Sequence record: PZ445532.1
Source of the DNA: a phage
Reading direction: 5' to 3' (one strand)
DNA length: 44,581 nucleotides
Shown: positions 1-44,581 of the stretch, one piece after another
Layout: every line of letters starts with the position of its first letter
How positions within the stretch are numbered: position 1 is the first letter of the stretch
Made by a program: the position numbers and the translations under genes
The notes under the pieces: generated by a model
The model's database searches: none
What the model saw: the letters and a program-made list of their open reading frames with translations, nothing else
What the model was told of the DNA's origin: nothing

Positions 1-1386
1 ATGCGTAACTATGCGGCGGAACACCGCGCACTTGAACGAGAGATCGCAAAGCGCAACCGACCTCCACGCCCAACGCGCGTTGCGCAGGCCGTCCGCCTGT
101 ACCAGCCTGATTGCCTTCCGCACCAAGTGGAACTACTGCGGGACACGAAGACTAAAATCCTCGGCCTGTGTTCTGGCTTCGGTGGTGGAAAGTCATGGGT
201 CGCGGCGCGTAAGGTCATCCAGCTTCTGACACTGAACCCTGGGCATGACGGCATCGTGACCGAGCCGACTATCCCACTCCTGGTTAAAATCATGTATCCG
301 GAATTGGAGAAGGCTTTCGACGAGGCTGGCTTCCGGTGGAAGTTCAACAAGCAGGACAAGATCTATAGCGTTCTGGTGAAAGGCAAATGGACCCGCGTTA
401 TCTGCGAGTCAATGGAGAACTACACCCGCCTAATCGGGGTTAACGCCGCGTGGATTGTTGCCGACGAGTTCGACACCACGAAGCAAGACGTCGCAATGGC
501 GGCTTATCACAAATTGCTCGGTCGTCTGCGTGCGGGCTTCGTCCGCCAGTTCGTCATAGTATCCACGCCTGAAGGCTTCCGGGCGATGTATCAAATTTTC
601 GAGGTGGAGAAGGATAGCCAAAAGCGCCTGATCCGGGCGAAGACCACCGACAACCACCATTTACCGGCAGACTTTATCGACACGCTGCGCAGTCAGTACC
701 CGGCTAACCTGATCGACGCGTACCTGAACGGCCTATTTGTTAACCTTACGTCGGGCGCGGTGTATAAGATGTTCAACCGAGAGGAGAACGCCAGCACCGA
801 AGAAGTACAACCGGAAGACACGCTGATTATCGGAATGGACTTTAACGTCACGAAAATGGCGGCGGTCGTGTACGTCAGACGGCAGCGAGTCGCCGAGAAC
901 AAGGAGTTCCGCGACGAGATTCACGCGGTGGATGAATTTGTGGACCTGTTTGATACCCCGGCTATGATTGAGGCGATCGAGGAGCGCTACCCCGATCATT
1001 GTGCTGCCGGTCGTGTTGTCGTTTACCCGGATAGCAGCGGAAAATCCCGCAAAACGGTCAACGCGTCGTCGTCCGATATCGCGCAACTGGAAGATGCGGG
1101 CTTCGAGGTGGAGTATGACAGTGTTAACCCGCCTGTGAAAGACCGATTGATCGCGATGAATACGATGATGTGCAACTCGAAGGGTGTGCGCCAGTATTTT
1201 GTCAACCTGGATAAATGCCCTACACTAGCGAAATGTCTGGAACAGCAGGTGTACGACCTGAAGAAAGGCGAGCCGGATAAAACTGCCGGTGTGGACCACA
1301 TGAATGACGCAGCGGGCTACCCTATTGCGCACTTGTTCCCTGTGATTCGTCCGATCGCCGTTGTTCCTACCGTAGATTTCTACTAA
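1..1386 (+). CDS. terminase large subunit
   Basis: 461-aa ORF. Walker A-like GFGGGKSW and Walker B-like WIVADEFD motifs. Lies between the small-terminase candidate (which wraps across the window end) and the portal gene. Confidence 0.88.
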   Translation: MRNYAAEHRALEREIAKRNRPPRPTRVAQAVRLYQPDCLPHQVELLRDTKTKILGLCSGFGGGKSWVAARKVIQLLTLNPGHDGIVTEPTIPLLVKIMYPELEKAFDEAGFRWKFNKQDKIYSVLVKGKWTRVICESMENYTRLIGVNAAWIVADEFDTTKQDVAMAAYHKLLGRLRAGFVRQFVIVSTPEGFRAMYQIFEVEKDSQKRLIRAKTTDNHHLPADFIDTLRSQYPANLIDAYLNGLFVNLTSGAVYKMFNREENASTEEVQPEDTLIIGMDFNVTKMAAVVYVRRQRVAENKEFRDEIHAVDEFVDLFDTPAMIEAIEERYPDHCAAGRVVVYPDSSGKSRKTVNASSSDIAQLEDAGFEVEYDSVNPPVKDRLIAMNTMMCNSKGVRQYFVNLDKCPTLAKCLEQQVYDLKKGEPDKTAGVDHMNDAAGYPIAHLFPVIRPIAVVPTVDFY

Positions 1387-1397
1387 GGAAACCGACC

Positions 1398-2918
1398 ATG
1401 ACCGTTAACGTTGACAACCAGCACCCGCTCTATGCGCGCATCGCGCCAGAGTGGAAAATGATCCGTGACTGCGTAGCAGGGGAGCGCGCCGTGAAGGCGT
1501 GCGGCCCCTTGTACCTGCCACACCCCGCAAGCGGCGACACCACCGACCCGAAATCACGGGCACGGTATAAGGCATATAAGCAACGTGCTGTATTCCTGAA
1601 CGCCACCGCCCGCACACTGAATGCGCTGTTAGGGGTCGCCTTCGCCAAACCGGTGAGTATGGACCTTTCCGGGGCAATGGCTGACCTTATTGATGACGTT
1701 GACGGCAGCGGTATGCCGCTGGCGCAACTCCTGCGCGGTGCTATGTCTGAAGTTCTGCAATCAGGCCGTGCCGGGTTTATGGTCGACTACGACCGCCAGG
1801 CGCATTTTGACGAACTGGGTAACGTAGTACCGCAGACAGCCGCTGAAATGGCAGCACACCGCCCGCTTATCCGCCTGTATACGGCTGAACAGATCATTAA
1901 CTGGCGGCAGACCCACGGGGTCGACACGCTAATCGTGCTGAAGGAAACGGACGAAATCAGCACCGAAGACCCGGACGACTTCGCAAACCACGAGGTGACC
2001 ATCTGGACCGAGCTTCGCATGATTGAAGGCAAGGCACACGCCCGCCGCTGGTTTTACAATGCGGACACGTCAGAAGTGCAAATGGACTTGCCGCGGGGAT
2101 TCACCCGCACCGATCTTGTACCACTGGTGGATGCCTCCGGTAATGCGCTTACTCAACTGCCATTTTGCTGGTGTGGCGCGGTGGACAACAACGCGACACC
2201 GGACGCCGCACCACTGGCGGATATTGCATCCATCAACATTAAGCACTACAACGCCGAAGCAGACGTCGCCGAGATTGCGCACATCGTGGGTCAACCTACC
2301 CTCATTGCGACCGGCCTTACCCAGTCATGGGCGGACAAGAACCTGAAAGGCGGCATCGCGCTCGGGGCAACTAAGGGCGTTATCCTGGGCCAGAACATGG
2401 ACGCCAAACTGCTTCAGGCCGAAGAACGAAACCTATCGGTCGCACTGTGTGAACGCCGAGAGTTGCAAATGGCTAAACTGGGCGCGGCCCTTGTCGAGAA
2501 AGGGACCGCACCTAAGACGGCAACCGAGGCGGCTTATGATGCGCAGACTGATAACAGTATCCTGTCTCTGATTGCCGGTAACGTTGAGAAGGCTTTCAAC
2601 CGTGCGCTGCAAATTGTCCAGCTATTCACTGGTGACACCGCCGATCAGCGCGTAACGCTGAACAAGTTCTACACCGAAATCACGGTTGACGCGCAGCTTA
2701 TGACCGCAATGATGGCTGGTGTGCAGACCGGTACGGTCCGTCTGGCGGACTTTATCAAGTGGATGATGGCCCAGGGCGTTATTGACGACTCGCAAACCGT
2801 TGAGCAGGTGGAAGACGAATTGCGAAATCAGAATCCATTGCCTCAAATGTCCCCGGATGCGGTAGAATCTACCGAAGAAGACCCGGACAAGGTAGCGGAC
2901 AATGGCGAAGACAATTAA
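1398..2918 (+). CDS. portal protein
   Basis: 506-aa ORF directly after the large terminase. RBS AAGGAAA 6 nt upstream. Acidic C-terminus. Call rests on size and gene order. Confidence 0.8.
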   Translation: MTVNVDNQHPLYARIAPEWKMIRDCVAGERAVKACGPLYLPHPASGDTTDPKSRARYKAYKQRAVFLNATARTLNALLGVAFAKPVSMDLSGAMADLIDDVDGSGMPLAQLLRGAMSEVLQSGRAGFMVDYDRQAHFDELGNVVPQTAAEMAAHRPLIRLYTAEQIINWRQTHGVDTLIVLKETDEISTEDPDDFANHEVTIWTELRMIEGKAHARRWFYNADTSEVQMDLPRGFTRTDLVPLVDASGNALTQLPFCWCGAVDNNATPDAAPLADIASINIKHYNAEADVAEIAHIVGQPTLIATGLTQSWADKNLKGGIALGATKGVILGQNMDAKLLQAEERNLSVALCERRELQMAKLGAALVEKGTAPKTATEAAYDAQTDNSILSLIAGNVEKAFNRALQIVQLFTGDTADQRVTLNKFYTEITVDAQLMTAMMAGVQTGTVRLADFIKWMMAQGVIDDSQTVEQVEDELRNQNPLPQMSPDAVESTEEDPDKVADNGEDN

Positions 2919-4005
2919 TCAATATATGGCGGATCGAATGATCCGCCGACACATCTTCACCCAGCGCCTGAGCAATGACCAGGCGCGAAGGGTGCTGGCT
3001 ATGTGGGAGAAGTTCCGGCCTACGTTACTGGGAAAGCTGACTGAGTTGCTTGATGGCAAATCGTCAATGAACAACAAGGCACTTTCAACCCTGCTAACGC
3101 AACTCGACAAGACCGTTAAAACAGAACTGCGCACCGAGTTTAAGGCGTTGGCTGAAAGCCTTCAGGAGTTTGCCGACACCGAGGCCGATTATCTCGCCGA
3201 CACATTAACGGCAGCGATCCAGCCGGTGGTCGCCGTACCGGCGGTCGAGGTGGTTGGCGTAGTGACCGGTGCGCAGATCGCAGCGACGGCAATTAAAAAC
3301 CCGTTCCAGGGTAATACGATGATGCAATGGCCTGACTCACTTTCTGAGTGGACCAGGACGCAGATCGGCAATCAGGTGCGCGCCGGATTCATCCAGGGCA
3401 AGCCGACTATGGAAATTATTGCGGACGTGAGGCGCGCGCTCGGCGGTCGTAGTGCGCAAGCTATCTCGAGCGTTGTTAAATCCGCAGTAAACCACTATGC
3501 GGCGACTGCCCGCGAACTAATGGTAAAAGCAAATGACGATATTCTCGAAGGTCGCCAATGGTTATCTACATTGGACACGCATACTTCTCCCATGTGCCAG
3601 CTACGCGATCGCCTGTTTTATCCGGTTGATGTTACTCCCGACACCAAAGGAAAGCGCGGCGGGAAAGTGGTGGCTGGATCACAATATGGCGCTGGTCCAG
3701 GCAAGCTACATTATTGCTGCCGTTCGACGGAGACGTGGAAAGTCAAAGGTATGGAAGATTGGCCCAGTGGTAAGCGTCCGGCACTGAAGGCTGACGCGGG
3801 GCGATTGCTGAGTGAGCAGGTCGACGCGCAGACTGATTTCTTCTCATGGGTGCAGCGCCAGCCGCGCCATATCCTGGAGGAATTATACGGGGTGCAACGC
3901 GCCGACCAGATTATGCGCGGCGTGAAAGTCCCGAAGATGTTCACCGATTCCGGCGAACTAATGACTATCGCACAGCTTAAAAACCGGGGGTTATGGCGTG
4001 ATTAA
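2902..4005 (+). CDS. head morphogenesis protein (minor head protein, SPP1 gp7 / Mu F-like)
   Basis: 367-aa ORF overlapping the portal stop. Typical position after the portal gene. Confidence 0.6.
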   Translation: MAKTINQYMADRMIRRHIFTQRLSNDQARRVLAMWEKFRPTLLGKLTELLDGKSSMNNKALSTLLTQLDKTVKTELRTEFKALAESLQEFADTEADYLADTLTAAIQPVVAVPAVEVVGVVTGAQIAATAIKNPFQGNTMMQWPDSLSEWTRTQIGNQVRAGFIQGKPTMEIIADVRRALGGRSAQAISSVVKSAVNHYAATARELMVKANDDILEGRQWLSTLDTHTSPMCQLRDRLFYPVDVTPDTKGKRGGKVVAGSQYGAGPGKLHYCCRSTETWKVKGMEDWPSGKRPALKADAGRLLSEQVDAQTDFFSWVQRQPRHILEELYGVQRADQIMRGVKVPKMFTDSGELMTIAQLKNRGLWRD

Positions 4006-4327
4006 ATATGCGGCTATTGGACTGGTTATGGGTCTGGCGGTAGGATTCTGGCTAGGTGACTCCTACCGCGCTGGCGTAGTGGCGAAGGCGGCGCAAGAAG
4101 CGCAATCCCAAGCCCAACGGCAGCAAACTAAAGTAATTGAGCGCTCCGTGCAGGCAGAACAAGCCCGCGACGTGGAATACCGGACTATCACAAAAGAGGT
4201 TGTTAAATATGTTACGCGCCCTAACCGCCCTGATTGTAGTTTTGACGCTGAGCGCGTGCGGATCAAGCAGCGTGCCGTTGATGCCGCTAACGGAATCGGC
4301 ACTGCGACCGCCGTGCAAGTTCGATAA
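3998..4327 (+). CDS. i-spanin (Rz-like inner-membrane spanin component)
   Basis: GTG start. N-terminal transmembrane helix IGLVMGLAVGFWLG followed by a charged Gln/Ala-rich coiled-coil-like region. Overlapped in the +1 frame by a lipoprotein ORF. Confidence 0.6.
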   Translation: MIKYAAIGLVMGLAVGFWLGDSYRAGVVAKAAQEAQSQAQRQQTKVIERSVQAEQARDVEYRTITKEVVKYVTRPNRPDCSFDAERVRIKQRAVDAANGIGTATAVQVR

Positions 4328-4439
4328 CCCGTCTGCGGACCCCGACGAAGATTTGATGATTGACGTGAAAAATATGGAATGCGGGGCGAAGCTAAGGGCG
4401 CAGGTGCTGGAGTTGCAGCAAATAATTAAGGGGCCATAA
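4209..4439 (+). CDS. o-spanin (Rz1-like outer-membrane lipoprotein)
   Basis: 76-aa ORF in the +1 frame relative to the i-spanin. Signal peptide with lipobox LTLSAC|GSS, proline-rich mature part. RBS AAGAGG upstream. Confidence 0.62.
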   Translation: MLRALTALIVVLTLSACGSSSVPLMPLTESALRPPCKFDNPSADPDEDLMIDVKNMECGAKLRAQVLELQQIIKGP

Positions 4440-4451
4440 TGGCCCCTTTTT
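4430..4451. terminator. bidirectional rho-independent terminator
   Basis: GGGGCC-ATAAT-GGCCCC followed by TTTTT. The reverse complement is also followed by a T-rich tract. Sits between convergent genes. Confidence 0.7.
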
Positions 4452-4453
4452 CG

Positions 4454-5218
4454 TTAGCGCGGAATGCCGCAAATCTCGTTGAGTGTTTTCACATCCAGCG
4501 CCACCGCCGTGGATTTTGGCTTGTCCGGGTATGGGATGAATTGCTCAACTTCAGGCCATGCTTTAATCAGCTTCTTGTCAGTATTGTGCAGGTCCAGCAC
4601 ACCGGTAACGGTGAGTTTGAACGCGTCATACTTAGCACGCAACTCACGGCGGGCCTGGTCGTTACGGTCCAGGCGCTTACAGAAGTCATGGTCCGCAGGG
4701 TAATCTGCGCGACCGCGTGGGAGATATATCGGCAGCGCTTTCCCGTCCTCGTCCACTTCGCACACTGACGCGAGCATAACTGTCTCGAACCCCGGAACGA
4801 TATCGCCGAGATCAGGCGCGAGCTTATTCATATATTTCTCTTCCCAGTATCCGCGATGTACGCGGTATTGGTGACCGTCACCGCTCAAGGACAAGGTGCG
4901 AACATTTCCGCCTGCGTTGATTTCGAAAGTGGCGTCGTAAACGCTGCCGATACCTTTCGGGCGGTCGGTGTTATAACTATATGTCGCCTTGTTGGTATAT
5001 ACACTGACGCCGTACATCTGCGACGGGTCATCGACGATTGCGGCAATGCGCTCTAGTAGCTTGGCGAACGTGCGAATGCCTTCCGGCATACAGTCCAGCG
5101 TAATGGCATAAGCCAGGTCGCGCGAGTCCGTCATGATTTGTTTGGCTTCGGTTGCGATTTCGTGGTCGCGCAGGATGTTAGCCAGAATCTGATTTTTAAT
5201 GTCTTTAGTCAGTCTCAT
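4454..5218 (-). CDS. hypothetical protein (second gene of antisense cassette)
   Basis: 254-aa ORF. RBS GAGGA 7 nt upstream of the ATG. No recognisable motif. Co-oriented with the DnaN-like gene. Confidence 0.6.
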   Translation of the reverse strand: MRLTKDIKNQILANILRDHEIATEAKQIMTDSRDLAYAITLDCMPEGIRTFAKLLERIAAIVDDPSQMYGVSVYTNKATYSYNTDRPKGIGSVYDATFEINAGGNVRTLSLSGDGHQYRVHRGYWEEKYMNKLAPDLGDIVPGFETVMLASVCEVDEDGKALPIYLPRGRADYPADHDFCKRLDRNDQARRELRAKYDAFKLTVTGVLDLHNTDKKLIKAWPEVEQFIPYPDKPKSTAVALDVKTLNEICGIPR

Positions 5219-5299
5219 TTTTGTGTCCTCGTTGTTGGGGCTTTCGCCCCGTTTGGTTTAGTTAAACTTGATGTTGCCGCCAATAGGGTGCTTTGTTAG

Positions 5300-5818
5300 C
5301 TACAAACGCATCGGCATGATAACAAGGAAGGCACCGCCTTTGAACAGCACACGTGTCGCCTTGTCTACTCCCTGAAATTCCAGTTTTAAGCTATCAAACT
5401 TACGGTCGAACAATTTAGCAATTTTGCAGGCGTCGGACAGGTATACCCCGGCAAACCCTATAGCCTCCACTTTAGCGCTGTCGAAAGACGTAACACGACG
5501 CCAGTCTGGGAATCTGCCGTCTATGATCTCTACGGGTATGGTACCGATTAATACGTCTTTACTATCAAAGAACGCAGCGGATGTGCCGTCTATGTTGCAG
5601 TATTCGAATTTTGTAGGTAAGCGGCCTTTAATTGCTACTATTTTACTTTCACCTTCGGGAACAACCGCGGACCCGCAGAACAAACGATGACCGTCGGTGG
5701 CCACGATGAATCCTTTCTCGTCGAAAAATACACCATTCAGATAGTACCGCACGTCATTAGTTGCGGCGCACATCATAGCGGCTTTAAGATCGGCATAGTT
5801 AACTTTAATCATTGTCAT
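5300..5818 (-). CDS. truncated beta-sliding-clamp (DnaN) homologue, domain II plus C-terminal segment
   Basis: 172 aa from MTMIKVNY (internal start of the 5300..6259 ORF, RBS GAGGAA). Contains DVRYYLNGVFF, ATDGHRL, DGRFPDWRRV and C-terminal VIMPMRL. These match the conserved E. coli DnaN blocks DVRYYLNGMLF, ATDGHRLA, DGRFPDYRRV and C-terminal VVMPMRL (recalled from memory). Confidence 0.7.
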   Translation of the reverse strand: MTMIKVNYADLKAAMMCAATNDVRYYLNGVFFDEKGFIVATDGHRLFCGSAVVPEGESKIVAIKGRLPTKFEYCNIDGTSAAFFDSKDVLIGTIPVEIIDGRFPDWRRVTSFDSAKVEAIGFAGVYLSDACKIAKLFDRKFDSLKLEFQGVDKATRVLFKGGAFLVIMPMRL

Positions 5819-5960
5819 TTCCTCATGTTGGTGTGCAACCAATATACTGCAACCAACATACGCAATGCAAGCGAATTTTGCGATTATTTTTATCACTGAT
5901 AATATTAGAGGCGTGAAGTCGAGCGGGTGGCCCGCTCTGCCACAATCCCAGGGGGATAGC

Positions 5961-6662
5961 ATGAAACTTACTAAAGCAGAATATGACGCGTTGCCGGAAG
6001 GTATGAAGGCGCTTTTTGTCGCCGATGGTGATGGGTATAAATCAACGTTCATGACCGCCGAAGAAGTACAGGCGGAGATCAAGGGTCTGAAAGACAACAA
6101 CGCGAAGCTGGTTAGCGAGAAGAAAGCAGAAGCCGAACGCCGCGCCGAAGCTGAGCGCCTTGCGAAAGAGAAAGAGGAAGCCGCCGCGCGCAAAAATGGC
6201 GACCTCGAAGCGATCGACAAGTCCTGGAAAGATAAGTTTGCAAAACACGAAGCAGACACATCGGGAAAAATCGAAGCCTACCGCAAGCAGATCCACGATC
6301 TAACCATCGGCAGCGCTGCCAAAGACCTGGCGTCGAAGCTATTCGGTAAGAATGCGGGCATCATGCAACGCCACGTTATGGACCGCCTGACGCTGGAGGA
6401 CGGCGAAGACGGCAGCTTGAAGGTGCGCGTCCTGCAGGATGGCAAACCGTCCGCGCTAACTATGGAAGAGCTTGAAAAAGAGTTCCGTAATAACGCCGAT
6501 TTTGCATCCGTCCTGGCTGGCACGCCAGCCGGTGGTGCGCCGAGCAAACCGACGCATGTTGTCGAAGATGTGAAGTCGAAAATCTCTATGGGCCACAGCT
6601 TCGGCATCACCGATCTGACGAAACAGGCTGGTGAAATCATCGCTAAAATGGGCGACGAGTAA
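5961..6662 (+). CDS. head scaffolding protein (putative)
   Basis: 233 aa from MKLTKAEYD (RBS GGGGGA). Charged, Ala/Glu/Lys-rich coiled-coil-like sequence directly upstream of the major capsid gene. Confidence 0.55.
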   Translation: MKLTKAEYDALPEGMKALFVADGDGYKSTFMTAEEVQAEIKGLKDNNAKLVSEKKAEAERRAEAERLAKEKEEAAARKNGDLEAIDKSWKDKFAKHEADTSGKIEAYRKQIHDLTIGSAAKDLASKLFGKNAGIMQRHVMDRLTLEDGEDGSLKVRVLQDGKPSALTMEELEKEFRNNADFASVLAGTPAGGAPSKPTHVVEDVKSKISMGHSFGITDLTKQAGEIIAKMGDE

Positions 6663-6666
6663 GCAA

Positions 6667-6691
6667 ATTGCCCGCGAAAGCGGGCAATTTT
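6667..6691 (+). terminator. hairpin, possible attenuator between scaffold and capsid genes
   Basis: ATTGCCCGC-GAAA-GCGGGCAAT followed by TTTTG. Confidence 0.4.
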
Positions 6692-6759
6692 GCGAGCGCG
6701 TAAATCTAAGGTAACATTAACGGTACTGGGCGAATGCTCACAACTCAAAGGATTTCGAT

Positions 6760-7860
6760 ATGTCTTTAACAGTGTTCCAGCGTAAACTCGTCACCGCGGT
6801 TACGCAAATGATCCCCGACAACCTGAACGTGTTCAACGCTGCCGCTAACGGCGCTGTTGTTCTCGGCACGGGTGAAGTGCTGAAGGACGTTGTAGAAAAA
6901 ATGTCCGTAGGCTTGATCGCCAACCTCGTTACCGACCGTAACGCCTATGCCCCCGTCGGTACTCCGGCGACAGCAAAAGTGCTGGCGCGTATGCTGACCA
7001 ACTCCGTTAACCTGTCCGCGAAAGTGGGTCCGGTAGCAATCACTAAGGCTATGATGGCTAAAATCGAAACCAACGTTAACAGCGTTGCGGCTGAGATTGC
7101 GGCACAGGCTACTCAAGCGATTATGCTGCATTACCTGAAGGCTGGCATCGGCGCAAGTAAAGCGGCGATCGAGAGCAACGCAGCGGCAAAATACACCCAA
7201 CCGGCGCGCGTTGACGGCGTTGGCGGTCGTACCTTCCCGACCCTGGCAGACTTCCCGCTGGCGGCTTCTAAGTTCGGCGATCAGGCGTCTTTGATTAAGT
7301 CCTGGTTTATGGACGGCGTCACCTGGGCAAACTTCATTGCGTACCAGGCACTCCCTTCCGCTGAACAGGTATTCGCAATTGGCGATCTCCAGGTAATGGG
7401 TGATGGCCTGGGCCGTCGCTTCATTATCTCCGATGCCGCTGCCGATGCTATGGGCACGGGTAACATGCTGGGTCTGGTCCCTGGCGCGGTTGCAGTTACC
7501 ACCAACGGTCTTGATATGCTGGCGCAGGAGAAAGGCGGTAACGAGAACATCGAACGTTGGTGGCAGGGCGAGTTCGACTTCAACGTGGCGGTTAAAGGCT
7601 ATCGTCTGAAGGCGTCCGCACGTACTCCGGTCGAAGGTGTTCGCTCGTTCAAACTGTCCGACATCACCACTTCCGCTAACTGGGAACTGGACCAGGGCCA
7701 GGTAGACAACGCCCCTGCAACCGTGCAGGACGTTGGCGCTGTTGGTGATGGCGATACTAAAGGCCGTCGTAAGACCCAGGCCGCACAGGAAGTGCCGACC
7801 CGTCACATCAAGGAAACGGCGGGCGTACTGGTTACGCTGACTGCGACCAAAGCGTCCTGA
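6760..7860 (+). CDS. major capsid protein
   Basis: 366-aa ORF after the scaffold gene, followed by a strong terminator. RBS AAAGGA. Confidence 0.7.
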   Translation: MSLTVFQRKLVTAVTQMIPDNLNVFNAAANGAVVLGTGEVLKDVVEKMSVGLIANLVTDRNAYAPVGTPATAKVLARMLTNSVNLSAKVGPVAITKAMMAKIETNVNSVAAEIAAQATQAIMLHYLKAGIGASKAAIESNAAAKYTQPARVDGVGGRTFPTLADFPLAASKFGDQASLIKSWFMDGVTWANFIAYQALPSAEQVFAIGDLQVMGDGLGRRFIISDAAADAMGTGNMLGLVPGAVAVTTNGLDMLAQEKGGNENIERWWQGEFDFNVAVKGYRLKASARTPVEGVRSFKLSDITTSANWELDQGQVDNAPATVQDVGAVGDGDTKGRRKTQAAQEVPTRHIKETAGVLVTLTATKAS

Positions 7861-7878
7861 TCTACGCACATCCCAAAT

Positions 7879-7903
7879 GGGCGGGCTTATGCCCGCCTTT
7901 TTT
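7879..7903 (+). terminator. rho-independent terminator
   Basis: GGGCGGGC-TTAT-GCCCGCC followed by TTTTTT. Confidence 0.8.
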
Positions 7904-7918
7904 ATAGGAGCAAATAAG

Positions 7919-8419
7919 ATGTATGGCGACCCGCAAACATTTGTTGTTTATGCCGCGGCGCGAGGCGTTGAAATTACGCAGAGCGACGCAACGCGACACC
8001 TTACCATTGTTAATGACTTCCTTAACGGCATCGACTGGATCGGCGAACAAGCGGACCCGACCGGAATTGACGCATGGCCCCGCGTCAACTACCCGTCAGA
8101 CGGTAAGCCGGTGCAAAACACACTTACTGAAGATTTGACAGTAGTTCCGGCGGGGCAGATTGTAGACTTCGCATCAATCCCTGTTGCCGTTGAGCAAGCA
8201 GTTTACCGGCTGGCAATGTTGGTGGCGGACGATGTTGATATTTCTCCGGTCAGCGATGGTAAGGAGACTATCCGTGAAACGGTAGGCCCGATCACGATGG
8301 AGTATGACGCCGCGACGATTGGTAGCGGTGTATCTTTCCCGTGGTGGGATGGCTTGCTGGGCTACTGGGTGAATGTAGACGGCAACGCAGCGGGTAATTT
8401 TGACGTATTCCGGGGGTGA
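7919..8419 (+). CDS. structural protein, possible head-tail connector/adaptor
   Basis: 166 aa from MYGDPQTF (RBS AGGAG). The ORF-track start at 7877 lies inside the terminator. Function from position only. Confidence 0.5.
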   Translation: MYGDPQTFVVYAAARGVEITQSDATRHLTIVNDFLNGIDWIGEQADPTGIDAWPRVNYPSDGKPVQNTLTEDLTVVPAGQIVDFASIPVAVEQAVYRLAMLVADDVDISPVSDGKETIRETVGPITMEYDAATIGSGVSFPWWDGLLGYWVNVDGNAAGNFDVFRG

Positions 8420-8523
8420 TATGAATCCTGCATTACTGGCGGCTATTATCGCCGCAAATACTAAACGCCAACAAGAACCTGAACCAGCGCCAGAACCGGA
8501 ACCACCGGTGCAGGAGGATGAAA

Positions 8524-8877
8524 ATGGCGGGCATTAATTACGCGGGCTTAAAGCGGAAAGTCAATCAGCTGATTAAAAAGTACGGCATGACGACTAAGGT
8601 GATGCGTCCTGGTACAGTCGACCGCGTAGACGGCGACGAAGTGGTCACCCCGCCGACCTCGTTTGACGTCATCGGTCTTCGCGAGGAGTACAAGCCTAGC
8701 GAGATCGACGGAACGCGTATCGTTGCCGGTGATGTGAAGTTTTTATGTCGGGCGGTTGAGCAATTGCGGGTGGGCGACCTGGTTAACCTGAACGGCACTG
8801 ACTACCGGGTCATCAACCCTAACCCACTGCAACCGGCGGGAACTACCATGCTGTTTCAACTACAGCTAAGGGGCTAA
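8524..8877 (+). CDS. structural protein, possible head completion protein
   Basis: ORF 8518..8877. The second ATG at 8524 has better spacing from RBS AGGAGG. Confidence 0.5.
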   Translation: MAGINYAGLKRKVNQLIKKYGMTTKVMRPGTVDRVDGDEVVTPPTSFDVIGLREEYKPSEIDGTRIVAGDVKFLCRAVEQLRVGDLVNLNGTDYRVINPNPLQPAGTTMLFQLQLRG

Positions 8878-8878
8878 C

Positions 8879-9472
8879 GTGGCTGAAGTCTACTCATTCG
8901 CCGCCACTATTGCTACGTGGGTGGATAAGACGAAGGAGAACAACGACAAGGCGGTGCGGGCGTACGGTATGCAAATACTCGGACGCCTGATCGAGATCTC
9001 CCCGGTGGGGGATCCCCGCCGGTGGAAAATTAACAGGGCTTACGCGCTTGCCCGCCAGCACGCAAACAAGGTGAACGCCGCACAGCGTCGCAAGAATGGT
9101 GGCAAACTGAAGCGCGGGCAGAAGAAGCACGCCAGCGTGCTGGTATCATTCAAGACTAAAAACGGCAATGTGACATTCCGCCAGCGTGGCTGGGCCGCGA
9201 AGAATTACACCGGCGGACGCTTCCGGGGAAACTGGCAGGTTACGTTCGACCGACCGGCGGTTGGCGCTATAGACCGCGTGGACAAGGCCGGAACGGCAAC
9301 ATTAGCCGCGGGGCGTGAAGTGCTGGCGCATTACGATTCCAGTGAATACGGGTCGATCTGGTTTACTAACAACGTGCCATACGCGCAGCGACTTGAGTAT
9401 GGCTGGAGTAAACAAGCGCCCGCGGGGATTGTTCGCGTCGTAGCGGCAGAAATTAATTCGAAGGTGAAATAA
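8879..9472 (+). CDS. structural protein, possible neck / head-tail joining protein
   Basis: 197-aa ORF with GTG start, tightly packed in the head-to-tail joining region. Confidence 0.5.
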   Translation: MAEVYSFAATIATWVDKTKENNDKAVRAYGMQILGRLIEISPVGDPRRWKINRAYALARQHANKVNAAQRRKNGGKLKRGQKKHASVLVSFKTKNGNVTFRQRGWAAKNYTGGRFRGNWQVTFDRPAVGAIDRVDKAGTATLAAGREVLAHYDSSEYGSIWFTNNVPYAQRLEYGWSKQAPAGIVRVVAAEINSKVK

Positions 9473-9894
9473 TGAGCAATACCGCAATCCGCAAAGCGCT
9501 TAACAGCGTGGTTGATGAGTTATCGGCAAGCCTGAGCACAAGCCAGCGTCCGATTAGGGTTAACTGGGAGAACGTGAGCGGCGACCACGCAAACGGCAGC
9601 GGTGTCTACCTGGAGCCGTACCTGCTACCGGCCCCGACCCAGTTTGTGGGCTTACAGCAGAAGGGCCGGATCTATGCTGGCGTATATCAAGTTGCCGTGG
9701 TGTTCCCGGCTGGCACTGGCACACAGTACGCGAGCGAACTGGCGGACGCCATCGCTACGTCGGATAAGTGGTCGGCGGTGAAGATTTCCGGCGCGTCATT
9801 TCAGCTTCAGGACGCGCCATACACCAGTTCAGTGATTGAAGACGTTGATCGCGCCCGCATCGTGGTTACAGTCCCCTACACCTGTGGCGCCTGA
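9472..9894 (+). CDS. structural protein, possible tail completion/terminator protein
   Basis: 140-aa ORF. Its ATG overlaps the upstream stop (translational coupling). Confidence 0.5.
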   Translation: MSNTAIRKALNSVVDELSASLSTSQRPIRVNWENVSGDHANGSGVYLEPYLLPAPTQFVGLQQKGRIYAGVYQVAVVFPAGTGTQYASELADAIATSDKWSAVKISGASFQLQDAPYTSSVIEDVDRARIVVTVPYTCGA

Positions 9895-9955
9895 TTTGGC
9901 GCAATTCTGCGCGTGCTGTATCATTAAACCGTATATCTAAACAGGAGCTTTCATT

Positions 9956-10681
9956 ATGGGTTATCAACTTCCTAACGGATCAAGCGTCCAGATTGGGTCC
10001 GTACTGGGCAACGGCATCGCTGTTACGGCAGCTACCAACGCCGCCGCGTCGATCTCTGATCTTACGAAAGGTTGCGTTATCACCTGCGCGGCTTCTCATG
10101 GCCTGCGAGTTGGTGACGTGGTTATGTTCACTAAAACCCCGTGGGTCCGTGCGTTGAACCGCGCGTTTATCGTGGGTAAAGTGGCGACTAACGACGTTAC
10201 ACTGGCGCGCTTCGATACTAAAGACGTCACCAAATACCCTACCGGCGCTTTCAGCGTAGGCACACCGGGTGAGGTGGTGAAGGTGTCGAGCTTTGTCGAC
10301 TTCCCGTATATCACTAACGTTGCTGTGTCGGGTGGCGATCAGCAGACTACTACCTTCCAGCCGTTGCAGGTGAATACCGCGATTAGTCTGAACACCACGA
10401 AAAACCCGTTGGTCCAGACCTACACTTTCACCCACGACGAAGAAGACCCGATCCGCCCGATTCTGGAAGACCTGGACGACACACAGAAAACCACTGTGAT
10501 TAAGTTCACTAACCCGGCAGCGGCGAGCGGCAAAGGTGAGATCCGCATTTACCCGGCTAAGGTGTCTTTCCGGAAGATTCCATCGTCTGAAGTAAACAAC
10601 GTGGAAACGGTGGAGTCCACTCTGACCATGCAGTCTGATATGGTTATCTACCGTAAGGATCTGGTCGAGGCATTGTCTTGA
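9956..10681 (+). CDS. major tail (tube) protein
   Basis: 241-aa ORF followed by a strong terminator and then the chaperone and tape-measure genes. Candidate promoter upstream (TTGGCG-17-TATCAT, about 9901..9930). Confidence 0.65.
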   Translation: MGYQLPNGSSVQIGSVLGNGIAVTAATNAAASISDLTKGCVITCAASHGLRVGDVVMFTKTPWVRALNRAFIVGKVATNDVTLARFDTKDVTKYPTGAFSVGTPGEVVKVSSFVDFPYITNVAVSGGDQQTTTFQPLQVNTAISLNTTKNPLVQTYTFTHDEEDPIRPILEDLDDTQKTTVIKFTNPAAASGKGEIRIYPAKVSFRKIPSSEVNNVETVESTLTMQSDMVIYRKDLVEALS

Positions 10682-10711
10682 TTTGGTCGCTTAAATAGCG
10701 AGTGATAATAT

Positions 10712-10734
10712 GGGGCCAGCACGGCCCCTTTTTT
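10712..10734 (+). terminator. rho-independent terminator
   Basis: GGGGCC-AGCAC-GGCCCC followed by TTTTTT. Confidence 0.8.
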
Positions 10735-10735
10735 A

Positions 10736-11113
10736 TTGGAGAATACTACAATGGCTAAAGCACCACTCTTTACACTTGACCCTAAGCCTACCTTTAAGCT
10801 GCCGATTGAGATCCCGCGCCCAGGCGAAAACGAACCGGGCAAAATGACGTTTACCGTGCGCCACCGTCCGATCGACGAGTTTTCGCAGACCATGCAGGAT
10901 ACTGAGCGCAAGCTGTCGGAATATGACGACAACGACCCGGAAGGCTTTAACGTTATGGTCGAGGCCATAATGCACGTCGCTGAAGGCTGGAATCTGCCAG
11001 ATGAATTTAACGCGGAGAACGTCCGCCGCCTGGTGGTTAACTACCCTCGAGCGTTCGGTGTGTTCCACACGTCGTACTATCTCGAATTGATGGGGTTGCG
11101 TGAAAAAAACTAA
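10736..11113 (+). CDS. tail assembly chaperone (gpG-like)
   Basis: 125-aa acidic ORF two genes upstream of the tape measure. Ends REKN* on the slippery run GAAAAAAAC. Confidence 0.7.
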   Translation: MENTTMAKAPLFTLDPKPTFKLPIEIPRPGENEPGKMTFTVRHRPIDEFSQTMQDTERKLSEYDDNDPEGFNVMVEAIMHVAEGWNLPDEFNAENVRRLVVNYPRAFGVFHTSYYLELMGLREKN

Positions 11114-11427
11114 TTGAGGCGGCGCGACGCTTTTATGGCCCGCCGCCACCCTCCGAAGATTTAGCCGCGAGTTTATGGGGAGCGACCCCTGAAGACGTTT
11201 GCCCCCCGGTTGCACTATGGCCCGACAACGCGAAGGTAGTCGCAGTCTTCACAGATTGCTCCACGCAATGGCGCACCGGATTCGGTGGCGCATACGGCAT
11301 CGACTACGGCGTACTGGAATGGCTATTTAAGATGCACGGCATCGAAAACGCACAACGTGCGTTTAAAGATATCAAGCTAATGGAACGCGTTGCGCTGGAT
11401 GAAATGGCGCGGCAGAACCCCGCATAA
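10736..11427 (+). CDS. tail assembly chaperone, -1 frameshift fusion product (gpGT-like)
   Basis: Heptamer A_AAA_AAC at 11104..11110 sits just before the zero-frame stop. The -1 frame is open for 108 codons (LIEAARRFYGPPPP...ARQNPA*) to 11427 and has no start codon of its own. Confidence 0.6.
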
Positions 11428-11429
11428 CG

Positions 11430-11742
11430 AAGCGGGACAGGCGGGACGTCCCGTTTTGTCCCGCACCTCTAAAACTGCATATTTACCCACTTACATTGCA
11501 TAAATTAAAAGCGGGACAGGGTGCTGTCCCGATCTATCCCACCCTCAAAATGTGAATATCTATTCTGTTTTCGTGCATAAAGTAAGCGGGACAAAAAGCG
11601 GGACAAACAGGAGGCGGGACAAAGCGGGACAGCACCCTGTCCCCGCCAGTGCTGCCGCGGGTTTTAGCCGATCGGGACAGGCGGGACAAAGCCCAGTCTT
11701 TCAGACTAGACGGGGGTCAATGGCCCCCCTCGTCTGAGACTG
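11430..11742. repeat. non-coding module: GCGGGACA(G) repeat array, inverted repeats and 51-bp conserved hairpin element (copy A)
   Basis: At least 8 copies of GCGGGACA in a 380-bp gap, several paired with CTGTCCC as hairpins. Ends with a 51-bp sequence (11692..11742) identical to 39840..39890. Confidence 0.85.
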
Positions 11743-11810
11743 AATAAGGTTTGTTTTAAATTCGCTGATACAATAACCGACGGCAACTGCATAAAAAGGG
11801 GGACTGCATA

Positions 11811-14453
11811 ATGGCAGATCAGGCAGCGGGCATCACGCTCAAGGCGGATGTTGCACAAATCAGAACGGCGAATACTGTACTTGATTCATTCGCACAGAAA
11901 TCTGAGAACACAGAACAGAAAGTAAAGAAATTAAACGACACCCTCGGCAAGTCGAAAAAGGTTACTGGCGACGCCGCGGGCGGAATGGAAAAGTTAGCGA
12001 CTGAATCGCAGCGTGCCGCCGATGGCATGACGAAACAAGAGCGACTCGCCAGCCGACTAGGCATGTCAACCAAAAACCTGGGATTCGCATCGCGGAACGC
12101 GGCATTCCAGTTACAGGATATCGCGGTTACGCTTGAGATGGGTATGCCGGTGCACCGCGTTATGCTTCAGCAGCTACCACAGCTAACCGGCGCATTTGGC
12201 GGACTGGGTAACACGCTGCGATATGTTGCAGGCTTCCTCGGCCCAGTAGGGATCGGACTTGCTGCCGTAACGGCGACGTTAGGCGTGGGTGTGGCAATTA
12301 CGTCACGGGCAGAGAACCAAGTAGCCGCGCTTAATAAGACGCTGGCGCTGTCCGGTAATATCTCCGGCCTCACAGCTAACCAGATCCTGGTGCTGTCCGA
12401 GAACGCCGAGCGCATGGGCGGGTCTTTTCGCAAGACGCGTGACACAATCCAGGCACTGGCGGCGGCTGGTGTGAAAGCGGGTGGTGACTTCGGCGCATTG
12501 GCTAAGGTAGTTAATGACTTTGCGAAGGTGTCCAGCCAGCCGATCGAGGATGTGGTGGCGGCGGTGGCTAAGCTGTCAACCGACCCCGTTGGCGGACTGC
12601 GTGCGCTGGCGGATAAGTATCACGTCGTAAACGAAGCGCAGATCCAGCAGGTACAGTCGCTCGTTGATGCGGGTCGTGAGACAGACGCAGTTGCGTTGGC
12701 TAACAAAACAGCCGCTGCGTCGTTCACCAGCATGACCAATGAAATCAAGTCCAACATGGGTACGCTTGAGCGGTCGATGAACGTCGTCACATCGGCAGCT
12801 AAATCTATGTGGGATGCAATCCTGGATGTGGGCCGCGCGCAGTCCTCGAATGAGTCAGAGATGAAAGCGCGTGAGTCATTGCAGCGCATGACCACGGCTT
12901 ATTATGCCGAGATGAAAGCGGTAAACGCTGCCGGTGGGGTAATGACTGAAGCGCAGAAAGCACGTATTAACATGCTTTACAGCGAACTGGTCGCCCAGGA
13001 AAAAGTGGTGGCGTCGCTCACCCTGCGCAACCGCGCCGAGCGTGACAACGCCCGCGCCGCGGATGAATCAGCAAAGGCGAACGAGGAGGCCAACCGCACT
13101 GCCCGTGACCGCGCCGCGTTCGAGAAGGAATACGCCACCAACGCTAAGAAGCGCGCCGACGAGATCGCCCGCCTCAATTTGCTGAATAAGCGCGGCGTTA
13201 TTGATGAGAAAGAACTAGCCGAGGCGGTTAAGCAGGTCAACGAGCGCTACAAAGACCCCGCCCCGAAGAAGGCCGCGGCTGTTCGCGTGGATGCCGGTAT
13301 GAAAATGCTGGAAGTCGCACGGAGCGAACTGGCCCAGCTTCGAGAATCCGGCAAGCAGATCGAAGCCAACGCGTCTACGCAGACCCGCACGCAACGCGCT
13401 CAAGCGGCCTTAAACAAGCTGATCGCCGACAATGAGCAGTTAATCGCTGCGAGCAAAGAAAGAGCGCTAACGGCAGCAGAAAAGCAGCAATTAGTCGAGT
13501 TCGGGCGCGTGAAGGAAGTCCGCGAGCAGATCGTCGAAGAAGCCAAATTGCTGGATGCGAAAGAGCAGCAGGTTAAGGCGCACGCGCAGATCGATGCCTT
13601 CGTTAAGAACCAGAACGCCGAACTAAAAGCCACCGCCGCGGGGTATGCGCTTTCCACTCGCGAAGCGGCAAACCTGCGCGAAGAATTGCAGCTAATTGAC
13701 CGCCTGAAGCGGGTTGGCGCTAACGATACCGATATTGACAAGGCGGTGTCTAAGCTGCGCGAAGTGCAGGAAGCACAGACCGGCGCTAACGCCTCGCTAT
13801 GGGATGGCTTCAGCCGCGGGCTTAAGGATAGCGTGGATGAAATGGGTAACGGATATACGCAGATGGCGACGCTAACGAAATTCACGTTCAGCGCTATGCA
13901 AGACACGATGAACGAGTTTTTCGAGACTGGCAAGCTGAACGCAAAGGATATGGTTAAATCCATCCTGAGCGAACTAATCAAGCTGGCTACCTCGCAGGCG
14001 TTCAAGTCCATCGTTAGCGCTTTCGGTGGCGACGGCGGCAAAAACGGATTGTTCGGCGCTATCTTCTCTGGCCTCACTAAGAATGCGGACGGCGGAGCGT
14101 ACGCAGGAGGCAATCTCGCGGCCTATTCGGGTAAAGTGGTAAGCCAGCCTACCTTTTTCAGTTATGGCGTCCAGGCGTTCGCTAAGGGCGCAGGATTGAT
14201 GGGGGAGGCCGGACCCGAGGCCATCATGCCACTGAAGCGCGGGCCGGACGGGAAACTGGGCGTTGCCGCGTCTGGCGCAGGTGGTGGTATGGTCGTGACG
14301 ACTAACGTTTACACGGGGACCGGTAAAACGGATACCAGTGTCAGCGGGCCGGACCCCCGTACTGCGCAGGCGTTCGGCAAGCAAATCACCGAGGCGGTGA
14401 AATCCGAGATCGTGAAGGCGACGAAACCGGGTGGTGTACTTTACAAACGATGA
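11811..14453 (+). CDS. tail tape measure protein
   Basis: 880-aa ORF, Ala/Gln/Lys-rich with long predicted helical segments and a glycine-rich C-terminal part. Canonical position. Confidence 0.9.
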   Translation: MADQAAGITLKADVAQIRTANTVLDSFAQKSENTEQKVKKLNDTLGKSKKVTGDAAGGMEKLATESQRAADGMTKQERLASRLGMSTKNLGFASRNAAFQLQDIAVTLEMGMPVHRVMLQQLPQLTGAFGGLGNTLRYVAGFLGPVGIGLAAVTATLGVGVAITSRAENQVAALNKTLALSGNISGLTANQILVLSENAERMGGSFRKTRDTIQALAAAGVKAGGDFGALAKVVNDFAKVSSQPIEDVVAAVAKLSTDPVGGLRALADKYHVVNEAQIQQVQSLVDAGRETDAVALANKTAAASFTSMTNEIKSNMGTLERSMNVVTSAAKSMWDAILDVGRAQSSNESEMKARESLQRMTTAYYAEMKAVNAAGGVMTEAQKARINMLYSELVAQEKVVASLTLRNRAERDNARAADESAKANEEANRTARDRAAFEKEYATNAKKRADEIARLNLLNKRGVIDEKELAEAVKQVNERYKDPAPKKAAAVRVDAGMKMLEVARSELAQLRESGKQIEANASTQTRTQRAQAALNKLIADNEQLIAASKERALTAAEKQQLVEFGRVKEVREQIVEEAKLLDAKEQQVKAHAQIDAFVKNQNAELKATAAGYALSTREAANLREELQLIDRLKRVGANDTDIDKAVSKLREVQEAQTGANASLWDGFSRGLKDSVDEMGNGYTQMATLTKFTFSAMQDTMNEFFETGKLNAKDMVKSILSELIKLATSQAFKSIVSAFGGDGGKNGLFGAIFSGLTKNADGGAYAGGNLAAYSGKVVSQPTFFSYGVQAFAKGAGLMGEAGPEAIMPLKRGPDGKLGVAASGAGGGMVVTTNVYTGTGKTDTSVSGPDPRTAQAFGKQITEAVKSEIVKATKPGGVLYKR

Positions 14454-14460
14454 TAAAATG

Positions 14461-14489
14461 GCCCTCACATCCATCGTGGGGGCTTTTTT
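14461..14489 (+). terminator. putative terminator/attenuator
   Basis: GCCCTCAC-ATCCATC-GTGGGGGC (one mismatch) followed by TTTTTT immediately before the next ATG. Confidence 0.45.
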
Positions 14490-15089
14490 ATGTCACAAGG
14501 TACAATCACATTAACTAAGGGGAGTAAGACCGTTACGGGCGTGGGGACGGCGTTCCTTAGCGAGATCGGGAAGGTACGTGTATTCACCCGCATCGACGGC
14601 AACGACTACACCGGCAAAATTGCAGCATTCAACTCGAACACGGTCATTACACTGAAAGATAACTGGGCCGGTCCGACGAAATCCGGTGCGGCATATGAGC
14701 TAATCGAAGCACACGACCCGCGATCAAACGAATGGCCCTATTACTGGCACATGCAATTGCAGGGCGGTGGCGACGTGCAGTTGGCTTTCCGGTCCGAGGA
14801 ATTGCAATTCGGTAATGGCTACGGGCAGAACATCGCGGACGGCCCGAACGCCGAAACGAAACAATTCCCCGTGCAATTCGTCGGGCTAACTACTGATAAG
14901 TGGTGCGACCCCAAACTGGTTTATAACTTCCTTCGCGGGCACTTCGTCAAGCCGTTTGTCGTCACCGCGCCGGATGGCGAAACAGGTTTATTCGTGGTCG
15001 AGCGTTCGAGCTTGTCATACACGGACAACGGGCACTACACGGCAACGGTATCCGCCACCCTGAAAACTGCTATTGGATTCGTAAGATGA
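14490..15089 (+). CDS. minor tail protein (gpM position; shares N-terminal motif with side tail fiber)
   Basis: 199-aa ORF. N-terminus TLTKGSKTVTGVGTAF resembles the N-terminus of the 21974 tail fiber (SVTNNSKAVVGVGTTF). Confidence 0.55.
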   Translation: MSQGTITLTKGSKTVTGVGTAFLSEIGKVRVFTRIDGNDYTGKIAAFNSNTVITLKDNWAGPTKSGAAYELIEAHDPRSNEWPYYWHMQLQGGGDVQLAFRSEELQFGNGYGQNIADGPNAETKQFPVQFVGLTTDKWCDPKLVYNFLRGHFVKPFVVTAPDGETGLFVVERSSLSYTDNGHYTATVSATLKTAIGFVR

Positions 15090-15874
15090 ATAAACTCTAT
15101 CGTGAAGCGACGCGCTTTGACCCCTCTGGACGCGTTCGCCTGATTCACATTGACGCGCAGGACGTGGAACCCGGAGACGGCGCGATCGGCGCGGGCCACC
15201 ACTATTTTCATTACTGCTTCATCCCACACACTGCGGAGGATATCGCTGCCGCGGGTGGTGACGAGGATAAGCTAAAACCCAAATCAATCTTCTTCGGTGG
15301 GCAGGAGTTCGAATTTTGGCCCTTCGATTTGTCCGGCCTTAACTTTTCCACATCGACGGCAGCAGAACCGCAACTAACAATCGTCGATATTGGCGGCATA
15401 ATAACCCGGCTGTCACTGAATCACGACCAGCTACTGGGCGCGAAGGTTGAAATAATCGACACATTCGCGAAGTTCCTGGACAACGGGTCAGATCCAGACC
15501 CGACGCAGAAACGAGTTCAGGAGTATTACATCGACTCGCAGGTCGGGCGCAATCCAGGCAAGCAAATCACCTTCGCACTATCCTCCCCCGCGGATATGGA
15601 AGGGCAGGTCGTCCCCCGTCGCCAAATCATGAATATGTGCGAATGGGCGCTCAACGGGAAGTACGCCAGCGGGGACGGATGCACTTGGAACCGTGCGAAG
15701 CCTGGGATCAAGTATTACGACGAGCGAGGTAATGAAGTCATTGCGATGAATATGGACCGATGCGGCGGATGTTTGTCCGACTGCTATCTTCGTTTTGGGC
15801 AAGGGCTTGCGGACCCTAAAGCGGCGGTGCTGGACTTCGGCGGCTTTCCGGGGTCCAGATTAATTAAGGGGTAG
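15086..15874 (+). CDS. minor tail protein (lambda gpL-like)
   Basis: 262-aa ORF; cysteine cluster CGGCLSDC near the C-terminus. Gene order M-L-K-I-J. Confidence 0.6.
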   Translation: MNKLYREATRFDPSGRVRLIHIDAQDVEPGDGAIGAGHHYFHYCFIPHTAEDIAAAGGDEDKLKPKSIFFGGQEFEFWPFDLSGLNFSTSTAAEPQLTIVDIGGIITRLSLNHDQLLGAKVEIIDTFAKFLDNGSDPDPTQKRVQEYYIDSQVGRNPGKQITFALSSPADMEGQVVPRRQIMNMCEWALNGKYASGDGCTWNRAKPGIKYYDERGNEVIAMNMDRCGGCLSDCYLRFGQGLADPKAAVLDFGGFPGSRLIKG

Positions 15875-15876
15875 TT

Positions 15877-16617
15877 ATGTTAACGAAGAAGGTTAAAAGC
15901 GATATCGCCGCACACGTCGCGGCCTGTCTGCCGGAAGAAGCCTGTGGCCTGGTTGTCATGGCGGGTCGCAAGCAAGTGTTCGTCCCATGTATGAACGTAT
16001 TCGAAGACCCTACCGGCGTGCGCTCACGCAAAGACGCGTTTACCATTAGCGACACAGCCTGGATGGATGCCGAGGATATGGGCGACGTCGTTCGCGTAGT
16101 CCACTCACACCCGGGTCAGCGCGAGTTAACCCCCTCACTGGGCGACGTTAACGGATGCAACGGCAGCGGCGTCGTCTGGACCATCACTAACGAATATGGC
16201 GACTTTATCGAGATAGACCCGGAAGACCCGCCGCTGGTAGGCCGCCGATTTGTTCTCGGAATTACGGATTGTTATGGCCTCGTCATGGACTGGCACAAAA
16301 AGCAGGGAGTAAATTTGCCAGACTTCCGCGTGCCGTATAACTGGTGGGAGACAGGCGAAAATCTGTATATGGATAATTGGTACGGTGCTGGCTTCAGGGA
16401 ATGCGAGGAGAATACGCCGGGGGCGATGGTTATCATGCAGATCAGCGCGCCAGTACCTAACCATGCCGGGATATTCCTTCCGGGCAACCAACTACTCCAC
16501 CATATCTACGGCAGCCTGTCGAGCGTGATACCCTTCCGGTCAGGATTTTTCCGGGACAATGTGGTTAAATGGGTACGTCATAAAGACCTACCGGGGAATA
16601 TAACAGAATGGCAATGA
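15877..16617 (+). CDS. tail assembly protein (lambda gpK-like, JAMM/MPN plus NlpC/P60)
   Basis: EEACG...HSHPGQRELTPSLGD matches the JAMM motif (E, HxH, S, D). Downstream Cys/His region DCYGLV...H is consistent with NlpC/P60. Confidence 0.75.
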   Translation: MLTKKVKSDIAAHVAACLPEEACGLVVMAGRKQVFVPCMNVFEDPTGVRSRKDAFTISDTAWMDAEDMGDVVRVVHSHPGQRELTPSLGDVNGCNGSGVVWTITNEYGDFIEIDPEDPPLVGRRFVLGITDCYGLVMDWHKKQGVNLPDFRVPYNWWETGENLYMDNWYGAGFRECEENTPGAMVIMQISAPVPNHAGIFLPGNQLLHHIYGSLSSVIPFRSGFFRDNVVKWVRHKDLPGNITEWQ

Positions 16618-17225
16618 CCACATTTAAATTATACGGCGTTTTAGGGCGTCGATTCGGTAAAGTGCATAAGCTGGACTGCTTCACTCCGGGCGAGGGTATC
16701 ACCGGCCTGTGCGTGAAGTTACCCGGCTTACAGGACTTTCTAATGTCGGCCCACCTGAACAATATGATGTTCAAGGTGCGCAAAGGCGACCACACGATGA
16801 CCGGCTATGATGAGCTGGGCGAGTTCCACGGCAACCGCGTAGTTACCATCGCGCCGGTTATGACGGGCGCAAAAAGAGGGTTGGGACAATTGCTGGCGGG
16901 TGTCGCGATCGTTGTGGCGTCGTTCTATACGGGCGGACTTGCTACTGCCGCTTTCGGGGCTTCGGCGGCGACCGCTGCCGCTATCGGGACGGCGACGTTT
17001 TCGTTCGGGATGTCGATGGCGCTGGGTGGCGTTATGCAATTGCTGTCGCCACAACCGAAAGGATTGCAGACAAGGCAGGACGTGGATAACAAGGCGTCGT
17101 ATGCGTTCGGCGGGCCTGTAAACACGACCGCGCAAGGTACAGCACTTGGTGTATTATGGGGTGAGCGTGAGATCGGCGGCGCTATTATTTCAGCCGGAAT
17201 CGTAACCGAGGACTTGAACGAATGA
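16608..17225 (+). CDS. tail assembly protein (lambda gpI-like)
   Basis: 205-aa ORF with a hydrophobic Gly/Ala-rich C-terminal half, between the K-like and J-like genes. Confidence 0.6.
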   Translation: MAMTTFKLYGVLGRRFGKVHKLDCFTPGEGITGLCVKLPGLQDFLMSAHLNNMMFKVRKGDHTMTGYDELGEFHGNRVVTIAPVMTGAKRGLGQLLAGVAIVVASFYTGGLATAAFGASAATAAAIGTATFSFGMSMALGGVMQLLSPQPKGLQTRQDVDNKASYAFGGPVNTTAQGTALGVLWGEREIGGAIISAGIVTEDLNE

Positions 17226-20200
17226 CGATTATCTACGACGTCACAGGGCATAAAGGCGGCGGCGGCAAACAGCACACCCCACAGGAGACGCCAGACAGCC
17301 TGCATTCGCTGGCTAAAATCCGCATCTTGCTTGCGCTGGGGGAAGGGGAATTCGAAAGTATTACCAGCGCCAGCGAATTGCGGCAGCGTGTTTACTTGGA
17401 TGGAACGCCGATCCAGAACGCTGACCTGTCCGAAAACTTCCCTGGCGCGCGTGTGGAGTTCCGCCCCGGCACACAGCACCAGGATGTGATCCACGGATTT
17501 TCAGCGGTGGAAAGTGAGCAATCTGTCGGCGTAAAACTGGAAAACGGCACGCCGTGGGTGCGCCAGATTAACGACACCAGTTTGGACGCCGTGCGCATCC
17601 GAGTCGGCATACCAGCCCTGTACACTAACGAAGATAATGGCGACCTGGTGGGCGGGCGCATCGACTATAAAATCGTTGTGTATACGGATAATGCCGACCC
17701 GCGTGAGTTCAGATTCGCCGCCGTTGGTAAAACAATGTCGCTGTATGAGCGCGACCACCGCATCGAATTACCGCCGAACGTGAATACCGGCTGGCGAGTG
17801 GAGGTGCACCGCATAACGGCGGACTCCACATCGGCGAAAGTGGTTAATGATATCCGGGTGCAGTCCATCACTGAGATTATTGACGCCCGTCTGCGTTACC
17901 CGCTAACCGCGCTGTTGTTTGTGGAGTTCGACGCCAAAGCGTTCCAGAACATCCCGCGCGTGTCCATCAAGTGCAAAGGCCGCAAAGTTCTAATACCGAA
18001 CAACTACGACCCGATTAACCATACCTATTCCGGGGACTGGGACGGCACGTTTAAACGCGCATGGACGGATAACCCTGCGTGGCACTGGTACGATATTTGT
18101 ATTACTGAGCGCTTCGGCCTCGGTCGGCGTATCAAACCGCAAATGTTGAACCGGTACGCGCTCTACCAGATTGCGCAGCGCTGTGATCAGTTGGTCAGCG
18201 ACGGCAACGGTGGGCAAGAAATCCGCTTTAAGAATGATATGTACATCCAGTCGCAGACAGACGCCTGGACCGTGCTTAAGGATTTAGCCGCCATCTTCGC
18301 CGGAATGACCTGGTGGGGCAACCAGATGTTGAATATCGTCAGTGACCAACCGGTCGCAGCGGTGTCCCACACTATCACCAACGCATCGGTTATTGATGGG
18401 CGCTTCGACTACGCGTCCGGTAGCCAGAAAACTCGATACTCCACGTTCGCGGTAGCATACGGCAACCCGAAGAACCACTATGAAGATGCCATCGCAACGG
18501 GGCAACGTGTCGAACTGGTACGCCGCCATAAGATTAACCGTCTTGATATTACGGCGATCGGCTGTACGCGTGAATCTGAAGCGCAACGCCGCGGGCACTG
18601 GGCGTTAATTTCCAACCAGCTTGACCAGCAAGTTAGCTTTAAAGTTGGCATGGAAGGGTTATTCTTTATTCCTGGTAGCGTAGTCGCGATCGCAGATACT
18701 AATATTTCTGGCGGATTCGAGACTCGTGGCGGTCGACTGTTGTCAGACCCCGGAACGCGTACCGTGCTGAACACGGACAGCGAAATCACGTTCCGCCCTG
18801 GCGATAAGTTCCTGGTGCGCACCGATAGCGGTAATGTGGAGACTCGCGAGATCGCCAGCGTCAACGGCAACAAGGTTACGCTAAAAACTGCACTGGATGC
18901 CGACCCGATTCCAGACCAGCCGTTTTGCGTTGATGGCAACGATATCCAGTTGCAGAAGTTCCGCATAACCGACCTGGAATATGACGACTCTACCAGCACT
19001 TTTTCGGTGCGCGGGATTGAATACAACGATAGCAAATATGATGCCGTTGATAATGGCGCGCGCCTTGACCCAGGCATCTTTACGCAAGTGCCTGACGGCG
19101 TAATGAAGGGGCCGGAATCCGTGACCATAACCCCGTCGCAGATTTCATCGCAAGGCCAGCTAATCACCAACGTGGATATTGTTTTCCCGCCGGTGAAGGA
19201 CGCCGTGGTGTATGAAATACAGTGGCGGCGCACCAGCTTACAGAATATGGAAATCCAGTGGGGTAACGACTGGGTGAATATCCCACGCACGGCGTCGAAT
19301 GGGGCGCACATCCCCAACGTGTTCTCCGGTAACTATCAGGCACGCGTCCGCGCAATCGGTATGGGTGAAATCTCGTCCCCGTGGGTGTCATCCGCAATCA
19401 CGCCGGTGGAAGGTCGCCTCGGTGGGCTTAACGCACCAATCATCACCAACGCGATTTCGGGCCTACACCAAATTTTGTGGAAGTGGAACCACAACAACGC
19501 CGCTACTGATATCTCTTACACCGAGCTTGAAGTGCGCAAGACTGGTGAGACTGAATGGAAATTCCTTACCAACGTTCCATATCCGGGCGCGGAGTACGCG
19601 CAAACGTCGCTTGAGTTCGGCATCTACCAGCAGTTGCGCGCCCGTGTAGCAGATAAAATCGGCAACCTGTCGGACTGGTCGGCCCCGTTTGAAGGGCAGG
19701 TAAGTGACAACGTTGACGAGTACATGAAGGGGCTTGATAACGAGTTCTTGACTTCCGAGGATGGTAAACACTTCCAGGAAGCTATTAACACGATCCCGCA
19801 AGGCATTTATGAGTCAATGCTCACCGACGCCCAGCAGCTATTCAACGCCCGCGCCGAGTACAAAGGGATTTATGCGGAAATCAAGGTGGCGTATAACGTG
19901 GCGGCAGACGCCAACAAGGCGGTAGCACAACTGGAAACGTTGATCGGCACGCGCCTTGATGACGCTGAAGCATCAATCCACACGTTGCAGACTGCGCAAA
20001 GCACACATGAAAAAGCGTTCGCCCAGTACCAGCAGACTGTTGCCGCTAAGTTTTCGGAACAGGAAGCCGCCATCCAGCAGGTACAAACGGCAACGGCGGA
20101 CGTGGCTGGCGCACTGGCGGAGTACAAGACCCAGGTCGCGGCGCAGTTCGGTCAGCAGTCCGCCGCGATCGAGCAGAAGATGACGTCTTCGTTTAACCAT

Positions 20201-20641
20201 GCGGGTGGCAGCGCCACGTACAGTCTTAAGGCTGGCGTGACGTATAACGGGACTTACTATGACGCCGGTATGCAGCTTTCCGTCGTGACGTCGGGCAACG
20301 CGGTTAAATCCCGCATCGCATTCAAGGCGGATCAGTTCTACATTATGCACCCATCTAATGGGTCGCTTTCTTCCGCTTTTATCGTGGATGGCGGGCAGGT
20401 GTATATTGACACGGCACGCATCAAGGACGCGTCAATCAACTTTGCACAGATCACGGACACGCTGCAATCGAATAACTACGACGGCAGTACGCGTGGTTGG
20501 CGCTTAGGGAAAGACGGAACGTTTATCAACCTGGGGACTGGAAGCGGTGGTGGTACAAAGCAGACCAACACCAACTACAGCGTTAAAGACGAGAACGGTG
20601 TTTTACGCGTGCAAATTGGCGAGCTTACTGGTCGCTGGTAG
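17222..20641 (+). CDS. central tail fiber / host specificity protein (lambda gpJ-like)
   Basis: 1139-aa ORF, similar in size to lambda J (about 1130 aa). Follows the I-like gene and is followed by a terminator. Confidence 0.85.
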   Translation: MTIIYDVTGHKGGGGKQHTPQETPDSLHSLAKIRILLALGEGEFESITSASELRQRVYLDGTPIQNADLSENFPGARVEFRPGTQHQDVIHGFSAVESEQSVGVKLENGTPWVRQINDTSLDAVRIRVGIPALYTNEDNGDLVGGRIDYKIVVYTDNADPREFRFAAVGKTMSLYERDHRIELPPNVNTGWRVEVHRITADSTSAKVVNDIRVQSITEIIDARLRYPLTALLFVEFDAKAFQNIPRVSIKCKGRKVLIPNNYDPINHTYSGDWDGTFKRAWTDNPAWHWYDICITERFGLGRRIKPQMLNRYALYQIAQRCDQLVSDGNGGQEIRFKNDMYIQSQTDAWTVLKDLAAIFAGMTWWGNQMLNIVSDQPVAAVSHTITNASVIDGRFDYASGSQKTRYSTFAVAYGNPKNHYEDAIATGQRVELVRRHKINRLDITAIGCTRESEAQRRGHWALISNQLDQQVSFKVGMEGLFFIPGSVVAIADTNISGGFETRGGRLLSDPGTRTVLNTDSEITFRPGDKFLVRTDSGNVETREIASVNGNKVTLKTALDADPIPDQPFCVDGNDIQLQKFRITDLEYDDSTSTFSVRGIEYNDSKYDAVDNGARLDPGIFTQVPDGVMKGPESVTITPSQISSQGQLITNVDIVFPPVKDAVVYEIQWRRTSLQNMEIQWGNDWVNIPRTASNGAHIPNVFSGNYQARVRAIGMGEISSPWVSSAITPVEGRLGGLNAPIITNAISGLHQILWKWNHNNAATDISYTELEVRKTGETEWKFLTNVPYPGAEYAQTSLEFGIYQQLRARVADKIGNLSDWSAPFEGQVSDNVDEYMKGLDNEFLTSEDGKHFQEAINTIPQGIYESMLTDAQQLFNARAEYKGIYAEIKVAYNVAADANKAVAQLETLIGTRLDDAEASIHTLQTAQSTHEKAFAQYQQTVAAKFSEQEAAIQQVQTATADVAGALAEYKTQVAAQFGQQSAAIEQKMTSSFNHAGGSATYSLKAGVTYNGTYYDAGMQLSVVTSGNAVKSRIAFKADQFYIMHPSNGSLSSAFIVDGGQVYIDTARIKDASINFAQITDTLQSNNYDGSTRGWRLGKDGTFINLGTGSGGGTKQTNTNYSVKDENGVLRVQIGELTGRW

Positions 20642-20644
20642 TAT

Positions 20645-20664
20645 GGGGGCTTCGGCCCCTTTTT
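20645..20664 (+). terminator. rho-independent terminator
   Basis: GGGGGC-TTCG-GCCCC followed by TTTTT. Confidence 0.8.
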
Positions 20665-20677
20665 AACGAGGTTATTT

Positions 20678-20980
20678 ATGGCATTCGGTATCGCAACGTG
20701 GGACGCGCAAGGACGCCCAAACAACTACGGCATTAAACCGGTAAGCGTGATCGGAAGGATTCATCTTGCGGAAGGACAAAAATCAGGCGCATGGTCATTC
20801 CCTGTACCGGCGGGGATGAAGGTCGGATACGTGGTCGCACTGGATAAAGGCGCGGTCGGGCCAGGACGCAGAATAACCGCCAGCGGGAACACTATCACGG
20901 TTTCCGCGGCAAGTGAGGTTGGGGGCGGGGTTTACTCCGCATCTGAATGTGACGTTATTGTTTTTGTGGAGCGAGCATAA
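20678..20980 (+). CDS. hypothetical protein
   Basis: 100-aa ORF after the J-like gene. Confidence 0.5.
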   Translation: MAFGIATWDAQGRPNNYGIKPVSVIGRIHLAEGQKSGAWSFPVPAGMKVGYVVALDKGAVGPGRRITASGNTITVSAASEVGGGVYSASECDVIVFVERA

Positions 20981-21654
20981 TGGCTAATTACGGCGCGTTG
21001 ATTGACTTACCAAACGGCAACCCGTTTATCACGCCAGAATCGACGCCGTTTTGTCTATTCCGCCGTGTGGTTGTTGGGTCTTCGGCTAACGGCACTGCGC
21101 AGTCGGCGGCTGCCGATATTAATTTGGGCGGTGACTACCCTGCAATAGCGTTTGTGAAAACTACGCACACCGCCCAGCCGACCGTCGTAGGGTCTTCTCG
21201 CGTTGGTAATGTGGTGAAGGTGAGCGCCAGCAATCCATTCGGGCAAGGCTTCACGATGACGGCTTACATCTTTGCCATATTCCCACAGACCCTTCCGCGG
21301 TGGGGCTTCGCTATTTGGGATAAGACGGGGAAGCTAGTGCTTACTAATGAGAGTCGCGTACTAAGCGATTTAGTTACCGTCGGATCGCCAGGCGCTAACG
21401 GGGGGATTAACATTGACCAGACGCTAAATGGCAGCTACGCCGTCGCTCCTGGCATATTGGGGTCTACGCTGATCAGGTTTTTTGTGCAGGGCCAGCCGCA
21501 AGTAATATCGGTAACGGCGTACACGGGGGCCAGATTCGATGGGTCGCGAACGCGTATATCGGCAGCGTCGTCGGGGAACGCCACGGGGGATGTGGTGGGG
21601 TATACTAACAACGGCAACGCGATTATGGCGATTAACACTGCCAATTATGATTGA
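20980..21654 (+). CDS. hypothetical protein (tail-associated by position)
   Basis: 224-aa ORF. Its ATG overlaps the upstream stop. Confidence 0.5.
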   Translation: MANYGALIDLPNGNPFITPESTPFCLFRRVVVGSSANGTAQSAAADINLGGDYPAIAFVKTTHTAQPTVVGSSRVGNVVKVSASNPFGQGFTMTAYIFAIFPQTLPRWGFAIWDKTGKLVLTNESRVLSDLVTVGSPGANGGINIDQTLNGSYAVAPGILGSTLIRFFVQGQPQVISVTAYTGARFDGSRTRISAASSGNATGDVVGYTNNGNAIMAINTANYD

Positions 21655-21680
21655 AGAAAGCCCCTTTCGGGGCTTATTTA
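21655..21680. terminator. hairpin shared by convergent genes (weak terminator)
   Basis: AAGCCCC-TTTC-GGGGCTT. Modest T-tracts on both sides. Confidence 0.45.
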
Positions 21681-21892
21681 CAGGTTGTGCTTTTGAAGTG
21701 GTCAACCGACACATACTGGAAGTTGAAGGGGTATCCCGCCCGTAACATTTTATGACCGCTAACGTCTGCAACCCCAAACACAGGGACGGAATACTCCATA
21801 CCACTATTCATGTATGTTGCGTCGCAGATTTTAGACGGCATGTCGGCACAACCCGCCAACAGAACCGCACAAATCATAATTAAAGTTTTCAT
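21674..21892 (-). CDS. small lipoprotein, candidate superinfection-exclusion protein (Cor/Llp-like)
   Basis: 72 aa from MKTLIMICAVLLAGCADMP (RBS AGGAG). Lipobox LLAGC. Antisense between tail genes. Confidence 0.6.
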   Translation of the reverse strand: MKTLIMICAVLLAGCADMPSKICDATYMNSGMEYSVPVFGVADVSGHKMLRAGYPFNFQYVSVDHFKSTTCK

Positions 21893-21973
21893 GGTATCAT
21901 CTCCTATATTTGGTTGGGTTTTAGTATTGCACCGCTCAACCAAGAATGCAACCAATTTTATGAGGATTCAGCT

Positions 21974-23734
21974 ATGGCAGCGGGTACACTATCCGTAACG
22001 AATAACAGCAAGGCGGTTGTCGGGGTAGGCACGACGTTTACCGCATTTAAAGCTGGCGACTTCTTAACGCTGGTGGTGGGGCAAGTCCCTTACACTGTTG
22101 CTATCGCGTCCGTCGAAAGCGACACCGCGCTTACGCTGGTGCTGCCGTTCGACGGCCCCACGGCAACCGGCCTTGCCTGGGATGGCGTTGCGCGCGATAC
22201 CATGTCGCTGGCAACGATGGGCGTAACAGTCCAGGCCCAAAAAGCATTGCGCTTGCTGATTGCAGATGAAAACAACTGGCGTGCAATCTTCGGCGACGCT
22301 GAAGAAATCACAGTGACTTTACCTAACGGGCAAGTTATGCAGGGTATGTCTTGGGGATACCTGTCGTCTTTGCTGAAGGAAGTCGACCCCGTTGAGATGC
22401 GCAACCTGCAACAACAAGCCGCCGCATCTGAAGACGCCGCGCAAGGATTTCGCAATGAGGCCGAAGGATTCAAGAATGAGACGGCTGGTATTCGCGACGC
22501 CACCAATCAGATTAAGGCGGATACGCAGGCGATCCACGACGCCACCGATGCGATCAAGACGCAAACCAACCAGATTAAGACTGATACGCAGGCTATAAAA
22601 GACCAGACCAACCAGATTAAGACGGATACTGGCGCTATTCGAGATCAGGCCAATACGGCGAAGACGGAAGCGCAAGCTGCCCGTGACGCCGCGCAGGGGT
22701 ATCGGAACGAGGCCGAACAATTTAAGAATGAGATTGACCCGTCGAAATTTCTGGCTAAGTCCAGCAACCTTAGCGACGTTGCTGACCCGGCGGCAGCGCG
22801 CGGGCACTTAGGCATCGGGACGACGGACACCCTTAACGTGGGCGGTCTGGTAACGTCCGGCGGTATCTCCGCGGGTCGTAACTCATGGGATGGATCTAAC
22901 TGGGGCAGTAAGAGTATTCTCGCCTCATTCGCTATCATATCCCCCGACGGAATCTCAACCCCTGGCTTATACGTGCGTAAATCCAATGGCGAGGCCGGTT
23001 ATGCCTCTGACTGGTTGTATTTTGAAAGCACGAATGCATGGGCCACTAAATCCAGTATTATTGGCGATCAGTTCCGATCCACTAAAGGCGCGATGGGATA
23101 TAACCAACTATGGTCGGAGGCTGTTGTACGAGCGGACCCATACACCGCGCAGGCCTACGCGGAAAACTTTCAGTCGTTAATCGCCGGTGCGTGTAAAACA
23201 CAAGGCATAGGCTACGAGGGCGGTGTTTCGTTTGGGATGATGACCACCGGTAACGACAACTGGCCCTGGGCACAGATCTCGATCGGCACAGCGGACCGTG
23301 ACTACGCGGGGAATATGGCTTCGTATATGCACTTCCGCTTTGACGACCAGGGGCGGATTTCTTACAGCGGGCCTGCGGGTGTTGGGTCGTTCCAGAAAGT
23401 ACCTGCGTCGGATCGCAACCTGAAACATGATATTGAAGATGACTCCAGCAGCACCGCCTACGACAATATCAAGGCTTTGCGGTTCCGTACGTTCGTATTC
23501 AACAACGATGAACAGGAACGGCAGCGTCGCGGTATTATTGCGCAGGAAGCGGAAGAAATAGACCCGCTGTACGTGAAGCATCGCGTGTATAACAACCAGG
23601 AATTAAATGGGCCACTAGTGCACCAGTTAGAACTAGACCCGACGCCGCTGTTACTTGATACTATGCGCGCATTGCAAGATACGATTAAGCAGGTGGAGGC
23701 GTTGAAAGCCGAGATCGCGGCGCTGAAGCAATAA
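21974..23734 (+). CDS. side tail fiber with C-terminal intramolecular chaperone (peptidase S74-like) domain
   Basis: 586 aa from MAAGTLSV (RBS TGAGGA). Repeats of the type IRDATNQIKADTQAIHDATDAIKTQTNQIKTDTQAIKDQTNQIKTDT. C-terminal SDRNLKHDI block resembles the self-cleaving chaperone domain of T5 pb1 / endosialidases. Confidence 0.8.
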   Translation: MAAGTLSVTNNSKAVVGVGTTFTAFKAGDFLTLVVGQVPYTVAIASVESDTALTLVLPFDGPTATGLAWDGVARDTMSLATMGVTVQAQKALRLLIADENNWRAIFGDAEEITVTLPNGQVMQGMSWGYLSSLLKEVDPVEMRNLQQQAAASEDAAQGFRNEAEGFKNETAGIRDATNQIKADTQAIHDATDAIKTQTNQIKTDTQAIKDQTNQIKTDTGAIRDQANTAKTEAQAARDAAQGYRNEAEQFKNEIDPSKFLAKSSNLSDVADPAAARGHLGIGTTDTLNVGGLVTSGGISAGRNSWDGSNWGSKSILASFAIISPDGISTPGLYVRKSNGEAGYASDWLYFESTNAWATKSSIIGDQFRSTKGAMGYNQLWSEAVVRADPYTAQAYAENFQSLIAGACKTQGIGYEGGVSFGMMTTGNDNWPWAQISIGTADRDYAGNMASYMHFRFDDQGRISYSGPAGVGSFQKVPASDRNLKHDIEDDSSSTAYDNIKALRFRTFVFNNDEQERQRRGIIAQEAEEIDPLYVKHRVYNNQELNGPLVHQLELDPTPLLLDTMRALQDTIKQVEALKAEIAALKQ

Positions 23735-23740
23735 GGCTAA

Positions 23741-23761
23741 GGGGCCATACGGCCCCTTTTT
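23741..23761. terminator. rho-independent terminator between convergent genes
   Basis: GGGGCC-ATAC-GGCCCC followed by TTTTT. Confidence 0.8.
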
Positions 23762-24335
23762 AGTTTGAGTTTTCCCAGTCCATTTTGCGCCGCACCAGCG
23801 GGCTTTCGTAATATTCCTTCCCATCCACCTCCACTAAGGGCCAGTCATTAACGATGACGTAAGGCTCTGCGATATCCTCGATCACGCCGTGCGCGCTATG
23901 TTGTCCGAAATCTACGCCCACCAGGATAACCCCGGCAACGCGACGAGTGAGATACTCGCGAGCGCAACGTGCCTCGACCAGTCCTCGACGTATGCCGCTA
24001 GTGGCTTTAACCTCGTAGGTCCATACGGCATCGATCACATGCTCGCGGAAGTCGGGGCCGGATTTAGCCTTACGCTTTCCAACCATGATAATATCGCCGC
24101 GGTCGATAGTGTTAGCGCTAAACAGGCCGGTACGCATTAGCAAACCTTGCGGGATGCAACTACGCCCGCCTGCCTGCCCTTCGAGGTACATTCCTGCAAA
24201 CATTTCGCCCAGCACACCGACAAGGCGACTTTGCTTGCAAGCGTCGGACTTATACCTCCACTGGTCAAACTCGATGCTTGCGATCATTGCCGCAAGGTGG
24301 AATTGTTTACCGGTTATTTCATATTCGCCGTACAT
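23760..24335 (-). CDS. hypothetical protein (possible PD-(D/E)xK-like motif)
   Basis: 191-aa ORF, RBS GAGGGA. GDIIMVG ... TYEVKAT could be a D...ExK nuclease motif. Weak. Confidence 0.5.
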   Translation of the reverse strand: MYGEYEITGKQFHLAAMIASIEFDQWRYKSDACKQSRLVGVLGEMFAGMYLEGQAGGRSCIPQGLLMRTGLFSANTIDRGDIIMVGKRKAKSGPDFREHVIDAVWTYEVKATSGIRRGLVEARCAREYLTRRVAGVILVGVDFGQHSAHGVIEDIAEPYVIVNDWPLVEVDGKEYYESPLVRRKMDWENSN

Positions 24336-24377
24336 TGTGGGTCCCTCATTGCTGCGGGCCGAAGCCCGCGATTAGAA

Positions 24378-24932
24378 TTATTTAAGTGCGCCAGTCACCA
24401 GTGTTTTTTCCATGTTGCGGAAATCTTCCTGCGTCATGCAGATTTTCGATCCGTCTTCGCCGGTGAGCACGACCGTAGGCTGGAATTCTTGGCCTGCAAT
24501 GCCGAACTTAGCGGCTTTAACCATCTTGCCGAACGAGGCCACCGTATCTTCTGCAACGCGAATTGCGCTGTTATACGCATTAATCTCGCCGTCAAGACGC
24601 ACGGACAGATCTTTTAGGCTTTCAAACTGTTCTGCCGTTGTATCGATCTGAATCTCGTCATGCACGGTCATGTAAGACTCGCCCAGCAGGGCGGCATACG
24701 CTACCAGGTCAACGATGTTATCTTCCTGGTGCTTACGGTGCTGGCGCACCAGCTTCAGGCAGATCAGGAAGGTCCAGGCTTCTTGCTCGGACAGGTCGCG
24801 CCCGGTAAGCGCGTTAAACACGGCGGCGATCTGTTTAGCGCTGCGTTCTTCTTTCGCGTTGTCATAGCCGTTTTCTTTCCCGCGCTGTTCCATAGTGGTA
24901 GCGGCGTTTTTGCAGTATTCGTATGCTTTCAT
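24378..24932 (-). CDS. hypothetical protein
   Basis: 184-aa ORF. N-terminal block RGKENGY...IAAVFNALTGRDL...LKLVRQHR looks like a conserved phage domain of unknown function. Confidence 0.55.
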   Translation of the reverse strand: MKAYEYCKNAATTMEQRGKENGYDNAKEERSAKQIAAVFNALTGRDLSEQEAWTFLICLKLVRQHRKHQEDNIVDLVAYAALLGESYMTVHDEIQIDTTAEQFESLKDLSVRLDGEINAYNSAIRVAEDTVASFGKMVKAAKFGIAGQEFQPTVVLTGEDGSKICMTQEDFRNMEKTLVTGALK

Positions 24933-24996
24933 GATGTTTTCCTTTTTAGTGGGAGGCGGTATTGCCTCCCGATGTGGTTAAGATACTGCAACCAAC

Positions 24997-25467
24997 CTAT
25001 TGGTTGCAAGTGAATTTTGCAACGTTTATTGCGTAAATTTTCGGGACTAAATCGCCGCACGCCCGACGAATTGCCGCGATGTTCTTCGGACAGTCTTCAA
25101 TGATGACCAGTTCCGATACGTCCGCATAGCAGACCATTTTGAACACAGCGCACGCCTTAAACTCTGGCGGCGGGGTATCGTCCAGCATGTGGCGCATAAA
25201 CAACCGGCCTGTAGGGAATACTTCCAGTTGTTCGGCGGTGGTGTCCCAACATTCTCGCTGCCGGTTGGTCAGATACGCGATCTCGAAGCCTTGCTCTTTG
25301 TACATGGTCAGCAGCAGCAGCATATCCATGTTAAGGTCTTCGCGGACGTGCGCCTTGTGCCACTTCGCCCAGAAGGTGGATTTAGTTTTTATACCCGGCA
25401 CCAGGTCGGCACGCGCATCGCTTGAACCGTTAATAACTCCATCCAAATCGCAAATCAGTAATTTCAT
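24997..25467 (-). CDS. HAD-superfamily hydrolase (putative phosphatase/nucleotidase)
   Basis: N-terminal LICDLDGVI matches HAD motif I (DxDG). Confidence 0.55.
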   Translation of the reverse strand: MKLLICDLDGVINGSSDARADLVPGIKTKSTFWAKWHKAHVREDLNMDMLLLLTMYKEQGFEIAYLTNRQRECWDTTAEQLEVFPTGRLFMRHMLDDTPPPEFKACAVFKMVCYADVSELVIIEDCPKNIAAIRRACGDLVPKIYAINVAKFTCNQ

Positions 25468-25688
25468 TTTAGGCTCTCAATAAGGGTGGCTCGGGCGCTA
25501 CGCGCGGTGTAAGAGTTGCACACGAAATGACAACGTCGGGTCATGACAAGCCAACCGGTGAGGTCAAGGCCCAGGATGTATTCGGGGCGAGACGCGCGCA
25601 CCACACGATCGCGGCGTGGGTCGATGTTATAGTCTTTTTGCATTTGGTCTACGACCGCGTGGTTGCGGTCAACGATTAAGATATTCAC
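25464..25688 (-). CDS. hypothetical protein
   Basis: 74-aa ORF with overlapping start and stop relative to its neighbours. Confidence 0.45.
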   Translation of the reverse strand: MNILIVDRNHAVVDQMQKDYNIDPRRDRVVRASRPEYILGLDLTGWLVMTRRCHFVCNSYTARSARATLIESLK

Positions 25689-26154
25689 GTAGTTCTCCTT
25701 CGCTCATTATTTCAATTTGTGCGCTGCCGATGGGCGGCGCTTCGTCAAATATTATTAATTGCTGGCACTTGTTATTGCTCGGCCCGACTTCGCCGGTGAC
25801 GGCGTGAATGAATCTAATCCGCCAGTCCAGAAGAATTATCAGGTTTGCAGTCTTCCGGGCCAGCCTCGCCCACTTCGTCGACGTATCCTGATTCAGTAGC
25901 ATGACAGTCCGGCGTCCGTGCGCTGCGCACTCGACCCACGGCAGCGGATCGGAATACGGCGGGTTGCACCACTTCCACCCTTTCAACTCTGACCAGTCCA
26001 CCTCAAGCGCGCTGTGCTCTGCCGTGAAGTAACGCGGTAGCAGATGGTTGGCGTCGCTCGCCGCCATGTCGTAACGGAATCGGTACTTCCGACGAAGCGG
26101 TTTAAATAAAGCTGGCGGCGTGCACCAGCTATCCTTTTGCTCACTCTTCTGCAT
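25669..26154 (-). CDS. DNA N6-adenine methyltransferase (phage Dam family)
   Basis: WCTPP near the N-terminus and the catalytic NPPY motif (KWCNPPYSD). Confidence 0.8.
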   Translation of the reverse strand: MQKSEQKDSWCTPPALFKPLRRKYRFRYDMAASDANHLLPRYFTAEHSALEVDWSELKGWKWCNPPYSDPLPWVECAAHGRRTVMLLNQDTSTKWARLARKTANLIILLDWRIRFIHAVTGEVGPSNNKCQQLIIFDEAPPIGSAQIEIMSEGELREYLNR

Positions 26155-26599
26155 GATCTGGGTCTATCGCGTACAGGGCAATCTTTTTATTACTGTTTAG
26201 AACGCGTTGCACGCGCTTTGATTCCTCGGTGCCAAGCGGTCGGCAGTCGGAGTAGTAAGACCCGTTTGCACGCCACGCTATACGCACCAGTCCTTCCCGC
26301 GGGATCGAAGACTGGCGGCCTTTGGGGCGCACGTACTCCTCGGCGCGTTTACAATGTTCACGCAGACCTTCGGCAGTGATGCGGTTTAGTGCAACGCTGG
26401 TGGTGTATCCGGTGCGCTGCATAATCCCCATCAACTCGAAAAGCAGTTCGAAGCGTTCCTCTAACTCCATGCGACGCTTTTCTTCCGTTTCATAGCTTGA
26501 CAGGTAGGTATCTGCCAGCGCGTTCGCACGTTCGGCCTTTTCACGGGCTTCGAGGCATTGCGCGGCCCAGTATGCTTTTTCTTCTTGTAAAATTTTCAT
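26141..26599 (-). CDS. hypothetical protein
   Basis: 152-aa ORF, RBS GGAGA. Charged, coiled-coil-like N-terminus. Confidence 0.5.
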   Translation of the reverse strand: MKILQEEKAYWAAQCLEAREKAERANALADTYLSSYETEEKRRMELEERFELLFELMGIMQRTGYTTSVALNRITAEGLREHCKRAEEYVRPKGRQSSIPREGLVRIAWRANGSYYSDCRPLGTEESKRVQRVLNSNKKIALYAIDPDHAEE

Positions 26600-26680
26600 C
26601 GTGTCGTCTCCAGGTATTAAAAAGGGCGTCCAAACCGGACACCCTCAATATAATGCGACCAAGCCTATTATGCAACCAAA

Positions 26681-27493
26681 CTATTCATAGTGGCTAAACG
26701 CCTCGCACGACTCCGTACACGATCCGGTTTCATATTGTTTCATCGACCGCATTCGTGAGGCCAACTCGTCACGGCCTACTCCGTCGAATAAGGCTATAAC
26801 CTCGTTCAGTGTGTGCTTCCCTCGGTACATAGTTTGCACTTTCAGCCGGTTGTTGTTAGTGATTAACATGTTGATAAATTGGTCTTTTAGTGCCGGCTCG
26901 TCCATGCAAGCCAGCGCCACTTTCGGCAGCGACTTCTTAATACAGAACACGCAGTTGCCGAGGTGTTCTTGTATTCCTAAGTCGAACGGCTGGCCCGCCC
27001 ACCAGTCAAGAATATCTTGCTTTTCATAATCGCTAATGTCGGCCAGGTAGTGGAATCCATCCCGCGGCTTAATTCTTTTAGGCTCGTCCGCGCGCATACC
27101 TAACCAAGTTTCATAATTACCTTTGCCGTATCGCTCCTCGCAGTATTTAGTAAACGGGACGGTTTTCATGCGGTCGGTGCAGAACGCGCCCCCGACGTAT
27201 GGGTGCCCGTATTTGCGAACCATGCGCCGCCACGGCTCTAAATCTGGCCCGATTTGCTCCTCCGTTAGTACCTCATACCGCCCGGGCTTGCCCATTTCGG
27301 GGTCTGGCACTGCGCGTAGGAATGTTATGCGCCACCCCCAATGTTTGATTATGTCGCGCACAAACTGATATGTGGCAGGGTGTTCTGCGCCCGTATCCAT
27401 GAAAATAATTTCAGCGTGGGGATGGAGTTTAAGCACCTGTTTTGTCATGTAGGCGGATGTACGTCCGCCTGAAAAACTTATAATCTGTTTCAT
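26681..27493 (-). CDS. PAPS reductase-like / PP-loop ATP pyrophosphatase family protein
   Basis: N-terminal PP-loop ISFSGGRTSAYM (SGGxxS). C-terminal cysteines ETGSCTESCEAF. 270 aa. Confidence 0.7.
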   Translation of the reverse strand: MKQIISFSGGRTSAYMTKQVLKLHPHAEIIFMDTGAEHPATYQFVRDIIKHWGWRITFLRAVPDPEMGKPGRYEVLTEEQIGPDLEPWRRMVRKYGHPYVGGAFCTDRMKTVPFTKYCEERYGKGNYETWLGMRADEPKRIKPRDGFHYLADISDYEKQDILDWWAGQPFDLGIQEHLGNCVFCIKKSLPKVALACMDEPALKDQFINMLITNNNRLKVQTMYRGKHTLNEVIALFDGVGRDELASRMRSMKQYETGSCTESCEAFSHYE

Positions 27494-27500
27494 TATTGAT

Positions 27501-27824
27501 TTATCCGTAAAAATTCGGGTCGCGTGCGACGTCTACCAGATACAGGTTACTCATGCGATTGCCGTAGTGACCCGGTGTGCGCTGGCGGCACACAACGGCG
27601 AAGCCTGGAGGGATTGTATTGCCCGTCTCGATAATCCACGCCACGCGTGCGCCGGATAGCGTCTTGCCGTTGTATTCGATACGTGTTCCACCATCGGCAG
27701 TGTTAAGGTTGCCAATCTTGCATCCGGTGGACTTCAGACGGACGACTCCGGTTTTGCTGTCGTAGGTGAATAGCTGGTTAGTCATTGCGACCGAAAAATC
27801 GATTGGTTCGTATATAGCGTTCAT
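27501..27824 (-). CDS. hypothetical protein
   Basis: 107-aa ORF. Confidence 0.5.
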   Translation of the reverse strand: MNAIYEPIDFSVAMTNQLFTYDSKTGVVRLKSTGCKIGNLNTADGGTRIEYNGKTLSGARVAWIIETGNTIPPGFAVVCRQRTPGHYGNRMSNLYLVDVARDPNFYG

Positions 27825-28051
27825 TTTAAATTTTCCTCGTTAACCGCTATCGCGAAGCCGCGCGGAGTGAGCGACCGGATTAATTTTGTGCGGGCGGATT
27901 TGCCTCCGAGGCGACTATACTGTTTCGAGTACCCTTTTTCAACGAAAACAGGTTTCTTCTCTGGCATACGGGAGCCGTAGCACTTATGCCCCATCTCGGC
28001 AGCACGCTCAATCATCAAGCCGCTGCCGTCAAATAATGACCAGATAATCAT
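27821..28051 (-). CDS. hypothetical protein
   Basis: 76-aa ORF. Its ATG overlaps the helicase stop (ATGA). Confidence 0.45.
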   Translation of the reverse strand: MIIWSLFDGSGLMIERAAEMGHKCYGSRMPEKKPVFVEKGYSKQYSRLGGKSARTKLIRSLTPRGFAIAVNEENLK

Positions 28052-29472
28052 TTGCGCGCCTTTTTAGCTTTCATGTATTCCATCAAGTCGTCCTGAATAT
28101 CGCGCTTACTGTCGCGACGCTCGGCGACCAATTCATCCAGTGTGCCACGCGCCTGGATAATGTAGACGAATACCGGACGAGGGTGTCCGGCTTGCATCTG
28201 GCGAACCGGCCCGATACGCTCCACAATCTGCGAAAAATGCTCATAGTTCCAGGTGTCGGAGAAGATGGCAAGGTGGTGTCCGCCATCCTGCAAGTTAAGG
28301 CCGTGACCCGCCGATGCCGGGTGCGCGAACATGATGGGGATCTCGCCCCTGTTCCACGCCTCCATGTCTTTATTGCCCTGCTTACCTTTACCCAACGCAA
28401 CGCCGTGCGGAAATTTCTTCTTGAGACGCGCAAGATCATGCTTGTACTGGTACGCGACGAGCAACGGTGCGCCGTTCAACTCCTCCACGATACTTTCCAG
28501 CGCGTCCAGCTTAGCGTCGTGAATCTTCACCCATTCGTCGGTGCGCTCACCGTCTTCGTCCACCTTATACACGGCCCCGGAAGCAAGCTGAAGGCACTTG
28601 ATAGTCTTCGACGCAGCGTTCGCCGCCTCCACTGTTCCGCTTTCCAGTTCCGCAAATAGCTCCGCTTCGAACTGGTCATAAATCTTGCGGGCTTTCTTCG
28701 GCAGGTCCACAACAACCGGCGTATATATTGGCTTGTCACATCCGAAATATTCAGCCGCATCAACGGTTAGCGACACGTCTGACAGGCGTTGTTGTATTTC
28801 TTTCTCGGAGTTTTTTAGCGGGGCGTGCTGCATAGTGAAGCTACCAGGCTTAACAGGCTTGCTAATAAACCAGCGGTCTGTGAATGCCTTATAGCTACTG
28901 CCGAGGCGTTCGCCACCGTCGATAAACCACGTCTGACCCCATAGGTCTTTCAGTCCGTTTGGTGCGGGTGTGCCAGTTAGGTTAATCCAGCGCTTTACGC
29001 GCTTGTGTGCGATCGCGGCCAGGGCGCGGGCGCGCTTACTGCCCTGCTTGCTGCGGTAGCCTTTCAGCTTAGTGGATTCATCGGCAACAACGACCGTAAA
29101 GGGCCACTCGTCGCCGCAATACTCGACAAGCCACTCAACCACATCATAGTTAACGCAAACCACGTTAGCGTCGCTCTCGAGCGCCGCGATGCGGTCCTTC
29201 TCTGGCCCAGTGCCGTCTACTACCAGCAGGGCTGGGAAACGCCATTTCTCCTGCTCCGGGGGCCATGTACCGGACGCAACGCGAAGCGGGGCCAGCACCA
29301 GTACGCGGTCCTCCTGGCTGGACAGGATACCAGTCTGGAACATTTTATTCAGCGCCCACATAGTCGCGCCGGTTTTACCCGACCCCATTGTCGCCCATAT
29401 ATTGCATCGCTTATGCTTGAGTATGAACGCGGTTATCAACTTCTGATATTCGCGACGTCGGAAACGTGCCAT
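28048..29472 (-). CDS. SNF2/superfamily II DNA helicase
   Basis: 474 aa from MARFRRREYQ. Walker A ATMGSGKTG, DExx box VVVADESTKLK, C-terminal helicase-domain-like motifs. VRR-NUC gene close by, as is common in phages. Confidence 0.8.
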   Translation of the reverse strand: MARFRRREYQKLITAFILKHKRCNIWATMGSGKTGATMWALNKMFQTGILSSQEDRVLVLAPLRVASGTWPPEQEKWRFPALLVVDGTGPEKDRIAALESDANVVCVNYDVVEWLVEYCGDEWPFTVVVADESTKLKGYRSKQGSKRARALAAIAHKRVKRWINLTGTPAPNGLKDLWGQTWFIDGGERLGSSYKAFTDRWFISKPVKPGSFTMQHAPLKNSEKEIQQRLSDVSLTVDAAEYFGCDKPIYTPVVVDLPKKARKIYDQFEAELFAELESGTVEAANAASKTIKCLQLASGAVYKVDEDGERTDEWVKIHDAKLDALESIVEELNGAPLLVAYQYKHDLARLKKKFPHGVALGKGKQGNKDMEAWNRGEIPIMFAHPASAGHGLNLQDGGHHLAIFSDTWNYEHFSQIVERIGPVRQMQAGHPRPVFVYIIQARGTLDELVAERRDSKRDIQDDLMEYMKAKKARK

Positions 29473-29476
29473 ATCT

Positions 29477-29710
29477 TTATTCCGCCTTTTTCCAGACTTC
29501 GGTTTCACTGTTCCAGTTCCTTTTTGTGGCGTCGTAGTTGGTGCTGTGCCCGATGTGCACACCTGTCGCCCGGAAGCGCTTAAACTTCTGCCAGCACACC
29601 GTCAACGGCAGCGGGGAATTAATGCCAGCAATAAACCATACGCGATCGCCTGGTTTACATTCGCCCAGCTTGGTGAGTCGGTAATGTTCTTTCATCGTCA
29701 TGTCTCCCAA
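29477..29710 (-). CDS. hypothetical protein
   Basis: 77-aa ORF preceded by hairpin GGCGGG-ACAAG-CCCGCC. Confidence 0.45.
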   Translation of the reverse strand: MGDMTMKEHYRLTKLGECKPGDRVWFIAGINSPLPLTVCWQKFKRFRATGVHIGHSTNYDATKRNWNSETEVWKKAE

Positions 29711-29738
29711 AAATGGCGGGACAAGCCCGCCGTATTAA

Positions 29739-29912
29739 TTACTTTTGCTCTGCGCGGTAGCGGCGCTGCCGTTCGCGCTCTTTTTTATTGCGGCACGATT
29801 TGCACTCTGCCCGATACCCATCCGGGCTTCGCGCAGTCTTGCCGGTGTATTTGTGGAACTGGGATAGCGGTTTAACGCAGCCGCAATTACTGCAACGTTT
29901 TTCTTCAATCAT
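29739..29912 (-). CDS. small zinc-ribbon protein
   Basis: 57 aa from MIEEKRCSNCGC...CKSC (RBS GAGGA 9 nt upstream). Two CxxC pairs. Confidence 0.4.
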   Translation of the reverse strand: MIEEKRCSNCGCVKPLSQFHKYTGKTARSPDGYRAECKSCRNKKERERQRRYRAEQK

Positions 29913-29952
29913 TTCTAAAATCCTCGGTAGAGCTAACCTGCTCACTATACTG

Positions 29953-30231
29953 TTAAGCGACCAATTCAGCAACCAATAAATCACAGTCGGCTATGTTGTC
30001 GATGACGCGAACGTCAGCACCACGGCGGGCCATTCGCTCATGTTCTCGTACCTGGTGCGGCTTCGGTTTGCCACCAGGGCGCTTAACTTCGACGAAAACT
30101 ATCTTGCCGTTGATGATGATAATAAGATCGGGCGCACCTGCGCGCCCCTCCCAAGCCACTTTACGGCAGAATCCGCCGACGGCTTTCACCCGTCTCATCA
30201 AGAGACTTTGAATCTTGCCTTCTGGTGTCAT
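29953..30231 (-). CDS. VRR-NUC domain nuclease
   Basis: 92 aa. GAPDLIIIINGKIVFVEVKRPGGKPKPHQ matches the VRR-NUC PD-(D/E)xK core. Confidence 0.75.
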   Translation of the reverse strand: MTPEGKIQSLLMRRVKAVGGFCRKVAWEGRAGAPDLIIIINGKIVFVEVKRPGGKPKPHQVREHERMARRGADVRVIDNIADCDLLVAELVA

Positions 30232-30560
30232 TGTGCGTGCCTCATACGGACTATCTCACCTACGATATACCCGATTAAATACGTCATAACCTCTTGGTTG
30301 TTGAGGTCCGGCGCAATCCCACGATCCCGCATAAGATTCAGCGCGACGTGGGTAGCCTCATGCGCCACCGTGCTAATGCCCGCCGTGTGTGGCATCCAGA
30401 CGAGGCACGTACCTTTACCAAAAACGACGAAAGCATCTGCAATAAAGTCTTCGGGGCAAGGCTGATATCCGGTTATCCGCTTGCATTTAGCCGCCACCTC
30501 GTCAGCGCACGGTGAAACGAAAAACTCATAATTATAAACGTCTACTTTTACTTTTTTCAT
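30228..30560 (-). CDS. small HExxH-motif protein (putative zinc metallopeptidase-like)
   Basis: 110 aa with VAHEATHVAL (HExxH). Confidence 0.5.
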   Translation of the reverse strand: MKKVKVDVYNYEFFVSPCADEVAAKCKRITGYQPCPEDFIADAFVVFGKGTCLVWMPHTAGISTVAHEATHVALNLMRDRGIAPDLNNQEVMTYLIGYIVGEIVRMRHAQ

Positions 30561-30564
30561 AATA

Positions 30565-32856
30565 TTATTTCCTATACCTCATCATGCAATCTCCTTCCGC
30601 GGCAAGCGGGAAGCCTTTCGCCCAAACCGGCAGGTCGCACATCAGCGCGCACAACTCCTCGGTTGTGTAGTCGTCGGTATCCGGCACTTCGGTTATCAGT
30701 TCATCGTGTACGGACAGTACGATCTCATACCCTGCAGCTTCAACGCCCGGCATGGACCACGCGAGGATATCGCGACACAGCGCCTGTACGATGTTTTCCG
30801 TTAGTTTGCCGCCGTAGGTATACTGGAAGCCCCACTGGCGCGTAGTCTGATTCTCGCCCTGGTATTTGATGCGGGTGCTGGTGCGCTTCTTACCGGTGTC
30901 TTCGTCGATCTCGGTCGTGACAGACAGCGCGATGCCGGGATAGCTCATGATGCGCCCTGAAGGCAACTCAATTTTAAGCCACCACCCCGCCGCGTTCGGA
31001 TCGTCGCGCTCCTCGTCGAAGGTTGGGTCATGCTTCGCCTTCGTTCGCACTATCTTGAGCGCTTTCCTGCCATCCTGGCGAACGTTCGCGCCAGCCCAGT
31101 ATGCTTTGCCCGGATTGCGGATCGCGCAGAGCACCGCGTCTTCCAGTTCAGCCCAAAATGCTACCGTCTTCGGGTGAGCCTCACGCCACATACGTTTGAT
31201 CGCATCGCACGTCAGCCATACGTTTTTCGGCAGTATGTAAGTTGGGCGCTCGTCTTTCTTGCCAGGCTTCGGCGGGCGCTTAGCTTCGTTAATGCGGGCG
31301 TATTCATAGCCCCGTTTCGCCGCTGCCCAAATATGATCGGGGAATGTGCCCTTCATGACGTCCGCCATCGCATACAGGTCGAGGCCCAGGTTTTTAGCAA
31401 ACTGCAGGAACGCGGCAACGCCGCCACCATAACCCAGCCCCAATTCGCACGCCTTACCAATCTGGCGTAAGTCTTTGCGGTTGGCTTTGATGTATTCCGG
31501 GTCGAGGCCAAACATCTTACCGGCAGTTTCACAATAGATATCGCGACCCGCCCTAAACACCATTAGCGCGGTTTTCTCGCCAGCGATCCAGGCGAGGCCA
31601 CGCCCTTCCACGTTGGAATAGTCCGCTACGACAAACTTCTTGCCCTTAGCCGGAATAATGCACCCGCGAACGGTCGAGGCTGTTAACTTCGATATGTCAT
31701 ACGCCCAGTGTGCCGTCCCGCGTAACAGGGAATTGATGCCGTTGGTGAGCATGTGCGACCGGACCCAAAAAGAAACGTCGCTCTCGCCATCCCGGCGCTT
31801 AATCTTCCCTTCGTGGTCGTCGCTATACTCGCCGCGTGCCAGGTTTTGCGGCTGGAAGCCCTTACCGGCCCAGCGTAGCGTGCGCTTTGCCCCACCATAC
31901 TGAAGACAACCACGGCGGCGACCATCGGCAGACAGCCCATTTACGAGCGGATTGTACTTAGTCGATGCCGTTGATGACGCACCGAGGCGCATCTCGATAA
32001 GCACTTTGCCTTCGTCGGGGAAGTCCGGGTCTTCCAGCAGGTCGTTAAGTGTGGATTTCTGCGCGTTGTGGATTGTGAACGCAGGCGCAAGGTCGCGCAG
32101 CGCTGGCAGGAAGTCATTGCCGGTCAGCTTACCGCCGAAGCGCTCCCAGGCTTCTTCCTTCAGCTCTTCTTTATGCGCCTGCACCGCTTTGATCGCGGCG
32201 TTCGCCAGGTCAACGTCCACATAGAAGCCGCGGTCATTGATCAACTGGTCTATACGCAGGATTTCGTCTTCCTTCGGCGTGTTACCCCAGTCCGGTATGC
32301 GCCAGTAGACTTCCCTCATAGCTATAATATCCAGCGCGGCATAGCGCAGGAATTTAGCCCACTCCTCGGGGTGCGTCTCGCGCGTGTAGCGGCGGATTTT
32401 GTAGGTCTTAGGGGTTGGCTTACAGAATCGTTTGATCAGCGCCTTGCCCGCCTTATCCTTCGCGTGCTCTGCGTCAACGCCCAGCACCTGGCATTGCATA
32501 TCGAGGCTACCCGGCAGCGCGTGCCGAAAGGCCATAATCATGGTATCTTCGATCTGGCCTACCGGCAGGTCAATGCCCCACTTCTCGCGAATAACCAGGC
32601 GGTCAAACAGAAGGCCGTTAGCCATCACGATTTTTGCTTTCTTGCGGGATACCTGGCGGAGCGCCTTGCGCAGTTCACGCGGCATTGTAGGGGACTCGGT
32701 GCAATCCCATGTCTGCACGCGCCCCTCGTCGATGGCGTAGGTGCAAATCATAATCTCGGTTGTCGGGTGCTCCGCGTAGGCGTATGCGCCAACTTTCTTC
32801 AGGTCCACCCCGCTAAATGTCTCGGTATCGAGAAAAAGGCGTTCGAAGTCTTTCAT
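30565..32856 (-). CDS. DNA polymerase, family A, with N-terminal 3'-5' exonuclease
   Basis: 763 aa. Exo I motif FLDTET. Pol motif A VVADYSNVEGR, motif B RQIGKACELGLGYGGG, motif C LSVHDELITEV. Confidence 0.95.
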   Translation of the reverse strand: MKDFERLFLDTETFSGVDLKKVGAYAYAEHPTTEIMICTYAIDEGRVQTWDCTESPTMPRELRKALRQVSRKKAKIVMANGLLFDRLVIREKWGIDLPVGQIEDTMIMAFRHALPGSLDMQCQVLGVDAEHAKDKAGKALIKRFCKPTPKTYKIRRYTRETHPEEWAKFLRYAALDIIAMREVYWRIPDWGNTPKEDEILRIDQLINDRGFYVDVDLANAAIKAVQAHKEELKEEAWERFGGKLTGNDFLPALRDLAPAFTIHNAQKSTLNDLLEDPDFPDEGKVLIEMRLGASSTASTKYNPLVNGLSADGRRRGCLQYGGAKRTLRWAGKGFQPQNLARGEYSDDHEGKIKRRDGESDVSFWVRSHMLTNGINSLLRGTAHWAYDISKLTASTVRGCIIPAKGKKFVVADYSNVEGRGLAWIAGEKTALMVFRAGRDIYCETAGKMFGLDPEYIKANRKDLRQIGKACELGLGYGGGVAAFLQFAKNLGLDLYAMADVMKGTFPDHIWAAAKRGYEYARINEAKRPPKPGKKDERPTYILPKNVWLTCDAIKRMWREAHPKTVAFWAELEDAVLCAIRNPGKAYWAGANVRQDGRKALKIVRTKAKHDPTFDEERDDPNAAGWWLKIELPSGRIMSYPGIALSVTTEIDEDTGKKRTSTRIKYQGENQTTRQWGFQYTYGGKLTENIVQALCRDILAWSMPGVEAAGYEIVLSVHDELITEVPDTDDYTTEELCALMCDLPVWAKGFPLAAEGDCMMRYRK

Positions 32857-33023
32857 TGCTTAATCCTCACTACGGCGTCAGCGCTGCCGATCATGGAGAA
32901 TATACCGTCGGAAAGGGCTATCTCCTCGCCGTTGTTGCGGATCTCGGCAACTGTGAAATATTCCCCCAGTAGCTTGGACCATACTCGCATTCCGACTTTT
33001 ACTTCGCTGGCTTTAATGCGCAT
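32853..33023 (-). CDS. small hypothetical ORF translationally coupled to the DNA polymerase gene
   Basis: 56 codons (MRIKASEVKVGMRVW...VVRIKQ*). Its stop overlaps the polymerase ATG (ATGA). Not in the ORF track (below 60 aa). Confidence 0.3.
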   Translation of the reverse strand: MRIKASEVKVGMRVWSKLLGEYFTVAEIRNNGEEIALSDGIFSMIGSADAVVRIKQ

Positions 33024-33034
33024 TTTTCATTGTC

Positions 33035-33058
33035 CTATTAAAAAGCCCGCATTAAGCG
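33035..33058 (-). terminator. rho-independent terminator (minus strand)
   Basis: On the minus strand AGCCCGC-TTAAT-GCGGGCT followed by TTTTTAAT, directly after the SSB gene stop. Confidence 0.6.
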
Positions 33059-33081
33059 GGCTTGAATAGTGGGCTTTGCCC

Positions 33082-33807
33082 TTAGCGGCGGCGACGTTTG
33101 CGAGGTTTGTCGTCGTCGTCGTCGTCGTCCTCATCTTCGTCATCGCGTGGCTTACGACGTTTACGAGGTTTTTTATCTTCATCATCGTCATCGCGACGTT
33201 TTGACTTTTTGGACTTGCGCGGGCTTTCATCTTCGTCATCGTCGCCCAGGTCCTCGTCTGAGCAAGAAGATCCGCCACCGCCGAAGGCTTCGCCGTCGTC
33301 ACGGAATCGCAGACCCAGCAAGCCAGCCCCTAGACCCTTGCCGTTGGTATTGTTCCACGCCCAGATATCGAGGGACACGTTGCAATAACAACCTGAGTAG
33401 ATCTCCTGGCCTTCGATCTCGTCGCCTTCTACGGTCAGACCCTGTTCGGTCTGCTTCTCGCCTAGTGACGTTTGAATGTTTGGCTGTTTGAACGATTTAG
33501 CGTTGATGTACAACATGCCTTCGAATTCTTCGGTTACTTCGTCGCGCTCGTCACCGTCACGAACTGCGCATTCCTTAGAATCCTGGGCGTAGTGGCGGTC
33601 CATCCACTTATCGGCATTCTTCTCAGATTTCAGCTTGTCGGTGAGCACTGCGCGCGCTGCCGCTTCCACTTTGTCCACCTGCGGATCTTCTTTATCAAGA
33701 AGAATCACGGCGCGGTATGCCGGTTTTTGTCCATCCTGTTTAGGGGTATCACGTTCCCAAATTTTAAGGAAACATACACGCACATTTTTCAGGTTGACTT
33801 TAGCCAT
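33082..33807 (-). CDS. ssDNA-binding protein (T7 gp2.5-like) with mixed-charge low-complexity C-terminal tail
   Basis: 241 aa from MAKVNLKNVR (RBS GAGGAA). Core ...DIWAWNN...GLLGLRF...GEAFGGGG resembles the gp2.5 ...LQLESVMLVELATFGGG block. C-terminus alternates poly-Asp/Glu and Lys/Arg blocks, encoded by GAC/GTC triplet repeats. Confidence 0.65.
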   Translation of the reverse strand: MAKVNLKNVRVCFLKIWERDTPKQDGQKPAYRAVILLDKEDPQVDKVEAAARAVLTDKLKSEKNADKWMDRHYAQDSKECAVRDGDERDEVTEEFEGMLYINAKSFKQPNIQTSLGEKQTEQGLTVEGDEIEGQEIYSGCYCNVSLDIWAWNNTNGKGLGAGLLGLRFRDDGEAFGGGGSSCSDEDLGDDDEDESPRKSKKSKRRDDDDEDKKPRKRRKPRDDEDEDDDDDDDKPRKRRRR

Positions 33808-33897
33808 TTTCCAATTCCTCATTTTCACATGTATCGGGGTTATTGGAAGCCACCCCGTTCGGCTTGGTTGCTAATCTACTTGGTTGCGCCTGAGCGG

Positions 33898-34140
33898 TCA
33901 AGCATTTTCATTAAAAAGATTTCGGGTCACGTAGTTGGAGGCGTTCTCAATCCAGCTTAACGGCGGGCGATCGATGTTCTTACCCACCCAGTCGACGGCA
34001 GCTTCGCTATACCCGTTATCCAGCCAGCGGGTCGGATGGCGAATCATCCAGGCCACCATTAACACGCCTTGCACGCAATGCAGGATAAAGCCCAGCGCGC
34101 CGAGCAAAAACATCAATAAGATTGCGAATACTTTATTCAT
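33898..34140 (-). CDS. small membrane protein
   Basis: 80 aa. Hydrophobic helices AILLMFLLGALGFIL and VLMVAWMI. Confidence 0.5.
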   Translation of the reverse strand: MNKVFAILLMFLLGALGFILHCVQGVLMVAWMIRHPTRWLDNGYSEAAVDWVGKNIDRPPLSWIENASNYVTRNLFNENA

Positions 34141-35563
34141 TGCTTAAGTCCTCGTCAGTGGCCTCCGACCACGCAGGGCGCGGGTCGTCGATTGGGGCTA
34201 ACACCGGTTTGGCAGGTGCGCGCGTGATTTTATCACACAGCTTCGCCCACACTTTCGGTTTTTCGTCCTTCAGTACCTTTTCGGCATCTGTCGGGCTGAG
34301 CAATGTTTCTTTGTACATCACATCGCGCTTGATCCGGGCCTTCGTGAAGATTTCAATCACTTCGCTCTCGTCCGCCCACTTGCGGATTCCTTCCTTACCG
34401 GCAACCATCTTGAGGCCCAGCGATTCGCCATCGCCAGCCATAACCGCCTTGAATACCGCGGACTCGATAGCCTTGATGTGCTGGCGCATTGCGTCCAGGC
34501 CTTCATAAGCCTTGCGCAGTTCCGCCGCGCTCATAGCACCGGGGGCCGCTTCTTCCTTACCACGCTTCGCACGTCGTGCCGCCTTCCTGGCTTCGCGGGC
34601 CATATTGCGGTCATGGTTGGCGCATTCTTCCTCTGTCGCAATACTCACGTCGTCGCCCAGGTCTTCGTCGGTTGCCGTTGGGGGTGTCATCGTGTCGATT
34701 GCGGCCTTAGCGCGGACACTACACTGATCCGCAAATCGGCACCACTGGCACGCATCAACGCTGGGACGGAAGTCGGCACGGGTAAGTCCCTTCTTGCCTC
34801 GGGAATACGCCTCCAGTGCGGCAATAGCGCGCTTGGATGCAAACTTCGCGAATATCTCCAGCGCTTCTACCGAAATATCCCACTCCGACGCCCCGCCGCA
34901 ATACGGCTGGAAGATAACCAGGCGAACGGTAGTAATGTCGTACATGGTTTGCAGCTTGCGCAGCAGGCCGAGCGCGTACAACATAAGCTGTTTGTTTTCT
35001 TTCGCCTCGACCTTATGCCGCCCGGTCTTCAGGTCGCCAACAATCAGCATGTACGTCCCATCGGTCTTTTTCATGACCATGACCATATCGGCAGTACCGA
35101 ACGTTTTAATCCTGTTGCCGTCGATCTCGTAGCCTGAGTGAAGGACGCGGGTCAGATCGGCGCGCATCTCAAGCTGGACAAACTCCGCCACTTCGAGGAG
35201 CGGTCGCCAGTGGTCGATGTACGCGTCGCACTGTTTCACCATGTCGTCGTTGACCAGCACGCCGCCTTTCGGTGCTTTAGGGTGTGCCTTTACTGGCCCC
35301 TTGCCTTCGTTCTCGACGTAGCACCCTTTATACGTCTTCGCGGTTATCAGCTTCTCACCGGCGATAATGCGGTTTAGCACCACCTCAGATACTGTGTGCA
35401 TACTCGTACCGTTAATCGCGGCTTGCCCGGATTCGTTCGGGATATCTTTTTCCACCACCAGGGCAGCAGGGCAACCCATCCATTTTTTAGCACCGGATGG
35501 ACCAAGTAATGAGTGTTCCGTATTGCTACCGGATTGCGTTTTACGTTTTGGTTTAATCGCCAT
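34133..35563 (-). CDS. RecB-family / Cas4-like PD-(D/E)xK exonuclease with Fe-S cysteine cluster
   Basis: 476 aa. Nuclease core ...IVGDLKTG...QLMLYALGL. C-terminal cysteines CQWCRFADQC. Confidence 0.7.
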   Translation of the reverse strand: MAIKPKRKTQSGSNTEHSLLGPSGAKKWMGCPAALVVEKDIPNESGQAAINGTSMHTVSEVVLNRIIAGEKLITAKTYKGCYVENEGKGPVKAHPKAPKGGVLVNDDMVKQCDAYIDHWRPLLEVAEFVQLEMRADLTRVLHSGYEIDGNRIKTFGTADMVMVMKKTDGTYMLIVGDLKTGRHKVEAKENKQLMLYALGLLRKLQTMYDITTVRLVIFQPYCGGASEWDISVEALEIFAKFASKRAIAALEAYSRGKKGLTRADFRPSVDACQWCRFADQCSVRAKAAIDTMTPPTATDEDLGDDVSIATEEECANHDRNMAREARKAARRAKRGKEEAAPGAMSAAELRKAYEGLDAMRQHIKAIESAVFKAVMAGDGESLGLKMVAGKEGIRKWADESEVIEIFTKARIKRDVMYKETLLSPTDAEKVLKDEKPKVWAKLCDKITRAPAKPVLAPIDDPRPAWSEATDEDLSNE

Positions 35564-35751
35564 TATTCCACCCTTGAAAACTGAGCAATGTAATATTCAT
35601 GTTTAACCCCAGCCCGCTTCGCGGCTTCGTTCATGGTAGCCGCCAAACCTCTGGCTTGAGTCCAGCAGCAATTCCAGTTCTGATTCATAACGATTTCCGG
35701 TTGCTCATCGCCGGTAATACGGCAACGAAATAAAACAAAGAATATAGCCAT
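35563..35751 (-). CDS. hypothetical protein
   Basis: 62-aa ORF. Its stop overlaps the downstream start. Confidence 0.4.
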   Translation of the reverse strand: MAIFFVLFRCRITGDEQPEIVMNQNWNCCWTQARGLAATMNEAAKRAGVKHEYYIAQFSRVE

Positions 35752-36003
35752 TTATTTTGTCTCCCAGCGGTCAATAGTTCTTGCTTCGGACGCAACGGCG
35801 AAGCGAACATATTCCAGATTGGAGTCCGCCCAAATATAAAAGTCGGGGTTAGTAAAGGTGGTGCGCTTAATTTGCGCGGGGGTGTTACGTCGTTTATCTA
35901 TTACGGCAACTCGTGACTGAAAGCTGCCGATGCGTTCGAATAGCCAATAGTACGGGCGCTGGTCGCGGGAATCCACCGCCTCGATTAGCGTGAAGCGTGC
36001 CAT
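35752..36003 (-). CDS. hypothetical protein
   Basis: 83-aa ORF, RBS GAGGA, directly after a minus-strand terminator. Confidence 0.5.
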   Translation of the reverse strand: MARFTLIEAVDSRDQRPYYWLFERIGSFQSRVAVIDKRRNTPAQIKRTTFTNPDFYIWADSNLEYVRFAVASEARTIDRWETK

Positions 36004-36015
36004 TGTCTCGTCCTC

Positions 36016-36043
36016 TAAAAAGAGGCCCGCAGATTAGCGGGCC
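36016..36043 (-). terminator. rho-independent terminator (minus strand)
   Basis: On the minus strand GGCCCGC-TAATCT-GCGGGCC followed by TCTTTTT, directly after the stop of the acidic first gene. Confidence 0.6.
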
Positions 36044-36051
36044 GGATAATA

Positions 36052-36567
36052 TTAATCTTCCAGTTCGAAATAAGTTTCGACGATTTCTTTAAGATCTTTG
36101 TGGAAGTCTTCGACGTCTTCATCTTCCAGCTTGGCGATTGATTTGATCTCGAACGATTCCAGCAGGTCGTCAAATTCGTCGTTCGCGTCGTCGTCGTCAC
36201 CACCAGCGATAATAGCGGCATATTGTTTGATTTCGTCGCGCATCTCCGCCAGCGGATCGGCATCTTTCTTGCCTTTGCCTTTCGCCGGAGCTTTTTTACC
36301 CTTCGCTGGTTTTTCGTCTTCGGCTTCATCGTCGTCATCTTCTACGATTTCTTTTTTTGCCTTACCTTTCGCCGGTGCTTTTTTGGTTTTCGCCGGTTTT
36401 TCGTCTTCGGTTTCATCGTCGTCATCTTCTACGACTTCTTTTTTGGCCTTAGACGGCTTCTTGTCTTCCTGCTTACCAACGGCAGCGCCAACGGTTTCAT
36501 AATGTTTAGCGATGATTTCCAGTGCTACTACGCCGCGAGTGATCAGGTTTACGATTTGTTCAAACAT
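36052..36567 (-). CDS. highly acidic tandem-repeat protein, first gene of leftward operon
   Basis: 172 aa from MFEQIVNL (RBS GGAGA). Two near-identical units of about 30 aa (KKE[VI]VEDDDDE[TA]EDEKPAK[TG]KKAPAKGK). Acidic C-terminus. Confidence 0.65.
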   Translation of the reverse strand: MFEQIVNLITRGVVALEIIAKHYETVGAAVGKQEDKKPSKAKKEVVEDDDDETEDEKPAKTKKAPAKGKAKKEIVEDDDDEAEDEKPAKGKKAPAKGKGKKDADPLAEMRDEIKQYAAIIAGGDDDDANDEFDDLLESFEIKSIAKLEDEDVEDFHKDLKEIVETYFELED

Positions 36568-36908
36568 GGTATATCTCCGATTGGTTAAGTTTAGGTGTCG
36601 GCAGTTAACTTCGTCGGTGGCCTTAACATAGTGCCTGGTTACGCGTTCTCCCGTTCGGGTAGTGGACCAGGTTATATAATCACGGTTGGGAATCCTGACA
36701 CTTCGATCCGGCCCCTGCGTTGCCCCTCTCCAGTTTGCGTCCTGCATCCTGTCGACGGAGTGAATAATAGATTGGTTGCAGAAGGGAGTCAACAACTAAT
36801 TTAAAAAAAAAGCGCCGAGGCAAAATGCAACGGCGCTAACCAATAAGAGACAATGAGACGGGATTTATTATTACACGCGTGCGCGCCCGTTTCAATATTC
36901 CAGAGGAG

Positions 36909-36954
36909 TTGACACCCCGCGGTTTTAGGTGTAGTTTCGTTGGTCATTAACCAA
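36909..36954 (+). promoter_or_regulatory. sigma70-like promoter with palindromic operator in front of the HTH gene
   Basis: TTGACA (36909..36914), 17-bp spacer, TAGTTT (36932..36937). Palindrome TTGGT-CATTA-ACCAA (36940..36954) just upstream of SD GAGGG. Confidence 0.45.
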
Positions 36955-36968
36955 CTGAGGGCAGGGCA

Positions 36969-37298
36969 ATGAATATCAACGACGCAATCGAAATGTTAAC
37001 GAAGACTGTTTGCAGTGAGACAAGCCGGTCATGGGCGTATACCGATGCCGTGGGGGCGGTGCTATTTGAGATTGAACGTCTGCGCAGTGTAGAAAAAGAA
37101 TTACGCGCCAGGCTGGAATTGCTCAACGGTACGGCGGCGAGCAAGCTGCAGAAGCACAATGAAGAAATGGAAGAATACAAAAAGCAGGTTATACGTTTGC
37201 GCGCCGAGGGAAAATCCTGGGCGATGATTGCCGAGTTGACTGGGATTAATCAGAGCACAGTGCGCTCCTGGGTACGCAATAATAAAACTTCTAAGTAA
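36969..37298 (+). CDS. HTH DNA-binding protein (putative transcriptional regulator)
   Basis: 109 aa. C-terminal helix-turn-helix-like KSWAMIAELTGINQSTVRSWVRN. Confidence 0.6.
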   Translation: MNINDAIEMLTKTVCSETSRSWAYTDAVGAVLFEIERLRSVEKELRARLELLNGTAASKLQKHNEEMEEYKKQVIRLRAEGKSWAMIAELTGINQSTVRSWVRNNKTSK

Positions 37299-37308
37299 GG
37301 CCACGGCA

Positions 37309-39573
37309 ATGAGCTTAATTAAATTCGCTGTAACAAGGCCCGCTAAAAAAGGCGAAAAAGCCAGGGCGGAAAACTTCCAGATGACCACCGATGAATTTTT
37401 CGAATTTATCAAAGATGCGAAAGAAATATCCTCGGTGCACATCAACAAGACGGAAGATAAAGCCGAGTATGCGCGCCGCAAGCGTAAGGCCGACGGCATC
37501 GTGGCGTATACCAGTGACGGATTGCGTCGTAAGACCAGTGCGGTGGACCGCTCGATCCTGTTCTTCGATATTGACCGCACCGACACCCGCACCCTACGCC
37601 GCTGCCGTAAGGCGTTCACTGACGCGGGGCTGGAACACGTATTCCACACCACAACCGGCGACCGTCACCCATTGAAAGGCGGCACGCGTTGCGCTCGATT
37701 CCTGGTGCTCACTGACAAGCCTGTACCGGCTGAAGACCTGGGCCGCGTCCAGTATGCACTATTACACCAACTGGGTCTGTCAGATGTGGACTTCGACGAT
37801 TGCACGAAAGACACAAACCGCCTGATGTACCTGCCACACCAGCAGTCTGTTATTAAGTGCCACTATGGCAAGCGCGCACGCGTACGTCGTCTGCTCCGCC
37901 TGGCTGACAAGCTGGGAGTTGAGAAAGAGGAAGTCCGTCGCGAACTGACCCCGGGCGACGACGCAGTGGCAGACGGCATTCTGGACTGGTGCTTCCAGGC
38001 AGGATTCGAGGAGTTATCTTCCGGGCGGGGCTATGAAGTGCCGTGCCCGAACGAACATCTGCACAGCGGCGAAGGGTCCACCGCTATTATGGTCAAGGAT
38101 GGCGAGATCCGTTTCAAGTGTATGCACACCGGCAACGAGTGTTGCTCGGAACTGAATAGACACCAGCACCTGGCGCTGCGTCTTATCGGGATCCCGGACC
38201 ACCTGAACGTCGAGCCACACAATATGTCCCGTAAGCAAATCGCCGCCATCCTTCCGGGGCTGGACGACGAGGAAGTCGAATCCTTATATGAACATATTGT
38301 TGATGCGGTTGGCGACGGCGAAGAATACGGCGTGTGCACCGATGCGGATCTGGATAACGAGCCGGTTGCGCTGTTCAGTAAGCACGACCCGATTATCGAG
38401 GGGTTGATTAACTTTAAATCGACCTGGTACATGGCGGGTGAGTCGAATATCGGTAAGTCTTTCTACGTGCTGGGCCAGATGGGCGCGGTTGCCGCGGGTA
38501 TTCCGTTTGGTGGCGCGAAGGTCGTCCAGTCTCATTGCTTCTATTTCGACGCGGAAGGTGGCGAAGCCTCCAACCAGCGTAAAGAAGCATTGCAGATTAA
38601 ATATGAGCACGACCTGGACAAGCTGCACATTATCGATCTGCAGTCACGCGGCTGGGATATCACCAGCAAATCGGGCTTGCGCGAAGTTATCAGCTTTATC
38701 AACCGCACCGCTAACGGCGAACCGGTTGGCCTGGTGGCGTTCGACTCACTAAACCAGACTGTTGCGTTGCGGTCCGCCGAGGCTAAACCGTTCGACGAGA
38801 ACAACGCCAGCGATATGGGTGAAGTGGTCAAAGCGCTGAAGGCCATCGCGGAAAATACAGGTGGCAGTGCGGGCGTCATCCACCACCCGGCTAAAGGTGC
38901 AAACGGCAGCAGAACGCCACGCGGGTCCGGCGCGCTGCATGGTGCTGTCGATTCTGCGTTCTTCCTGGAACAGCCGGACGACAACCAGCCCGGACAATTG
39001 AACCTGTATCACGAAAAGTCACGTAACGGCATCAAGCAAGCGCCGCGCGGCTTCGTCCTGCTCAAGTGCAAGGTGAAGGTGGATCTCCGCAAGTCAGAAG
39101 CGTTCGAGGCGCACCAGTCCACCAGCACCGGGCCAGACTTCGGCGACGTGGTTGCCGGATGGGACGTCAAGCCGATTGCCTCCACGCCACGCGACGAGAC
39201 TCTCTACCTCGTACCGGTTGCCCTGGCACCGTTCGCTATTGAACAGGCGAAGGCGGCGGGCAAGGCCGCGGTTAAGGAAGAGAACACCGCCGGACCGCGC
39301 AACGAAAAAGAGAAAGTGCTTTATGCGGCACTGGAAAAACTGATGGAAGATAACCCGTACCATACTGGATTCAGTAAATCGGCAATTGTCCGCCAGGCGG
39401 GACTCGCAAAAGGTGGCACTTCGACGAAGGCAATCGACGATATGGTGGAGCGCGGGGTAATAGGTTTTTATACAGATCCGCACACCGGGGCCATCTATGG
39501 GTCTTCTAATTTGGTCATCAAATCGGATATCCCTATCACGCTTTCCGCGACCGATGACGATTTAAAAGATTAA
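37309..39573 (+). CDS. DNA primase-helicase (primase domain fused to RecA-like NTPase)
   Basis: 754 aa. Cys/His-rich segment CPNEHLHSGEG...FKCMHTGNECC. Walker A GESNIGKS and Walker B-like LVAFDSLNQ in the C-terminal half. Confidence 0.8.
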   Translation: MSLIKFAVTRPAKKGEKARAENFQMTTDEFFEFIKDAKEISSVHINKTEDKAEYARRKRKADGIVAYTSDGLRRKTSAVDRSILFFDIDRTDTRTLRRCRKAFTDAGLEHVFHTTTGDRHPLKGGTRCARFLVLTDKPVPAEDLGRVQYALLHQLGLSDVDFDDCTKDTNRLMYLPHQQSVIKCHYGKRARVRRLLRLADKLGVEKEEVRRELTPGDDAVADGILDWCFQAGFEELSSGRGYEVPCPNEHLHSGEGSTAIMVKDGEIRFKCMHTGNECCSELNRHQHLALRLIGIPDHLNVEPHNMSRKQIAAILPGLDDEEVESLYEHIVDAVGDGEEYGVCTDADLDNEPVALFSKHDPIIEGLINFKSTWYMAGESNIGKSFYVLGQMGAVAAGIPFGGAKVVQSHCFYFDAEGGEASNQRKEALQIKYEHDLDKLHIIDLQSRGWDITSKSGLREVISFINRTANGEPVGLVAFDSLNQTVALRSAEAKPFDENNASDMGEVVKALKAIAENTGGSAGVIHHPAKGANGSRTPRGSGALHGAVDSAFFLEQPDDNQPGQLNLYHEKSRNGIKQAPRGFVLLKCKVKVDLRKSEAFEAHQSTSTGPDFGDVVAGWDVKPIASTPRDETLYLVPVALAPFAIEQAKAAGKAAVKEENTAGPRNEKEKVLYAALEKLMEDNPYHTGFSKSAIVRQAGLAKGGTSTKAIDDMVERGVIGFYTDPHTGAIYGSSNLVIKSDIPITLSATDDDLKD

Positions 39574-39690
39574 ATTCTGCGCGCATTGGTTGCCGATATG
39601 GTAATTCCCATATCGGTGAATGATTAAATTTTGCGCGCATTGGTTGCCATTTTGAGTGTTTTTACCTGGTCGTATTGGTTGCCGTGTAGT
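39574..39690. repeat. three direct repeats of GCGCATTGGTTGCC plus a perfect 9-bp inverted repeat
   Basis: TTGGTTGCC at 39586, 39640 and 39675. The first two copies sit in a 23-bp direct repeat TAAATT[CT]TGCGCGCATTGGTTGCC. Inverted repeat CCGATATGG-TAATTC-CCATATCGG at 39593..39616. Confidence 0.8.
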
Positions 39691-39724
39691 GTAAATATAG
39701 TGAATAGTTATGCAATAAAACTGC

Positions 39725-39890
39725 ATAAAGTAAGCGGGACAGAAAGCGGGACAGACCAGGGGCGGGACAAAGCGGGACAGCACCCCTGTCCCGCCCCGGA
39801 TGACGCGGCCTGGCGAGGAGCGGGACAGCGGGACAGCACCCCAGTCTTTCAGACTAGACGGGGGTCAATGGCCCCCCTCGTCTGAGACTG
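39725..39890. repeat. non-coding module: GCGGGACA(G) repeat array and 51-bp conserved hairpin element (copy B)
   Basis: AGCGGGACAG repeated at least 6 times. Hairpin GGGACAG-CACC-CCTGTCCC. The terminal 51 bp (39840..39890) are identical to 11692..11742. Confidence 0.85.
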
Positions 39891-40105
39891 CATAAAATCC
39901 AGGATGCACGACGCACGGCAGCATGATGCAAATTGCGGTCGTCGATGAACTAGGCAACCAATGCGAGTTGCAGAATGGTGGGTGGAAAATGCAGTTTGCA
40001 GTCACAGCAGATAGCGATCGACTTTTTCATGCGCGTGATTAATATTGGTTGCATTCGCCCTGGCACACTGCTATATTGGTTGCACACCAACATGAGGACT
40101 GAACA

Positions 40106-40411
40106 ATGAAAGCATTAATCTGGAATTACACAATGGCGGTGGCGAAGCTGTACGAAGCGAAGCACACAAACGGCAACGCAGACGACGCGCGCCAGGTTGT
40201 TATCCTGGCCCAGCAGGGAATCATGAACGCGTTCGACGATATGTTTGCCAGCCTGGACGAACTGGAACCGCTGCGCGTGGCAATCTGCGAATATGCGATG
40301 GCTTTTGCCCGCGAGCGCCTGGCGTATCGCTTCGGGATCGGTGAGACGGCAGTGACAAACGTCGCTCGTATTAAAGCCCAGCGCGAACTATTCGCCCAGC
40401 TTGCAAAATAA
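40106..40411 (+). CDS. hypothetical protein
   Basis: 101-aa ORF preceded by the 27-bp leader shared with the DnaN-like gene. Confidence 0.55.
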   Translation: MKALIWNYTMAVAKLYEAKHTNGNADDARQVVILAQQGIMNAFDDMFASLDELEPLRVAICEYAMAFARERLAYRFGIGETAVTNVARIKAQRELFAQLAK

Positions 40412-40420
40412 GGGGCCAAA

Positions 40421-40690
40421 ATGGACCGCAGACGCGCAAAACGCCTTTCGTGGAGCATCCCACTGCATTGCATACGAATATGGGCTAAGAATGCGAATGA
40501 GGGCGATTCTGTGTTCTGGTGCTACCGCGATGATGTGAAGCCATTAACGCAGACTCGATACTTGCACCAGTTCGCAGCACAACATGATTTCAGGGTGCGG
40601 ACTTCCTTGCAACCAATGGGAATACGTATTACATTACGCCGGAAGCCCGCCGTTGAGCGGGTAGGCAAACACTGGAGACTGAGCAAATGA
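40421..40690 (+). CDS. hypothetical protein
   Basis: 89-aa basic ORF. Confidence 0.5.
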   Translation: MDRRRAKRLSWSIPLHCIRIWAKNANEGDSVFWCYRDDVKPLTQTRYLHQFAAQHDFRVRTSLQPMGIRITLRRKPAVERVGKHWRLSK

Positions 40691-40829
40691 CACCAGCACT
40701 AATGGCAGGATTCTCGCAGAAGTTTATTTCTGTCGATGCCTGCTTAGCAGATTATGAGATTGACGGCATAGCTACGGTATGCGATGGCGACACGAAAACT
40801 GCCGATGAGATCGAGGAGACAGAGCAATG
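40687..40829 (+). CDS. small hypothetical ORF (47 aa)
   Basis: Start overlaps the upstream stop and its stop overlaps the downstream ATG. Acidic. Confidence 0.3.
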
Positions 40830-41450
40830 AAATTACTATTCCGCCGCAACCACGACGGCTGTATCGTGGATCCGGTCCAGGTAAGGGCCTTGACTAAGAA
40901 CGTGCTCCTATGCCGCCAGGCAAGCGGCAAAGTATTCAGCACGCTGCCGCAGTTCTTCACAGTCCACACCCACGATATTGAGCGCGGCGATGTGCTGCGT
41001 GATATTCGCGACGGGCAACTGTGGGTAGTCGAGTACACCTCCAAGCACGGCTTGCGTATGCAGACCCGCAAGGGCGGCGTAGTGGGTAGCGTTCAGAGGG
41101 GTATGACGTACTTCGGGCTGGTCAACTACGAGCGCGTAGGCCGCAAATACTGCCTGCGCGACCGCCAGCCGCATGAGCGCGCGATCGCCATAGCGGATGC
41201 CGTTAACCGCGTAACGCATGATGTGGCGCAGAAGTGCGCGGAGTTCCGCAAGTCACAGCCCGCCTATGCGACCTACGACGCGAGCAAAGTGATGGATCCG
41301 ATACGCCAGGCGACGCATGAGATTATTAATCGCTTCGATGCCGTGACGATCGCCCAGCGCCAGGCTAAGGAGTACGGCGTGGGCTTCATCCGGGTCGAAC
41401 CAGACGGCAACATGACCGCCATCGACCCGCGCTCGGTAATACTGAAATGA
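40827..41450 (+). CDS. hypothetical protein
   Basis: 207-aa ORF. Confidence 0.55.
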   Translation: MKLLFRRNHDGCIVDPVQVRALTKNVLLCRQASGKVFSTLPQFFTVHTHDIERGDVLRDIRDGQLWVVEYTSKHGLRMQTRKGGVVGSVQRGMTYFGLVNYERVGRKYCLRDRQPHERAIAIADAVNRVTHDVAQKCAEFRKSQPAYATYDASKVMDPIRQATHEIINRFDAVTIAQRQAKEYGVGFIRVEPDGNMTAIDPRSVILK

Positions 41451-41593
41451 GCGCAACTATCCGCGATATGCTCATGCATAACCGCTTTGAGATAGGCGGG
41501 CGAGTATTCCGCAATTACTTCGTGGCGCGTGCATGGGCGCGCCATATTGGCAAACCGGAAGGGGCAATTCGATGCTATACGTCTTCGCGGTAG
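41447..41593 (+). CDS. small hypothetical ORF (48 aa)
   Basis: ATG overlaps the upstream stop (ATGA). Overlaps the 41572 peptide ORF in another frame, so only one of the two may be real. Confidence 0.25.
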   Translation: MSATIRDMLMHNRFEIGGRVFRNYFVARAWARHIGKPEGAIRCYTSSR

Positions 41594-41673
41594 TATGTGG
41601 CGGTAGTCTGGCGGCCCTGGTGCTGTTGGCGTCGGTTATTAGTCTGGTTAAATACCTATGGGGCAGATTATGA
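41572..41673 (+). CDS. hydrophobic micropeptide (33 aa, single predicted TM helix)
   Basis: MLYVFAVVCGGSLAALVLLASVISLVKYLWGRL. RBS GGAAGGGG 8 nt upstream. Stop overlaps the next ATG. Confidence 0.35.
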   Translation: MLYVFAVVCGGSLAALVLLASVISLVKYLWGRL

Positions 41674-41957
41674 TTCATGATGTGATTTATTGGTTTGGTA
41701 TGGCAAGCATATTATGCCTGGTTACGGGAGCGCTGGGCGCGATATGGGTATTCCTGGTATGGCCCGCCGTGGAAGCCGCCAGCATTACCCGCATGACGTT
41801 CGAGGTATACAAGCGCCGTGGAATCACGGAGCACCCGACCAGGTTGCGCATGTGGTGGCTGTGGTATCGGGATATGATTGGGGGCCGGATGTTCGAGGCC
41901 GTCAGATCGGAAGGATGGGAGTGGAAAGGCGTCGGCAAGTGGTCCGTTTTCGATTAA
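41670..41957 (+). CDS. membrane protein
   Basis: 95 aa from MIHDVIYWFGMASILCLVTGALGAIWVFLVW. One N-terminal TM helix, Trp/Arg-rich tail. Confidence 0.5.
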   Translation: MIHDVIYWFGMASILCLVTGALGAIWVFLVWPAVEAASITRMTFEVYKRRGITEHPTRLRMWWLWYRDMIGGRMFEAVRSEGWEWKGVGKWSVFD

Positions 41958-41974
41958 TTATGCAAGCGTGATAT

Positions 41975-42009
41975 AGTCCCAGTGAGATAAAACTTACTGG
42001 GACTTTTTT
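41975..42009 (+). terminator. rho-independent terminator
   Basis: AGTCCCAGT-(12-nt loop)-ACTGGGACT followed by TTTTT. Confidence 0.7.
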
Positions 42010-42300
42010 ATGGATAAGCTAAACGAGTGGTTATTCGCCCTTGCGTGTCTTGCTGGTGGCTTCGTCGGCGCACGCATTCATGGCGAGGCAACGAAAGGGC
42101 CGTTGAACTTCGTTTTATATATCGTGGTTGGCTTCCTGTGTGCCATATTTGGTGCGCCAGCTATTGCCGAGTGGTCTGGTTTGTCTGGTGAGCGCACTGT
42201 TGCCGGTTTGGGCTTCGTAACTGCCATCTTCTGGATGCCAATAGCGGACCGGATCCGGGAGACTATTGCGTCGTTCCGACTTCCAGGGGGTGCAAAATGA
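42010..42300 (+). CDS. holin-like membrane protein
   Basis: 96 aa with 2-3 hydrophobic helices, immediately upstream of the endolysin block. Confidence 0.6.
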   Translation: MDKLNEWLFALACLAGGFVGARIHGEATKGPLNFVLYIVVGFLCAIFGAPAIAEWSGLSGERTVAGLGFVTAIFWMPIADRIRETIASFRLPGGAK

Positions 42301-42542
42301 TTATCTCCGTCCTGTTGTTTGTTATCATAGGGGCTTCGTCCCTGTTTAACGTGTATGCGCCGTCCGTTCAGGATGGCATCTTAGGCCGGGTGCTGTATCT
42401 GTTAACGGCAATGATCTGTCTTATCGGATTGCTGCAAACAGGAGACGTATCGGATACCACCTGGACCGCGTTAATCTGGCTGTTTGCATTGCGCACACTG
42501 CGTAATGCTGTTTTAAATGGGGTAAAACATGCGATTCAGTGA
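42297..42542 (+). CDS. second holin/antiholin-like membrane protein
   Basis: 81 aa with hydrophobic helices. Start and stop overlap the neighbouring genes. Confidence 0.5.
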   Translation: MIISVLLFVIIGASSLFNVYAPSVQDGILGRVLYLLTAMICLIGLLQTGDVSDTTWTALIWLFALRTLRNAVLNGVKHAIQ

Positions 42543-43020
42543 TAACGGTCTACGATTTACGGCAGCATGGGAGGCTTTCAGCCCAGTGCCGTATTTCGCG
42601 ACCAAGAAAGAGCAGGCCCGCGGCCTGTACACCTGGGGTTATGGGCACACCGGCACTAATCCGCCACGAAGCATTACCCGTGCGGAAGCGCTGGAACTGC
42701 TCAAGCGAGATGTGGCGTATGCCGAGGACTGGGTGAACAAATACGCACATCCGAGCATTAACCAGGCGCAATTCGACGCGCTGGTGGACCTGGTAATCAA
42801 TGCCGGTCAGGGTCCGATCGTACCGGATGACGTCGCGAATGATTTCGACGATGCGGTCCGCCTGGGCGACTGGGCGAAGGTCCGTGCTACACTGCCGCAG
42901 TTCCGCAAGCAAGGCGGGGAAGTGCTTAAGGGTCTGGTGCGCCGTGCAATCGGTAGACAGGCGTTGTTTGATGGTAAGCAGTGGGACGTTGCCGAGAAAA
43001 TCGGGCGTAACGCAGCATAA
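42529..43020 (+). CDS. endolysin (GH24 lysozyme-like)
   Basis: 163 aa with the lysozyme-like block YTWGYGHTG and surrounding conserved acidic residues. Confidence 0.85.
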   Translation: MRFSDNGLRFTAAWEAFSPVPYFATKKEQARGLYTWGYGHTGTNPPRSITRAEALELLKRDVAYAEDWVNKYAHPSINQAQFDALVDLVINAGQGPIVPDDVANDFDDAVRLGDWAKVRATLPQFRKQGGEVLKGLVRRAIGRQALFDGKQWDVAEKIGRNAA

Positions 43021-43035
43021 TACGAGGAACACAAT

Positions 43036-43449
43036 ATGTTAAAAAGCATTCTTGATCATAACGCCGACGCACTTGCTGCACTGGCTAAAACCGAAGACCC
43101 TGGCGCACGCGCTATCATCGCGGACACTATCAGCCATGCAGGCGTCTTTGACGCGAAGCTGCCGAGTGTGCCGGAAAGAAAGCCCGTGGCAAGTGCGACC
43201 GTAACCATCACCCCAGTGTCAGCCGCAGTTGGTGCGAAGGCCACCGCTTCTGTTGCCGTCCTGCCATCCGACGCAACTAACAAGGCCGGGAAGTGGGTGT
43301 CCGCAAACCCTGACTGCGCGGCAGTCAACCAGACTACCGGCGAAATCACAGCAAAATCGGAGGGTGGCGTCCACATCTTTTGGGTGGCATCCGATGGAGG
43401 CGGGGCGATGGCGTCCGCCATCTTCACCGTAACGGGAGCAGGAAAATAA
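43036..43449 (+). CDS. Ig-like (Big_2-like) domain protein
   Basis: 137 aa. C-terminal half resembles bacterial Ig-like domains (...ITAKSEGGVHIFWVASDGGG...FTVT). Confidence 0.55.
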   Translation: MLKSILDHNADALAALAKTEDPGARAIIADTISHAGVFDAKLPSVPERKPVASATVTITPVSAAVGAKATASVAVLPSDATNKAGKWVSANPDCAAVNQTTGEITAKSEGGVHIFWVASDGGGAMASAIFTVTGAGK

Positions 43450-43455
43450 AACCAC

Positions 43456-43481
43456 AAGCCCGGTTAATTCCGGGCTTTTTA
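43456..43481 (+). terminator. rho-independent terminator
   Basis: AAGCCCGG-TTAATT-CCGGGCTT followed by TTTTTA. Confidence 0.75.
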
Positions 43482-43545
43482 TTGCTTGACTTGCAACCAA
43501 CTATCAGACCATACTGCTACCAATCGACGAGAGGAGTATTACACT

Positions 43546-43632
43546 ATGGCACGTAATGATATTTTGGTGTTGGCAATATGGTCCACTGCGGCATTCATTG
43601 GTATGGTTATTTGTCAGGTGATAAATGGCTGA
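43546..43632 (+). CDS. hydrophobic micropeptide (28 aa)
   Basis: MARNDILVLAIWSTAAFIGMVICQVING. Strong RBS GAGAGGAG 7 nt upstream. TGCAACCAA motif at 43492. Not in the ORF track (below 60 aa). Confidence 0.35.
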   Translation: MARNDILVLAIWSTAAFIGMVICQVING

Positions 43633-43700
43633 GTTAATCCGCCTTATGGCGCGAGATGAACACGTAAAAGTCACATTCTACGATGGTGGGAAGTGTTGAG

Positions 43701-43913
43701 ATGATTAGACAAGTATTCATGAGCACGCAGGCCACACGCCTGAAAGAGCTACGCAAACAACTCGAAGGCTTGCGCCGATTCGAACGAACGGCAACGGCAA
43801 TAGGCATGTCAATCAGTGAGCGGATCGAGATACTATCTCAAATACGCTACACAGAAGGCGCCATACGCGAAGTAGAAAGCATGTTAACCCGATACTACGG
43901 TCGTGCCGTTTAA
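43701..43913 (+). CDS. hypothetical protein
   Basis: ORF track 43683..43913. The internal ATG at 43701 (MIRQVF...) has better RBS spacing. Charged, helical-looking. Confidence 0.45.
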   Translation: MIRQVFMSTQATRLKELRKQLEGLRRFERTATAIGMSISERIEILSQIRYTEGAIREVESMLTRYYGRAV

Positions 43914-43940
43914 CCCTCCCAGCCCGCCGATTTGGTGGGC

Positions 43941-43966
43941 TTTTTTGTGCCTGTTATAATCCCCCT
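43941..43966 (+). terminator. rho-independent terminator
   Basis: AGCCCGCC-GATTT-GGTGGGCT (one G-U pair) followed by TTTTTT. Confidence 0.6.
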
Positions 43967-43971
43967 TAGAT

Positions 43972-43980
43972 GGCAGGGCC
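43972..43980 (+). promoter_or_regulatory. extended -10 promoter element upstream of the small-terminase candidate
   Basis: TGtTATAAT is a perfect extended -10, about 50 bp upstream of the ATG at 44031. Confidence 0.45.
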
Positions 43981-44030
43981 GTCTCCTATGTTGCCGATGG
44001 TCGGCGCATATGCACAAAAGGGCTTAAATC

Positions 44031-44581
44031 ATGGCAGAAATCAAAGTTAAGGGCCGTCGCGCCAAACTGGACGGTAGAGTGGCAGTTACCCCGCGCCGTA
44101 AACCAGGCGAGCAAACCGAACATACCAATCTCGGACCTGAGATCGAATATGGCAAGCGTCGTAAAGGCGGCAAATGTGGGCGCCCGACAGACTACCGCAC
44201 TGTGTATTGTGACCAGCTTCGTCGCTATTTCGCCGATGCCGTAGCCTGGCAGATCAACTACTCCGACAAGGGGGCTGCGCAGGTAATCCCTCGCAACAAA
44301 ATGCCAACCTTCGGCAGATTTGCCGCGGAAATCGGTGTGGGCGTCGCTTGCCTGTATCGCTGGGCGCGCGCACATGAGGAGTTCGCCGAGGCGATGGCGG
44401 ACGCTATGGAATTGCAGAAAACTTTCCTGATGGAAGCTGGCGGCGTAACCATCGCGGCGGGCTTCGCTACGTTCCTGCTTAAAGCCAACCACGGAGTCCG
44501 CGACGATATCCCACTGGATGACGACGAAGATGATAACGGCGACGTCGTTGTTGAGCCTACCGGCAAAGGTCAGGGTGAGTA
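44031..44581 (+). CDS. terminase small subunit (putative), 3' end runs off the window
   Basis: ATG at 44031 with RBS AAAAGGG. 183 codons open to the last base, acidic C-terminus. Final bases ...GAG TA plus window base 1 (A) make a TAA stop overlapping the large-terminase ATG. Missing from the ORF track. Confidence 0.65.
   Translation, partial: MAEIKVKGRRAKLDGRVAVTPRRKPGEQTEHTNLGPEIEYGKRRKGGKCGRPTDYRTVYCDQLRRYFADAVAWQINYSDKGAAQVIPRNKMPTFGRFAAEIGVGVACLYRWARAHEEFAEAMADAMELQKTFLMEAGGVTIAAGFATFLLKANHGVRDDIPLDDDEDDNGDVVVEPTGKGQGE

What the first reader, a model, noticed from the sequence alone, without database searches (positions are those of the whole stretch)
3998..4439. Overlapping spanin pair located in the head module, about 5 kb from the holin/endolysin cassette
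A TM-anchored protein (3998..4327) is overlapped in the +1 frame by a lipobox-containing, proline-rich lipoprotein (4209..4439). That is the classic Rz/Rz1 architecture. The pair is separated from the holin-like genes and endolysin (42010..43020) by the terminase, portal and head-morphogenesis genes, so the lysis functions are split across two transcription units.
Basis: partly seen in the sequence, partly recalled or inferred. Interest (0 to 1): 0.5.

Follow-up and report, generated by a model that had tools for sequence, protein, structure and literature searches.

The report
Known overlapped spanin pair, Dhillonvirus
The two overlapping genes are the outer-membrane-breaking "spanin" pair of an HK578-like coliphage, already catalogued in close relatives; comparison with distant relatives also suggests that a helix found on the inner-membrane subunit in other phages sits on the outer-membrane subunit here.

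Summary
The window is a complete Dhillonvirus (HK578-like) genome. ORF 3998..4327 encodes a 109-aa protein with one N-terminal transmembrane segment. ORF 4209..4439, in the +1 frame with a 119-nt overlap, encodes a 76-aa lipoprotein precursor (lipobox LSAC, Cys17). Both match PHROG "Rz-like spanin" families, are intact in all 17 distinct Dhillonvirus sequences compared, and are under purifying selection.

It is not new. Kongari et al. 2018 place EP23, HK578, JL1, SSL-2009a and SO-1 in the overlapped "Jersey" spanin family. GenBank records already annotate these genes as i-/o-spanin. Phage Jersey has the same split from the holin–endolysin cassette (about 5.6 kb, across the genome junction), and a Kagunavirus has the spanins in the same head-module position. 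Three strong terminator hairpins delimit units, but transcription is untested.

One result goes beyond the finding. In embedded relatives the same C-terminal helix sits at the end of a long i-spanin. In overlapped relatives, including this phage, it sits on the o-spanin. An indel of length 1 mod 3 separates close relatives with the two arrangements. The 2018 survey reported no family mixing embedded with other architectures.

The parts
3998..4327 (+). i-spanin gene (109 aa, GTG start): one N-terminal TMD and a helical periplasmic domain with Cys80
   Evidence: ORF. Hydropathy. phrog_2536 'Rz-like spanin' at 5.1e-36. Annotated i-spanin in phage Oekolampad. dN/dS 0.14. AF2 helices 3-73 and 84-97 at low confidence, with the tail 102-109 below pLDDT 50.
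4004..4057 (+). Approximate transmembrane segment of the i-spanin (residues ~3-20, KYAAIGLVMGLAVGFWLG)
   Evidence: Kyte-Doolittle 19-residue mean of 1.76 at residues 1-19. The boundaries are approximate.
4190..4211 (+). Dual-coding stretch: the i-spanin codons T-K-E-V-V-K-Y also carry the o-spanin Shine-Dalgarno (AAGAGG, 4194..4199) and its ATG (4209..4211, from TAT-G)
   Evidence: Sequence. The o-spanin ATG lies at +1 of the Tyr codon of this motif in 18 of 19 embedded and 42 of 44 overlapped relatives.
4209..4439 (+). o-spanin gene (76-aa lipoprotein precursor), +1 frame, 119-nt overlap with the i-spanin
   Evidence: ORF and lipobox. phrog_5672 at 2.5e-26 and phrog_1267 at 2.4e-11. Annotated o-spanin in Oekolampad and 'putative spanin' in JLBYU60. 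Intact in 17 of 17 Dhillonvirus sequences.
4209..4259 (+). Lipoprotein signal peptide with lipobox L-S-A-C; the Cys17 codon is 4257..4259
   Evidence: Regex and hydropathy. Invariant S15, A16, C17, G18 in the alignment of relatives.
4260..4340 (+). Pro-rich, probably extended linker of the mature o-spanin (residues 18-44, includes Cys36)
   Evidence: Six of the seven Pro lie here. AF2 gives almost no regular structure here apart from a 4-residue helix at 29-32. pLDDT is below 50 for residues 14-26, with block means of 47 and 49 for residues 11-30.
4341..4430 (+). C-terminal helix of the o-spanin (residues 45-74, includes Cys58): the module that sits at the C-terminus of the i-spanin in embedded relatives
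   Evidence: AF2 helix 45-74, block-mean pLDDT 92 for residues 41-60. dN/dS 0.10. hhalign against the i-spanin-borne module gives score 23.0 and P 2.2e-5, reached by 0 of 600 column shuffles. Gapless common alignment.
4428..4448 (.). Bidirectional intrinsic-terminator-like hairpin that overlaps the o-spanin stop codon
   Evidence: Nine-pair stem with T-runs on both strands. -15.8 kcal/mol, matched by 0 of 200 shuffles. Terminators are annotated at this spot in the HK578 record.
2902..4005 (+). Head-morphogenesis gene immediately upstream; its stop overlaps the i-spanin start
   Evidence: phrog_241 at 4.7e-116. Annotation in relatives.
42010..42300 (+). Holin (first of two)
   Evidence: phrog_2359 'holin' at 2e-31.
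42297..42542 (+). Holin (second of two)
   Evidence: phrog_2508 'holin' at 8.8e-27.
42529..43020 (+). Endolysin (lysozyme family)
   Evidence: PF00959 at 3.8e-21. phrog_7 at 2.6e-35.
43456..43477 (+). Terminator-like hairpin after the lysis cassette and the Ig-like gene
   Evidence: -15.0 kcal/mol, matched by 0 of 200 shuffles.
43921..43941 (+). Terminator-like hairpin just upstream of TerS
   Evidence: -15.2 kcal/mol, matched by 0 of 200 shuffles.

Best explanation
[quoted passage not shown] They belong to the overlapped 'Jersey' spanin family.

What the sequence shows:
- The 109-aa protein has one N-terminal membrane anchor and a helical remainder.
- The 76-aa protein is a lipoprotein precursor with a sorting signal compatible with the outer membrane. 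Its mature form is a Pro-rich linker followed by a 30-residue helix.
- Both genes are conserved and under purifying selection.
- They are read from one stretch of DNA. The o-spanin ribosome-binding site and ATG are written inside the i-spanin codons K-E-V-V-K-Y.

Inferred from work on lambda Rz/Rz1, not tested for this family: the two subunits join across the periplasm. Once holin and endolysin have removed the peptidoglycan, the complex disrupts the outer membrane, probably by fusing the two membranes. This is the last step of lysis.

Inferred from comparative data here: the o-spanin helix is homologous to the C-terminal helix of the long i-spanins in embedded relatives. The contact between subunits is therefore probably between that helix and the second helix of the i-spanin (residues ~84-97). 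In lambda, by contrast, the contact is between the two C-termini.

The pair lies at the end of the terminase-portal-head-morphogenesis gene string, 5.6 kb downstream of the holin-endolysin cassette. This position is shared with Jerseyvirus and Kagunavirus. It should not matter for function, because spanins are harmless until the wall is degraded.
For: - Anatomy.
- PHROG spanin families.
- 158 phage records share this DNA at 80-99% identity. Several annotate 'Rz-like spanin', and Oekolampad annotates i-/o-spanin.
- Kongari 2018 lists EP23, HK578, JL1, SSL-2009a and SO-1 in the overlapped Jersey families. It describes them as the shorter subfamily, with two conserved o-spanin cysteines.
- tblastn finds homologues of both proteins in about 650-670 phage records, mostly Jerseyvirus and Kagunavirus.
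- Purifying selection acts on both frames.
- AF2 predicts a confident helix at o-spanin residues 45-74.
- The same genome layout is seen in phage Jersey, and the same spanin position in Kagunavirus Bas76. A paper on the Jerseyvirus SeF1 lists the same PHROG families for its spanins and holins.
- In more distant relatives the homologous pair directly adjoins an endolysin gene, which ties the family to lysis.
Against: - I found no experiment on any member of this family. The function rests on architecture and on linkage to endolysin genes in relatives.
- Pfam, NCBIfam and PDB sequence searches give nothing, so there is no sequence link to lambda Rz/Rz1.
- The i-spanin structure prediction has low confidence, with mean pLDDT 56.7.
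- The pair is not next to the holin and endolysin in this phage.
Confidence: 0.9

Rival explanations
1. The pair is a membrane protein plus a lipoprotein with a non-lysis role, for example superinfection exclusion or a head-assembly accessory. The head-module location would then reflect its real function.
For: It lies between the head-morphogenesis gene and the scaffold and capsid genes, not in the lysis cassette. No member of the family has been tested, as far as I could find. Phage lipoproteins such as Cor do act in exclusion, and this genome has one at 21892..21674.
Against: The nested +1 gene pair, TMD protein plus outer-membrane lipoprotein, is the spanin signature. The homologous pairs in L021-23, L087, L098, L078, L103, phiR18 and RSP15 sit directly beside an endolysin gene. 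No other spanin candidate exists in the window, and a phage of a Gram-negative host normally needs one.
Confidence: 0.05
2. A long Rz-like protein is also made by a programmed +1 frameshift near the end of the i-spanin ORF. This would join the i-spanin body to the helix encoded in the o-spanin frame and recreate the long form seen in embedded relatives.
For: The helix lies in the +1 frame just downstream of the i-spanin stop, so a single +1 shift would rebuild a protein of about 145 aa that resembles the long i-spanins.
Against: No known +1 shift-prone motif is visible in 4300..4327. The end of the i-spanin is not conserved: relatives stop at 102 or 109 codons with different tails. The o-spanin has its own strong Shine-Dalgarno sequence and ATG. 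The tail is disordered and variable.
Confidence: 0.02
3. The resemblance between the o-spanin helix of this phage and the C-terminal helix of long i-spanins is convergence between amphipathic, Cys-containing helices. It would not be common descent by a frame change.
For: A profile built only from i-spanin-borne helices does not hit the window's o-spanin directly. It hits Jersey-type and L021-type o-spanins only at E 0.05-0.6 in a 7909-ORF database. The hhalign probability is 76%, not above 95%. The segment is only about 30 residues.
Against: - The hhalign score of 23.0 (P 2.2e-5) compares with shuffle means of 8.4 and 7.6 and shuffle maxima of 15.3 and 12.4. None of 600 shuffles reached it. 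Natural helix controls score 9.1 and 6.3.
- In the first HMM search, nearly all hits ranked after the training set, down to E about 0.6, are o-spanin-frame ORFs; one other ORF intrudes.
- L078 and L101 o-spanins score 45.0 and 36.5 bits. The embedded relative L103 differs from them by a net 28 nt, which is 1 mod 3.
- The o-spanin start site is the same in both architectures.
- The alignment is gapless, with bridging sequences such as L056.
Confidence: 0.2

Closest known systems
'Jersey' overlapped i-spanin and o-spanin families of Kongari et al. 2018 (PMC6139136). Members include Jersey, SETP3, SE2, K1G/K1ind, EP23, HK578, JL1, SSL-2009a and SO-1.
   Same: Same protein families: PHROG 2536 for the i-spanin and PHROG 5672 and 1267 for the o-spanin. 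Same +1 overlapped arrangement. Same short i-spanin subfamily with two helices. Same two conserved periplasmic o-spanin cysteines. Same position after the head-morphogenesis gene. DNA is 94-95% identical to EP23 and SSL-2009a.
   Different: Nothing of substance; this phage is one more isolate. The Dhillonvirus i-spanins (102-109 aa) are shorter than Jersey's (128 aa), and the overlap is 98-119 nt against 155 nt.
Phage P2 LysB/LysC, named in Kongari 2018 as the experimentally tested overlapped two-component spanin
   Same: The o-spanin gene starts inside the i-spanin gene in the +1 frame and ends beyond it. A TMD protein is paired with an outer-membrane lipoprotein.
   Different: I found no detectable sequence similarity. 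P2 LysB/LysC are listed as a separate family in the 2018 catalogue. From my own knowledge, the P2 genes lie in the lysis cassette.
Lambda Rz/Rz1, the embedded prototype
   Same: Presumed function and topology; the nested +1 gene; periplasmic cysteines for homodimer disulfides.
   Different: Lambda Rz1 lies entirely within Rz. The lambda o-spanin is 40 aa, Pro-rich and has no helix. Lambda Rz (153 aa) keeps its own C-terminal helix. No Pfam match was found. The lambda genes follow the endolysin gene directly.
T4 PseT.3/PseT.2 spanins
   Same: The spanin genes are located away from the holin and endolysin genes. The o-spanin has a predicted C-terminal helix and is larger than lambda Rz1 (Kongari 2018, Fig. 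8 legend).
   Different: The T4 genes are separated rather than overlapped, and they belong to an unrelated sequence family.
Long i-spanins with embedded o-spanins in uncultivated phage contigs and in Luteibacter phage Pluto (L024, L026, L027, L031, L103 and others). Ralstonia phage RSP15 has a long i-spanin with a separate o-spanin.
   Same: Homologous i-spanin core (..ITKEVVKY..C..). The o-spanin ATG and Shine-Dalgarno sequence lie at the same codons. The Pro-rich o-spanin N-terminal part is homologous (compare PPCKFD with PPIKFE). The same C-terminal helix module is present.
   Different: In these relatives the helix is the C-terminus of the i-spanin (154-195 aa) and the o-spanin is short (46-79 aa precursor). 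In the window the helix is the C-terminus of the o-spanin and the i-spanin is short. Several of these relatives have an endolysin gene directly beside the pair: L103, RSP15 and 5 of the 19 embedded loci.

Membership tests
Two-component spanin (i-spanin + o-spanin) | The i-spanin has a single N-terminal TMD and a largely helical periplasmic domain | tested here: met
   Kyte-Doolittle mean of 1.76 over residues 1-19 and no other hydrophobic segment. AF2 helices at 3-73 and 84-97, at low confidence.
Two-component spanin (i-spanin + o-spanin) | The o-spanin has a signal peptidase II signal with a lipobox Cys, and no inner-membrane retention residue (Asp) at +2 | tested here: met
   MLRALTALIVVLTLSA|CGS: Arg3, a hydrophobic core, L-S-A-C, and Gly at +2. 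Residues S15, A16, C17 and G18 are invariant in relatives. SignalP and LipoP were not available.
Two-component spanin (i-spanin + o-spanin) | Periplasmic cysteines are available for homotypic disulfides | tested here: met
   i-spanin Cys80; o-spanin Cys36 and Cys58. These are invariant in the alignments. Disulfide formation itself was not tested.
Two-component spanin (i-spanin + o-spanin) | The two subunits form a complex and are required for outer-membrane disruption at lysis | not testable with these tools
   This needs genetics and biochemistry. I found no published test for any Jersey-family member.
Overlapped architecture class (Kongari 2018) | The o-spanin gene starts within the i-spanin gene and extends beyond its stop | tested here: met
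   The o-spanin start at 4209 precedes the i-spanin stop at 4327, which precedes the o-spanin stop at 4439. The frame is +1 and the overlap is 119 nt.
'Jersey' spanin sequence family | Sequence homology of both subunits to family members | tested here: met
   phrog_2536 at 5.1e-36; phrog_5672 at 2.5e-26; phrog_1267 at 2.4e-11. These PHROG families are the ones assigned to the Jerseyvirus SeF1 spanins. tblastn hits Jersey, SE2 and K1ind at 1e-6 to 1e-11. EP23 and HK578, which are listed members, are 94-97% identical.
Lambda Rz/Rz1 family (embedded) | Match to a Pfam family model, such as the lambda-type Rz/Rz1 models | tested here: not met
   No Pfam family matched at E<=1 for either protein. 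No spanin model matched in NCBIfam.
Lambda Rz/Rz1 family (embedded) | The o-spanin gene lies wholly inside the i-spanin gene | tested here: not met
   The o-spanin extends 112 nt past the i-spanin stop.
Unimolecular spanin (T1 gp11 type) | One protein carries both an N-terminal lipobox and a C-terminal TMD | tested here: not met
   The o-spanin has no C-terminal hydrophobic segment. No such ORF exists elsewhere in the window.
Classical lysis cassette | The spanin genes are adjacent to the holin and endolysin genes | tested here: not met
   5558 nt and at least seven genes lie between them. Adjacency is not a defining feature of spanins; T4 is a precedent.

The most novel reading that the evidence does not exclude
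The Jersey/Dhillonvirus overlapped spanins and a group of embedded spanins form one family. In this family a roughly 30-residue C-terminal helix has changed owner through an indel of length 1 mod 3 in the shared DNA. In embedded members, and in some separated ones, the helix ends the i-spanin. In overlapped members, including this window (o-spanin residues 45-74), it ends the o-spanin.

The point at which the periplasm-spanning complex is divided into an inner-membrane piece and an outer-membrane piece would therefore be evolutionarily movable. This would contradict the 2018 conclusion that no family mixes embedded with other architectures and that the architectures arose in parallel.
Probability: 0.7. 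Interest if true: 0.5.

Novelty: already known. Interest (0 to 1): 0.3.

Why it matters
The finding as stated adds little. The spanin pair and its position are already recorded for this phage genus, and spanin genes unlinked from the lysis cassette have a textbook precedent in T4. One practical point is that many GenBank records of these phages still label one or both genes 'hypothetical'. The RefSeq record of EP23 starts the o-spanin at an internal codon, giving 52 aa without the lipobox.

The comparative result may matter more. If the same helix can be carried by either subunit, the subunit interface of spanins is not fixed. Natural embedded/overlapped pairs such as L103 and L078 would then allow a test of which contacts are needed for membrane fusion. 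It would also give a concrete one-step route between gene architectures that were thought to have evolved separately.

Tried and rejected
- Pfam, NCBIfam and PDB sequence searches with both proteins found nothing useful.
- The word-indexed protein search returned only near-identical Dhillonvirus proteins: 6 for the o-spanin and 61 for the i-spanin. It did not help with distant relatives.
- The exhaustive representative search with the i-spanin gave 49 clusters. These supplied the long forms P0093, P0113 and P0114.
- A profile HMM built only from i-spanin-borne helices did not reach the window's own o-spanin. A second iteration with bridging sequences was still marginal for Jersey-type o-spanins, at E 0.05-0.5. 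The link to the window therefore rests on profile-profile comparison plus transitivity.
- The first run of the shuffle control timed out and was repeated.
- A second spanin or a unimolecular spanin next to the endolysin was considered and rejected. The next gene is a Big_2 Ig-like protein. The only other credible lipoprotein is Cor.
- Programmed frameshifting was considered and rejected (see rival explanations).
- Sigma-70 promoter scans were no better than shuffles, so operon starts could not be placed.
- AF2 on the i-spanin alone had low confidence. A model of the complex could not be submitted with the allowed inputs.
Full report
**What the window is.** The region 3400..5300 matches 158 phage records at 80-99% identity. 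Nearly all are Dhillonvirus (HK578-like) coliphages of about 44-45 kb. The window begins at the ATG of the large terminase. The small-terminase ORF (44031..) completes its stop codon with window base 1 (TGATG). In the relative Zar3M, the window's end region and its spanin region are contiguous at the expected spacing. The window is therefore a whole genome opened at TerL, and distances may be measured across its ends.

**Checking the observation.**
- ORF 3998..4327 (GTG start, 109 aa) begins 8 nt before the end of the head-morphogenesis gene (2902..4005, phrog_241 at 4.7e-116). Its only hydrophobic segment is at the N-terminus (Kyte-Doolittle mean 1.76 over residues 1-19), and it has one Cys, at position 80.
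- ORF 4209..4439 lies in the +1 frame, overlaps the first ORF by 119 nt and encodes MLRALTALIVVLTLSA|CGS... This has a basic n-region, a hydrophobic core, the lipobox L-S-A-C and Gly at +2. Its Shine-Dalgarno sequence AAGAGG lies 9 nt upstream of the ATG.
- The mature 60-residue protein has two parts. The first 29 residues contain six of the seven prolines and Cys36. AlphaFold then predicts a helix at precursor residues 45-74, with block-mean pLDDT of 92 over residues 41-60, which contains Cys58.
- A nine-pair hairpin with T-runs on both strands overlaps the stop codon (4428..4448; -15.8 kcal/mol).

**Is it more than chance?**
- All 17 distinct Dhillonvirus sequences keep both frames open, with the same start and the same lipobox.
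- Nei-Gojobori dN/dS is 0.14 for the non-overlapping part of the first gene and 0.10 for that of the second. The same DNA read in the unused frames gives 1.3-4.8. In the overlap both frames give intermediate values (0.29 and 0.54), as expected for dual coding.
- A scan of the whole genome for lipoprotein signals found one other credible candidate, a Cor superinfection-exclusion homologue at 21892..21674.

**Identity.**
- PHROGs assigns the first protein to phrog_2536 (5.1e-36) and the second to phrog_5672 (2.5e-26) and phrog_1267 (2.4e-11). All three are labelled 'Rz-like spanin'. Pfam, NCBIfam and PDB sequence searches give nothing.
- GenBank already carries the annotation. Oekolampad bas18_0005 and bas18_0006 are 'i-spanin' and 'o-spanin' at the homologous coordinates. 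RefSeq EP23, SSL-2009a and YD-2008.s have 'Rz-like spanin' twice. EP23p06 is called from an internal start, so it lacks the signal peptide.
- Kongari et al. 2018 (PMC6139136) list EP23, HK578, JL1, SSL-2009a and SO-1 in the overlapped 'Jersey' i- and o-spanin families. They describe these phages as the shorter subfamily, with two helices and two constant o-spanin cysteines.
- The identification is therefore right and is already in the literature. I found no experimental test of any member of this family, so function rests on architecture and context.

**The location.**
- The holins are 42010..42300 (phrog_2359) and 42297..42542 (phrog_2508). The endolysin is 42529..43020 (PF00959).
- Between the endolysin stop and the i-spanin start lie 5558 nt. 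These hold an Ig-like gene, small ORFs, TerS, TerL, portal and head morphogenesis, all on the plus strand.
- Stable hairpins followed by U-runs stand at 41975..42004 (before the holins), 43456..43477, 43921..43941 (before TerS) and 4428..4448 (after the spanins). Their energies are -15 to -20 kcal/mol, and none of 200 shuffles folded as well.
- This pattern fits separate transcription units, but promoter scans were uninformative and read-through cannot be excluded.
- The split is not peculiar to this phage. Phage Jersey has holin 41182, lysin 41733..42221, TerS at 40 and spanins at 7501..7996. Kagunavirus Bas76 has the spanins between the head-morphogenesis and scaffold genes. A paper on Jerseyvirus SeF1 lists spanins Gp_009/010 and holins/endolysin Gp_063-065 with the same PHROG families for the spanins and holins. 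A paper on the Dhillonvirus P78 lists endolysin 0033 and spanin 0040.
- In more distant homologues the pair sits directly beside an endolysin gene: L021-23, L087, L098, L078, L103, phiR18 and RSP15. This ties the family to lysis. It also shows that the head-module position occurs only in the Dhillonvirus/Jerseyvirus/Kagunavirus-type loci of this sample. T4 is the known precedent for unlinked spanin genes.

**What turned up beyond the finding.**

*The pattern.* Among distant relatives of the i-spanin, some are long (154-195 aa) and carry a short o-spanin wholly embedded in the +1 frame. Their last ~35 residues (consensus ..AL.VV..NY..C......L.GWQ.WY..) resemble the C-terminus of the o-spanin in the overlapped relatives. 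I extracted 70 non-redundant i/o pairs from 102 loci.

*Tests for the module.*
- A profile built only from the i-spanin-borne segment (28 sequences) was searched against all six-frame ORFs of the window and loci (7909 ORFs). After the training sequences, it hit the o-spanin ORFs of the overlapped loci L078 (45.0 bits, E 2.4e-12) and L101 (36.5 bits, 1.1e-9).
- Next came L056 (E 0.005) and phiR18 (E 0.028), followed by a run of L021-type o-spanins at E 0.1-0.6. Only one unrelated ORF ranked among them.
- tblastn of the long i-spanins against overlapped loci shows the frame switch directly. The N-terminal part aligns in the i-spanin frame and the last ~35 residues align in the +1 frame (also the two-piece hit to phiR18 and KPP25).
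- L103 is embedded and lies next to an endolysin. L078 and L101 are overlapped. Their DNA aligns throughout, apart from a 31-nt and a 3-nt length difference between the conserved core and the helix. The net difference is 28 nt, which is 1 mod 3.

*The link to the window's own o-spanin is weaker.*
- The profile does not hit it directly.
- Profile-profile comparison is clearer. The C-terminal 40 residues of 23 Dhillon, Jersey, Kaguna, L021, L068 and SP-031-type o-spanins were compared with the i-borne module. hhalign gives score 23.0, P 2.2e-5 and probability 76%, over 28 gapless columns that cover window o-spanin residues 49-76.
- None of 300 + 300 column shuffles reached that score (means 8.4 and 7.6; maxima 15.3 and 12.4). 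Two natural helical controls scored 9.1 and 6.3. An independent MAFFT alignment of all segments is gapless and in the same register.
- With the combined profile, the module lies in the i-spanin in 19 of 19 embedded pairs. It lies in the o-spanin in 40 of 44 overlapped pairs. Two barely overlapped pairs keep it in the i-spanin, and two divergent pairs are unassigned. Separated pairs occur in both states: RSP15 and L062 have it in the i-spanin, and FSL SP-031 has it in the o-spanin.

*Shared start site.* The two architectures also share their nested start. The o-spanin ATG lies at +1 of the Tyr codon of the conserved i-spanin motif KEVVKY[VA] in 18 of 19 embedded and 42 of 44 overlapped pairs. 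The K-E codons supply the Shine-Dalgarno sequence.

[quoted passage not shown] They favoured parallel, unrelated origins. They do not mention this relationship, and two further literature searches found nothing. I rate the module-transfer reading at about 0.7 for the window's own protein. It is higher for the L103/L078 case.

**How it most likely works.**
- Shown by the sequence: an inner-membrane-anchored helical protein and an outer-membrane lipoprotein are produced from nested genes. Both are conserved.
- Inferred from lambda Rz/Rz1 (established knowledge; not tested here): the two proteins join across the periplasm and accumulate harmlessly during late gene expression. After the holin triggers and the endolysin removes the wall, they disrupt the outer membrane by bringing the two membranes together.
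- Inferred from the comparison above: in this family the heterotypic contact is probably between the o-spanin helix (45-74) and the second i-spanin helix (84-97). The i-spanin tail encoded in the overlap (98-109) is dispensable. It is variable (relatives stop at 102 or 109 residues) and is predicted to be disordered.

**Verdict.** The feature itself is already known, so I score interest low to moderate. The score is raised only by the unreported family link between embedded and overlapped spanins.

Noticed in passing
window 4454..5218 (-): A 254-aa protein with a full-length Nmad5 domain (PF18757 'nucleotide modification associated domain 5', 1.1e-57). It is transcribed towards the spanin terminator. 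Its role in a Dhillonvirus is unclear.
   Followed up: no
window ~5300..5818 (-): A 172-aa protein that PHROGs labels 'RusA-like Holliday junction resolvase' (phrog_3007, 2e-56), and EP23 RefSeq annotates its homologue the same way. It also gives weak matches to the DNA polymerase III beta-clamp central domain (PF02767, 24.4 bits, below the 27-bit cut-off) and to a processivity-factor PHROG. The RusA label may be wrong.
   Followed up: partly
window 21892..21674 (-): A 72-aa lipoprotein (lipobox LLAGC) just after the tail-fibre genes. It matches the Cor superinfection-exclusion family (phrog_1119, 6.5e-28) and is the only other credible lipoprotein in the genome.
   Followed up: partly
window 43036..43449 (+): A 137-aa protein with a Big_2 Ig-like domain (PF02368, 8.7e-11) lies directly after the endolysin, inside the unit closed by the 43456..43477 hairpin. 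This is an odd place for a probable virion decoration protein.
   Followed up: no
window 41533..41673 (+), 41658..41957 (+) and 43546..43632 (+): Small ORFs flank the lysis cassette. The 41658..41957 product matches phrog_2531 (unknown function). The other two are short hydrophobic peptides whose PHROG scans gave no match. They could be accessory lysis regulators or could be spurious.
   Followed up: no
L001 (Shigella phage EP23, RefSeq NC_016566.1) 2382..2540: EP23p06 'Rz-like spanin' is annotated from an internal start (52 aa) and so lacks the signal peptide and lipobox. The full ORF starts at locus position 2310 (76 aa). phrog_5672, a 47-position profile, matches only residues 32-76 of the window's o-spanin, so it appears to be built from such truncated calls.
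   Followed up: partly
window 4190..4211, and the same motif in loci L019-L101: The most conserved stretch of the i-spanin family (T-K-E-V-V-K-Y-V) is also the ribosome-binding site and start codon of the o-spanin (AAAGAGGnnnnnAAATATG). The motif is still conserved in the relatives with separated genes (RSP15, FSL SP-031, L062), so the constraint is not only translational.
   Followed up: partly
L046 and L050 (IMG/VR contigs): In these pairs the o-spanin stop lies only 13 nt past the i-spanin stop, and the helix is still in the i-spanin. They are borderline between embedded and overlapped.
   Followed up: no

What the first reader, a model, noticed from the sequence alone, without database searches (positions are those of the whole stretch)
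4454..5818. Antisense two-gene cassette inside the head-morphogenesis module
Two minus-strand genes (clamp-like, then a 254-aa protein with no recognisable motif) sit between the spanin pair and the scaffold gene. They are bounded by a bidirectional terminator on one side and a divergent promoter region on the other. This layout is typical of accessory (moron-like) insertions that often carry host-takeover or anti-defence functions.
Basis: inference. Interest (0 to 1): 0.6.

Follow-up and report, generated by a model that had tools for sequence, protein, structure and literature searches.

The report
Swappable accessory genes inside phage head module
Two backward-facing genes inside the head-assembly genes of an E. 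coli phage occupy a swappable accessory slot: one (Nmad5) is already linked to a bacterial defence, the other is a ring-less fragment of the DNA sliding clamp that keeps only its partner-binding pocket.

Summary
The window is a complete Dhillonvirus (HK578/EP23-like coliphage). At 4454-5818, two minus-strand genes lie between the spanin pair and the scaffold gene, ending at a bidirectional hairpin terminator.

One detail is wrong. The 254-aa protein is a full-length Pfam Nmad5 protein (E=1e-57). In Dhillonvirus, nmad5 is published as dispensable, toxic to clone, and the site of K216E escape from the Tmn defence.

The locus is a hypervariable accessory slot, not a fixed cassette. Close relatives carry Nmad5 plus mini-clamp in either order, Nmad5 plus an unrelated 109-aa ORF, Nmad5 alone, mini-clamp alone, an unrelated 140-aa ORF, or nothing. 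The promoter and leader stay constant, and a second copy drives another non-structural operon at 40.1 kb.

The "clamp-like" protein belongs to a widespread 170-190-aa phage family. It equals DnaN domain II plus the C-terminal half of domain III. It lacks domain I and the dimer-interface segment. The 18 residues of the clamp-binding-motif pocket are 83% identical to E. coli DnaN, against 28% overall.

My inference is a ring-less pocket that acts as a decoy or adaptor for clamp-binding peptides. Nmad5 shows no enzyme-like fold, and this phage has no DNA-modification partner genes.

Interest is moderate.

The parts
4428..4448 (.). Bidirectional hairpin terminator (AAGGGGCC-ATA-ATGGCCCCTT). It ends the rightward portal/MuF/spanin transcript and the leftward accessory operon. 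It overlaps the Rz1 stop codon and lies 5 nt from the Nmad5 stop codon.
   Evidence: about -16 kcal/mol on both strands, z about -3.3. Terminators are annotated on both strands at the same site in HK578.
4454..5218 (-). nmad5 gene: 254 aa, Pfam PF18757, promoter-distal gene of the operon. It carries wild-type K216, the residue whose K-to-E change gives Tmn escape in phage SMA8.
   Evidence: Literature: (PMC11846954).
5236..5251 (.). GC hairpin with a GAAA tetraloop (GGGGC-GAAA-GCCCC) between the two genes. On the plus strand it is followed by a T-run and looks like a terminator. On the minus strand it has no U-run, so it is likely an intra-operon stem-loop.
   Evidence: -11.5 kcal/mol, z -3.1. 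It is conserved in EP23 and SSL-2009a.
5258..5283 (-). Non-coding remnant of the last codons (G-G-N-I-K-F-N-stop) of the alternative 109-aa slot gene (phrog_24635). It marks the left recombination junction of the slot.
   Evidence: Alignment of the window, EP23 and SSL-2009a, the translation, and the sequence.
5300..5818 (-). Mini beta-clamp gene (172 aa from 5818, more likely 170 aa from the ATG at 5812). It equals DnaN domain II plus the C-terminal half of domain III and retains the clamp-binding-motif pocket. It is the promoter-proximal gene and has low GC (46.8%).
5820..5870 (-). Leftward sigma-70-like promoter and leader: -35 TTGCAT at 5870-5865, -10 TATATT at 5846-5841, leader GGTTGCACACCAACATGAGGA with the ribosome-binding site GAGGA at 5824-5820. 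This is the constant part of the slot in every Dhillonvirus variant examined.
5834..5861 (+). Tandem 14-nt repeat TGCAACCAA(T/C)ATAC x2, flanked by the inverted repeat ATGTTGGT/ACCAACAT (5825-5832 and 5852-5859). It is a candidate operator or promoter element shared with three other non-structural operons.
   Evidence: (6 sites against 0.41 expected; 0 of 100 shuffles reach 6).
5878..5907 (+). Candidate rightward promoter for the scaffold and capsid genes (TTGCGA-N16/17-TAATAT), overlapped by the palindrome TATTTTTATCA-C-TGATAATATTA.
   Evidence: The sequence is invariant in EP23 and SSL-2009a. The match is weak (8/12) and not above chance on its own.
40040..40105 (+). Second copy of the same promoter and leader module (two motif copies, TTGCAT-N17-TATATT, 27 nt identical to 5846-5820). 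It drives the operon that starts at 40106.
   Evidence: A second copy is also present in EP23.

Best explanation
The region is a leftward two-gene operon in a hypervariable accessory slot of a Dhillonvirus, wedged between the spanin genes and the scaffold gene.

How it is expressed. Host RNA polymerase most likely starts at a sigma-70-like promoter (TTGCAT-N18-TATATT). That promoter and its leader are the constant part of the slot and are duplicated in front of another non-structural operon. Transcription runs through the mini-clamp gene, a GNRA-capped stem-loop and nmad5, and stops at the bidirectional hairpin shared with the spanin transcript.

The two products are independent cargo, not a functional pair.

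(1) The mini-clamp is a 170-aa derivative of the bacterial beta sliding clamp. It keeps domain II and the C-terminal half of domain III, which together form the cleft that binds clamp-binding motifs. It has lost domain I and the segment carrying the dimer interface, so it cannot form the canonical ring. I infer that it works off DNA as a soluble pocket that binds clamp-binding-motif peptides. It would either titrate host clamp partners (clamp-loader delta, Pol III alpha, Hda, repair and translesion factors) or recruit one of them for the phage.

(2) Nmad5 is a standalone, mostly helical early protein with conserved terminal motifs and no enzyme-like fold. This phage has none of the DNA-hypermodification partner genes. 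I infer that Nmad5 acts by binding a conserved host or replication factor. That would explain its reported toxicity and why one surface charge change (K216E), rather than deletion, alters the outcome with the Tmn defence.

Shown: gene reality, family membership, slot variability, promoter duplication, pocket conservation, loss of the ring-forming parts. Inferred: transcription timing, peptide binding, decoy or adaptor role, and a non-enzymatic role for Nmad5.
For: Slot variability with conserved flanks:
- window and EP23: Nmad5 plus mini-clamp
- WF5505, rolling and 101114BS4: swapped order
- SSL-2009a type: Nmad5 plus a 109-aa phrog_24635 protein, in about 60 records
- BF9: Nmad5 alone
- TheodorHerzl: mini-clamp alone
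- HK578: an unrelated 140-aa ORF
- Teewinot: a 38-codon Nmad5 remnant only

The junctions are precise, and a remnant of the alternative gene's 3' end survives in the window. The leader TTGGTTGCACACCAACA sits upstream of whichever gene is promoter-proximal in six variants, and a second copy lies near 40 kb. The promoter motif occurs 6 times against 0.41 expected.

Mini-clamp:
- The AlphaFold2 model is confident (pLDDT 93.5, pTM 0.89).
- The top Foldseek hits are E. coli DnaN at probability 1.0.
- The family profile scores 88.1 bits on DnaN(126-253+313-366) against 60.7 bits on DnaN(126-312). Half IIIb alone scores 22.8 bits and half IIIa alone 1.0.
- The 18 pocket residues listed in review PMC11139829 are on average 83% identical to E. 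coli DnaN across 54 family members, against 28% for all aligned positions. The C-terminal MPMRL is among them.
- The dimer-interface residues I272, L273, E298 and E304 and all of domain I are absent.
- GC is 46.8%, in the lowest 1.1% of windows of that size.

Nmad5:
- The Pfam hit is full length.
- The family has 2687 representative clusters, and the 150 best hits listed are all standalone proteins of 90-253 aa.
- The conserved positions are hydrophobic, Pro or Gly, with no invariant catalytic-type residues.
- No hydroxymethylase, kinase or aGPT-Pplase genes are annotated in the closely related EP23 genome, unlike Yuavirus.
- In other phages Nmad5 sits in replication or early operons.
- Dhillonviruses are sensitive to type I and II restriction, unlike the DNA-modified Queuovirinae.
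- Published work: nmad5 is dispensable, toxic to clone, and K216E rather than deletion gives Tmn escape.
Against: - No experiment or complex prediction shows that the mini-clamp binds any peptide. Pocket conservation could reflect fold constraints or binding to a phage partner.
- Its oligomeric state is unknown. A non-canonical oligomer, or even a ring, cannot be excluded from a monomer model.
- The family also occurs in phages that probably depend on the host replisome (USP_18 has a replication-initiation protein and an antirepressor). A general host-replisome decoy would be self-harming there.
- N320 is Ala in the window protein and L177 varies across the family.
- The promoter hexamers match only 8/12, and no transcript data exist.
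- The Nmad5 model has three low-confidence segments (67-94, 117-130, 234-241). A cryptic active site cannot be excluded.
- The association of Nmad5 with thymidine-hypermodification clusters in Yuavirus is real.
Confidence: 0.55

Rival explanations
1. The mini-clamp is a true processivity or tethering factor. It oligomerises (for example, four 1.5-domain subunits making a six-domain ring) and holds the phage family-A DNA polymerase or another DNA enzyme on DNA.
For: It is clearly homologous to DnaN. The 150-DVRYY-154 segment is retained; I recall from my own knowledge that this loop contacts DNA. In several distant phages the gene lies in replication or methylation operons: next to primase and two methyltransferases in IME_EC2, and next to a Dam-type methylase and SSB in PVP-XSN. 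This phage encodes its own polymerase, helicase-primase and gp2.5-like SSB, as annotated in its close relative EP23.
Against: Domain I and the domain-III segment carrying the canonical interface residues are missing. Only about 10% of near-identical Dhillonviruses carry the gene, and the others replicate without it. No phage ORF has a canonical clamp-binding motif at a terminus. According to the review, a monomeric E. coli beta variant cannot support processive synthesis.
Confidence: 0.15
2. Nmad5 is, as its name and the 2025 paper assume, a component of a DNA base-modification pathway. The cassette modifies phage DNA, possibly with the clamp-like protein tethering it, and Tmn senses that modification.
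For: In Yuavirus and M6-like phages Nmad5 lies inside the thymidine-hypermodification cluster, with aGPT-Pplase1/2, kinase, radical SAM, a PLP enzyme and an hmU synthase. The authors of PMC11846954 interpret it this way.
Against: This phage has none of those partner genes. No enzyme fold was detected and there are no conserved catalytic-type residues. Deleting nmad5 does not change Tmn sensitivity, whereas K216E does. Dhillonviruses are restriction-sensitive. Nmad5 homologues also sit directly after N in lambdoid phages and inside PolA replication operons that have no modification genes.
Confidence: 0.12
3. Nmad5 and the mini-clamp form a functional pair. For example, the conserved C-terminal tail of Nmad5 docks into the mini-clamp or host clamp pocket, with one acting as toxin or effector and the other as modulator.
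For: The genes are adjacent and co-transcribed in this phage, EP23 and the WF5505 group. Nmad5 has a nearly invariant C-terminal motif (TLN..CG[IL]P) after a low-confidence linker. Nmad5 is toxic on its own.
Against: All four presence/absence combinations and both orders occur within one genus. Outside Dhillonvirus the two families were not adjacent in any locus examined. The Nmad5 tail does not match the Q-phi-x-[LM]-[FL] consensus.
Confidence: 0.1
4. The genes have a head-assembly role, or the clamp-like ORF is a decaying captured fragment of host dnaN with no function.
For: Only the position inside the head-morphogenesis module, and an old annotation in Bcep43, 'DNA Pol III b subunit fragment'.
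Against: The genes are on the opposite strand with their own promoter. They are absent from viable relatives. The mini-clamp belongs to a length-conserved family of more than 440 clusters with selectively conserved pocket residues, and shares only about 30% identity with E. coli DnaN.
Confidence: 0.03

Closest known systems
Dhillonvirus nmad5 (phages SMA8 and SMS22; Yamashita et al. 2025, Commun Biol, PMC11846954)
   Same: Same genus, same locus next to the capsid genes, and the same 254-aa protein type as SMA8. Lys216 sits in the same D-K-K-L context. Homologues in Dhillonviruses are 85-95% identical.
   Different: The paper treats nmad5 as a DNA-modification enzyme. I find no partner genes and no enzyme-like fold. 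The paper does not describe slot variability or the neighbouring mini-clamp.
Nmad5 of Yuavirus and M6-like Pseudomonas phages (thymidine hypermodification cluster)
   Same: Same Pfam family. The conserved C-terminal ~85 residues align at 35-40% identity.
   Different: There the protein is 186 aa and embedded among aGPT-Pplase1/2, kinase, radical SAM, a PLP enzyme and an hmU synthase, upstream of the DNA polymerase. Here it is isolated in the head module with none of those genes.
Bacterial beta sliding clamp (DnaN, E. coli PDB 1MMI/2POL and others)
   Same: Homologous fold (Foldseek probability 1.0). Pocket subsites I and II are conserved, including R152, L155, T172, G174, H175, R176, P242, R246, Y323, M362, P363 and R365, together with the C-terminal MPMRL.
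   Different: It has about 1.5 domains instead of three. Domain I, residues ~254-312 and one helix of domain II are deleted. The canonical dimer interface is absent. It scores below the Pfam and TIGRFAM cut-offs.
Monomeric beta-clamp variant I272A/L273A (laboratory construct)
   Same: It is a ring-less clamp that still presents the binding pocket. The review reports that clamp-loader delta binds it about 50-fold more tightly than the dimer, and that it cannot support processive synthesis. This is the closest functional analogy for a pocket-only protein.
   Different: It is an engineered full-length three-domain protein, not a natural truncated phage family.
Phage proteins that exploit the host clamp (for example Mu MuC, which uses DnaN for late transcription; PMC12867686)
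   Same: It shows that phages target the clamp interaction network for purposes other than replication (title and abstract only).
   Different: MuC carries a clamp-binding motif and binds the host clamp. Here the phage encodes the pocket side of the interaction.
phrog_3007, labelled 'RusA-like Holliday junction resolvase'
   Same: The protein is a clear member of this PHROG (E=2e-56). RefSeq re-annotations copy the label.
   Different: The label is almost certainly wrong. There is no RusA Pfam hit, and both sequence and fold are those of the beta clamp.

Membership tests
Nmad5 (Pfam PF18757) | Full-length match to the family HMM above the gathering score | tested here: met
   195.9 bits against a cut-off of 27; residues 1-253 cover HMM positions 1-206 of 206. 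phrog_1965 matches at 3e-61.
Nmad5 (Pfam PF18757) | Family signature motifs: N-terminal xRLT..I, and C-terminal T..KL..WPE..P...LN...G[LI]P | tested here: met
   All are present in the window protein and conserved across 150 diverse representatives.
Nmad5 (Pfam PF18757) | Neighbourhood of nucleotide or DNA-modification genes, which is the basis of the family name | tested here: not met
   No hydroxymethylase, kinase, aGPT-Pplase, radical SAM or PLP enzyme is annotated in the closely related EP23 genome. Yuavirus has them.
Nmad5 (Pfam PF18757) | A biochemical role in base modification | not testable with these tools
   No fold or catalytic motif supports it. It needs LC-MS of virion DNA with and without nmad5.
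Beta sliding clamp (DnaN; PF00712/PF02767/PF02768, TIGR00663) | Three tandem clamp domains of about 366 aa in total | tested here: not met
   The protein is 170-172 aa and covers DnaN ~129-253 plus 313-366 only. PF02767 scores 24.4 bits (cut-off 27) and TIGR00663 scores 28.8 bits (cut-off 137.65).
Beta sliding clamp (DnaN) | Head-to-tail dimer interface (I78 and F106 in domain I; I272, L273, E298 and E304 in domain III) that closes the ring | tested here: not met
   Both interface segments lie in the deleted regions.
Beta sliding clamp (DnaN) | Clamp-binding-motif pocket, subsites I and II | tested here: met
   The 18 pocket residues are 83% identical to E. coli DnaN on average across 54 family members, against 28% overall. 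In the window protein 16 of 18 are identical; the exceptions are N320A and V344D, and V344 is not conserved among true clamps either.
Beta sliding clamp (DnaN) | Processivity function on DNA after loading by a clamp loader | not testable with these tools
   This needs biochemistry. I noticed no clamp-loader gene in the annotation of the closely related EP23 genome.
RusA Holliday junction resolvase (PHROG label) | RusA fold or Pfam RusA domain | tested here: not met
   There is no RusA hit in Pfam or NCBIfam. The predicted fold is that of the beta clamp.
Phage accessory ('moron-like') locus | Variable presence among close relatives, with conserved flanks | tested here: met
   At least seven slot configurations occur within the genus. 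The junctions are precise.
Phage accessory ('moron-like') locus | Own promoter and terminator, independent of the surrounding operon | tested here: inconclusive
   The terminator is clear. The promoter is inferred from 8/12 hexamer matches, genus-wide conservation and duplication of the promoter-leader module. No transcript data exist.
Phage accessory ('moron-like') locus | Dispensable for lytic growth | tested here: met
   Natural isolates lack Nmad5 (HK578, TheodorHerzl, Teewinot), lack the mini-clamp (most), or lack both. An engineered nmad5 deletion is viable.
Known anti-phage defence proteins (PADLOC) | Match to a defence-system model | tested here: not met
   Neither protein has a hit.

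The most novel reading that the evidence does not exclude
The 170-190-aa phage 'DNA pol III beta' proteins are a natural class of ring-less, pocket-only mini-clamps. They act as soluble decoys or adaptors for the bacterial clamp-interaction network. They would titrate or redirect host proteins that carry clamp-binding motifs, such as clamp-loader delta, Pol III alpha, Hda, mismatch-repair or translesion factors, and perhaps RecBCD. That would make them a previously unrecognised host-takeover or anti-defence mechanism, carried as swappable cargo by many siphophage genera. An extension: Nmad5 is a second, independent effector that binds a conserved replication-associated host factor, and its surface around K216 determines whether Tmn fires.
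Probability: 0.3. Interest if true: 0.75.

Novelty: new variant of a known kind. Interest (0 to 1): 0.55.

Why it matters
The beta-clamp pocket is the hub of bacterial replication and repair, and it is an antibiotic target. A natural, widespread phage protein that presents only that pocket would be a new way for viruses to interfere with, or borrow from, the host replisome. It would also be a ready-made tool for trapping clamp partners.

Nmad5 is a large family (about 2,700 clusters at 50% identity) that is currently labelled as a DNA-modification component by guilt by association. Here it stands alone, without modification genes and without an enzyme-like fold. That changes how the published Tmn-escape result should be read: protein sensing or interference rather than sensing of modified DNA.

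The slot is also useful in practice. A constant promoter and leader with exchangeable cargo, inside an otherwise conserved structural module, is a natural insertion site for engineering Dhillonvirus therapy phages.

The PHROG label 'RusA-like Holliday junction resolvase' for this clamp family is an annotation error that is spreading through RefSeq.

Tried and rejected
- NCBIfam and PADLOC gave nothing useful for either protein.
- A PDB sequence search for Nmad5 returned only chance hits.
- The BFVD search returned only other uncharacterised Nmad5-like phage proteins.
- The afdb50 library was not available.
- Rfam found no RNA family in 4200-6100.
- I scanned all coding-strand ORFs of the phage for canonical clamp-binding motifs at protein termini. 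The only hit was a spurious overlapping ORF, so there is no obvious phage ligand for the pocket.
- I considered the Nmad5 N-terminus (KNQILANIL) and C-terminus (TLNEICGIP) as clamp-binding motifs. I rejected both: the Gln is not conserved in the family, and the tail does not fit Q-phi-x-[LM]-[FL].
- I looked for Nmad5 next to the mini-clamp in Snoke, Skate, Bcep43 and USP_18, and for the mini-clamp next to Nmad5 in Yuavirus, HK542 and C130_2. I found none.
- Literature searches for truncated or clamp-like phage proteins found no description of this family.
- The paper I recall as having defined the Nmad domains (Iyer et al. 2013) is not held in the library.
- I first read the C-terminal part of the mini-clamp as the first half of domain III, following the phmmer alignment. 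The fragment test corrected this to the second half.
- The first mapping of pocket residues used mafft --keeplength and was wrong. I redid it.
Full report
**What the window is.** The 44.6-kb window is a complete Dhillonvirus genome (HK578/EP23/SSL-2009a group of E. coli siphophages). Megablast of 3900-6700 finds 159 phage records, almost all Escherichia or Shigella Dhillonviruses. The best full-length match is Shigella phage EP23 at 92.9% identity. The gene order is terminase, portal, MuF-like head morphogenesis, Rz/Rz1 spanins, the two antisense genes, scaffold, major capsid. ORF listing and PHROG/Pfam scans confirm it.

**Checking the observation.**
- The second gene more likely starts at the ATG at 5812. 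That ATG lies 7 nt after the GAGGA ribosome-binding site, and most homologues are 170 aa.
- The hairpin at 4428-4448 is a strong stem-loop on both strands, at about -16 kcal/mol and z about -3.3. HK578 has terminators annotated on both strands at the same place.
- The 139-nt gap to the scaffold gene contains back-to-back sigma-70-like hexamers with 8/12 matches each. It also contains a tandem 14-nt repeat and two inverted repeats. The generic promoter scan did not call these hexamers, so they are not convincing on their own.
- Rfam finds no known RNA in the region.

**The 254-aa protein has a family.** It is a full-length Nmad5 protein (PF18757, 195.9 bits; phrog_1965). A 2025 study of Dhillonviruses (PMC11846954) reports four things:
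- Escape mutants from the Tmn defence carry K216E (phage SMA8) or the equivalent K296E (phage SMS22) in nmad5.
- Reverting the mutation restores sensitivity.
- Deleting nmad5 gives viable phage that is still Tmn-sensitive.
- nmad5 could not be cloned, apparently because it is toxic.

The window protein has the wild-type Lys216 in the same D-K-K-L context.

**What Nmad5 looks like.** The name comes from gene neighbourhoods. In Yuavirus and M6-like phages it sits between aGPT-Pplase1 and the hmU synthase of the thymidine-hypermodification cluster. In this phage group no such partner genes are annotated; the closely related EP23 genome shows none.
- Other homologues sit directly after N in the early left operon of lambdoid and Stx phages. 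Others lie at the end of an early operon in Hungariovirus. Others are inside PolA/DUF2800-exonuclease/SSB/primase replication operons of uncultured phages.
- The family is large: 2687 clusters at 50% identity. The 150 best hits listed are all standalone proteins of 90-253 aa.
- Conservation is concentrated in an N-terminal xRLT..I motif and a C-terminal T..KL..WPE..P...LN...G[LI]P block. No catalytic-type residues are invariant.
- The AlphaFold2 model is moderate (pLDDT 74, pTM 0.71). It is mostly long helices with a poorly defined middle.
- Dhillonviruses are sensitive to type I and II restriction, in contrast to the DNA-modified Queuovirinae.

Together these results argue that Nmad5 here is not part of a DNA-modification pathway. 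Because K216E but not deletion changes the Tmn outcome, a protein-level interaction is more likely than sensing of modified DNA. A 2026 preprint abstract states that Tmn recognises a phage protein, T2 RIIB, which is compatible with protein sensing.

**The clamp-like protein.** It matches beta-clamp models below their family cut-offs (PF02767 24.4 bits, TIGR00663 28.8 bits). It matches solved clamps at about 1e-8.
- It belongs to a length-conserved family of 170-190 aa with more than 440 clusters, and it occurs in 287 phage records from many genera.
- With a 54-sequence alignment, AlphaFold2 gives a confident model (pLDDT 93.5, pTM 0.89). Its best PDB matches are E. coli DnaN at probability 1.0, with alignments spanning about 256 columns.
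- A family profile aligned to E. coli DnaN (fetched) matches residues 137-253, then matches 313-366 better than 254-293.
- A fragment test confirms this. DnaN(126-253+313-366) scores 88.1 bits against 60.7 bits for DnaN(126-312). Half IIIb alone scores 22.8 bits and half IIIa alone 1.0.

The protein is therefore domain II, with one helix removed, plus the C-terminal half of domain III. It ends in the same MPMRL as DnaN. Those two pieces are the ones that build the clamp-binding-motif cleft. I took the pocket residues from a 2024 review. Across the 54 family members, the 18 pocket residues are on average 83% identical to E. coli DnaN, against 28% for all aligned positions. Domain I and the domain-III segment carrying the interface residues I272, L273, E298 and E304 are absent. 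The canonical ring cannot form, while the pocket has been selectively kept. The PHROG name 'RusA-like Holliday junction resolvase' is not supported.

**Synteny: a slot, not a cassette.** Among Dhillonviruses whose flanks are about 90-95% identical, the spanin-scaffold gap holds:

| Content of the slot | Example phages |
|---|---|
| Nmad5 + mini-clamp | window, EP23 |
| Mini-clamp + Nmad5 (swapped order) | WF5505, rolling, 101114BS4 |
| Nmad5 + unrelated 109-aa ORF (phrog_24635), about 60 records | SSL-2009a type |
| Nmad5 alone | BF9 and many others |
| Mini-clamp alone | TheodorHerzl/Bas14 |
| Unrelated 140-aa ORF | HK578 |
| 38-codon Nmad5 remnant only | Teewinot |

- About 150 of the 159 matching records have Nmad5, and about 16 have the mini-clamp.
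- The exchange junctions are sharp. On the right they fall at the ribosome-binding site and leader. On the left the window still carries the last codons (GGNIKFN-stop) of the 109-aa ORF as non-coding DNA at 5258-5283.
- The HK578 and SSL-2009a slot ORFs share their first six codons, MKENKM.
- The mini-clamp gene has 46.8% GC against 54.3% for the genome, in the lowest 1.1% of windows of that size. Nmad5 is genome-like at 53.3%.
- Outside the genus the two families do not travel together. Snoke, Skate, Bcep43 and USP_18 have a mini-clamp without a nearby Nmad5. Yuavirus, HK542 and C130_2 have Nmad5 without a nearby mini-clamp.

**Expression signals.** The constant part of the slot is its promoter and leader.
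- The leader TTGGTTGCACACCAACA lies just upstream of whichever gene is promoter-proximal in EP23, SSL-2009a, WF5505, TheodorHerzl and HK578, and it is also present at the emptied slot in Teewinot.
- In the window, 27 nt (TATATTGGTTGCACACCAACATGAGGA) are repeated upstream of the plus-strand gene at 40106. Both copies have TTGCAT at -35 and TATATT at -10.
- The core motif occurs six times in the genome against 0.41 expected. None of 100 shuffles reaches six. The sites lie upstream of the slot, at 24987 and at 40040/40071 ahead of non-structural genes, and at 36767 in the intergenic region upstream of the helicase-primase operon. None lies upstream of structural operons.
- I infer that the slot is co-regulated with non-structural operons and transcribed by host RNA polymerase. 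Timing is unknown.
- The stem-loop between the two genes has no U-run on the minus strand, so co-transcription is likely.

**Mechanism, and how sure I am.**
- Shown: both genes are real, both family assignments hold, the slot is variable and dispensable, the promoter module is shared, the pocket is conserved and the ring-forming parts are lost.
- Inferred: the mini-clamp binds clamp-binding-motif peptides off DNA, as a decoy or adaptor. No phage ORF has a canonical motif at a terminus, which points to host ligands. The review notes that clamp-loader delta binds a monomeric clamp about 50-fold more tightly than the dimer, so a pocket-only protein could be an efficient sink.
- Against a general replisome-poison role: the family also occurs in phages that probably use the host replisome. 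In some phages it sits next to DNA methyltransferases, which hints at an adaptor role.
- For Nmad5 I favour a non-enzymatic, host- or replication-factor-binding role. This rests on negative structural evidence and on published genetics.
- I put about 0.55 on the overall picture and about 0.3 on the specific decoy/adaptor mechanism.

**Comparison with what is known, and novelty.** The Nmad5 part is already known in this genus, although my evidence disputes its functional label. The mini-clamp family is widely annotated as 'DNA polymerase III beta subunit' or 'RusA-like resolvase'. I found no paper in the searchable library that describes its domain composition or proposes a function. It fails membership of the sliding-clamp family on domain number and dimer interface, and it meets membership on the pocket. 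I therefore file it as a new variant of a known kind.

**Verdict.** The locus is an accessory slot linked in the literature to defence interactions, but it is not a unit cassette. One of its genes is near-core and has a named family. Interest is moderate at 0.55. It would be higher if the pocket-decoy mechanism were confirmed.

Noticed in passing
window 40040-40105, 24987-25000, 36767-36780 (and 5834-5861): The motif TGCAACCAAYATAC (TATATTGGTTGCA in the direction of the gene) marks the upstream regions of four non-structural operons: 6 sites against 0.41 expected. The 40.07-kb copy shares 27 identical nt, including the leader and ribosome-binding site, with the slot promoter. It may be a phage-specific promoter or operator class and a substrate for cargo-moving recombination.
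   Followed up: partly
L011 (phage HK542) 2695-3318; also Stx1/Stx2 phages and HK244: A 207-aa protein whose C-terminal half is related to Nmad5 (about 33% identity over residues 157-253) sits directly downstream of the antiterminator N in the early left operon of lambdoid and Shiga-toxin phages. It has no DNA-modification genes nearby.
   Followed up: partly
L021 (IME_EC2) 1816-4022; L023 (Vibrio phage PVP-XSN) 2489-3784: In distant phages the mini-clamp gene lies immediately next to DNA methyltransferase genes: flanked by two in IME_EC2, and followed by a Dam-type methylase and SSB in PVP-XSN. This may hint at a methylase-related adaptor role.
   Followed up: no
L005 (Snoke, Kagunavirus) 3501-4022; L008 (Bcep43) 3504-4085; L006 (Skate) 3495-4031: In unrelated siphophage genera the mini-clamp gene is again a lone opposite-strand gene inside or abutting the head module, ending at a bidirectional terminator in Snoke and Skate. 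The antisense-in-head-module placement recurs beyond Dhillonvirus.
   Followed up: partly
phrog_3007; RefSeq annotation of EP23p08 and many other records: The beta-clamp-derived family is labelled 'RusA-like Holliday junction resolvase' in PHROGs. The label has been copied into many RefSeq phage annotations. Neither sequence nor fold supports it.
   Followed up: yes
L015 (HK578) 907-1329 and L002 (SSL-2009a) 2858-3187: Two unrelated slot ORFs (140 aa and 109 aa) share their first six codons, MKENKM. The right-hand recombination junction therefore lies just inside the coding region. The 109-aa protein (phrog_24635) also has 52-63% identical homologues in a Pantoea phage and in about 150-kb E. 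coli and Salmonella myophages.
   Followed up: partly
window 30565-32856 versus EP23 29110-32298: The DNA polymerase ORF is 763 aa in the window but is annotated as 1062 aa in EP23. This suggests an insertion (an intein or homing element) or a different gene structure in one of them.
   Followed up: no
window 36001-37000: This is the second low-GC stretch of the genome (47.5%). It lies at the large divergent intergenic region between the leftward replication genes and the rightward helicase-primase operon, probably the main early control region. It carries one copy of the promoter motif.
   Followed up: no
L013 (Teewinot) 1648-2694: In Teewinot the accessory slot is deleted down to a 38-codon Nmad5 remnant. 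The annotated 1047-nt 'gp7' appears to be the scaffold gene extended across the deletion scar, so it is probably a start-codon mis-call.
   Followed up: no

What the first reader, a model, noticed from the sequence alone, without database searches (positions are those of the whole stretch)
5300..5818. Phage-encoded fragment of the beta sliding clamp (DnaN domain II plus C-terminal tail)
The 172-aa protein carries the most conserved DnaN blocks (DVRYYLNG, ATDGHRL, DGRFPDWRRV, C-terminal MPMRL) but is under half the length of a bacterial clamp. It lacks domain I and most of domain III. The C-terminal residues and the domain II/III junction form the partner-binding cleft of the clamp, so the fragment could mimic that cleft and sequester clamp-binding proteins, or poison host clamp dimers. 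It is transcribed against the surrounding structural genes, which suggests independent regulation.
Basis: partly seen in the sequence, partly recalled or inferred. Interest (0 to 1): 0.85.

Follow-up and report, generated by a model that had tools for sequence, protein, structure and literature searches.

The report
Phage mini sliding-clamp: binding pocket only
This coliphage carries a real, conserved 170-residue cut-down copy of the bacterial DNA sliding clamp that keeps the clamp's partner-binding pocket but lacks the parts needed to form a ring, so it most likely captures host replication and repair proteins early in infection; this has never been tested.

Summary
Window 5300-5818 (minus strand) encodes a 170-172 aa homologue of the beta sliding clamp DnaN. 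The likely start is ATG 5812.

It is not a decayed fragment. It belongs to a large family of uniformly short phage and prophage proteins (PHROG 3007, wrongly labelled 'RusA-like resolvase'), and the frame is under purifying selection (dN/dS 0.15-0.27).

Domain I and the first half of domain III, which form the ring-closing dimer interface, are absent. Across 130 distant relatives, 9 of the 12 near-invariant positions are pocket residues.

The gene has its own sigma70-type promoter, shared with another early-region gene. In Dhillonviruses it sits in a swappable accessory slot. In other phages it lies in early or replication modules.

Best reading: a non-ring pocket module that binds clamp-binding motifs, acting as a decoy or possibly an adaptor. 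Poisoning of host clamp dimers is unlikely. The family was already annotated; the pocket-only reading seems undescribed.

The parts
5300..5818 (-). Mini-clamp CDS. The stop codon is at 5300-5302. The ORF starts at ATG 5818 (172 aa), but the probable true start is ATG 5812 (170 aa, 18.8 kDa, pI 8.3).
5820..5824 (-). Shine-Dalgarno sequence GAGGA. It lies 7 nt upstream of ATG 5812 and 1 nt upstream of ATG 5818.
   Evidence: Read directly from the sequence. Homologues are 170 aa.
5841..5870 (-). Candidate sigma70-type promoter of the mini-clamp/Nmad5 unit: -35 TTGCAT (5870-5865), 18-nt spacer, -10 TATATT (5846-5841).
   Evidence: Read from the sequence. The simple scanner missed it. The same architecture, TTGGTTGCAT-N17-TATATT, occurs at 40045-40077 and 26671. 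This is inference, not a mapped transcription start.
5820..5846 (-). A 27-nt block, TATATTGGTTGCACACCAACATGAGGA, comprising the -10 element, a 5'UTR with the TTGGT..ACCAA inverted repeat, and the SD. An identical copy lies at 40072-40098 (+).
   Evidence: Alignment A2 and the motif listing.
5834..5856 (-). Two tandem copies, 14 nt apart, of the phage-wide motif TTGGTTGCA, overlapping the promoter.
   Evidence: 12 exact copies in the window. With up to 1 mismatch there are 25 copies against 11.4 +/- 3.2 in shuffles. The direct repeat is D1.
4454..5218 (-). Downstream gene on the same strand: an Nmad5-domain protein of 254 aa. It is a separate cassette, not an obligatory partner of the mini-clamp.
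   Evidence: Pfam PF18757 at E 1e-57. The cassette (window 4459-5293) is precisely absent in relatives L018 and L021, which keep the mini-clamp. Nmad5 is the gene whose K216E mutation lets Dhillonviruses escape Tmn defence (PMC11846954).
4428..4448 (.). Bidirectional intrinsic-terminator-like hairpin (9-bp stem) between the convergent Rz/Rz1 genes and Nmad5. It closes the minus-strand unit.
   Evidence: Terminator scan.
5921..5937 (.). Perfect hairpin GAGCGGG-cca-CCCGCTC in the divergent intergenic region between the mini-clamp and the scaffold gene. Its role is unknown.
   Evidence: Read from the sequence.
5961..6662 (+). Divergently transcribed head scaffolding gene. With the capsid gene at 6760-7860 it shows that the mini-clamp unit is embedded antisense in the head module.
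   Evidence: PHROG 206 at E 2e-50. ORF list.
3998..4439 (+). Rz-like spanin (3998-4327) with an embedded Rz1-type lipoprotein frame. This is the plus-strand flank on the other side.
   Evidence: PHROG 2536 at E 5e-36. ORF list. EP23 annotation.
40045..40411 (+). Paralogous promoter and 5'UTR (TTGGTTGCAT-N17-TATATT plus the identical 27-nt block) driving a 101-aa gene of unknown function (phrog_9839) downstream of the helicase-primase gene.

Best explanation
The gene encodes a stand-alone 'pocket module' of the bacterial beta sliding clamp.

It consists of three of the twelve beta-alpha-beta-beta-beta units of a clamp ring: both halves of domain II and the second half of domain III. In DnaN these three units lie next to one another and together build the hydrophobic cleft that binds clamp-binding motifs (consensus QLxLF or QLxLxF). 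The protein lacks domain I and the first half of domain III, so it cannot close a ring with itself in the DnaN manner or with a host clamp subunit.

It is transcribed from its own sigma70-type promoter of the family that also drives early and DNA-metabolism genes.

Proposed mechanism (inferred, not shown): early in infection the soluble protein binds the clamp-binding motifs of host proteins and competes with DNA-loaded host clamps for them. Candidate clients are the delta subunit of the clamp loader, Pol III alpha and epsilon, Hda, Pol II/IV/V, and MutS/MutL. This would divert or shut down host clamp-dependent replication and repair to the phage's benefit.

What is shown: homology, fold, which parts are kept and which are lost, selective conservation of the pocket, the accessory status of the gene, and its early or replication-module contexts.

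What is inferred: peptide binding, the monomeric state, the identity of the clients, and the benefit to the phage.
For: 1. Homology and fold:
- Family profile against E. coli DnaN, E 5.7e-26.
- AF2 pLDDT 93.1, pTM 0.89.
- Foldseek alignments span about 255 columns. That means they run from domain II to the DnaN C-terminus and skip 60-85 residues.

2. What is retained:
- The C-terminal unit matches DnaN 313-366, including IGFN..Y and MPMRL.
- All 18 pocket residues listed in PMC11139829 fall in DnaN 152-247 and 320-365, the retained segments.

3. Selective conservation:
- In 130 representatives with mean column identity of 19%, the 12 columns at 90% or more are D22, R24, Y26, L27, G29, T41, G43, H44, P104, Y126, M168 and P169.
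- Nine of these are pocket residues (P 1.6e-8).
- Mean conservation is 0.75 for pocket positions against 0.37 elsewhere.

4. What is lost:
- There is no counterpart of I272/L273, the residues whose mutation makes beta monomeric, or of domain I.
- The second inner helix of domain II is not predicted.

5. Biochemical precedent: monomeric beta binds delta about 50 times more tightly than the ring does.

6. It is a real gene:
- dN/dS is 0.15-0.27.
- There are 440 close homologues of 165-193 aa.
- The best 150 representative clusters are mostly short and full-length, with no fusions.

7. It is an accessory gene in early contexts:
- In most Dhillonviruses an unrelated gene replaces it between conserved flanks.
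- In lambdoid prophages it sits between cII and the O-like/DnaB-like replication genes: 17 of 79 IMG/VR loci, plus the prophages.
- In other prophages it sits in the early-left operon next to xis/int.
- In one virus its start overlaps the stop of a helicase gene, upstream of a primase.

8. It has its own promoter, shared with an early-region gene.
Against: - No binding was tested, and no complex could be modelled with these tools.
- A general sponge for Pol III would harm phages that depend on host Pol III. Sf11 and the lambdoid prophages carry the gene but have no DNA polymerase gene in the regions examined. Selectivity for particular clients, or an adaptor role, would therefore be needed.
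- The pocket motifs are also the most conserved blocks of DnaN in general. Their retention could partly reflect fold constraints rather than ligand binding.
- R176 and M364 are not conserved in the wider family.
- The window protein has Ala where most members and DnaN have Asn320.
- The placement of the third unit next to domain II's first half rests on alignment lengths and topology. Neither fold tool printed residue-level superpositions.
- The oligomeric state is unknown.
Confidence: 0.42

Rival explanations
1. Adaptor rather than decoy. The pocket binds a host replisome component, such as Pol III alpha/epsilon or the clamp loader. Another surface binds the phage helicase, primase or initiator. 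The host polymerase is thereby recruited or coupled to phage replication forks that are built on a non-host helicase.
For: - The gene is embedded in replication modules. In lambdoid prophages the order is cII, mini-clamp, O-like initiator, DnaB-like helicase. In L022 its start overlaps the stop of a helicase gene and a primase lies downstream.
- It is carried by phages with no DNA polymerase of their own (Sf11), for which a pure Pol III sponge would be self-defeating.
- A Serratia prophage with the gene also encodes a Pol III theta homologue. This shows that phages do carry holoenzyme accessory mimics.
Against: - The carriers share no common phage partner. They have different helicase and primase families, and some have their own PolA (EP23, Bcep781).
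- In Dhillonviruses the gene is dispensable and swappable.
- In many virulent phages it is a lone antisense gene among structural genes.
- Only the pocket stands out as a conserved surface.
Confidence: 0.22
2. An alternative clamp. Subunits pair through their exposed half-domain and edge strands, for example as a dyad-symmetric tetramer of 4 x 3 = 12 units. The assembly forms a ring or C-shape that acts as a processivity or transcription factor. Comparable cases are herpesvirus UL44, the role of T4 gp45 in late transcription, and Mu using the host clamp for late genes.
For: - A clamp domain is itself a pseudo-dimer of two half-domains, so two copies of the orphan half-domain could in principle pair (structural reasoning).
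- The gene sits next to late-gene promoter regions in several virulent phages.
- Clamps have precedents in phage late transcription (PMC12867686, listed).
Against: - The canonical ring-closing interface is absent.
- One of the three channel-lining helices is missing.
- The pI of 8.3 is only mildly basic.
- The gene is accessory in Dhillonviruses, whereas a late-transcription or processivity factor would be a core gene.
- In temperate phages it lies in early operons.
- Oligomers could not be modelled here.
Confidence: 0.07
3. Functional partner of the neighbouring Nmad5 protein. The clamp-like subunit would tether or regulate a DNA-modification or DNA-acting enzyme on DNA.
For: - In the window and in EP23 the two genes form one minus-strand unit with a single promoter and terminator.
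- Nmad5 is described as associated with nucleotide modification. It is toxic when cloned, and it determines sensitivity to the Tmn defence.
Against: The two genes assort independently:
- Relatives L018 and L021 keep a mini-clamp that is 98-99% identical but lack the Nmad5 cassette precisely.
- Most Dhillonviruses keep Nmad5 with an unrelated gene in the mini-clamp slot.
- Among the 79 IMG/VR loci surveyed, no locus outside the Dhillonvirus group has Nmad5 next to the mini-clamp, and only one of the four Dhillonvirus loci does.
- No clamp-binding motif was found in Nmad5.
Confidence: 0.04
4. Poison subunit. The fragment pairs with a host DnaN protomer and blocks ring closure.
For: The protein is homologous to DnaN and has the same fold.
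Against: - The DnaN dimer interface is made by domain I and the first half of domain III, including I272/L273. Neither is present.
- The free edges of the mini-clamp correspond to surfaces that are buried within a single DnaN chain, so host DnaN offers no free partner for them (structural reasoning).
Confidence: 0.03
5. Either a non-functional remnant of a captured dnaN gene, or a RusA-like Holliday-junction resolvase as RefSeq and PHROG label it.
For: - GenBank notes such as 'DNA Pol III b subunit fragment'.
- PHROG 3007 carries the label 'RusA-like Holliday junction resolvase'.
Against: - Family length is uniform across hundreds of clusters.
- dN/dS is 0.15-0.27.
- The predicted fold is confident and compact.
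- Pfam returned no RusA match at E up to 1.
- Bcep781 has a separate, genuine RusA (gp22) alongside its mini-clamp (gp15).
Confidence: 0.01

Closest known systems
Bacterial beta sliding clamp DnaN (TIGR00663; Pfam PF00712, PF02767, PF02768)
   Same: - Same four pocket-lining motifs and the same C-terminal MPMRL.
- Pocket residues R152, L155, T172, G174, H175, P242, Y323, M362 and P363 are conserved in at least 90% of the family.
   Different: - 170 aa instead of about 366: three of the six half-domains of a protomer.
- No domain I, no first half of domain III, and therefore no dimer interface.
- The second inner helix of domain II is missing.
- Basic (pI 8.3) rather than acidic (pI 5.25).
- Scores below the curated family thresholds.
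Monomeric E. coli beta variant I272A/L273A (laboratory construct)
   Same: A non-ring clamp that still presents the pocket. It binds the clamp-loader delta subunit about 50 times more tightly than the ring does, and it cannot support processive synthesis (PMC11139829).
   Different: It is an engineered full-length protein with all three domains. The phage protein is a natural, evolved, minimal version.
E. coli beta* (UV-inducible short form of DnaN, domains II-III; from my own recollection of Skaliter/Paz-Elizur/Livneh 1996, not checked here)
   Same: An N-terminally shortened clamp that starts near the domain I/II boundary, as the phage protein does.
   Different: Beta* keeps the whole of domain III and was reported to act as an oligomeric clamp. 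The phage protein lacks half of domain III and is encoded by a separate gene.
Herpesvirus processivity factors UL42, UL44, BMRF1 and PF-8
   Different: They have two full domains and a strongly basic DNA-binding face, are essential core replication genes, and show no sequence homology to DnaN.
Phage proteins that target the host clamp system (Twort Gp168 bound to the clamp, PDB 7evp; N4 gp8 against delta; P1 Hot as a theta mimic; the last two from my own knowledge)
   Same: Early phage accessory proteins directed at the Pol III holoenzyme. Hot is a precedent for a phage copy of a holoenzyme subunit. A Serratia prophage carries a theta homologue together with a mini-clamp.
   Different: Gp168 and gp8 are unrelated inhibitors that bind the clamp or the loader. 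The mini-clamp is itself a clamp derivative and would act by imitation.
PHROG 3007 and the GenBank entries 'DNA polymerase III beta subunit' of EP23, Bcep781 gp15, and Sf11- and IME207-like phages
   Same: The window protein is a full-length member (E 2e-56).
   Different: None as to family. The family's database name, 'RusA-like Holliday junction resolvase', is wrong, and no function has been shown.

Membership tests
Beta sliding clamp DnaN (TIGR00663 equivalog) | Three clamp-fold domains, about 366 aa | tested here: not met
   170-172 aa. The model has one full domain plus one half-domain.
Beta sliding clamp DnaN (TIGR00663 equivalog) | Score at or above the curated cut-off | tested here: not met
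   28.8 bits against a cut-off of 137.65.
Beta sliding clamp DnaN | Head-to-tail dimer interface (domain I with the first half of domain III, including I272/L273) that closes the ring | tested here: not met
   No residues align to domain I or to DnaN 253-312 once the C-terminal unit is assigned to 313-366. Interface residues are taken from PMC11139829.
Beta sliding clamp DnaN | Peptide-binding pocket (subsites I and II) | tested here: met
   17 of the 18 listed pocket residues could be mapped. Nine of them are at least 90% conserved across 130 distant members. Actual binding was not tested.
Beta sliding clamp DnaN | Clamp (processivity) fold | tested here: met
   [not shown]
Beta sliding clamp DnaN | Encircles DNA after loading by the clamp loader and confers processivity | not testable with these tools
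   Needs biochemistry. The missing interface and missing helix argue against it.
Pfam PF02767 DNA_pol3_beta_2 | Gathering threshold of 27 bits | tested here: not met
   24.4 bits, matching residues 15-59 only. Some relatives pass: Bcep781 gp15 scores 28.0, and several homologues carry a precomputed PF02767 hit.
PHROG 3007 (short phage clamp-like proteins) | Full-length match to the family profile | tested here: met
   E 2.1e-56, residues 3-172 on profile positions 2-186 of 190.
RusA Holliday-junction resolvase (the name attached to PHROG 3007 and to RefSeq EP23p08) | Sequence similarity to the RusA family | tested here: not met
   [not shown]
Herpesvirus-type non-ring processivity factor | Two complete clamp-fold domains with a strongly basic DNA-binding face | tested here: not met
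   [not shown]
Nmad5-linked DNA-modification system | Obligatory co-occurrence with Nmad5 | tested here: not met
   Nmad5 is absent next to near-identical mini-clamps in L018 and L021, and absent from all non-Dhillonvirus contexts.
Known anti-phage defence components (PADLOC) | Match to any defence-system model | tested here: not met
   No hit at E up to 0.1.

The most novel reading that the evidence does not exclude
The protein is the first example of a viral decoy of the sliding clamp's interaction hub. It would be a soluble pocket 'sponge' that titrates host clamp-binding proteins away from DNA-loaded clamps, for example free delta, Hda, translesion polymerases or MutL. It would be deployed as an exchangeable early accessory gene by many unrelated phages of Proteobacteria. 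A still more unusual variant, not excluded by the evidence, is that four copies assemble into a dyad-symmetric twelve-unit ring with pockets on both faces.
Probability: 0.3. Interest if true: 0.8.

Novelty: new variant of a known kind. Interest (0 to 1): 0.58.

Why it matters
The clamp's peptide-binding pocket is the hub through which replication, repair, mismatch correction and initiation control are coordinated in bacteria. It is also an antibiotic target.

A natural, minimal, probably monomeric protein that keeps only this pocket would matter in three ways:
1. It would show a new route of host takeover: imitation of the hub rather than inhibition of it.
2. It would give a compact scaffold for studying or screening clamp-binding motifs and pocket inhibitors.
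3. It would show which clamp clients matter to phages.

The family is widespread and wrongly named in PHROG and RefSeq, so correcting the label has practical value for phage annotation. The locus also lies next to Nmad5, a known determinant of sensitivity to the Tmn defence, in a two-slot accessory region of Dhillonviruses that are used in phage-engineering work.

Tried and rejected
- **Clamp-binding motifs in neighbouring proteins.** I scanned Nmad5, the ParB/KorB-like protein, small ORFs, the O-like initiator and the DnaB-like helicase. The only hit was QMHLSL inside the ParB helix-turn-helix region, probably incidental.
- **Clamp-binding motifs across the window.** I scanned all long ORFs. 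The only hit was QDDLM near the C-terminus of a 504-aa protein. Neither scan gave a convincing phage-encoded ligand.
- **PADLOC defence models.** No hit.
- **Literature.** Searches for a characterised short phage clamp and a check of the accessory-gene screen preprint found nothing on this family. The Iyer et al. 2013 paper that defined Nmad5 is not held.
- **My own gene-calling on 79 IMG/VR loci.** It was too noisy because of long antisense ORFs. I replaced it with tblastn against reference neighbours.
- **Domain fusions as a clue to partners.** None among the best 150 representative clusters. The one long homologue, P0112 (269 aa), is a frameshift artefact.
- **E. coli complete genomes.** Searching with the prophage copy gave no match at DNA level.
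- **A diverged mini-clamp allele in most Dhillonviruses.** Rejected. The replacement gene (phrog_24635) is unrelated.
- **Homo-oligomer or peptide-complex modelling.** Not attempted.
Full report
**What is there.**
The window is a Dhillonvirus genome. Its closest relatives are Shigella phage EP23 (92.5% DNA identity over 4400-6700) and Escherichia phage AV129 (97.7% protein identity for the target).

On the minus strand, 5300-5818 is an ORF of 172 codons carrying the blocks DVRYYLNG, ATDGHRL, DGRFPDWRRV and a C-terminal MPMRL. GAGGA at 5824-5820 lies 7 nt before the second ATG (5812) and only 1 nt before the first (5818). Database homologues are 170 aa and the EP23 CDS is 513 nt. The product therefore most likely starts at 5812.

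The gene is followed on the same strand by an Nmad5-domain gene (4454-5218; Pfam E 1e-57). The pair lies antisense between the Rz/Rz1 spanin genes (3998-4439, +) and the scaffold (5961-6662, +) and capsid (6760-7860, +) genes.

**Is it a DnaN relative, and is it a gene?**
- phmmer against PDB sequences gives E 1e-8 to 3e-8 to beta clamps, aligning residues 12-116 to E. coli DnaN 140-254.
- A profile of 55 family members hits E. coli DnaN at E 5.7e-26.
- Curated thresholds are not reached: PF02767 scores 24.4 against 27, and TIGR00663 scores 28.8 against 137.65. This fits a protein of half the normal length.
- The protein is a full-length member of PHROG 3007 (E 2e-56).
- A search of 5.8 billion proteins found 440 relatives, and those listed are 165-193 aa.
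- An exhaustive profile search of 1.84 billion representatives found 2877 hits at E 1e-10 or better. The best 150 are nearly all 165-210 aa, full-length and without fusions.
- Among Dhillonvirus alleles dN/dS is 0.15-0.27.

It is therefore a stable, selected family and not a decaying fragment.

**Anatomy.**
AlphaFold2 with the family alignment gives pLDDT 93.1 and pTM 0.89. The model has three units:
- beta-alpha-beta-beta-beta, residues 4-50;
- beta-(no helix)-beta-beta-beta, residues 59-99;
- after the GRFPDWRRV linker, alpha-beta-beta-beta, residues 124-167.

At sequence level the last 56 residues match DnaN 313-366 (IGFN..Y.LD ... VVMPMRL). This is an independent HMM domain at E 1e-7. The pairwise score is 48, against 10 for DnaN 249-312. 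Because the two halves of a clamp domain are homologous, part of the unit also aligns weakly to the first half (NEKFRGVRL).

The protein is therefore domain II plus the second half of domain III.

From the pocket composition in the review PMC11139829, the first half of domain II (T172-L177) and the second half of domain III (N320, Y323, V360-R365) must be spatial neighbours in DnaN. The three retained units thus form one contiguous quarter of a ring centred on the pocket. This last step is my inference from alignment lengths and clamp topology; neither fold tool printed residue-level superpositions.

**What is kept and what is lost.**
The review lists the pocket residues:
- subsite I: R152, L155, T172, G174, H175, R176, L177, P242, R246, V247, V360, M362;
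- subsite II: H175, N320, Y323, V344, M362, P363, M364, R365.

All lie in the retained segments.

In an alignment of 130 representatives with mean column identity of only 19%, the columns conserved at 90% or more are D22, R24, Y26, L27, G29, T41, G43, H44, P104, Y126, M168 and P169. Nine of these twelve are pocket residues (hypergeometric P 1.6e-8). Mean conservation is 0.75 at pocket positions against 0.37 elsewhere (Mann-Whitney P 2e-7).

The elements that close the ring have no counterpart: domain I, and the first half of domain III with I272/L273, whose mutation makes beta monomeric. One of the three expected channel-lining helices is also not predicted.

The protein is mildly basic (pI 8.3, against 5.25 for DnaN).

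**Regulation.**
A bidirectional terminator-like hairpin (4428-4448) separates the convergent Rz/Rz1 and Nmad5 genes.

Upstream of the mini-clamp, TTGCAT (5870-5865), an 18-nt spacer and TATATT (5846-5841) form a sigma70-type promoter candidate. The 27-nt block TATATTGGTTGCACACCAACATGAGGA (-10, 5'UTR, SD) is identical to a block at 40072-40098. That copy is preceded by TTGGTTGCAT-N17 and drives a 101-aa gene downstream of the helicase-primase gene.

The 9-mer TTGGTTGCA occurs 12 times exactly in the window, and the count allowing one mismatch exceeded all 100 shuffles. It often forms TTGGTTGCAT-N17-TATATT in the DNA-metabolism region. The unit therefore appears to belong to a phage promoter family separate from the surrounding head genes. 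Early timing is inferred, not measured.

**Genomic contexts elsewhere.**

*Within Dhillonviruses* the locus is a two-slot accessory region:
- In most genomes (for example JLBYU60) window 5282-5826 is replaced by an unrelated gene (phrog_24635), while the flanks stay 91-96% identical.
- Only 8 of 159 DNA-matching records cover at least 80% of the 4400-6700 query, and 16 records carry a close protein homologue of 80% identity or more.
- Relatives L018 and L021 keep a 98-99% identical mini-clamp but lack the Nmad5 cassette (window 4459-5293) precisely.

*Among 79 IMG/VR loci*:

| Context | Loci |
|---|---|
| Antisense island with a ParB/KorB-like gene between tail/lipoprotein and capsid genes (Sf11/Cedarrivervirus type) | 36 |
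| Between cII and the O-like/DnaB-like replication genes of lambdoid phages (also prophages) | 17 |
| Lone antisense gene between spanin and head genes (phage Ivi type) | 9 |
| Dhillonvirus | 4 |
| Other | 13 |

*Further contexts:*
- Start overlapping the stop of a helicase gene, upstream of a primase (L022).
- Next to a CI/LexA-like repressor and an exonuclease (L024).
- Downstream of BstA (L050).
- In the early-left operon beside xis/int of prophages in Serratia and on Salmonella and Klebsiella plasmids.
- Alone among head genes in Bcep781 and among tail genes in a Proteus phage.

Carriers include phages with their own PolA (EP23, Bcep781) and phages without any DNA polymerase (Sf11).

BFVD holds many further short clamp-like phage proteins of 163-266 aa.

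**Interpretation.**
The pocket is the feature under the strongest selection, and the ring-forming parts are gone. The most economical reading is a non-ring module that binds clamp-binding motifs.

Monomeric beta binds the delta subunit about 50-fold more tightly than the ring and cannot support processive synthesis. A soluble pocket would therefore compete with DNA-loaded clamps for their clients.

Its accessory, swappable status in Dhillonviruses and its place in early, host-directed operons of temperate phages fit a host-takeover decoy.

Its frequent position inside replication modules, and its presence in polymerase-less phages, keep an adaptor role alive. In that role it would recruit host Pol III or the loader to a phage helicase.

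I found no phage-encoded ligand with a canonical motif. The client is therefore probably a host protein, and its identity is open.

Three ideas are weakened or rejected:
- Poisoning of host clamp dimers is unlikely for lack of an interface.
- A functional pairing with Nmad5 is contradicted by their independent assortment.
- The 'RusA-like resolvase' label is an annotation error.

**Comparison and novelty.**
The existence of the gene is already recorded in GenBank as 'DNA polymerase III beta subunit' or 'fragment'. I found no functional or structural study in the searchable literature.

It fails the defining features of DnaN membership: three domains, the dimer interface and the curated score. 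It keeps the fold and the pocket. I therefore rate it a new variant of a known kind, with moderate-to-high interest. The mechanism is testable with simple biochemistry and phage genetics.

Noticed in passing
window 5834-5856, 21947, 24987-25008, 26671, 36772, 40045-40084, 40608, 43492 (both strands): The 9-mer TTGGTTGCA occurs 12 times exactly, where about 0.3 would be expected. It often forms TTGGTTGCAT-N17-TATATT. This looks like the extended -35 element of a phage-specific promoter family, or an operator, controlling early and DNA-metabolism genes.
   Followed up: partly
window 39570-39690 (+): Three iteron-like repeats, 'ttaaatt(t)tgcgcgcaTTGGTTGCC', lie in the intergenic region just after the helicase-primase gene (37309-39573). 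This may be an origin of replication or an early control region.
   Followed up: no
window 4454-5218 (-): The Nmad5 gene is the homologue of the Dhillonvirus gene whose K216E substitution gives escape from the Tmn defence (PMC11846954). The window protein has K216 (DKKLIK). The cassette is cleanly absent from some near-identical relatives (L018, L021).
   Followed up: partly
window 5282-5826, compared with L010 (JLBYU60) 2360-2728: In most Dhillonviruses the mini-clamp slot holds an unrelated gene of about 109 aa and unknown function (phrog_24635) behind the same promoter and 5'UTR. Together with the Nmad5 slot this makes a two-slot accessory hot spot inside the head-gene cluster.
   Followed up: partly
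PHROG 3007; RefSeq EP23p08, Sf11 gp69, pYD38-A VPRG_00008, Bcep781-15: The family name 'RusA-like Holliday junction resolvase' is an annotation error that has spread into RefSeq phage records. The proteins are clamp derivatives, and Bcep781 has a separate true RusA (gp22).
   Followed up: yes
window 3998-4439 (+): The Rz/Rz1 spanin pair sits between the head-morphogenesis gene and the scaffold gene. In the EP23 map the holin-endolysin cassette lies far away at the other end of the genome.
   Followed up: no
L016/L017 (Serratia prophage) 1017-1369 and 6001-6534: One prophage carries both a homologue of the Pol III theta subunit (PF06440, like phage P1 Hot) and a mini-clamp in its early-left operon. 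That makes two imitations of holoenzyme accessory subunits in one phage.
   Followed up: no
L009 (Sf11) 23400-25453; L004 (pYD38-A) 1827-3765; 36 IMG/VR loci: In Cedarrivervirus- and Roufvirus-type phages the mini-clamp is the last gene of a conserved antisense island that starts with a phrog_1273 protein and a ParB/KorB-like protein. Whether these proteins work together is unknown.
   Followed up: no
window 5921-5937: A perfect 7-bp hairpin, GAGCGGG-cca-CCCGCTC, lies in the divergent region between the mini-clamp and the scaffold gene. No T-run follows it on either strand.
   Followed up: no

What the first reader, a model, noticed from the sequence alone, without database searches (positions are those of the whole stretch)
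5820..5846. Identical 27-bp leader in front of the clamp-like gene and an unrelated gene 34 kb away
TATATTGGTTGCACACCAACATGAGGA occurs on the minus strand at 5820..5846, directly upstream of the clamp-like ATG, and on the plus strand at 40072..40098, upstream of the ATG at 40106. It combines a -10-like TATATT, a palindrome TTGGT-N5-ACCAA and the SD GAGGA. The same palindrome type (TTGGT-CATTA-ACCAA, 36940..36954) lies between the promoter and SD of the HTH gene. This fits a small regulon controlled by one factor, possibly the HTH protein autoregulating itself. The palindrome could equally act at the RNA level, as a hairpin next to the SD.
Basis: seen in the sequence. Interest (0 to 1): 0.7.

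Follow-up and report, generated by a model that had tools for sequence, protein, structure and literature searches.

The report
Shared promoter-operator of phage accessory genes
The identical 27 bases are the -10-to-ribosome-site part of two promoters in a Dhillonvirus (E. coli phage) genome, and both carry an undescribed 8-base control box, TTGGTTGC, that marks nearly all early and accessory promoters and the likely replication origin of this phage group.

Summary
TATATTGGTTGCACACCAACATGAGGA occurs exactly twice (5820-5846 minus, 40072-40098 plus; 0 expected), and TTGGT-N5-ACCAA occurs exactly three times (0.02 expected).

The window is a near-complete Dhillonvirus genome. Each 27-mer runs from the -10 hexamer TATATT of a sigma70-type promoter (-35 TTGCAT, 17-18 nt spacer) to the Shine-Dalgarno GAGGA.

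The three-site palindrome is part of something larger. TTGGTTGC is the most over-represented 8-mer in the genome: 19 copies against 1.3 expected, 15 of them in the 6% that is non-coding.

- It lies between -39 and +3 of at least nine promoters, in either orientation, and in an origin-like repeat region.
- It is 99.5% conserved across six other genomes, against 91% for its flanks.
- The 20-bp core stays fixed while the gene behind it is swapped (at least 5 different genes at one locus, at least 3 at the other).

An RNA hairpin is unlikely: -3.4 kcal/mol, z = 0.1, and the predicted start site lies inside it.

Best reading: a DNA-level operator bound by a protein that blocks RNA polymerase. Which protein binds it is unresolved. 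The 109-aa HTH protein is the only candidate detected in this phage. However, Guernseyvirinae relatives carry the same box without that protein. No paper describing the box was found.

The parts
5820..5846 (-). 27-mer copy 1. It contains -10 TATATT (5846-5841), box TTGGTTGCA (5842-5834) whose last A (5834) is the predicted +1, ACCAA (5832-5828) and SD GAGGA (5824-5820).
   Evidence: The +1 is inferred from 7-nt spacing after the -10, not mapped.
5848..5870 (-). Upstream half of the locus-1 promoter: -35 TTGCAT (5870-5865) and a second box TTGGTTGCA (5856-5848) in the 18-nt spacer, 1 nt from the -10.
   Evidence: The alignment of 18 relatives shows invariant blocks separated by a variable 7-8 nt island.
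4428..5812 (-). Cassette driven by the locus-1 promoter: clamp-like gene 5300-5812 (170 aa), Nmad5 gene 4454-5218, and a bidirectional terminator hairpin at 4428-4448.
   Evidence: Pfam/PHROG results; terminator. Cargo differs among relatives.
40045..40098 (+). Locus-2 promoter. Box TTGGTTGCA (40045-40053) supplies the -35 TTGCAT (40049-40054); a 17-nt spacer follows. The 27-mer copy 2 (40072-40098) holds -10 at 40072-40077, box at 40076-40084, predicted +1 at A40084, ACCAA at 40086-40090 and GAGGA at 40094-40098.
40106..40411 (+). First gene of the locus-2 transcription unit (101 aa, phrog_9839, function unknown). It is replaced by other genes in relatives.
36909..36954 (+). Promoter of the HTH gene: -35 TTGACA (36909-36914), 17-nt spacer, -10 TAGTTT (36932-36937), palindrome TTGGTCATTAACCAA (36940-36954).
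36969..37298 (+). 109-aa protein made of a long helix plus a C-terminal HTH (HTH_23 / Sigma70_r4_2-like). It is the candidate binder.
36764..36792 (-). Leftward early promoter TTGACT-17-TATTAT, with an inverted box (plus-strand TTGGTTGCA, 36772-36780) in its spacer.
33864..33901 (-). Promoter TTGACC-17-TAGATT ahead of the SSB/polymerase genes. It has two inverted boxes (plus-strand 33864-33871 and 33880-33887), one in the spacer and one just after the -10.
29944..29976 (-). Promoter with box TTGGTTGC (29976-29969) supplying -35 TTGCTG, a second box TTGGTCGC (29964-29957) and -10 TATAGT (29949-29944).
   Evidence: hexamer positions are my own count.
26647..26679 (-). Promoter with a box at -35 (26679-26671), box variant TTGGTCGCA (26662-26654) next to -10 TATATT (26652-26647).
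24980..25008 (-). Perfect 22-bp palindrome TGCAACCAA-CCTA-TTGGTTGCA (24987-25008) overlapping -35 TTGCAA. The minus-strand box is followed by -10 TATCTT (24985-24980).
21923..21955 (-). Promoter of the small leftward gene in the tail-fibre region. The box lies at -35 (21955-21948), with partial box TTGGTTGA 12 nt downstream and -10 AATACT.
   Evidence: The orthologous gene is annotated as a superinfection-exclusion protein in Teewinot and rolling.
43486..43523 (+). Promoter TTGACT-18-CATACT. An inverted box lies in the spacer (43493-43500) and variant TGCTACCAA directly after the -10 (43515-43523).
39574..40044 (+). Origin-like non-coding region after the primase-helicase gene. It holds three forward boxes CGCATTGGTTGCC (39586, 39640, 39675) and one inverted (39954), which flank an AT-rich stretch, GCGGGACAG iterons and a hairpin.
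   Evidence: Teewinot has six tandem copies. Homologous regions exist in the outgroups. The SO-1 record annotates it as 'region B'.

Best explanation
The 27-mer is the -12 to about +15 segment of two sigma70-type promoters. Each promoter drives a self-contained, swappable accessory-gene cassette. The two copies are identical because both carry the same composite operator: an 8-9 bp box, TTGGTTGC(A), that begins inside the -10 hexamer and covers the predicted start site, followed by ACCAAC, a partial inverted box. Together they form the 15-bp palindrome.

The box is a phage-wide cis element. It lies inside the RNA-polymerase footprint (-39 to +3) of nearly all non-structural promoters, in either orientation, and in the origin-like region.

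The most likely mechanism is that a sequence-specific DNA-binding protein occupies the boxes and blocks or limits initiation. This would give coordinated negative control or timing of the early, replication and accessory genes, with the tightest control (2-3 boxes) on the accessory slots.

Shown directly:
- the repeats and their enrichment
- their positions relative to consensus hexamers
- their conservation
- the cargo swapping

Inferred:
- promoter activity and the start sites
- that a protein binds the box
- that binding is repressive

The binder is not identified. My rough split of probability is:
- the 109-aa coiled-coil HTH protein, about 0.35
- a conserved replication-module protein such as the primase-helicase, about 0.25
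- a host factor, about 0.2
- no separate factor, about 0.15
For: **Exact repeats and enrichment**
- The repeats are exact and beyond chance.
- TTGGTTGC has 19 copies against 1.3 expected and is the top enriched 8/9-mer in 7 Dhillonvirus genomes.
- 15 of 19 copies fall in the 6.3% of the window that is intergenic, P = 3e-15.

**Position**
- Boxes overlap the -35, the spacer or the -10/+1 of nine promoter-like sites, in both orientations, and never lie upstream of -39 (my hexamer counts).
- Four of these sites are 9-10/12 matches to the sigma70 consensus.

**Conservation**
- Box bases are 884/888 identical in six other genomes, against 90.8% for the flanks.
- Spacers and leaders vary while the boxes and ACCAAC stay fixed.
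- The downstream genes differ among relatives.

**Context**
- The candidate promoter of the structural operon (TGtTATAAT, 43952-43960) has no box.
- nmad5, a locus-1 cargo gene, is dispensable and reported to be toxic when cloned (PMC11846954). That fits tight control.
- The HTH is the only sequence-specific DNA-binding domain detected by Pfam among the 28 ORFs scanned (26 of them non-structural).
- Its C-terminal 65 aa are near-invariant while its N-terminus is hypervariable.
- Its own promoter carries the palindrome, or in L177 a full inverted box.
Against: - There is no transcript mapping and no binding data. All promoters and start sites are consensus predictions. The automatic scan misses the TTGCAT-type -35 (3/6 match), so those promoters rest on my own reading.
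- Serratia phage Otaku, Klebsiella phage VLCpiS11a and contig L191 have the same enriched box (12-13 copies) at promoters and next to the primase-helicase gene. They encode unrelated, mutually divergent XRE-type early regulators and no HTH homologue.
- No phage protein tracks box presence convincingly. The primase-helicase C-terminal domain is no more similar among box-bearing phages than among box-less ones.
- In 4-5 promoters the box supplies the -35 at a fixed 17-nt spacing. An activator role, or direct recognition by polymerase, is therefore not excluded.
Confidence: 0.6

Rival explanations
1. The functional unit is the 15-bp palindrome TTGGT-N5-ACCAA. It is bound as a dimer by the 109-aa HTH protein, which represses its own promoter and the two accessory-gene promoters. 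The TTGGTTGC boxes would then be a separate, older layer.
For: - The palindrome occurs exactly 3 times per genome, at the same three promoters, in six Dhillonviruses with the canonical HTH. It occurs 0 times in Otaku, VLCpiS11a and St162, which lack that protein.
- Half-site centres 10 bp apart suit a dimer. The AF2 model shows a 59-residue helix followed by an HTH.
- The site in the HTH promoter is not a full box, yet it is invariant in 17 of 18 relatives.
Against: - L177/L163 has the same HTH DNA-binding domain but no palindrome in 14 kb. Its HTH promoter carries a full inverted box instead.
- CHD5UKE2 lacks the palindrome at its HTH promoter.
- At two of the three sites the palindrome is simply a box plus the ACCAAC leader. 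That leader is older than the genus.
Confidence: 0.3
2. The boxes are origin iterons of the replication module, bound by the primase-helicase or another conserved replication protein. That protein would also repress early promoters, in the manner of SV40 large T antigen or plasmid Rep proteins.
For: - Box clusters lie next to, or inside the 3' end of, the primase-helicase gene in Dhillonvirus, Otaku, VLCpiS11a and L191.
- St162-like phages have a one-base variant, TTGGCTGC, at the homologous place.
- Copy number varies among genomes, as iterons do.
- The primase-helicase has a C-terminal region that looks like a winged helix by eye, and a Cys/His cluster.
Against: - No domain of the primase-helicase is more conserved among box-bearing phages than among box-less ones.
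- Most boxes in this window are at promoters, not at the origin-like region.
- The adjacent GCGGGACAG iterons vary by clade and are better candidates for the initiator's own sites.
Confidence: 0.2
3. A conserved host DNA-binding protein of Enterobacterales binds the box, and the phages use it to set promoter and origin activity.
For: - The same box occurs in phages of E. coli, Serratia and Klebsiella whose early regulators are unrelated.
- From memory, not tested: the promoter-type box GTTGCAT(T) resembles the CytR half-site, and ATTGGT resembles the PdhR half-site.
Against: - The invariant bases are TTGGTTGC, not the 3' part that CytR would read.
- Palindrome spacing is N5, not the N3 of PdhR.
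- No CRP sites were seen.
- St162-like phages use a variant, or almost none.
- No literature link was found.
Confidence: 0.15
4. No separate factor exists. The box is the lineage's own extended -35 / promoter consensus, read by host RNA polymerase and spread by duplication of promoter modules. The conserved ends also serve as recombination joints for cassette exchange.
For: - In the window (40045, 26672, 21948, 29969) and in VLCpiS11a (19001, 34812), the box places TTGCA(T/A) exactly 17 nt from a good -10.
- Cargo swapping occurs right behind the conserved core.
Against: - Boxes also lie in spacers, over +1, in inverted orientation and in the origin-like region, where no -10 follows at a usable distance.
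- TTGG upstream of the hexamer is as invariant as TTGC.
Confidence: 0.15
5. RNA level: the palindrome forms a hairpin beside the SD that modulates translation or stability.
For: The palindrome lies 3 nt upstream of the SD at the two identical sites.
Against: - The hairpin is only -3.0 to -3.4 kcal/mol, z = 0.1, and about half of the shuffles fold as well.
- The 5' arm overlaps the -10, so it should not be transcribed from this promoter.
- The same box works in both orientations elsewhere.
- There is no variation on which to test covariation.
Confidence: 0.03

Closest known systems
Phage P1 C1 repressor and its dispersed asymmetric operators (from memory: 17-bp sites at more than 14 places in the genome)
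   Same: One short asymmetric site is scattered over the genome. It overlaps many promoters, sometimes as paired or overlapping inverted copies, and gives coordinated control.
   Different: P1 is temperate and C1 is the immunity repressor. Here the phage is virulent, the box is 8-10 bp, it also marks an origin-like region, and the binder is unknown.
Mycobacteriophage L5/Bxb1 'stoperators' (from memory: about 24-30 asymmetric 13-bp repressor sites in short intergenic regions)
   Same: About 20 copies of an asymmetric motif are confined to intergenic DNA, highly conserved and genome-wide.
   Different: Stoperators act in one orientation relative to transcription and block elongation. Here the boxes sit in core promoters in both orientations. 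No integrase or immunity repressor homologue was noticed in the annotations of relatives.
T4 MotA boxes of middle promoters
   Same: A phage-specific motif replaces a poor -35 at fixed distance from a good -10. This is seen in 4-5 promoters here.
   Different: MotA boxes occur only near -30 and in one orientation. No MotA or AsiA homologue was detected. Many boxes here lie in the spacer or over +1.
Origin-binding initiators that also repress promoters (SV40 large T antigen; iteron-plasmid Rep proteins such as RepE/RepA; P4 alpha with its 8-bp iterons at ori and crr)
   Same: The same short site appears as direct repeats in an origin-like region next to a primase-helicase gene, and as inverted or overlapping copies in promoters.
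   Different: There is no evidence that the primase-helicase reads the box. The number of promoter sites (more than 12) far exceeds simple autoregulation.
Cro-type early regulators at the same genome position in Guernseyvirinae (annotated 'Cro/CI' or 'lambda repressor-like' in St162 and Otaku)
   Same: The Dhillonvirus HTH gene is the first gene of the rightward early operon, directly before the primase-helicase gene. The XRE/Cro-like gene occupies the same place in St162, Otaku, VLCpiS11a and L191.
   Different: The Dhillonvirus protein is not homologous: it is a long helix plus an HTH_23-type domain. The binding sites of the Cro-like proteins are unknown.

Membership tests
Sigma70-dependent bacterial promoter | -35 and -10 hexamers resembling TTGACA/TATAAT, separated by 16-18 nt | tested here: met
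   - Locus 1: TTGCAT-18-TATATT.
- Locus 2: TTGCAT-17-TATATT.
- HTH promoter: TTGACA-17-TAGTTT.

The -35 TTGCAT is only a 3/6 match, so the automatic scan does not list the first two.
Sigma70-dependent bacterial promoter | Transcription starts 5-9 nt downstream of the -10 | not testable with these tools
   No transcript data were found for any Dhillonvirus.
Operator of a dimeric HTH repressor | Inverted repeat with half-site centres about one helical turn apart, overlapping the core promoter | tested here: met
   TTGGT-N5-ACCAA has centres 10 bp apart and spans about -8/-4 to +7/+11 at the three promoters.
Operator of a dimeric HTH repressor | The site co-occurs with its binding protein across genomes | tested here: inconclusive
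   - The palindrome is present 3 times in six genomes with the HTH and absent in three without it.
- It is absent from L177, which has the same HTH domain.
- The box itself is present in phages without the HTH.
Operator of a dimeric HTH repressor | Demonstrated protein-DNA binding | not testable with these tools
   Needs EMSA or footprinting.
Dispersed asymmetric operator regulon (P1 C1 type / L5 stoperator type) | Many copies of one asymmetric site, confined to intergenic DNA and conserved | tested here: met
   There are 19 copies, 15 of them in the 6.3% intergenic DNA. They are 99.5% conserved.
Dispersed asymmetric operator regulon (P1 C1 type / L5 stoperator type) | Stoperator type only: a single orientation relative to transcription | tested here: not met
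   Boxes occur in both orientations relative to the promoter they overlap.
Replication-origin iterons | A cluster of directly repeated sites next to an AT-rich stretch and the initiator gene, with variable copy number | tested here: met
   The region 39586-39683 has 3 copies, Teewinot has 6, and homologous clusters exist in Otaku, L191 and VLCpiS11a. That this region is the origin is itself an inference.
Regulatory RNA hairpin / translational operator | A stable structure, better than shuffled sequence, contained in the transcript | tested here: not met
   The fold is -3.4 kcal/mol, z = 0.1. The 5' arm overlaps the -10.
Rfam RNA families | A match at gathering score | tested here: not met
   No match anywhere in the window.

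The most novel reading that the evidence does not exclude
The TTGGTTGC box is read by the phage replication initiator (the primase-helicase, or a partner conserved across Dhillonvirus and Guernseyvirinae). One protein would then both mark the origin and shut down about ten early and accessory promoters as it accumulates. This would be a T-antigen-like replication/transcription switch in a virulent siphovirus. The genus-specific coiled-coil HTH would add a second layer at the three palindromic sites.
Probability: 0.15. Interest if true: 0.75.

Novelty: new variant of a known kind. Interest (0 to 1): 0.55.

Why it matters
Dhillonviruses are common coliphages used in phage-therapy work and in the BASEL reference collection. 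I found no published account of their transcription programme.

The box gives a concrete, testable map. It predicts which promoters are co-regulated and where the origin probably lies. It also identifies two conserved 'expression slots' whose cargo is swapped among relatives and includes nmad5, a gene implicated in escape from the Tmn defence system.

For phage engineering, the 20-bp core is a ready-made regulated promoter module for inserting payload genes.

The same box in Guernseyvirinae phages with unrelated early regulators poses a clear question: what reads it? Pull-down of box-binding proteins from infected cells could answer that.

Tried and rejected
- **RNA hairpin.** Folded and rejected: weak, not better than shuffles, and the start site lies inside it.
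- **Rfam.** Nothing at gathering score in the window.
- **Literature.** Searches for the motif, and for Dhillonvirus or Guernseyvirinae promoters or transcriptomes, found no description. The only related item is the SO-1 GenBank note on repeat 'regions A and B'.
- **Other DNA-binding proteins.** Pfam scans of 28 ORFs (26 of them non-structural) found only the HTH.
- **HTH structure and fold search.** Only generic HTH hits came back (LuxR/GerE, resolvase/Hin, IstA). The 'Gam', 'transposase' and 'resolvase' annotations of this protein in GenBank records are not supported.
- **Recognition-helix covariation.** Impossible, because the C-terminal domain is invariant in all homologues.
- **Phyletic profiling of a phage-encoded binder.** Only a Dam-like methylase and a 110-aa HExxH protein track box presence. 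Neither is a plausible box reader.
- **Primase-helicase domain similarity against box presence.** No correlation.
- **IMG/VR scan for box pairs.** Mostly coding 27-bp repeats, so noise.
- **Sigma54, DnaA, IHF, PdhR and CytR sites.** Compared from memory. None fits the invariant bases or the spacing.

Full report
**1. Observation**

The 27-mer TATATTGGTTGCACACCAACATGAGGA is present exactly at 5820-5846 (minus) and 40072-40098 (plus). No other match exists at up to three mismatches, and none appears in 100 dinucleotide-preserving shuffles. TTGGT-N5-ACCAA occurs three times (5828, 36940, 40076) against 0.02 expected.

Two small corrections apply. The clamp-like gene starts at ATG 5812-5810 (170 aa, 5300-5812), 7 nt after GAGGA. 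The other copy shows the same 7-nt spacing before ATG 40106.

**2. Context**

The window is an essentially complete Dhillonvirus (HK578/SO-1-like E. coli siphovirus) genome, starting at the large terminase gene.

- Structural genes run rightward from 1 to about 23.7 kb.
- Replication and DNA-metabolism genes run leftward from about 36.8 to 23.8 kb.
- A rightward block starts at 36969 with the 109-aa HTH gene, followed by the primase-helicase gene, small genes and the lysis genes.

The gene after copy 1 gives a weak match to the central domain of the beta clamp, below Pfam's cut-off, and is followed by an Nmad5 gene. The gene after copy 2 is phrog_9839, of unknown function.

**3. What the 27-mer is**

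Both copies sit in the same promoter-like architecture.

- Locus 1 (minus strand): TTGCAT, 18 nt, TATATT.
- Locus 2: TTGCAT, 17 nt, TATATT.
- In both, TATATT is the first six bases of the 27-mer.

With the usual 7-nt distance, transcription would begin at the A of TTGGTTGCA (5834 and 40084). The 5' arm of the palindrome would then not be transcribed.

As RNA the hairpin is worth only -3.0 to -3.4 kcal/mol, with z = 0.1, and about half of the shuffles fold as well. I therefore treat the element as acting at the DNA level.

**4. The larger pattern**

TTGGTTGC is the most over-represented 8-mer in the window, with 19 copies against 1.3 expected. ATTGGTTGC is the top 9-mer. Fifteen of the 19 copies lie in the 6.3% of the window outside my gene map (binomial P = 3e-15).

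Read against -10-like hexamers, the boxes take a few preferred positions.

| Position | Orientation | Promoters (window coordinate of the box) |
|---|---|---|
| -39..-31, supplying TTGCAT as the -35 | forward | 40045, 26672, 21948, 29969 |
| -22..-14, next to the -10 | forward | 5849, 26654, 24988 |
| -22..-14, next to the -10 | inverted | 33880, 36772 |
| Over the start site | forward | 5835, 40076 |
| Over the start site | inverted | 33864, 43515 |

No box lies upstream of -39 (the hexamer counts are mine). Four of the promoters are 9-10/12 matches to the sigma70 consensus in the automatic scan.

The units that carry boxes are the leftward early operon and its internal promoters, the two accessory slots, a small gene annotated in relatives as a superinfection-exclusion protein, and a small cassette before the terminase genes. 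The candidate promoter of the structural operon, an extended -10 TGtTATAAT at 43952-43960 behind the terminator at 43921-43941, has no box.

Four more boxes, in a 13-bp form CGCATTGGTTGCC, flank an AT-rich stretch and GCGGGACAG iterons just after the primase-helicase gene. Teewinot has six tandem 53-bp copies there. This looks like a replication origin.

**5. Conservation**

- The box is the top enriched word in all seven Dhillonvirus genomes examined, with 18-22 copies each.
- At orthologous places, 884 of 888 box bases are identical in six other genomes, against 90.8% for the 45-nt flanks.
- At the two loci of the finding, spacers and leaders vary while the boxes and ACCAAC do not. For the IMG/VR loci, invariance of the core is by construction of the search. 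For the complete genomes it is not.
- A 32-mer query finds two places per genome in 168 phage records.

**6. Swappable cargo**

Behind the 20-bp core, relatives have at least five different first genes at locus 1: the clamp-like gene, Nmad5 directly, and three others. At locus 2 there are at least three.

Locus 1 is closed by a bidirectional terminator at 4428-4448. Both loci are therefore conserved expression slots for variable accessory genes.

A published study reports that Dhillonvirus nmad5 is dispensable, appears toxic when cloned, and that a point mutation in it lets the phage escape the Tmn defence (PMC11846954). That fits a need for tight control.

The extra 7 bp of identity in this window (ATGAGGA) is one of several leader variants found at both loci among relatives. 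It probably reflects exchange between the two repeats.

**7. Who binds the box?**

*The HTH protein.* Within this phage the HTH protein is the only candidate detected.

- It is the only Pfam-detectable sequence-specific DNA-binding domain among the 28 ORFs I scanned, 26 of them non-structural.
- The AF2 model (pLDDT 88) shows a 59-residue helix followed by a C-terminal helix-turn-helix.
- Fold search gives only generic HTH matches.
- All homologues are Dhillonvirus-like. Their C-terminal 65 residues are near-invariant while the N-terminal 45 are hypervariable. This parallels the invariance of the boxes.
- Its own promoter (TTGACA-17-TAGTTT) carries TTGGTCATTAACCAA, invariant in 17 of 18 relatives although the spacer and leader vary.

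*The outgroups.* These weaken the case for the HTH. Phages whose primase-helicase is 43-48% identical have the same gene order, but they encode an unrelated XRE/Cro-type protein at the HTH position.

- Serratia phage Otaku (12 copies), Klebsiella phage VLCpiS11a (13 copies) and contig L191 (12 copies in 14 kb) also have TTGGTTGC as a top enriched word. It occurs at promoters (for example aaatgTTGGTTGCAAt-17-TATAGT) and clustered beside the primase-helicase gene.
- None of them has an HTH homologue, even with a profile search.
- Their XRE proteins differ from one another in the recognition helix.
- VLCpiS11a has a box promoter at the position orthologous to locus 1, with leader TATAGTtaggtAACCAACaacaagAGGA.
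- St162-like phages have atgTTGGCTGCtacTTGCAAt-17-TAATAT...CCAACAGAGGAG at the position orthologous to locus 2.

So the box, and the ACCAAC...GAGGA leader, are older than the genus and older than the HTH.

*Other phage proteins.* No phage protein tracks the box convincingly. Only a Dam-like methylase and a small HExxH protein are shared by box-bearing phages and absent from St162. No domain of the primase-helicase is more similar among box-bearing phages than among box-less ones.

*The palindrome.*

- It is present exactly three times in each of six Dhillonviruses with the canonical HTH.
- It is present twice in CHD5UKE2, whose variant HTH gene has a different leader.
- It is absent from Otaku, VLCpiS11a and St162.
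- It is also absent from L177. This Dhillonvirus-like phage has the same HTH DNA-binding domain, and its HTH promoter carries a full inverted box instead.

The evidence is therefore mixed. It allows a two-layer model: an old box system with an unknown reader, plus a genus-specific HTH acting at the palindromes or boxes. It does not establish that model.

**8. Mechanism and rivals**

I commit to a DNA-level operator that a sequence-specific protein occupies to limit initiation. The reasons are that the boxes lie inside the polymerase footprint, in either orientation, often two or three per promoter. That geometry is typical of repression, not activation.

This gives coordinated negative control of early and accessory genes, with the accessory slots most heavily covered. 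Confidence is about 0.6.

An activator or -35-substitute role at the 4-5 promoters where the box supplies the -35 cannot be excluded. The rivals are:

- an HTH-only three-site regulon
- an initiator with a dual role
- a host factor
- a pure promoter consensus or recombination joint
- an RNA hairpin

They are listed with their tests in the Rival explanations section.

**9. Comparison with known systems, and novelty**

In how it works, the system resembles several known cases:

- dispersed asymmetric operators (P1 C1)
- L5 stoperators, although the orientation rule of stoperators is not met
- in part, T4 MotA boxes
- origin-binding initiators that also repress promoters

It is not a member of any of these protein families by sequence.

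I found no paper that describes the box or the 27-mer. The SO-1 GenBank record only flags repeat 'regions A and B'. I rate it a new variant of a known kind, with moderate interest (0.55).

Noticed in passing
window 39722-39895 and 11574-11747: A 176-bp segment is duplicated at 85.8% identity between the origin-like region and a non-coding stretch just before the tape-measure gene. It contains GCGGGACAG-type iterons and a hairpin (agacggggg...cccccctcgtct). The SO-1 GenBank record calls these 'region A' and 'region B'. They could be two origins, or an ori/crr-like pair as in P4.
   Followed up: partly
window 36805-36895, minus strand: A near-consensus leftward promoter (TTGAAA-17-AATAAT with TG, 36895-36867) is followed within about 25 nt by a strong hairpin plus U9 (36840-36805; -16.4 kcal/mol, z = -3.3). 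Together they predict an RNA of about 55 nt. The region is almost invariant in five genomes and has no Rfam match.
   Followed up: partly
window 36969-37298: The HTH protein has a hypervariable N-terminal 45 aa, with several unrelated versions among close relatives, joined to a near-invariant C-terminal 65 aa. This pattern suggests an arms-race or partner-switching N-terminus. GenBank records variously call the protein Gam, transposase or resolvase, and none of these names is supported.
   Followed up: partly
window 24987-25008: A perfect 22-bp palindrome, TGCAACCAA-CCTA-TTGGTTGCA, is made of two boxes facing outward. It lies between two leftward genes and is conserved in all genomes checked. 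Its half-site arrangement is the opposite of TTGGT-N5-ACCAA.
   Followed up: partly
window 43921-43960: The terminator at 43921-43941 is followed directly by a perfect extended -10 (TGtTATAAT, 43952-43960) with no -35. This is the likely box-free promoter of the terminase/structural operon.
   Followed up: no
whole window; also Otaku, St162, VLCpiS11a: Words such as ACGGCA(A/G)C, GCTGCCGT and CGCTGCCG are 13-16 times over-represented (25-31 copies) in all these phages. In the window, ACGGCA[AG]C is strand-biased at 38 against 12, mostly in the structural region. This is unexplained.
   Followed up: partly
window 16484-16491 and 40609-40616: Two boxes lie inside coding sequence, in a minor tail protein gene and in the 40421-40690 ORF. 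Both are on the antisense strand and are nonetheless conserved in all or nearly all relatives checked. They could be antisense promoters or chance coding constraint.
   Followed up: no
window 43546-43632: The first ORF behind the box-bearing promoter at 43486 encodes a 28-aa hydrophobic peptide. Relatives have a 1.1-kb phosphoesterase gene in this slot, which makes it another variable-cargo position.
   Followed up: no
window 39697-39711; L029 12719-12750; several IMG/VR loci: GAATAGTTATGCA, next to the origin-side box, is conserved between Dhillonvirus and Kagunavirus-like phages, where it is duplicated. A published PHIRE motif for phage fBC-Eco01 (tgAATAGTa-ccTATTat-T, PMC9825357) resembles it. 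That paper assigned the motif to a phage RNA polymerase.
   Followed up: no
L125 2750-3200 (unrelated high-GC viral contig): A dense array of about 12 TAATTGGTTGCATCC units, in both orientations, lies upstream of a gene with an N-terminal HTH. It contains the same 8-mer core in an unrelated virus and may be a pac or origin array. Probably coincidental.
   Followed up: no

What the first reader, a model, noticed from the sequence alone, without database searches (positions are those of the whole stretch)
5834..43523. Genome-wide 9-bp motif TTGGTTGCA / TGCAACCAA concentrated in intergenic regions
The motif or a one-mismatch variant occurs, often in pairs, at 5834 and 5848, 21910/21927/21947, 24987 and 25000 (perfect 22-bp palindrome TGCAACCAACCTATTGGTTGCA), 26654 and 26671, 29957 and 29968, 33864 and 33880, 36772, 39586/39640/39675, 39953, 40045 and 40076, 43492 and 43515. 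Almost all copies lie within 150 bp upstream of a start codon, on either strand. That distribution is expected for a phage-specific promoter element or transcription-factor site, not for chance. It does not match sigma70, sigma54 or DnaA-box consensus sequences.
Basis: seen in the sequence. Interest (0 to 1): 0.7.

Follow-up and report, generated by a model that had tools for sequence, protein, structure and literature searches.

The report
Shared operator motif in phage promoters
An 8-9 base motif, TTGGTTGC(A), sits inside the core of almost every host-type promoter of this E. coli phage and of three related phage lineages, so it is most likely the docking site of an unidentified regulator of phage transcription.

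Summary
The window is a near-complete Dhillonvirus (HK578-like E. coli siphovirus) genome. TTGGTTGCA occurs 11 times against 0.4 expected. The true core, TTGGTTGC, occurs 19 times against 2.0 expected, and 20 copies with at most one mismatch lie in the 7.7% of the genome that is non-coding.

The copies are not a stand-alone exotic promoter. They lie inside sigma70-type core promoters at three recurring positions:
- -39..-31, forward orientation only, exactly 18 nt before a TATAnT -10, so that TTGCAn acts as the -35 hexamer;
- -22..-14, either orientation;
- -8..+3, either orientation.

There is also a promoter-less array downstream of the primase-helicase gene. Across eight Dhillonvirus genomes the motif is conserved while the bases between copies vary.

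The same 8-mer in the same geometries occurs in Edwardsiella phage eiAU and Klebsiella phage VLCpiS11a. A T5-to-C variant occurs in a fourth lineage. Salmonella phage VSiP and more than ten related contigs lack it.

The best reading is an operator for a diffusible DNA-binding regulator, probably phage-encoded and mainly repressive. Its identity is unresolved. The obvious candidate, a Dhillonvirus-only HTH protein, does not track the motif. Nmad5 tracks it imperfectly. I found no published description.

The parts
5834..5874 (-). Promoter of the minus-strand island (beta-clamp-like gene 5300-5812, then Nmad5 4454-5218). It has three copies: a degenerate TCGCTTGCA at 5866-5874 over the -35 (TTGCAT), TTGGTTGCA at 5848-5856 in the spacer, and TTGGTTGCA at 5834-5842 overlapping the -10 TATATT (5841-5846) and +1. 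The last copy is part of TTGGT-N5-ACCAA.
   Evidence: In the alignment of 8 genomes the copies and the -10 are invariant while the 8 nt between the -35 and the spacer copy vary.
21910..21955 (-). Promoter of the cor-like lipoprotein gene 21674-21892. TTGGTTGCA at 21947-21955 lies over the -35, 18 nt before AATACT. A degenerate TTGGTTGAG is at 21935-21943. A reverse copy (plus-strand TTGGTTGGG, 21910-21918) lies at about -2..+7.
   Evidence: In phage LM40P1 this promoter is replaced by the canonical cassette TTGGTTGCA-N8-TTGGTTGCA-N-TATATT.
24980..25008 (-). Promoter of gene 24378-24932. The inverted pair TGCAACCAA-CCTA-TTGGTTGCA is at 24987-25008. The 24987 copy ends 1 nt before the -10 TATCTT (24980-24985). 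The -35 TTGCAA overlaps the 25000 copy.
   Evidence: conserved in 8 genomes.
26647..26679 (-). Promoter of the operon starting at 26141-26599: TTGGTTGCA (26671-26679, over the -35) - N8 - TTGGTCGCA (26654-26662) - T - TATATT (26647-26652).
   Evidence: The 8-nt spacer differs in nearly every genome while both copies and the -10 are kept.
29944..29976 (-). Promoter of the Zn-ribbon/Lar-like gene 29739-29912: TTGGTTGCT (29968-29976, over the -35) - gaa - TTGGTCGCT (29956-29964) - 6 nt - TATAGT (29944-29949).
   Evidence: The same 12-nt and 6-nt geometry occurs in eiAU at 42932/42944.
33864..33901 (-). Promoter of the ssDNA-binding protein / DNA polymerase operon (gene 33082-33807): TTGACC-17-TAGATT, with reverse copies in the spacer (33880-33888) and at -6..+3 (33864-33872).
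   Evidence: Called by the consensus scan. The copies are conserved and the spacer is variable. The SSB promoter of Klebsiella phage VLCpiS11a has the same arrangement.
36764..36792 (-). Leftward early promoter TTGACT-17-TATTAT, with a reverse-oriented copy (plus-strand TTGGTTGCA at 36772-36780) in the spacer.
   Evidence: 10/12 match in the scan. The copy is invariant in 8 genomes and the adjacent bases vary.
36909..36954 (+). Rightward early promoter of the HTH gene: TTGACA (36909-36914) - 17 nt - TAGTTT (36932-36937), followed by the palindrome TTGGTCATTAACCAA (36940-36954; TTGGT-N5-ACCAA).
   Evidence: Read from the sequence. The -35, the -10 and the palindrome are invariant in 8 genomes, while the spacer and the downstream leader vary.
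39586..39961 (.). Array without an obvious promoter, downstream of the primase-helicase gene: TTGGTTGCC at 39586, 39640 and 39675 (plus) and at 39953 (minus). The first two lie in a 24-nt direct repeat.
   Evidence: Equivalent arrays occur in eiAU (26868-27640, nine exact copies plus three one-mismatch copies) and in L330 (8309-8772, variant TTGGCTG).
40045..40084 (+). Promoter of gene 40106-40411: TTGGTTGCA (40045-40053, over the -35) - 18 nt - TATATT (40072-40077), overlapping TTGGTTGCACACCAA (40076-40090).
   Evidence: Both copies are invariant and the spacer is variable in 8 genomes.
43486..43523 (+). Promoter ahead of the small-ORF / terS / terL (packaging and structural) transcription unit: TTGACT-18-CATACT, with reverse copies directly after the -35 (43492-43500) and at -7..+2 (43515-43523).
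   Evidence: Called by the scan. Aligned.
40608..40616 (-). Exact copy inside coding sequence (gene 40421-40690). Function doubtful.
36969..37298 (+). Candidate trans-factor 1: a 109-aa protein with a variable N-terminus and a conserved C-terminal HTH (HTH_23, HTH_28, Sigma70_r4_2 above Pfam cut-offs). It is the first gene of the rightward early operon.
   Evidence: It is restricted to Dhillonvirus. The other motif-positive lineages have an unrelated XRE protein at this position.
4454..5218 (-). Candidate trans-factor 2: an Nmad5-domain protein (PF18757). This family is present in all four motif-positive lineages.
   Evidence: Counter-example L332. The structure model is too poor to interpret.
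29739..29912 (-). Candidate trans-factor 3: a 57-aa four-cysteine zinc-ribbon protein with a basic tail. It is 62-67% identical in eiAU and lies downstream of a motif-bearing promoter in three lineages.
   Evidence: Homologues at 47-50% identity exist in motif-negative phages.

Best explanation
TTGGTTGC(A) is an operator: the recognition site of a diffusible, sequence-specific DNA-binding protein that controls host sigma70 RNA polymerase at nearly every transcription unit of the phage.

Shown:
- The sites are strongly over-represented, intergenic, and under purifying selection.
- They lie within the RNA polymerase footprint, over the -35, in the spacer next to the -10, and across the -10/+1.
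- They also form a promoter-less array after the primase-helicase gene.
- The same site and the same geometries are shared by four siphovirus lineages.

Inferred:
- A protein bound at spacer and +1 sites would exclude or trap RNA polymerase, so the main effect is negative, either temporal shut-off or feedback.
- Forward copies at -39..-31 do double duty, because their TTGCAn is the -35 hexamer. This explains the fixed 18-nt distance to the -10 and the forward-only orientation at that position.
- TTGGT-N5-ACCAA palindromes at +1 of three promoters suggest that the protein can also bind as a dimer.

I commit to a phage-encoded factor. Its identity is open. The candidates are the HTH protein 36969-37298, Nmad5, and the 57-aa Zn-ribbon protein.
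For: - Enrichment.
- Promoter context: three scan-called sigma70 promoters carry the site in the spacer. A -10-like hexamer lies exactly 18 nt after the 9-mer in 5 of 19 sites, against a background of 1.3% per position.
- Selection: the motif core is invariant at 83% of positions in 7 other Dhillonvirus genomes. The figure is 56% for the +-10-nt flanks and 70% for other intergenic DNA. Alignments show conserved copies separated by freely varying spacers.
- Either orientation, variable copy spacing (12, 14, 17, 18, 31 nt) and arrays without a -10 fit a DNA-binding protein rather than polymerase itself.
- Lineage distribution: 23 copies against 1.5 expected in eiAU. In Klebsiella phage VLCpiS11a there are 14 exact copies, and it is the top intergenic 8-mer. 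A T5-to-C variant occurs in L330. There are none in VSiP, and densities are at chance level in more than ten related loci. A lineage-limited motif with a lineage-specific variant fits a co-evolving phage factor.
- The HTH head of gp36969 is conserved through alleles of 99%, 77% and 49% identity with swapped N-termini. An invariant palindrome sits at +3..+17 of its own promoter.
Against: - No binding or transcription data exist. All promoters are predicted.
- The factor is unidentified. The HTH protein is absent from eiAU, VLCpiS11a and L330, which carry an unrelated XRE protein at that position.
- XRE homologues also occur in motif-negative lineages.
- Nmad5 and Dam are present in L332, which lacks the motif.
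- Zn-ribbon homologues occur in motif-negative phages.
- An identical 8-mer across lineages with non-homologous early regulators is what a host factor would give.
- A repressor that touches essentially all promoters, including the one ahead of the packaging and structural genes, has no obvious logic in a virulent phage.
- The strict 18-nt phasing is also compatible with an activator or a polymerase-read element.
Confidence: 0.5

Rival explanations
1. Host-factor sites. The motif is the recognition site of a DNA-binding regulator conserved in Enterobacterales. Several phage lineages have placed it in their promoters to couple phage development to host physiology. By recall, not checked here, virulent Bacillus phage phi29 carries host Spo0A boxes in its main promoters in this way.
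For: - An identical 8-mer with identical geometries occurs in phages of Escherichia/Shigella, Edwardsiella and Klebsiella whose syntenic early regulators are non-homologous (HTH_23 against XRE).
- No phage protein has a phyletic profile that fits cleanly.
- Two unrelated environmental contigs (L165, L194) carry repeated TTGGTTGCA-18-TATAAT/TATAGT promoters.
Against: - I know of no E. coli regulator with this consensus (from memory, no database available). The closest, the CytR octamer GTTGCATT, overlaps only partly. Motif positions 9-11 are not conserved while the 5' TTG is invariant.
- The motif is absent from closely related Salmonella phage VSiP and from many relatives.
- L330 has a variant core.
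- L165 and L194 were found by searching for exactly this pattern, and their hosts are unknown.
Confidence: 0.2
2. Promoter element. The motif is read by RNA polymerase, native or modified by a phage factor, as an extended or substitute -35 element. Alternatively it is the box of a -35-replacing activator, by recall analogous to the T4 MotA box or the lambda cII TTGC repeats. Motif-bearing promoters would then form a phage-specific class, which is.
For: - Forward-only orientation at -39..-31 and exactly 18 nt to a good -10 in 5 of 19 window sites, and again in eiAU, VLCpiS11a, L149 and L181.
- These promoters have a weak -35 (TTGCAn, 3/6 match) but good -10 hexamers.
- The Dhillonvirus candidate protein has a sigma region-4-like HTH.
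Against: - About half of the copies are in the spacer, at +1, or in arrays without a -10, in either orientation.
- Promoters 33901, 36792, 43486 and 36909 have their own near-consensus TTGACY -35 in addition to reverse copies.
- Two promoters keep TTGCA at the -35 but have lost the TTGG part, and are still conserved.
- No MotA or AsiA family hit among the 35 window proteins scanned against Pfam.
Confidence: 0.17
3. Replication function. The sites are iterons bound by the phage replication initiator, for example the primase-helicase. The primary locus is the array downstream of that gene. Copies in promoters serve autoregulation or coupling of transcription to replication, by recall as with DnaA boxes or plasmid Rep iterons.
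For: - The array next to the primase-helicase gene is the most widely shared feature. The window has 4 copies plus 2 in the adjacent promoter. eiAU has 9 exact and 3 one-mismatch copies in about 800 nt. All 6 copies in L330 lie there.
- Direct repeats in the array and inverted repeats at promoters resemble the Rep iteron/operator division.
Against: - 13 of the 19 window copies lie elsewhere, in promoters across the genome.
- In each lineage the same region contains a different, lineage-specific G-rich repeat confined to it (GCGGGACA, GGGGGAGA, GGGGATGAA and others). These fit the iteron role better.
- Primase-helicase identity to the window is similar in motif-positive lineages (45-48%) and motif-negative lineages (43-45%).
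Confidence: 0.08

Closest known systems
Operators of phage early repressors (lambda/P22 Cro and CI at PL/PR); comparison from general knowledge, not checked here
   Same: Short repeated sites overlap the -35, spacer and -10 of host sigma70 promoters. There are several sites per promoter. A candidate small HTH protein is encoded directly downstream of one regulated promoter, which also carries a palindromic site.
   Different: The sites here are 8-9 bp and asymmetric. They occur in either orientation with variable spacing. They are spread over about ten promoters plus a promoter-less array, in a virulent phage. They are shared by lineages whose proteins at the Cro position are not homologous.
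T4 middle promoters (MotA box plus sigma70 -10, sigma appropriation by AsiA/MotA); comparison from general knowledge
   Same: A 9-bp asymmetric box in a virulent coliphage lies at a fixed distance upstream of a sigma70-type -10 and takes the place of a consensus -35.
   Different: The sequence differs (MotA box about TTTGCTTTA, centred near -30, against TTGGTTGCA centred at -35). No MotA or AsiA homologue was detected. Many copies lie in the spacer, at +1 or in arrays, in either orientation.
Host Spo0A boxes in promoters of virulent phage phi29; comparison from general knowledge
   Same: A short asymmetric site recurs in the main promoters of a lytic phage and lets one regulator silence the whole programme.
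   Different: No host regulator with this specificity is known to me. The motif has a patchy distribution among close relatives that infect similar hosts.
Iteron/Rep systems and DnaA boxes; comparison from general knowledge
   Same: One short site is used both in an array near the replication genes and in promoters. Both direct and inverted arrangements occur.
   Different: Most copies are in promoters. A separate family of lineage-specific G-rich repeats occupies the presumptive origin.
E. coli CytR operators (octamer GTTGCATT, direct or inverted, flexible spacing); recalled from the literature, not tested
   Same: There is sequence overlap (GTTGCA). Both tolerate either orientation and variable spacing.
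   Different: The invariant part here is the 5' TTGGTTGC, whereas the ATT of the CytR octamer is not conserved. I saw no flanking CRP sites.

Membership tests
sigma70-type promoter | A TATAAT-like -10 hexamer (A at position 2, T at position 6) with a TTGACA-like hexamer 16-18 bp upstream | tested here: met
   The consensus scan calls 36792-36764(-), 33901-33873(-) and 43486-43515(+), each with the motif in the spacer. In 5 of 19 copies a -10-like hexamer lies exactly 18 nt after the 9-mer, so TTGCAn sits 17 nt from the -10.
sigma70-type promoter | Transcription starts 6-8 nt downstream of the -10 | not testable with these tools
   No 5'-end data for any Dhillonvirus turned up in the literature searches.
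T4 MotA-dependent middle promoter | Box (a/t)(a/t)(a/t)TGCTT(t/c)A centred near -30 | tested here: not met
   The motif is TTGGTTGC(A), centred at -35 when it lies upstream of a -10.
T4 MotA-dependent middle promoter | MotA and AsiA homologues encoded by the phage | tested here: not met
   No such Pfam family among the 35 window proteins scanned. The structural proteins were not scanned.
lambda-type Cro/CI operator | 17-bp pseudo-palindromic operators in tandem at divergent early promoters, read by a Cro/CI-type repressor | tested here: not met
   The core is 8 bp and asymmetric, with uninformative flanks. The sites are dispersed over about ten promoters. The Dhillonvirus protein at the Cro position is HTH_23/sigma-r4-like, not HTH_3.
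sigma54 promoter | TGGCAC-N5-TTGCW (GG and GC 10 nt apart) | tested here: not met
   Within the motif GG and GC are 2 nt apart. In paired copies they are 14 or more nt apart (sequence).
DnaA box | TTATNCACA | tested here: not met
   4 of 9 positions match by inspection. A separate TTATGCA inverted pair that does resemble DnaA boxes lies at 39694-39731.
Origin iterons | Repeats confined to the origin region next to the initiator gene | tested here: inconclusive
   Arrays exist downstream of the primase-helicase gene in the window, eiAU and L330. However, 13 of 19 window copies are elsewhere, and other repeats confined to that region exist in every lineage.
Binding site of a known host regulator | Match to a curated E. 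coli transcription-factor consensus | not testable with these tools
   No transcription-factor motif library was available. From memory only CytR (GTTGCATT) overlaps, and its 3' half is not conserved here.
Known RNA family | Match to an Rfam covariance model | tested here: not met
   No Rfam match and no tRNA anywhere in the window.

The most novel reading that the evidence does not exclude
One 8-bp operator is shared by at least four siphovirus lineages (Dhillonvirus, Eiauvirus, a Klebsiella Guernseyvirinae lineage, and L330 with a one-base variant). These lineages have exchanged their classical early HTH regulators. The operator would be read by a protein not recognised as a transcription factor. 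The best lead is Nmad5, currently filed as 'nucleotide-modification associated'. It is toxic when cloned and has been implicated as a possible trigger of the Tmn defence system (PMC11846954). Nmad5 would then be a global promoter-binding regulator of phage transcription, not a DNA-modification enzyme.
Probability: 0.1. Interest if true: 0.75.

Novelty: new member of a known kind. Interest (0 to 1): 0.45.

Why it matters
Dhillonviruses are common E. coli phages. They are used in phage-therapy engineering and in defence-system studies, including the BASEL collection and the Tmn and Avs2 work (titles). My literature searches found no description of their transcription programme.

The motif yields a concrete, testable map of about ten promoters and a single regulatory word that connects them. 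This is useful for rational engineering of gene expression in these phages, and for finding the regulator by DNA-affinity capture.

The cross-lineage conservation, despite replacement of the early HTH gene, raises a specific question: which protein, phage or host, reads the site?

Tried and rejected
- A 5th-order gene-caller overfitted. It was replaced by a 2nd-order model plus manual curation.
- The viral-contig scan for paired copies returned mostly unrelated 9-nt tandem coding repeats. It did reveal eiAU (L128).
- The scan for TTGGTTGCA-N18-TATANT returned mostly chance hits. It yielded L149 and L181 (Klebsiella-phage relatives), and L165 and L194 of unknown origin.
- HTH protein 36969-37298 as binder: weakened. 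There is no homologue or HTH signature in eiAU, L149 or L181, even at relaxed thresholds.
- XRE protein as binder: L330 has the variant motif but an XRE recognition helix of the motif-negative type.
- GTTGCCG in VSiP as an equivalent motif: it is mostly coding.
- Relaxed BLASTP between window and eiAU proteins found no further shared small protein.
- Nmad5 structure: mean pLDDT 61.8 and no fold match, so it is uninformative.
- Nmad5/Dam phyletic link: contradicted by L332, which has Nmad5 and Dam but no motif. No alternative repeat was found there.
- Literature searches for the motif, for Dhillonvirus or HK578 promoters or transcriptomes, and for eiAU promoters found nothing relevant.

Full report
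**What the window is.** Megablast places the window in the genus Dhillonvirus (HK578-like E. coli/Shigella siphoviruses). It is 92-95% identical to EP23, StarDew, UHP65 and more than 150 other records. It runs from the terL start codon to the end of terS, so it is essentially a whole genome. I built a gene map from a codon-model caller plus manual curation against annotated relatives. The map is 92.3% coding. The strand blocks are: 1-4439 plus, 4454-5812 minus, 5961-23734 plus (with a minus-strand cor-like gene at 21674-21892), 23760-36567 minus, and 36969 to the end plus.

**Check of the observation.**
- TTGGTTGCA occurs 11 times against 0.38 expected.
- With up to one mismatch there are 25 copies against 11.4 expected.
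- The information sits in an 8-mer, TTGGTTGC, with 19 copies against 2.0 expected. There is a weak preference for A on either side and nothing further out.
- Nine of the 11 exact 9-mers and 8 of the 14 one-mismatch 9-mers are intergenic, although only 7.7% of the genome is non-coding. Two-mismatch copies are not enriched.
- Sixteen of the 20 intergenic copies lie within 150 nt of a start codon.

**Anatomy.** The copies lie inside sigma70-type core promoters.
- The consensus scan calls TTGACT-17-TATTAT at 36792-36764(-), TTGACC-17-TAGATT at 33901-33873(-) and TTGACT-18-CATACT at 43486-43515(+). Each has a reverse-oriented copy in the spacer, and the last two have a second copy across -7..+3.
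- In a second group the copy is forward and is followed after exactly 18 nt by TATATT, TATAGT or AATACT (40045, 26671, 29968, 21947). The motif's TTGCAn therefore occupies the -35 position with a 17-nt spacer. Five of 19 copies have a -10-like hexamer at that exact distance, against a background of 1.3% per position.
- These promoters carry further forward copies. Some end 1 nt before the -10 (5848, 24987, 26654). Some end 6 nt before it (29956, and a degenerate copy at 21935). Some overlap the -10 and +1 (5834, 40076).
- Three positions recur: -39..-31 (forward only), about -22..-14 (either orientation), and about -8..+3 (either orientation).
- Three promoters have a TTGGT-N5-ACCAA palindrome at the start site: 5834, 40076, and 36940-36954 downstream of the TTGACA-17-TAGTTT promoter of the first rightward gene.
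- Four copies (39586, 39640, 39675 and 39953) form an array downstream of the primase-helicase gene without a convincing -10.
- Internal gaps of the structural operon have no copies.
- No Rfam family and no tRNA is present.

**Selection.** Across seven other Dhillonvirus genomes, including the divergent LM40P1, motif positions are invariant at 83%. The figure is 56% for the +-10-nt flanks and 70% for the remaining intergenic DNA (Fisher p = 6.5e-4 for motif core against all other intergenic positions). The alignments show conserved copies and -10 hexamers separated by spacers that differ in almost every genome. The clearest case is TTGGTTGCA-N8-TTGGTTGCA-T-TATATT at 26647-26679. In LM40P1 the cor promoter has been replaced by that same cassette.

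**Distribution beyond the genus.**
- A pattern scan led to Edwardsiella phage eiAU (Eiauvirus; primase-helicase 45-49% identical). It has 23 copies against 1.5 expected, mostly intergenic. The geometries are the same: S-12-S-6-TATAGT, S-18-TATAGT overlapping a second copy, and reverse copies in TAGACA/TTGCAC-17 promoters. An array of nine exact and three one-mismatch copies lies after the primase-helicase gene.
- Klebsiella phage VLCpiS11a (Guernseyvirinae) has 14 exact copies. The motif is its top intergenic 8-mer, and its SSB promoter has the same reverse-copy-in-spacer arrangement as the window.
- Contig L330 (primase-helicase 37% identical) has six copies of a one-base variant, TTGGCTG(C/T), all after the primase-helicase gene.
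- Salmonella phage VSiP has none. More than ten related loci have chance-level densities.

**Who reads it?** Among the 35 window proteins scanned against Pfam, the only one with a significant HTH family match is the 109-aa product of 36969-37298 (HTH_23, HTH_28, Sigma70_r4_2 above cut-off). Its HTH head is conserved through alleles of 99%, 77% and 49% identity whose N-termini have been swapped. Its own promoter carries an invariant palindrome.

That protein is confined to Dhillonvirus. eiAU, VLCpiS11a and L330 carry an unrelated XRE protein at that position, as do the motif-negative relatives. The first-gene regulator therefore does not track the motif.

Families shared by all motif-positive genomes and absent from VSiP are Nmad5 (PF18757) and a PF05869 Dam methyltransferase. 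Contig L332 has both and lacks the motif. The Nmad5 model was too poor for fold comparison. A 57-aa Zn-ribbon protein is well conserved in motif-positive lineages but also has 47-50% homologues in motif-negative ones. One paper reports that Nmad5 is dispensable, toxic when cloned, and that a missense change in it lets the phage escape the Tmn defence (PMC11846954). It says nothing about DNA binding.

**Why not origin iterons.** In every lineage the region after the primase-helicase gene holds a different G-rich repeat confined to that region: GCGGGACA in Dhillonvirus, GGGGGAGA in VSiP, GGGGATGAA in L330. TTGGTTGC, in contrast, is dispersed through promoters.

**Conclusion.** The best-supported reading is an operator for a diffusible regulator acting on host RNA polymerase at nearly all phage promoters. 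The position of the copies suggests a mainly negative effect, and the forward copies over the -35 double as the -35 hexamer. I favour a phage-encoded factor (0.5). The alternatives are a host factor (0.2), an element read by polymerase or an activator box (0.17), and an initiator site (0.08). All promoter assignments are predictions. No transcript or binding data exist, and I found no published description of the motif.

Noticed in passing
window 11433-11690 and 39735-39835: Two near-identical elements of about 190 bp. Each holds 6-7 copies of (A)GCGGGACA(G/A), with inverted copies, followed by the same hairpin-forming stretch (agtctttcagact / agacgggggtcaatggcccccctcgtct). One lies upstream of the tape-measure gene and the other downstream of the primase-helicase gene. 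They are Dhillonvirus-specific and are candidate origin iterons.
   Followed up: partly
window 39694-39731; L330 8472-8503: The non-coding stretch GAATAGTTATGCA(A)TAAAA-nTGCATAA(A)GTAA is conserved between lineages whose primase-helicases are only 37% identical. It contains an inverted pair of TTATGCA words that resemble DnaA boxes (TTATNCACA). It directly precedes the G-rich iterons in both lineages.
   Followed up: partly
window 4454-5812 (minus strand): A minus-strand island inside the structural module encodes an Nmad5-domain protein (4454-5218) and a 170-aa protein resembling the central domain of the DNA polymerase III beta clamp (5300-5812; sub-threshold Pfam and NCBIfam hits). It is driven by a three-copy motif promoter.
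   Followed up: partly
window 26681-27448 (minus strand): A 255-aa protein with an N-terminal PAPS-reductase-like domain (at the Pfam cut-off). Relatives have a small ORF or intergenic DNA at this position. The C5 cytosine methyltransferase that relatives encode further upstream is reduced in the window to a 76-aa remnant (27821-28051).
   Followed up: no
window 43546-43913: Relatives carry a 380-aa phosphoesterase gene between the lysis genes and terS. The window has only small ORFs there, including a 28-aa hydrophobic peptide (43546-43632) and a 76-aa ORF (43683-43913).
   Followed up: no
window 36969-37298 and loci L267, L278, L004, L144: The early HTH protein exists as alleles with unrelated or swapped N-terminal halves (86-142 aa in total) but a nearly invariant C-terminal HTH. 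This suggests a modular partner-binding domain.
   Followed up: partly
window 24996-24999; L009 (phage Pride): The 4-nt spacer of the inverted pair at 24987-25008 is flipped in phage Pride compared with the other genomes, while both arms are unchanged.
   Followed up: no
L165 169-482; L194 4165-5400: Two environmental viral contigs show no protein similarity to the window over the fetched locus, and no match in the phage collection. Both carry repeated TTGGTTGCA-18-TATAAT/TATAGT promoters. L165 has a further copy 24 nt upstream.
   Followed up: partly
window 36052-36567 (minus strand): The first leftward early gene encodes a 171-aa protein with alternating poly-acidic and KKAPAKGK-type basic repeats and a conserved C-terminal domain. 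It is shared with eiAU, VSiP and VLCpiS11a. It has no known family.
   Followed up: no
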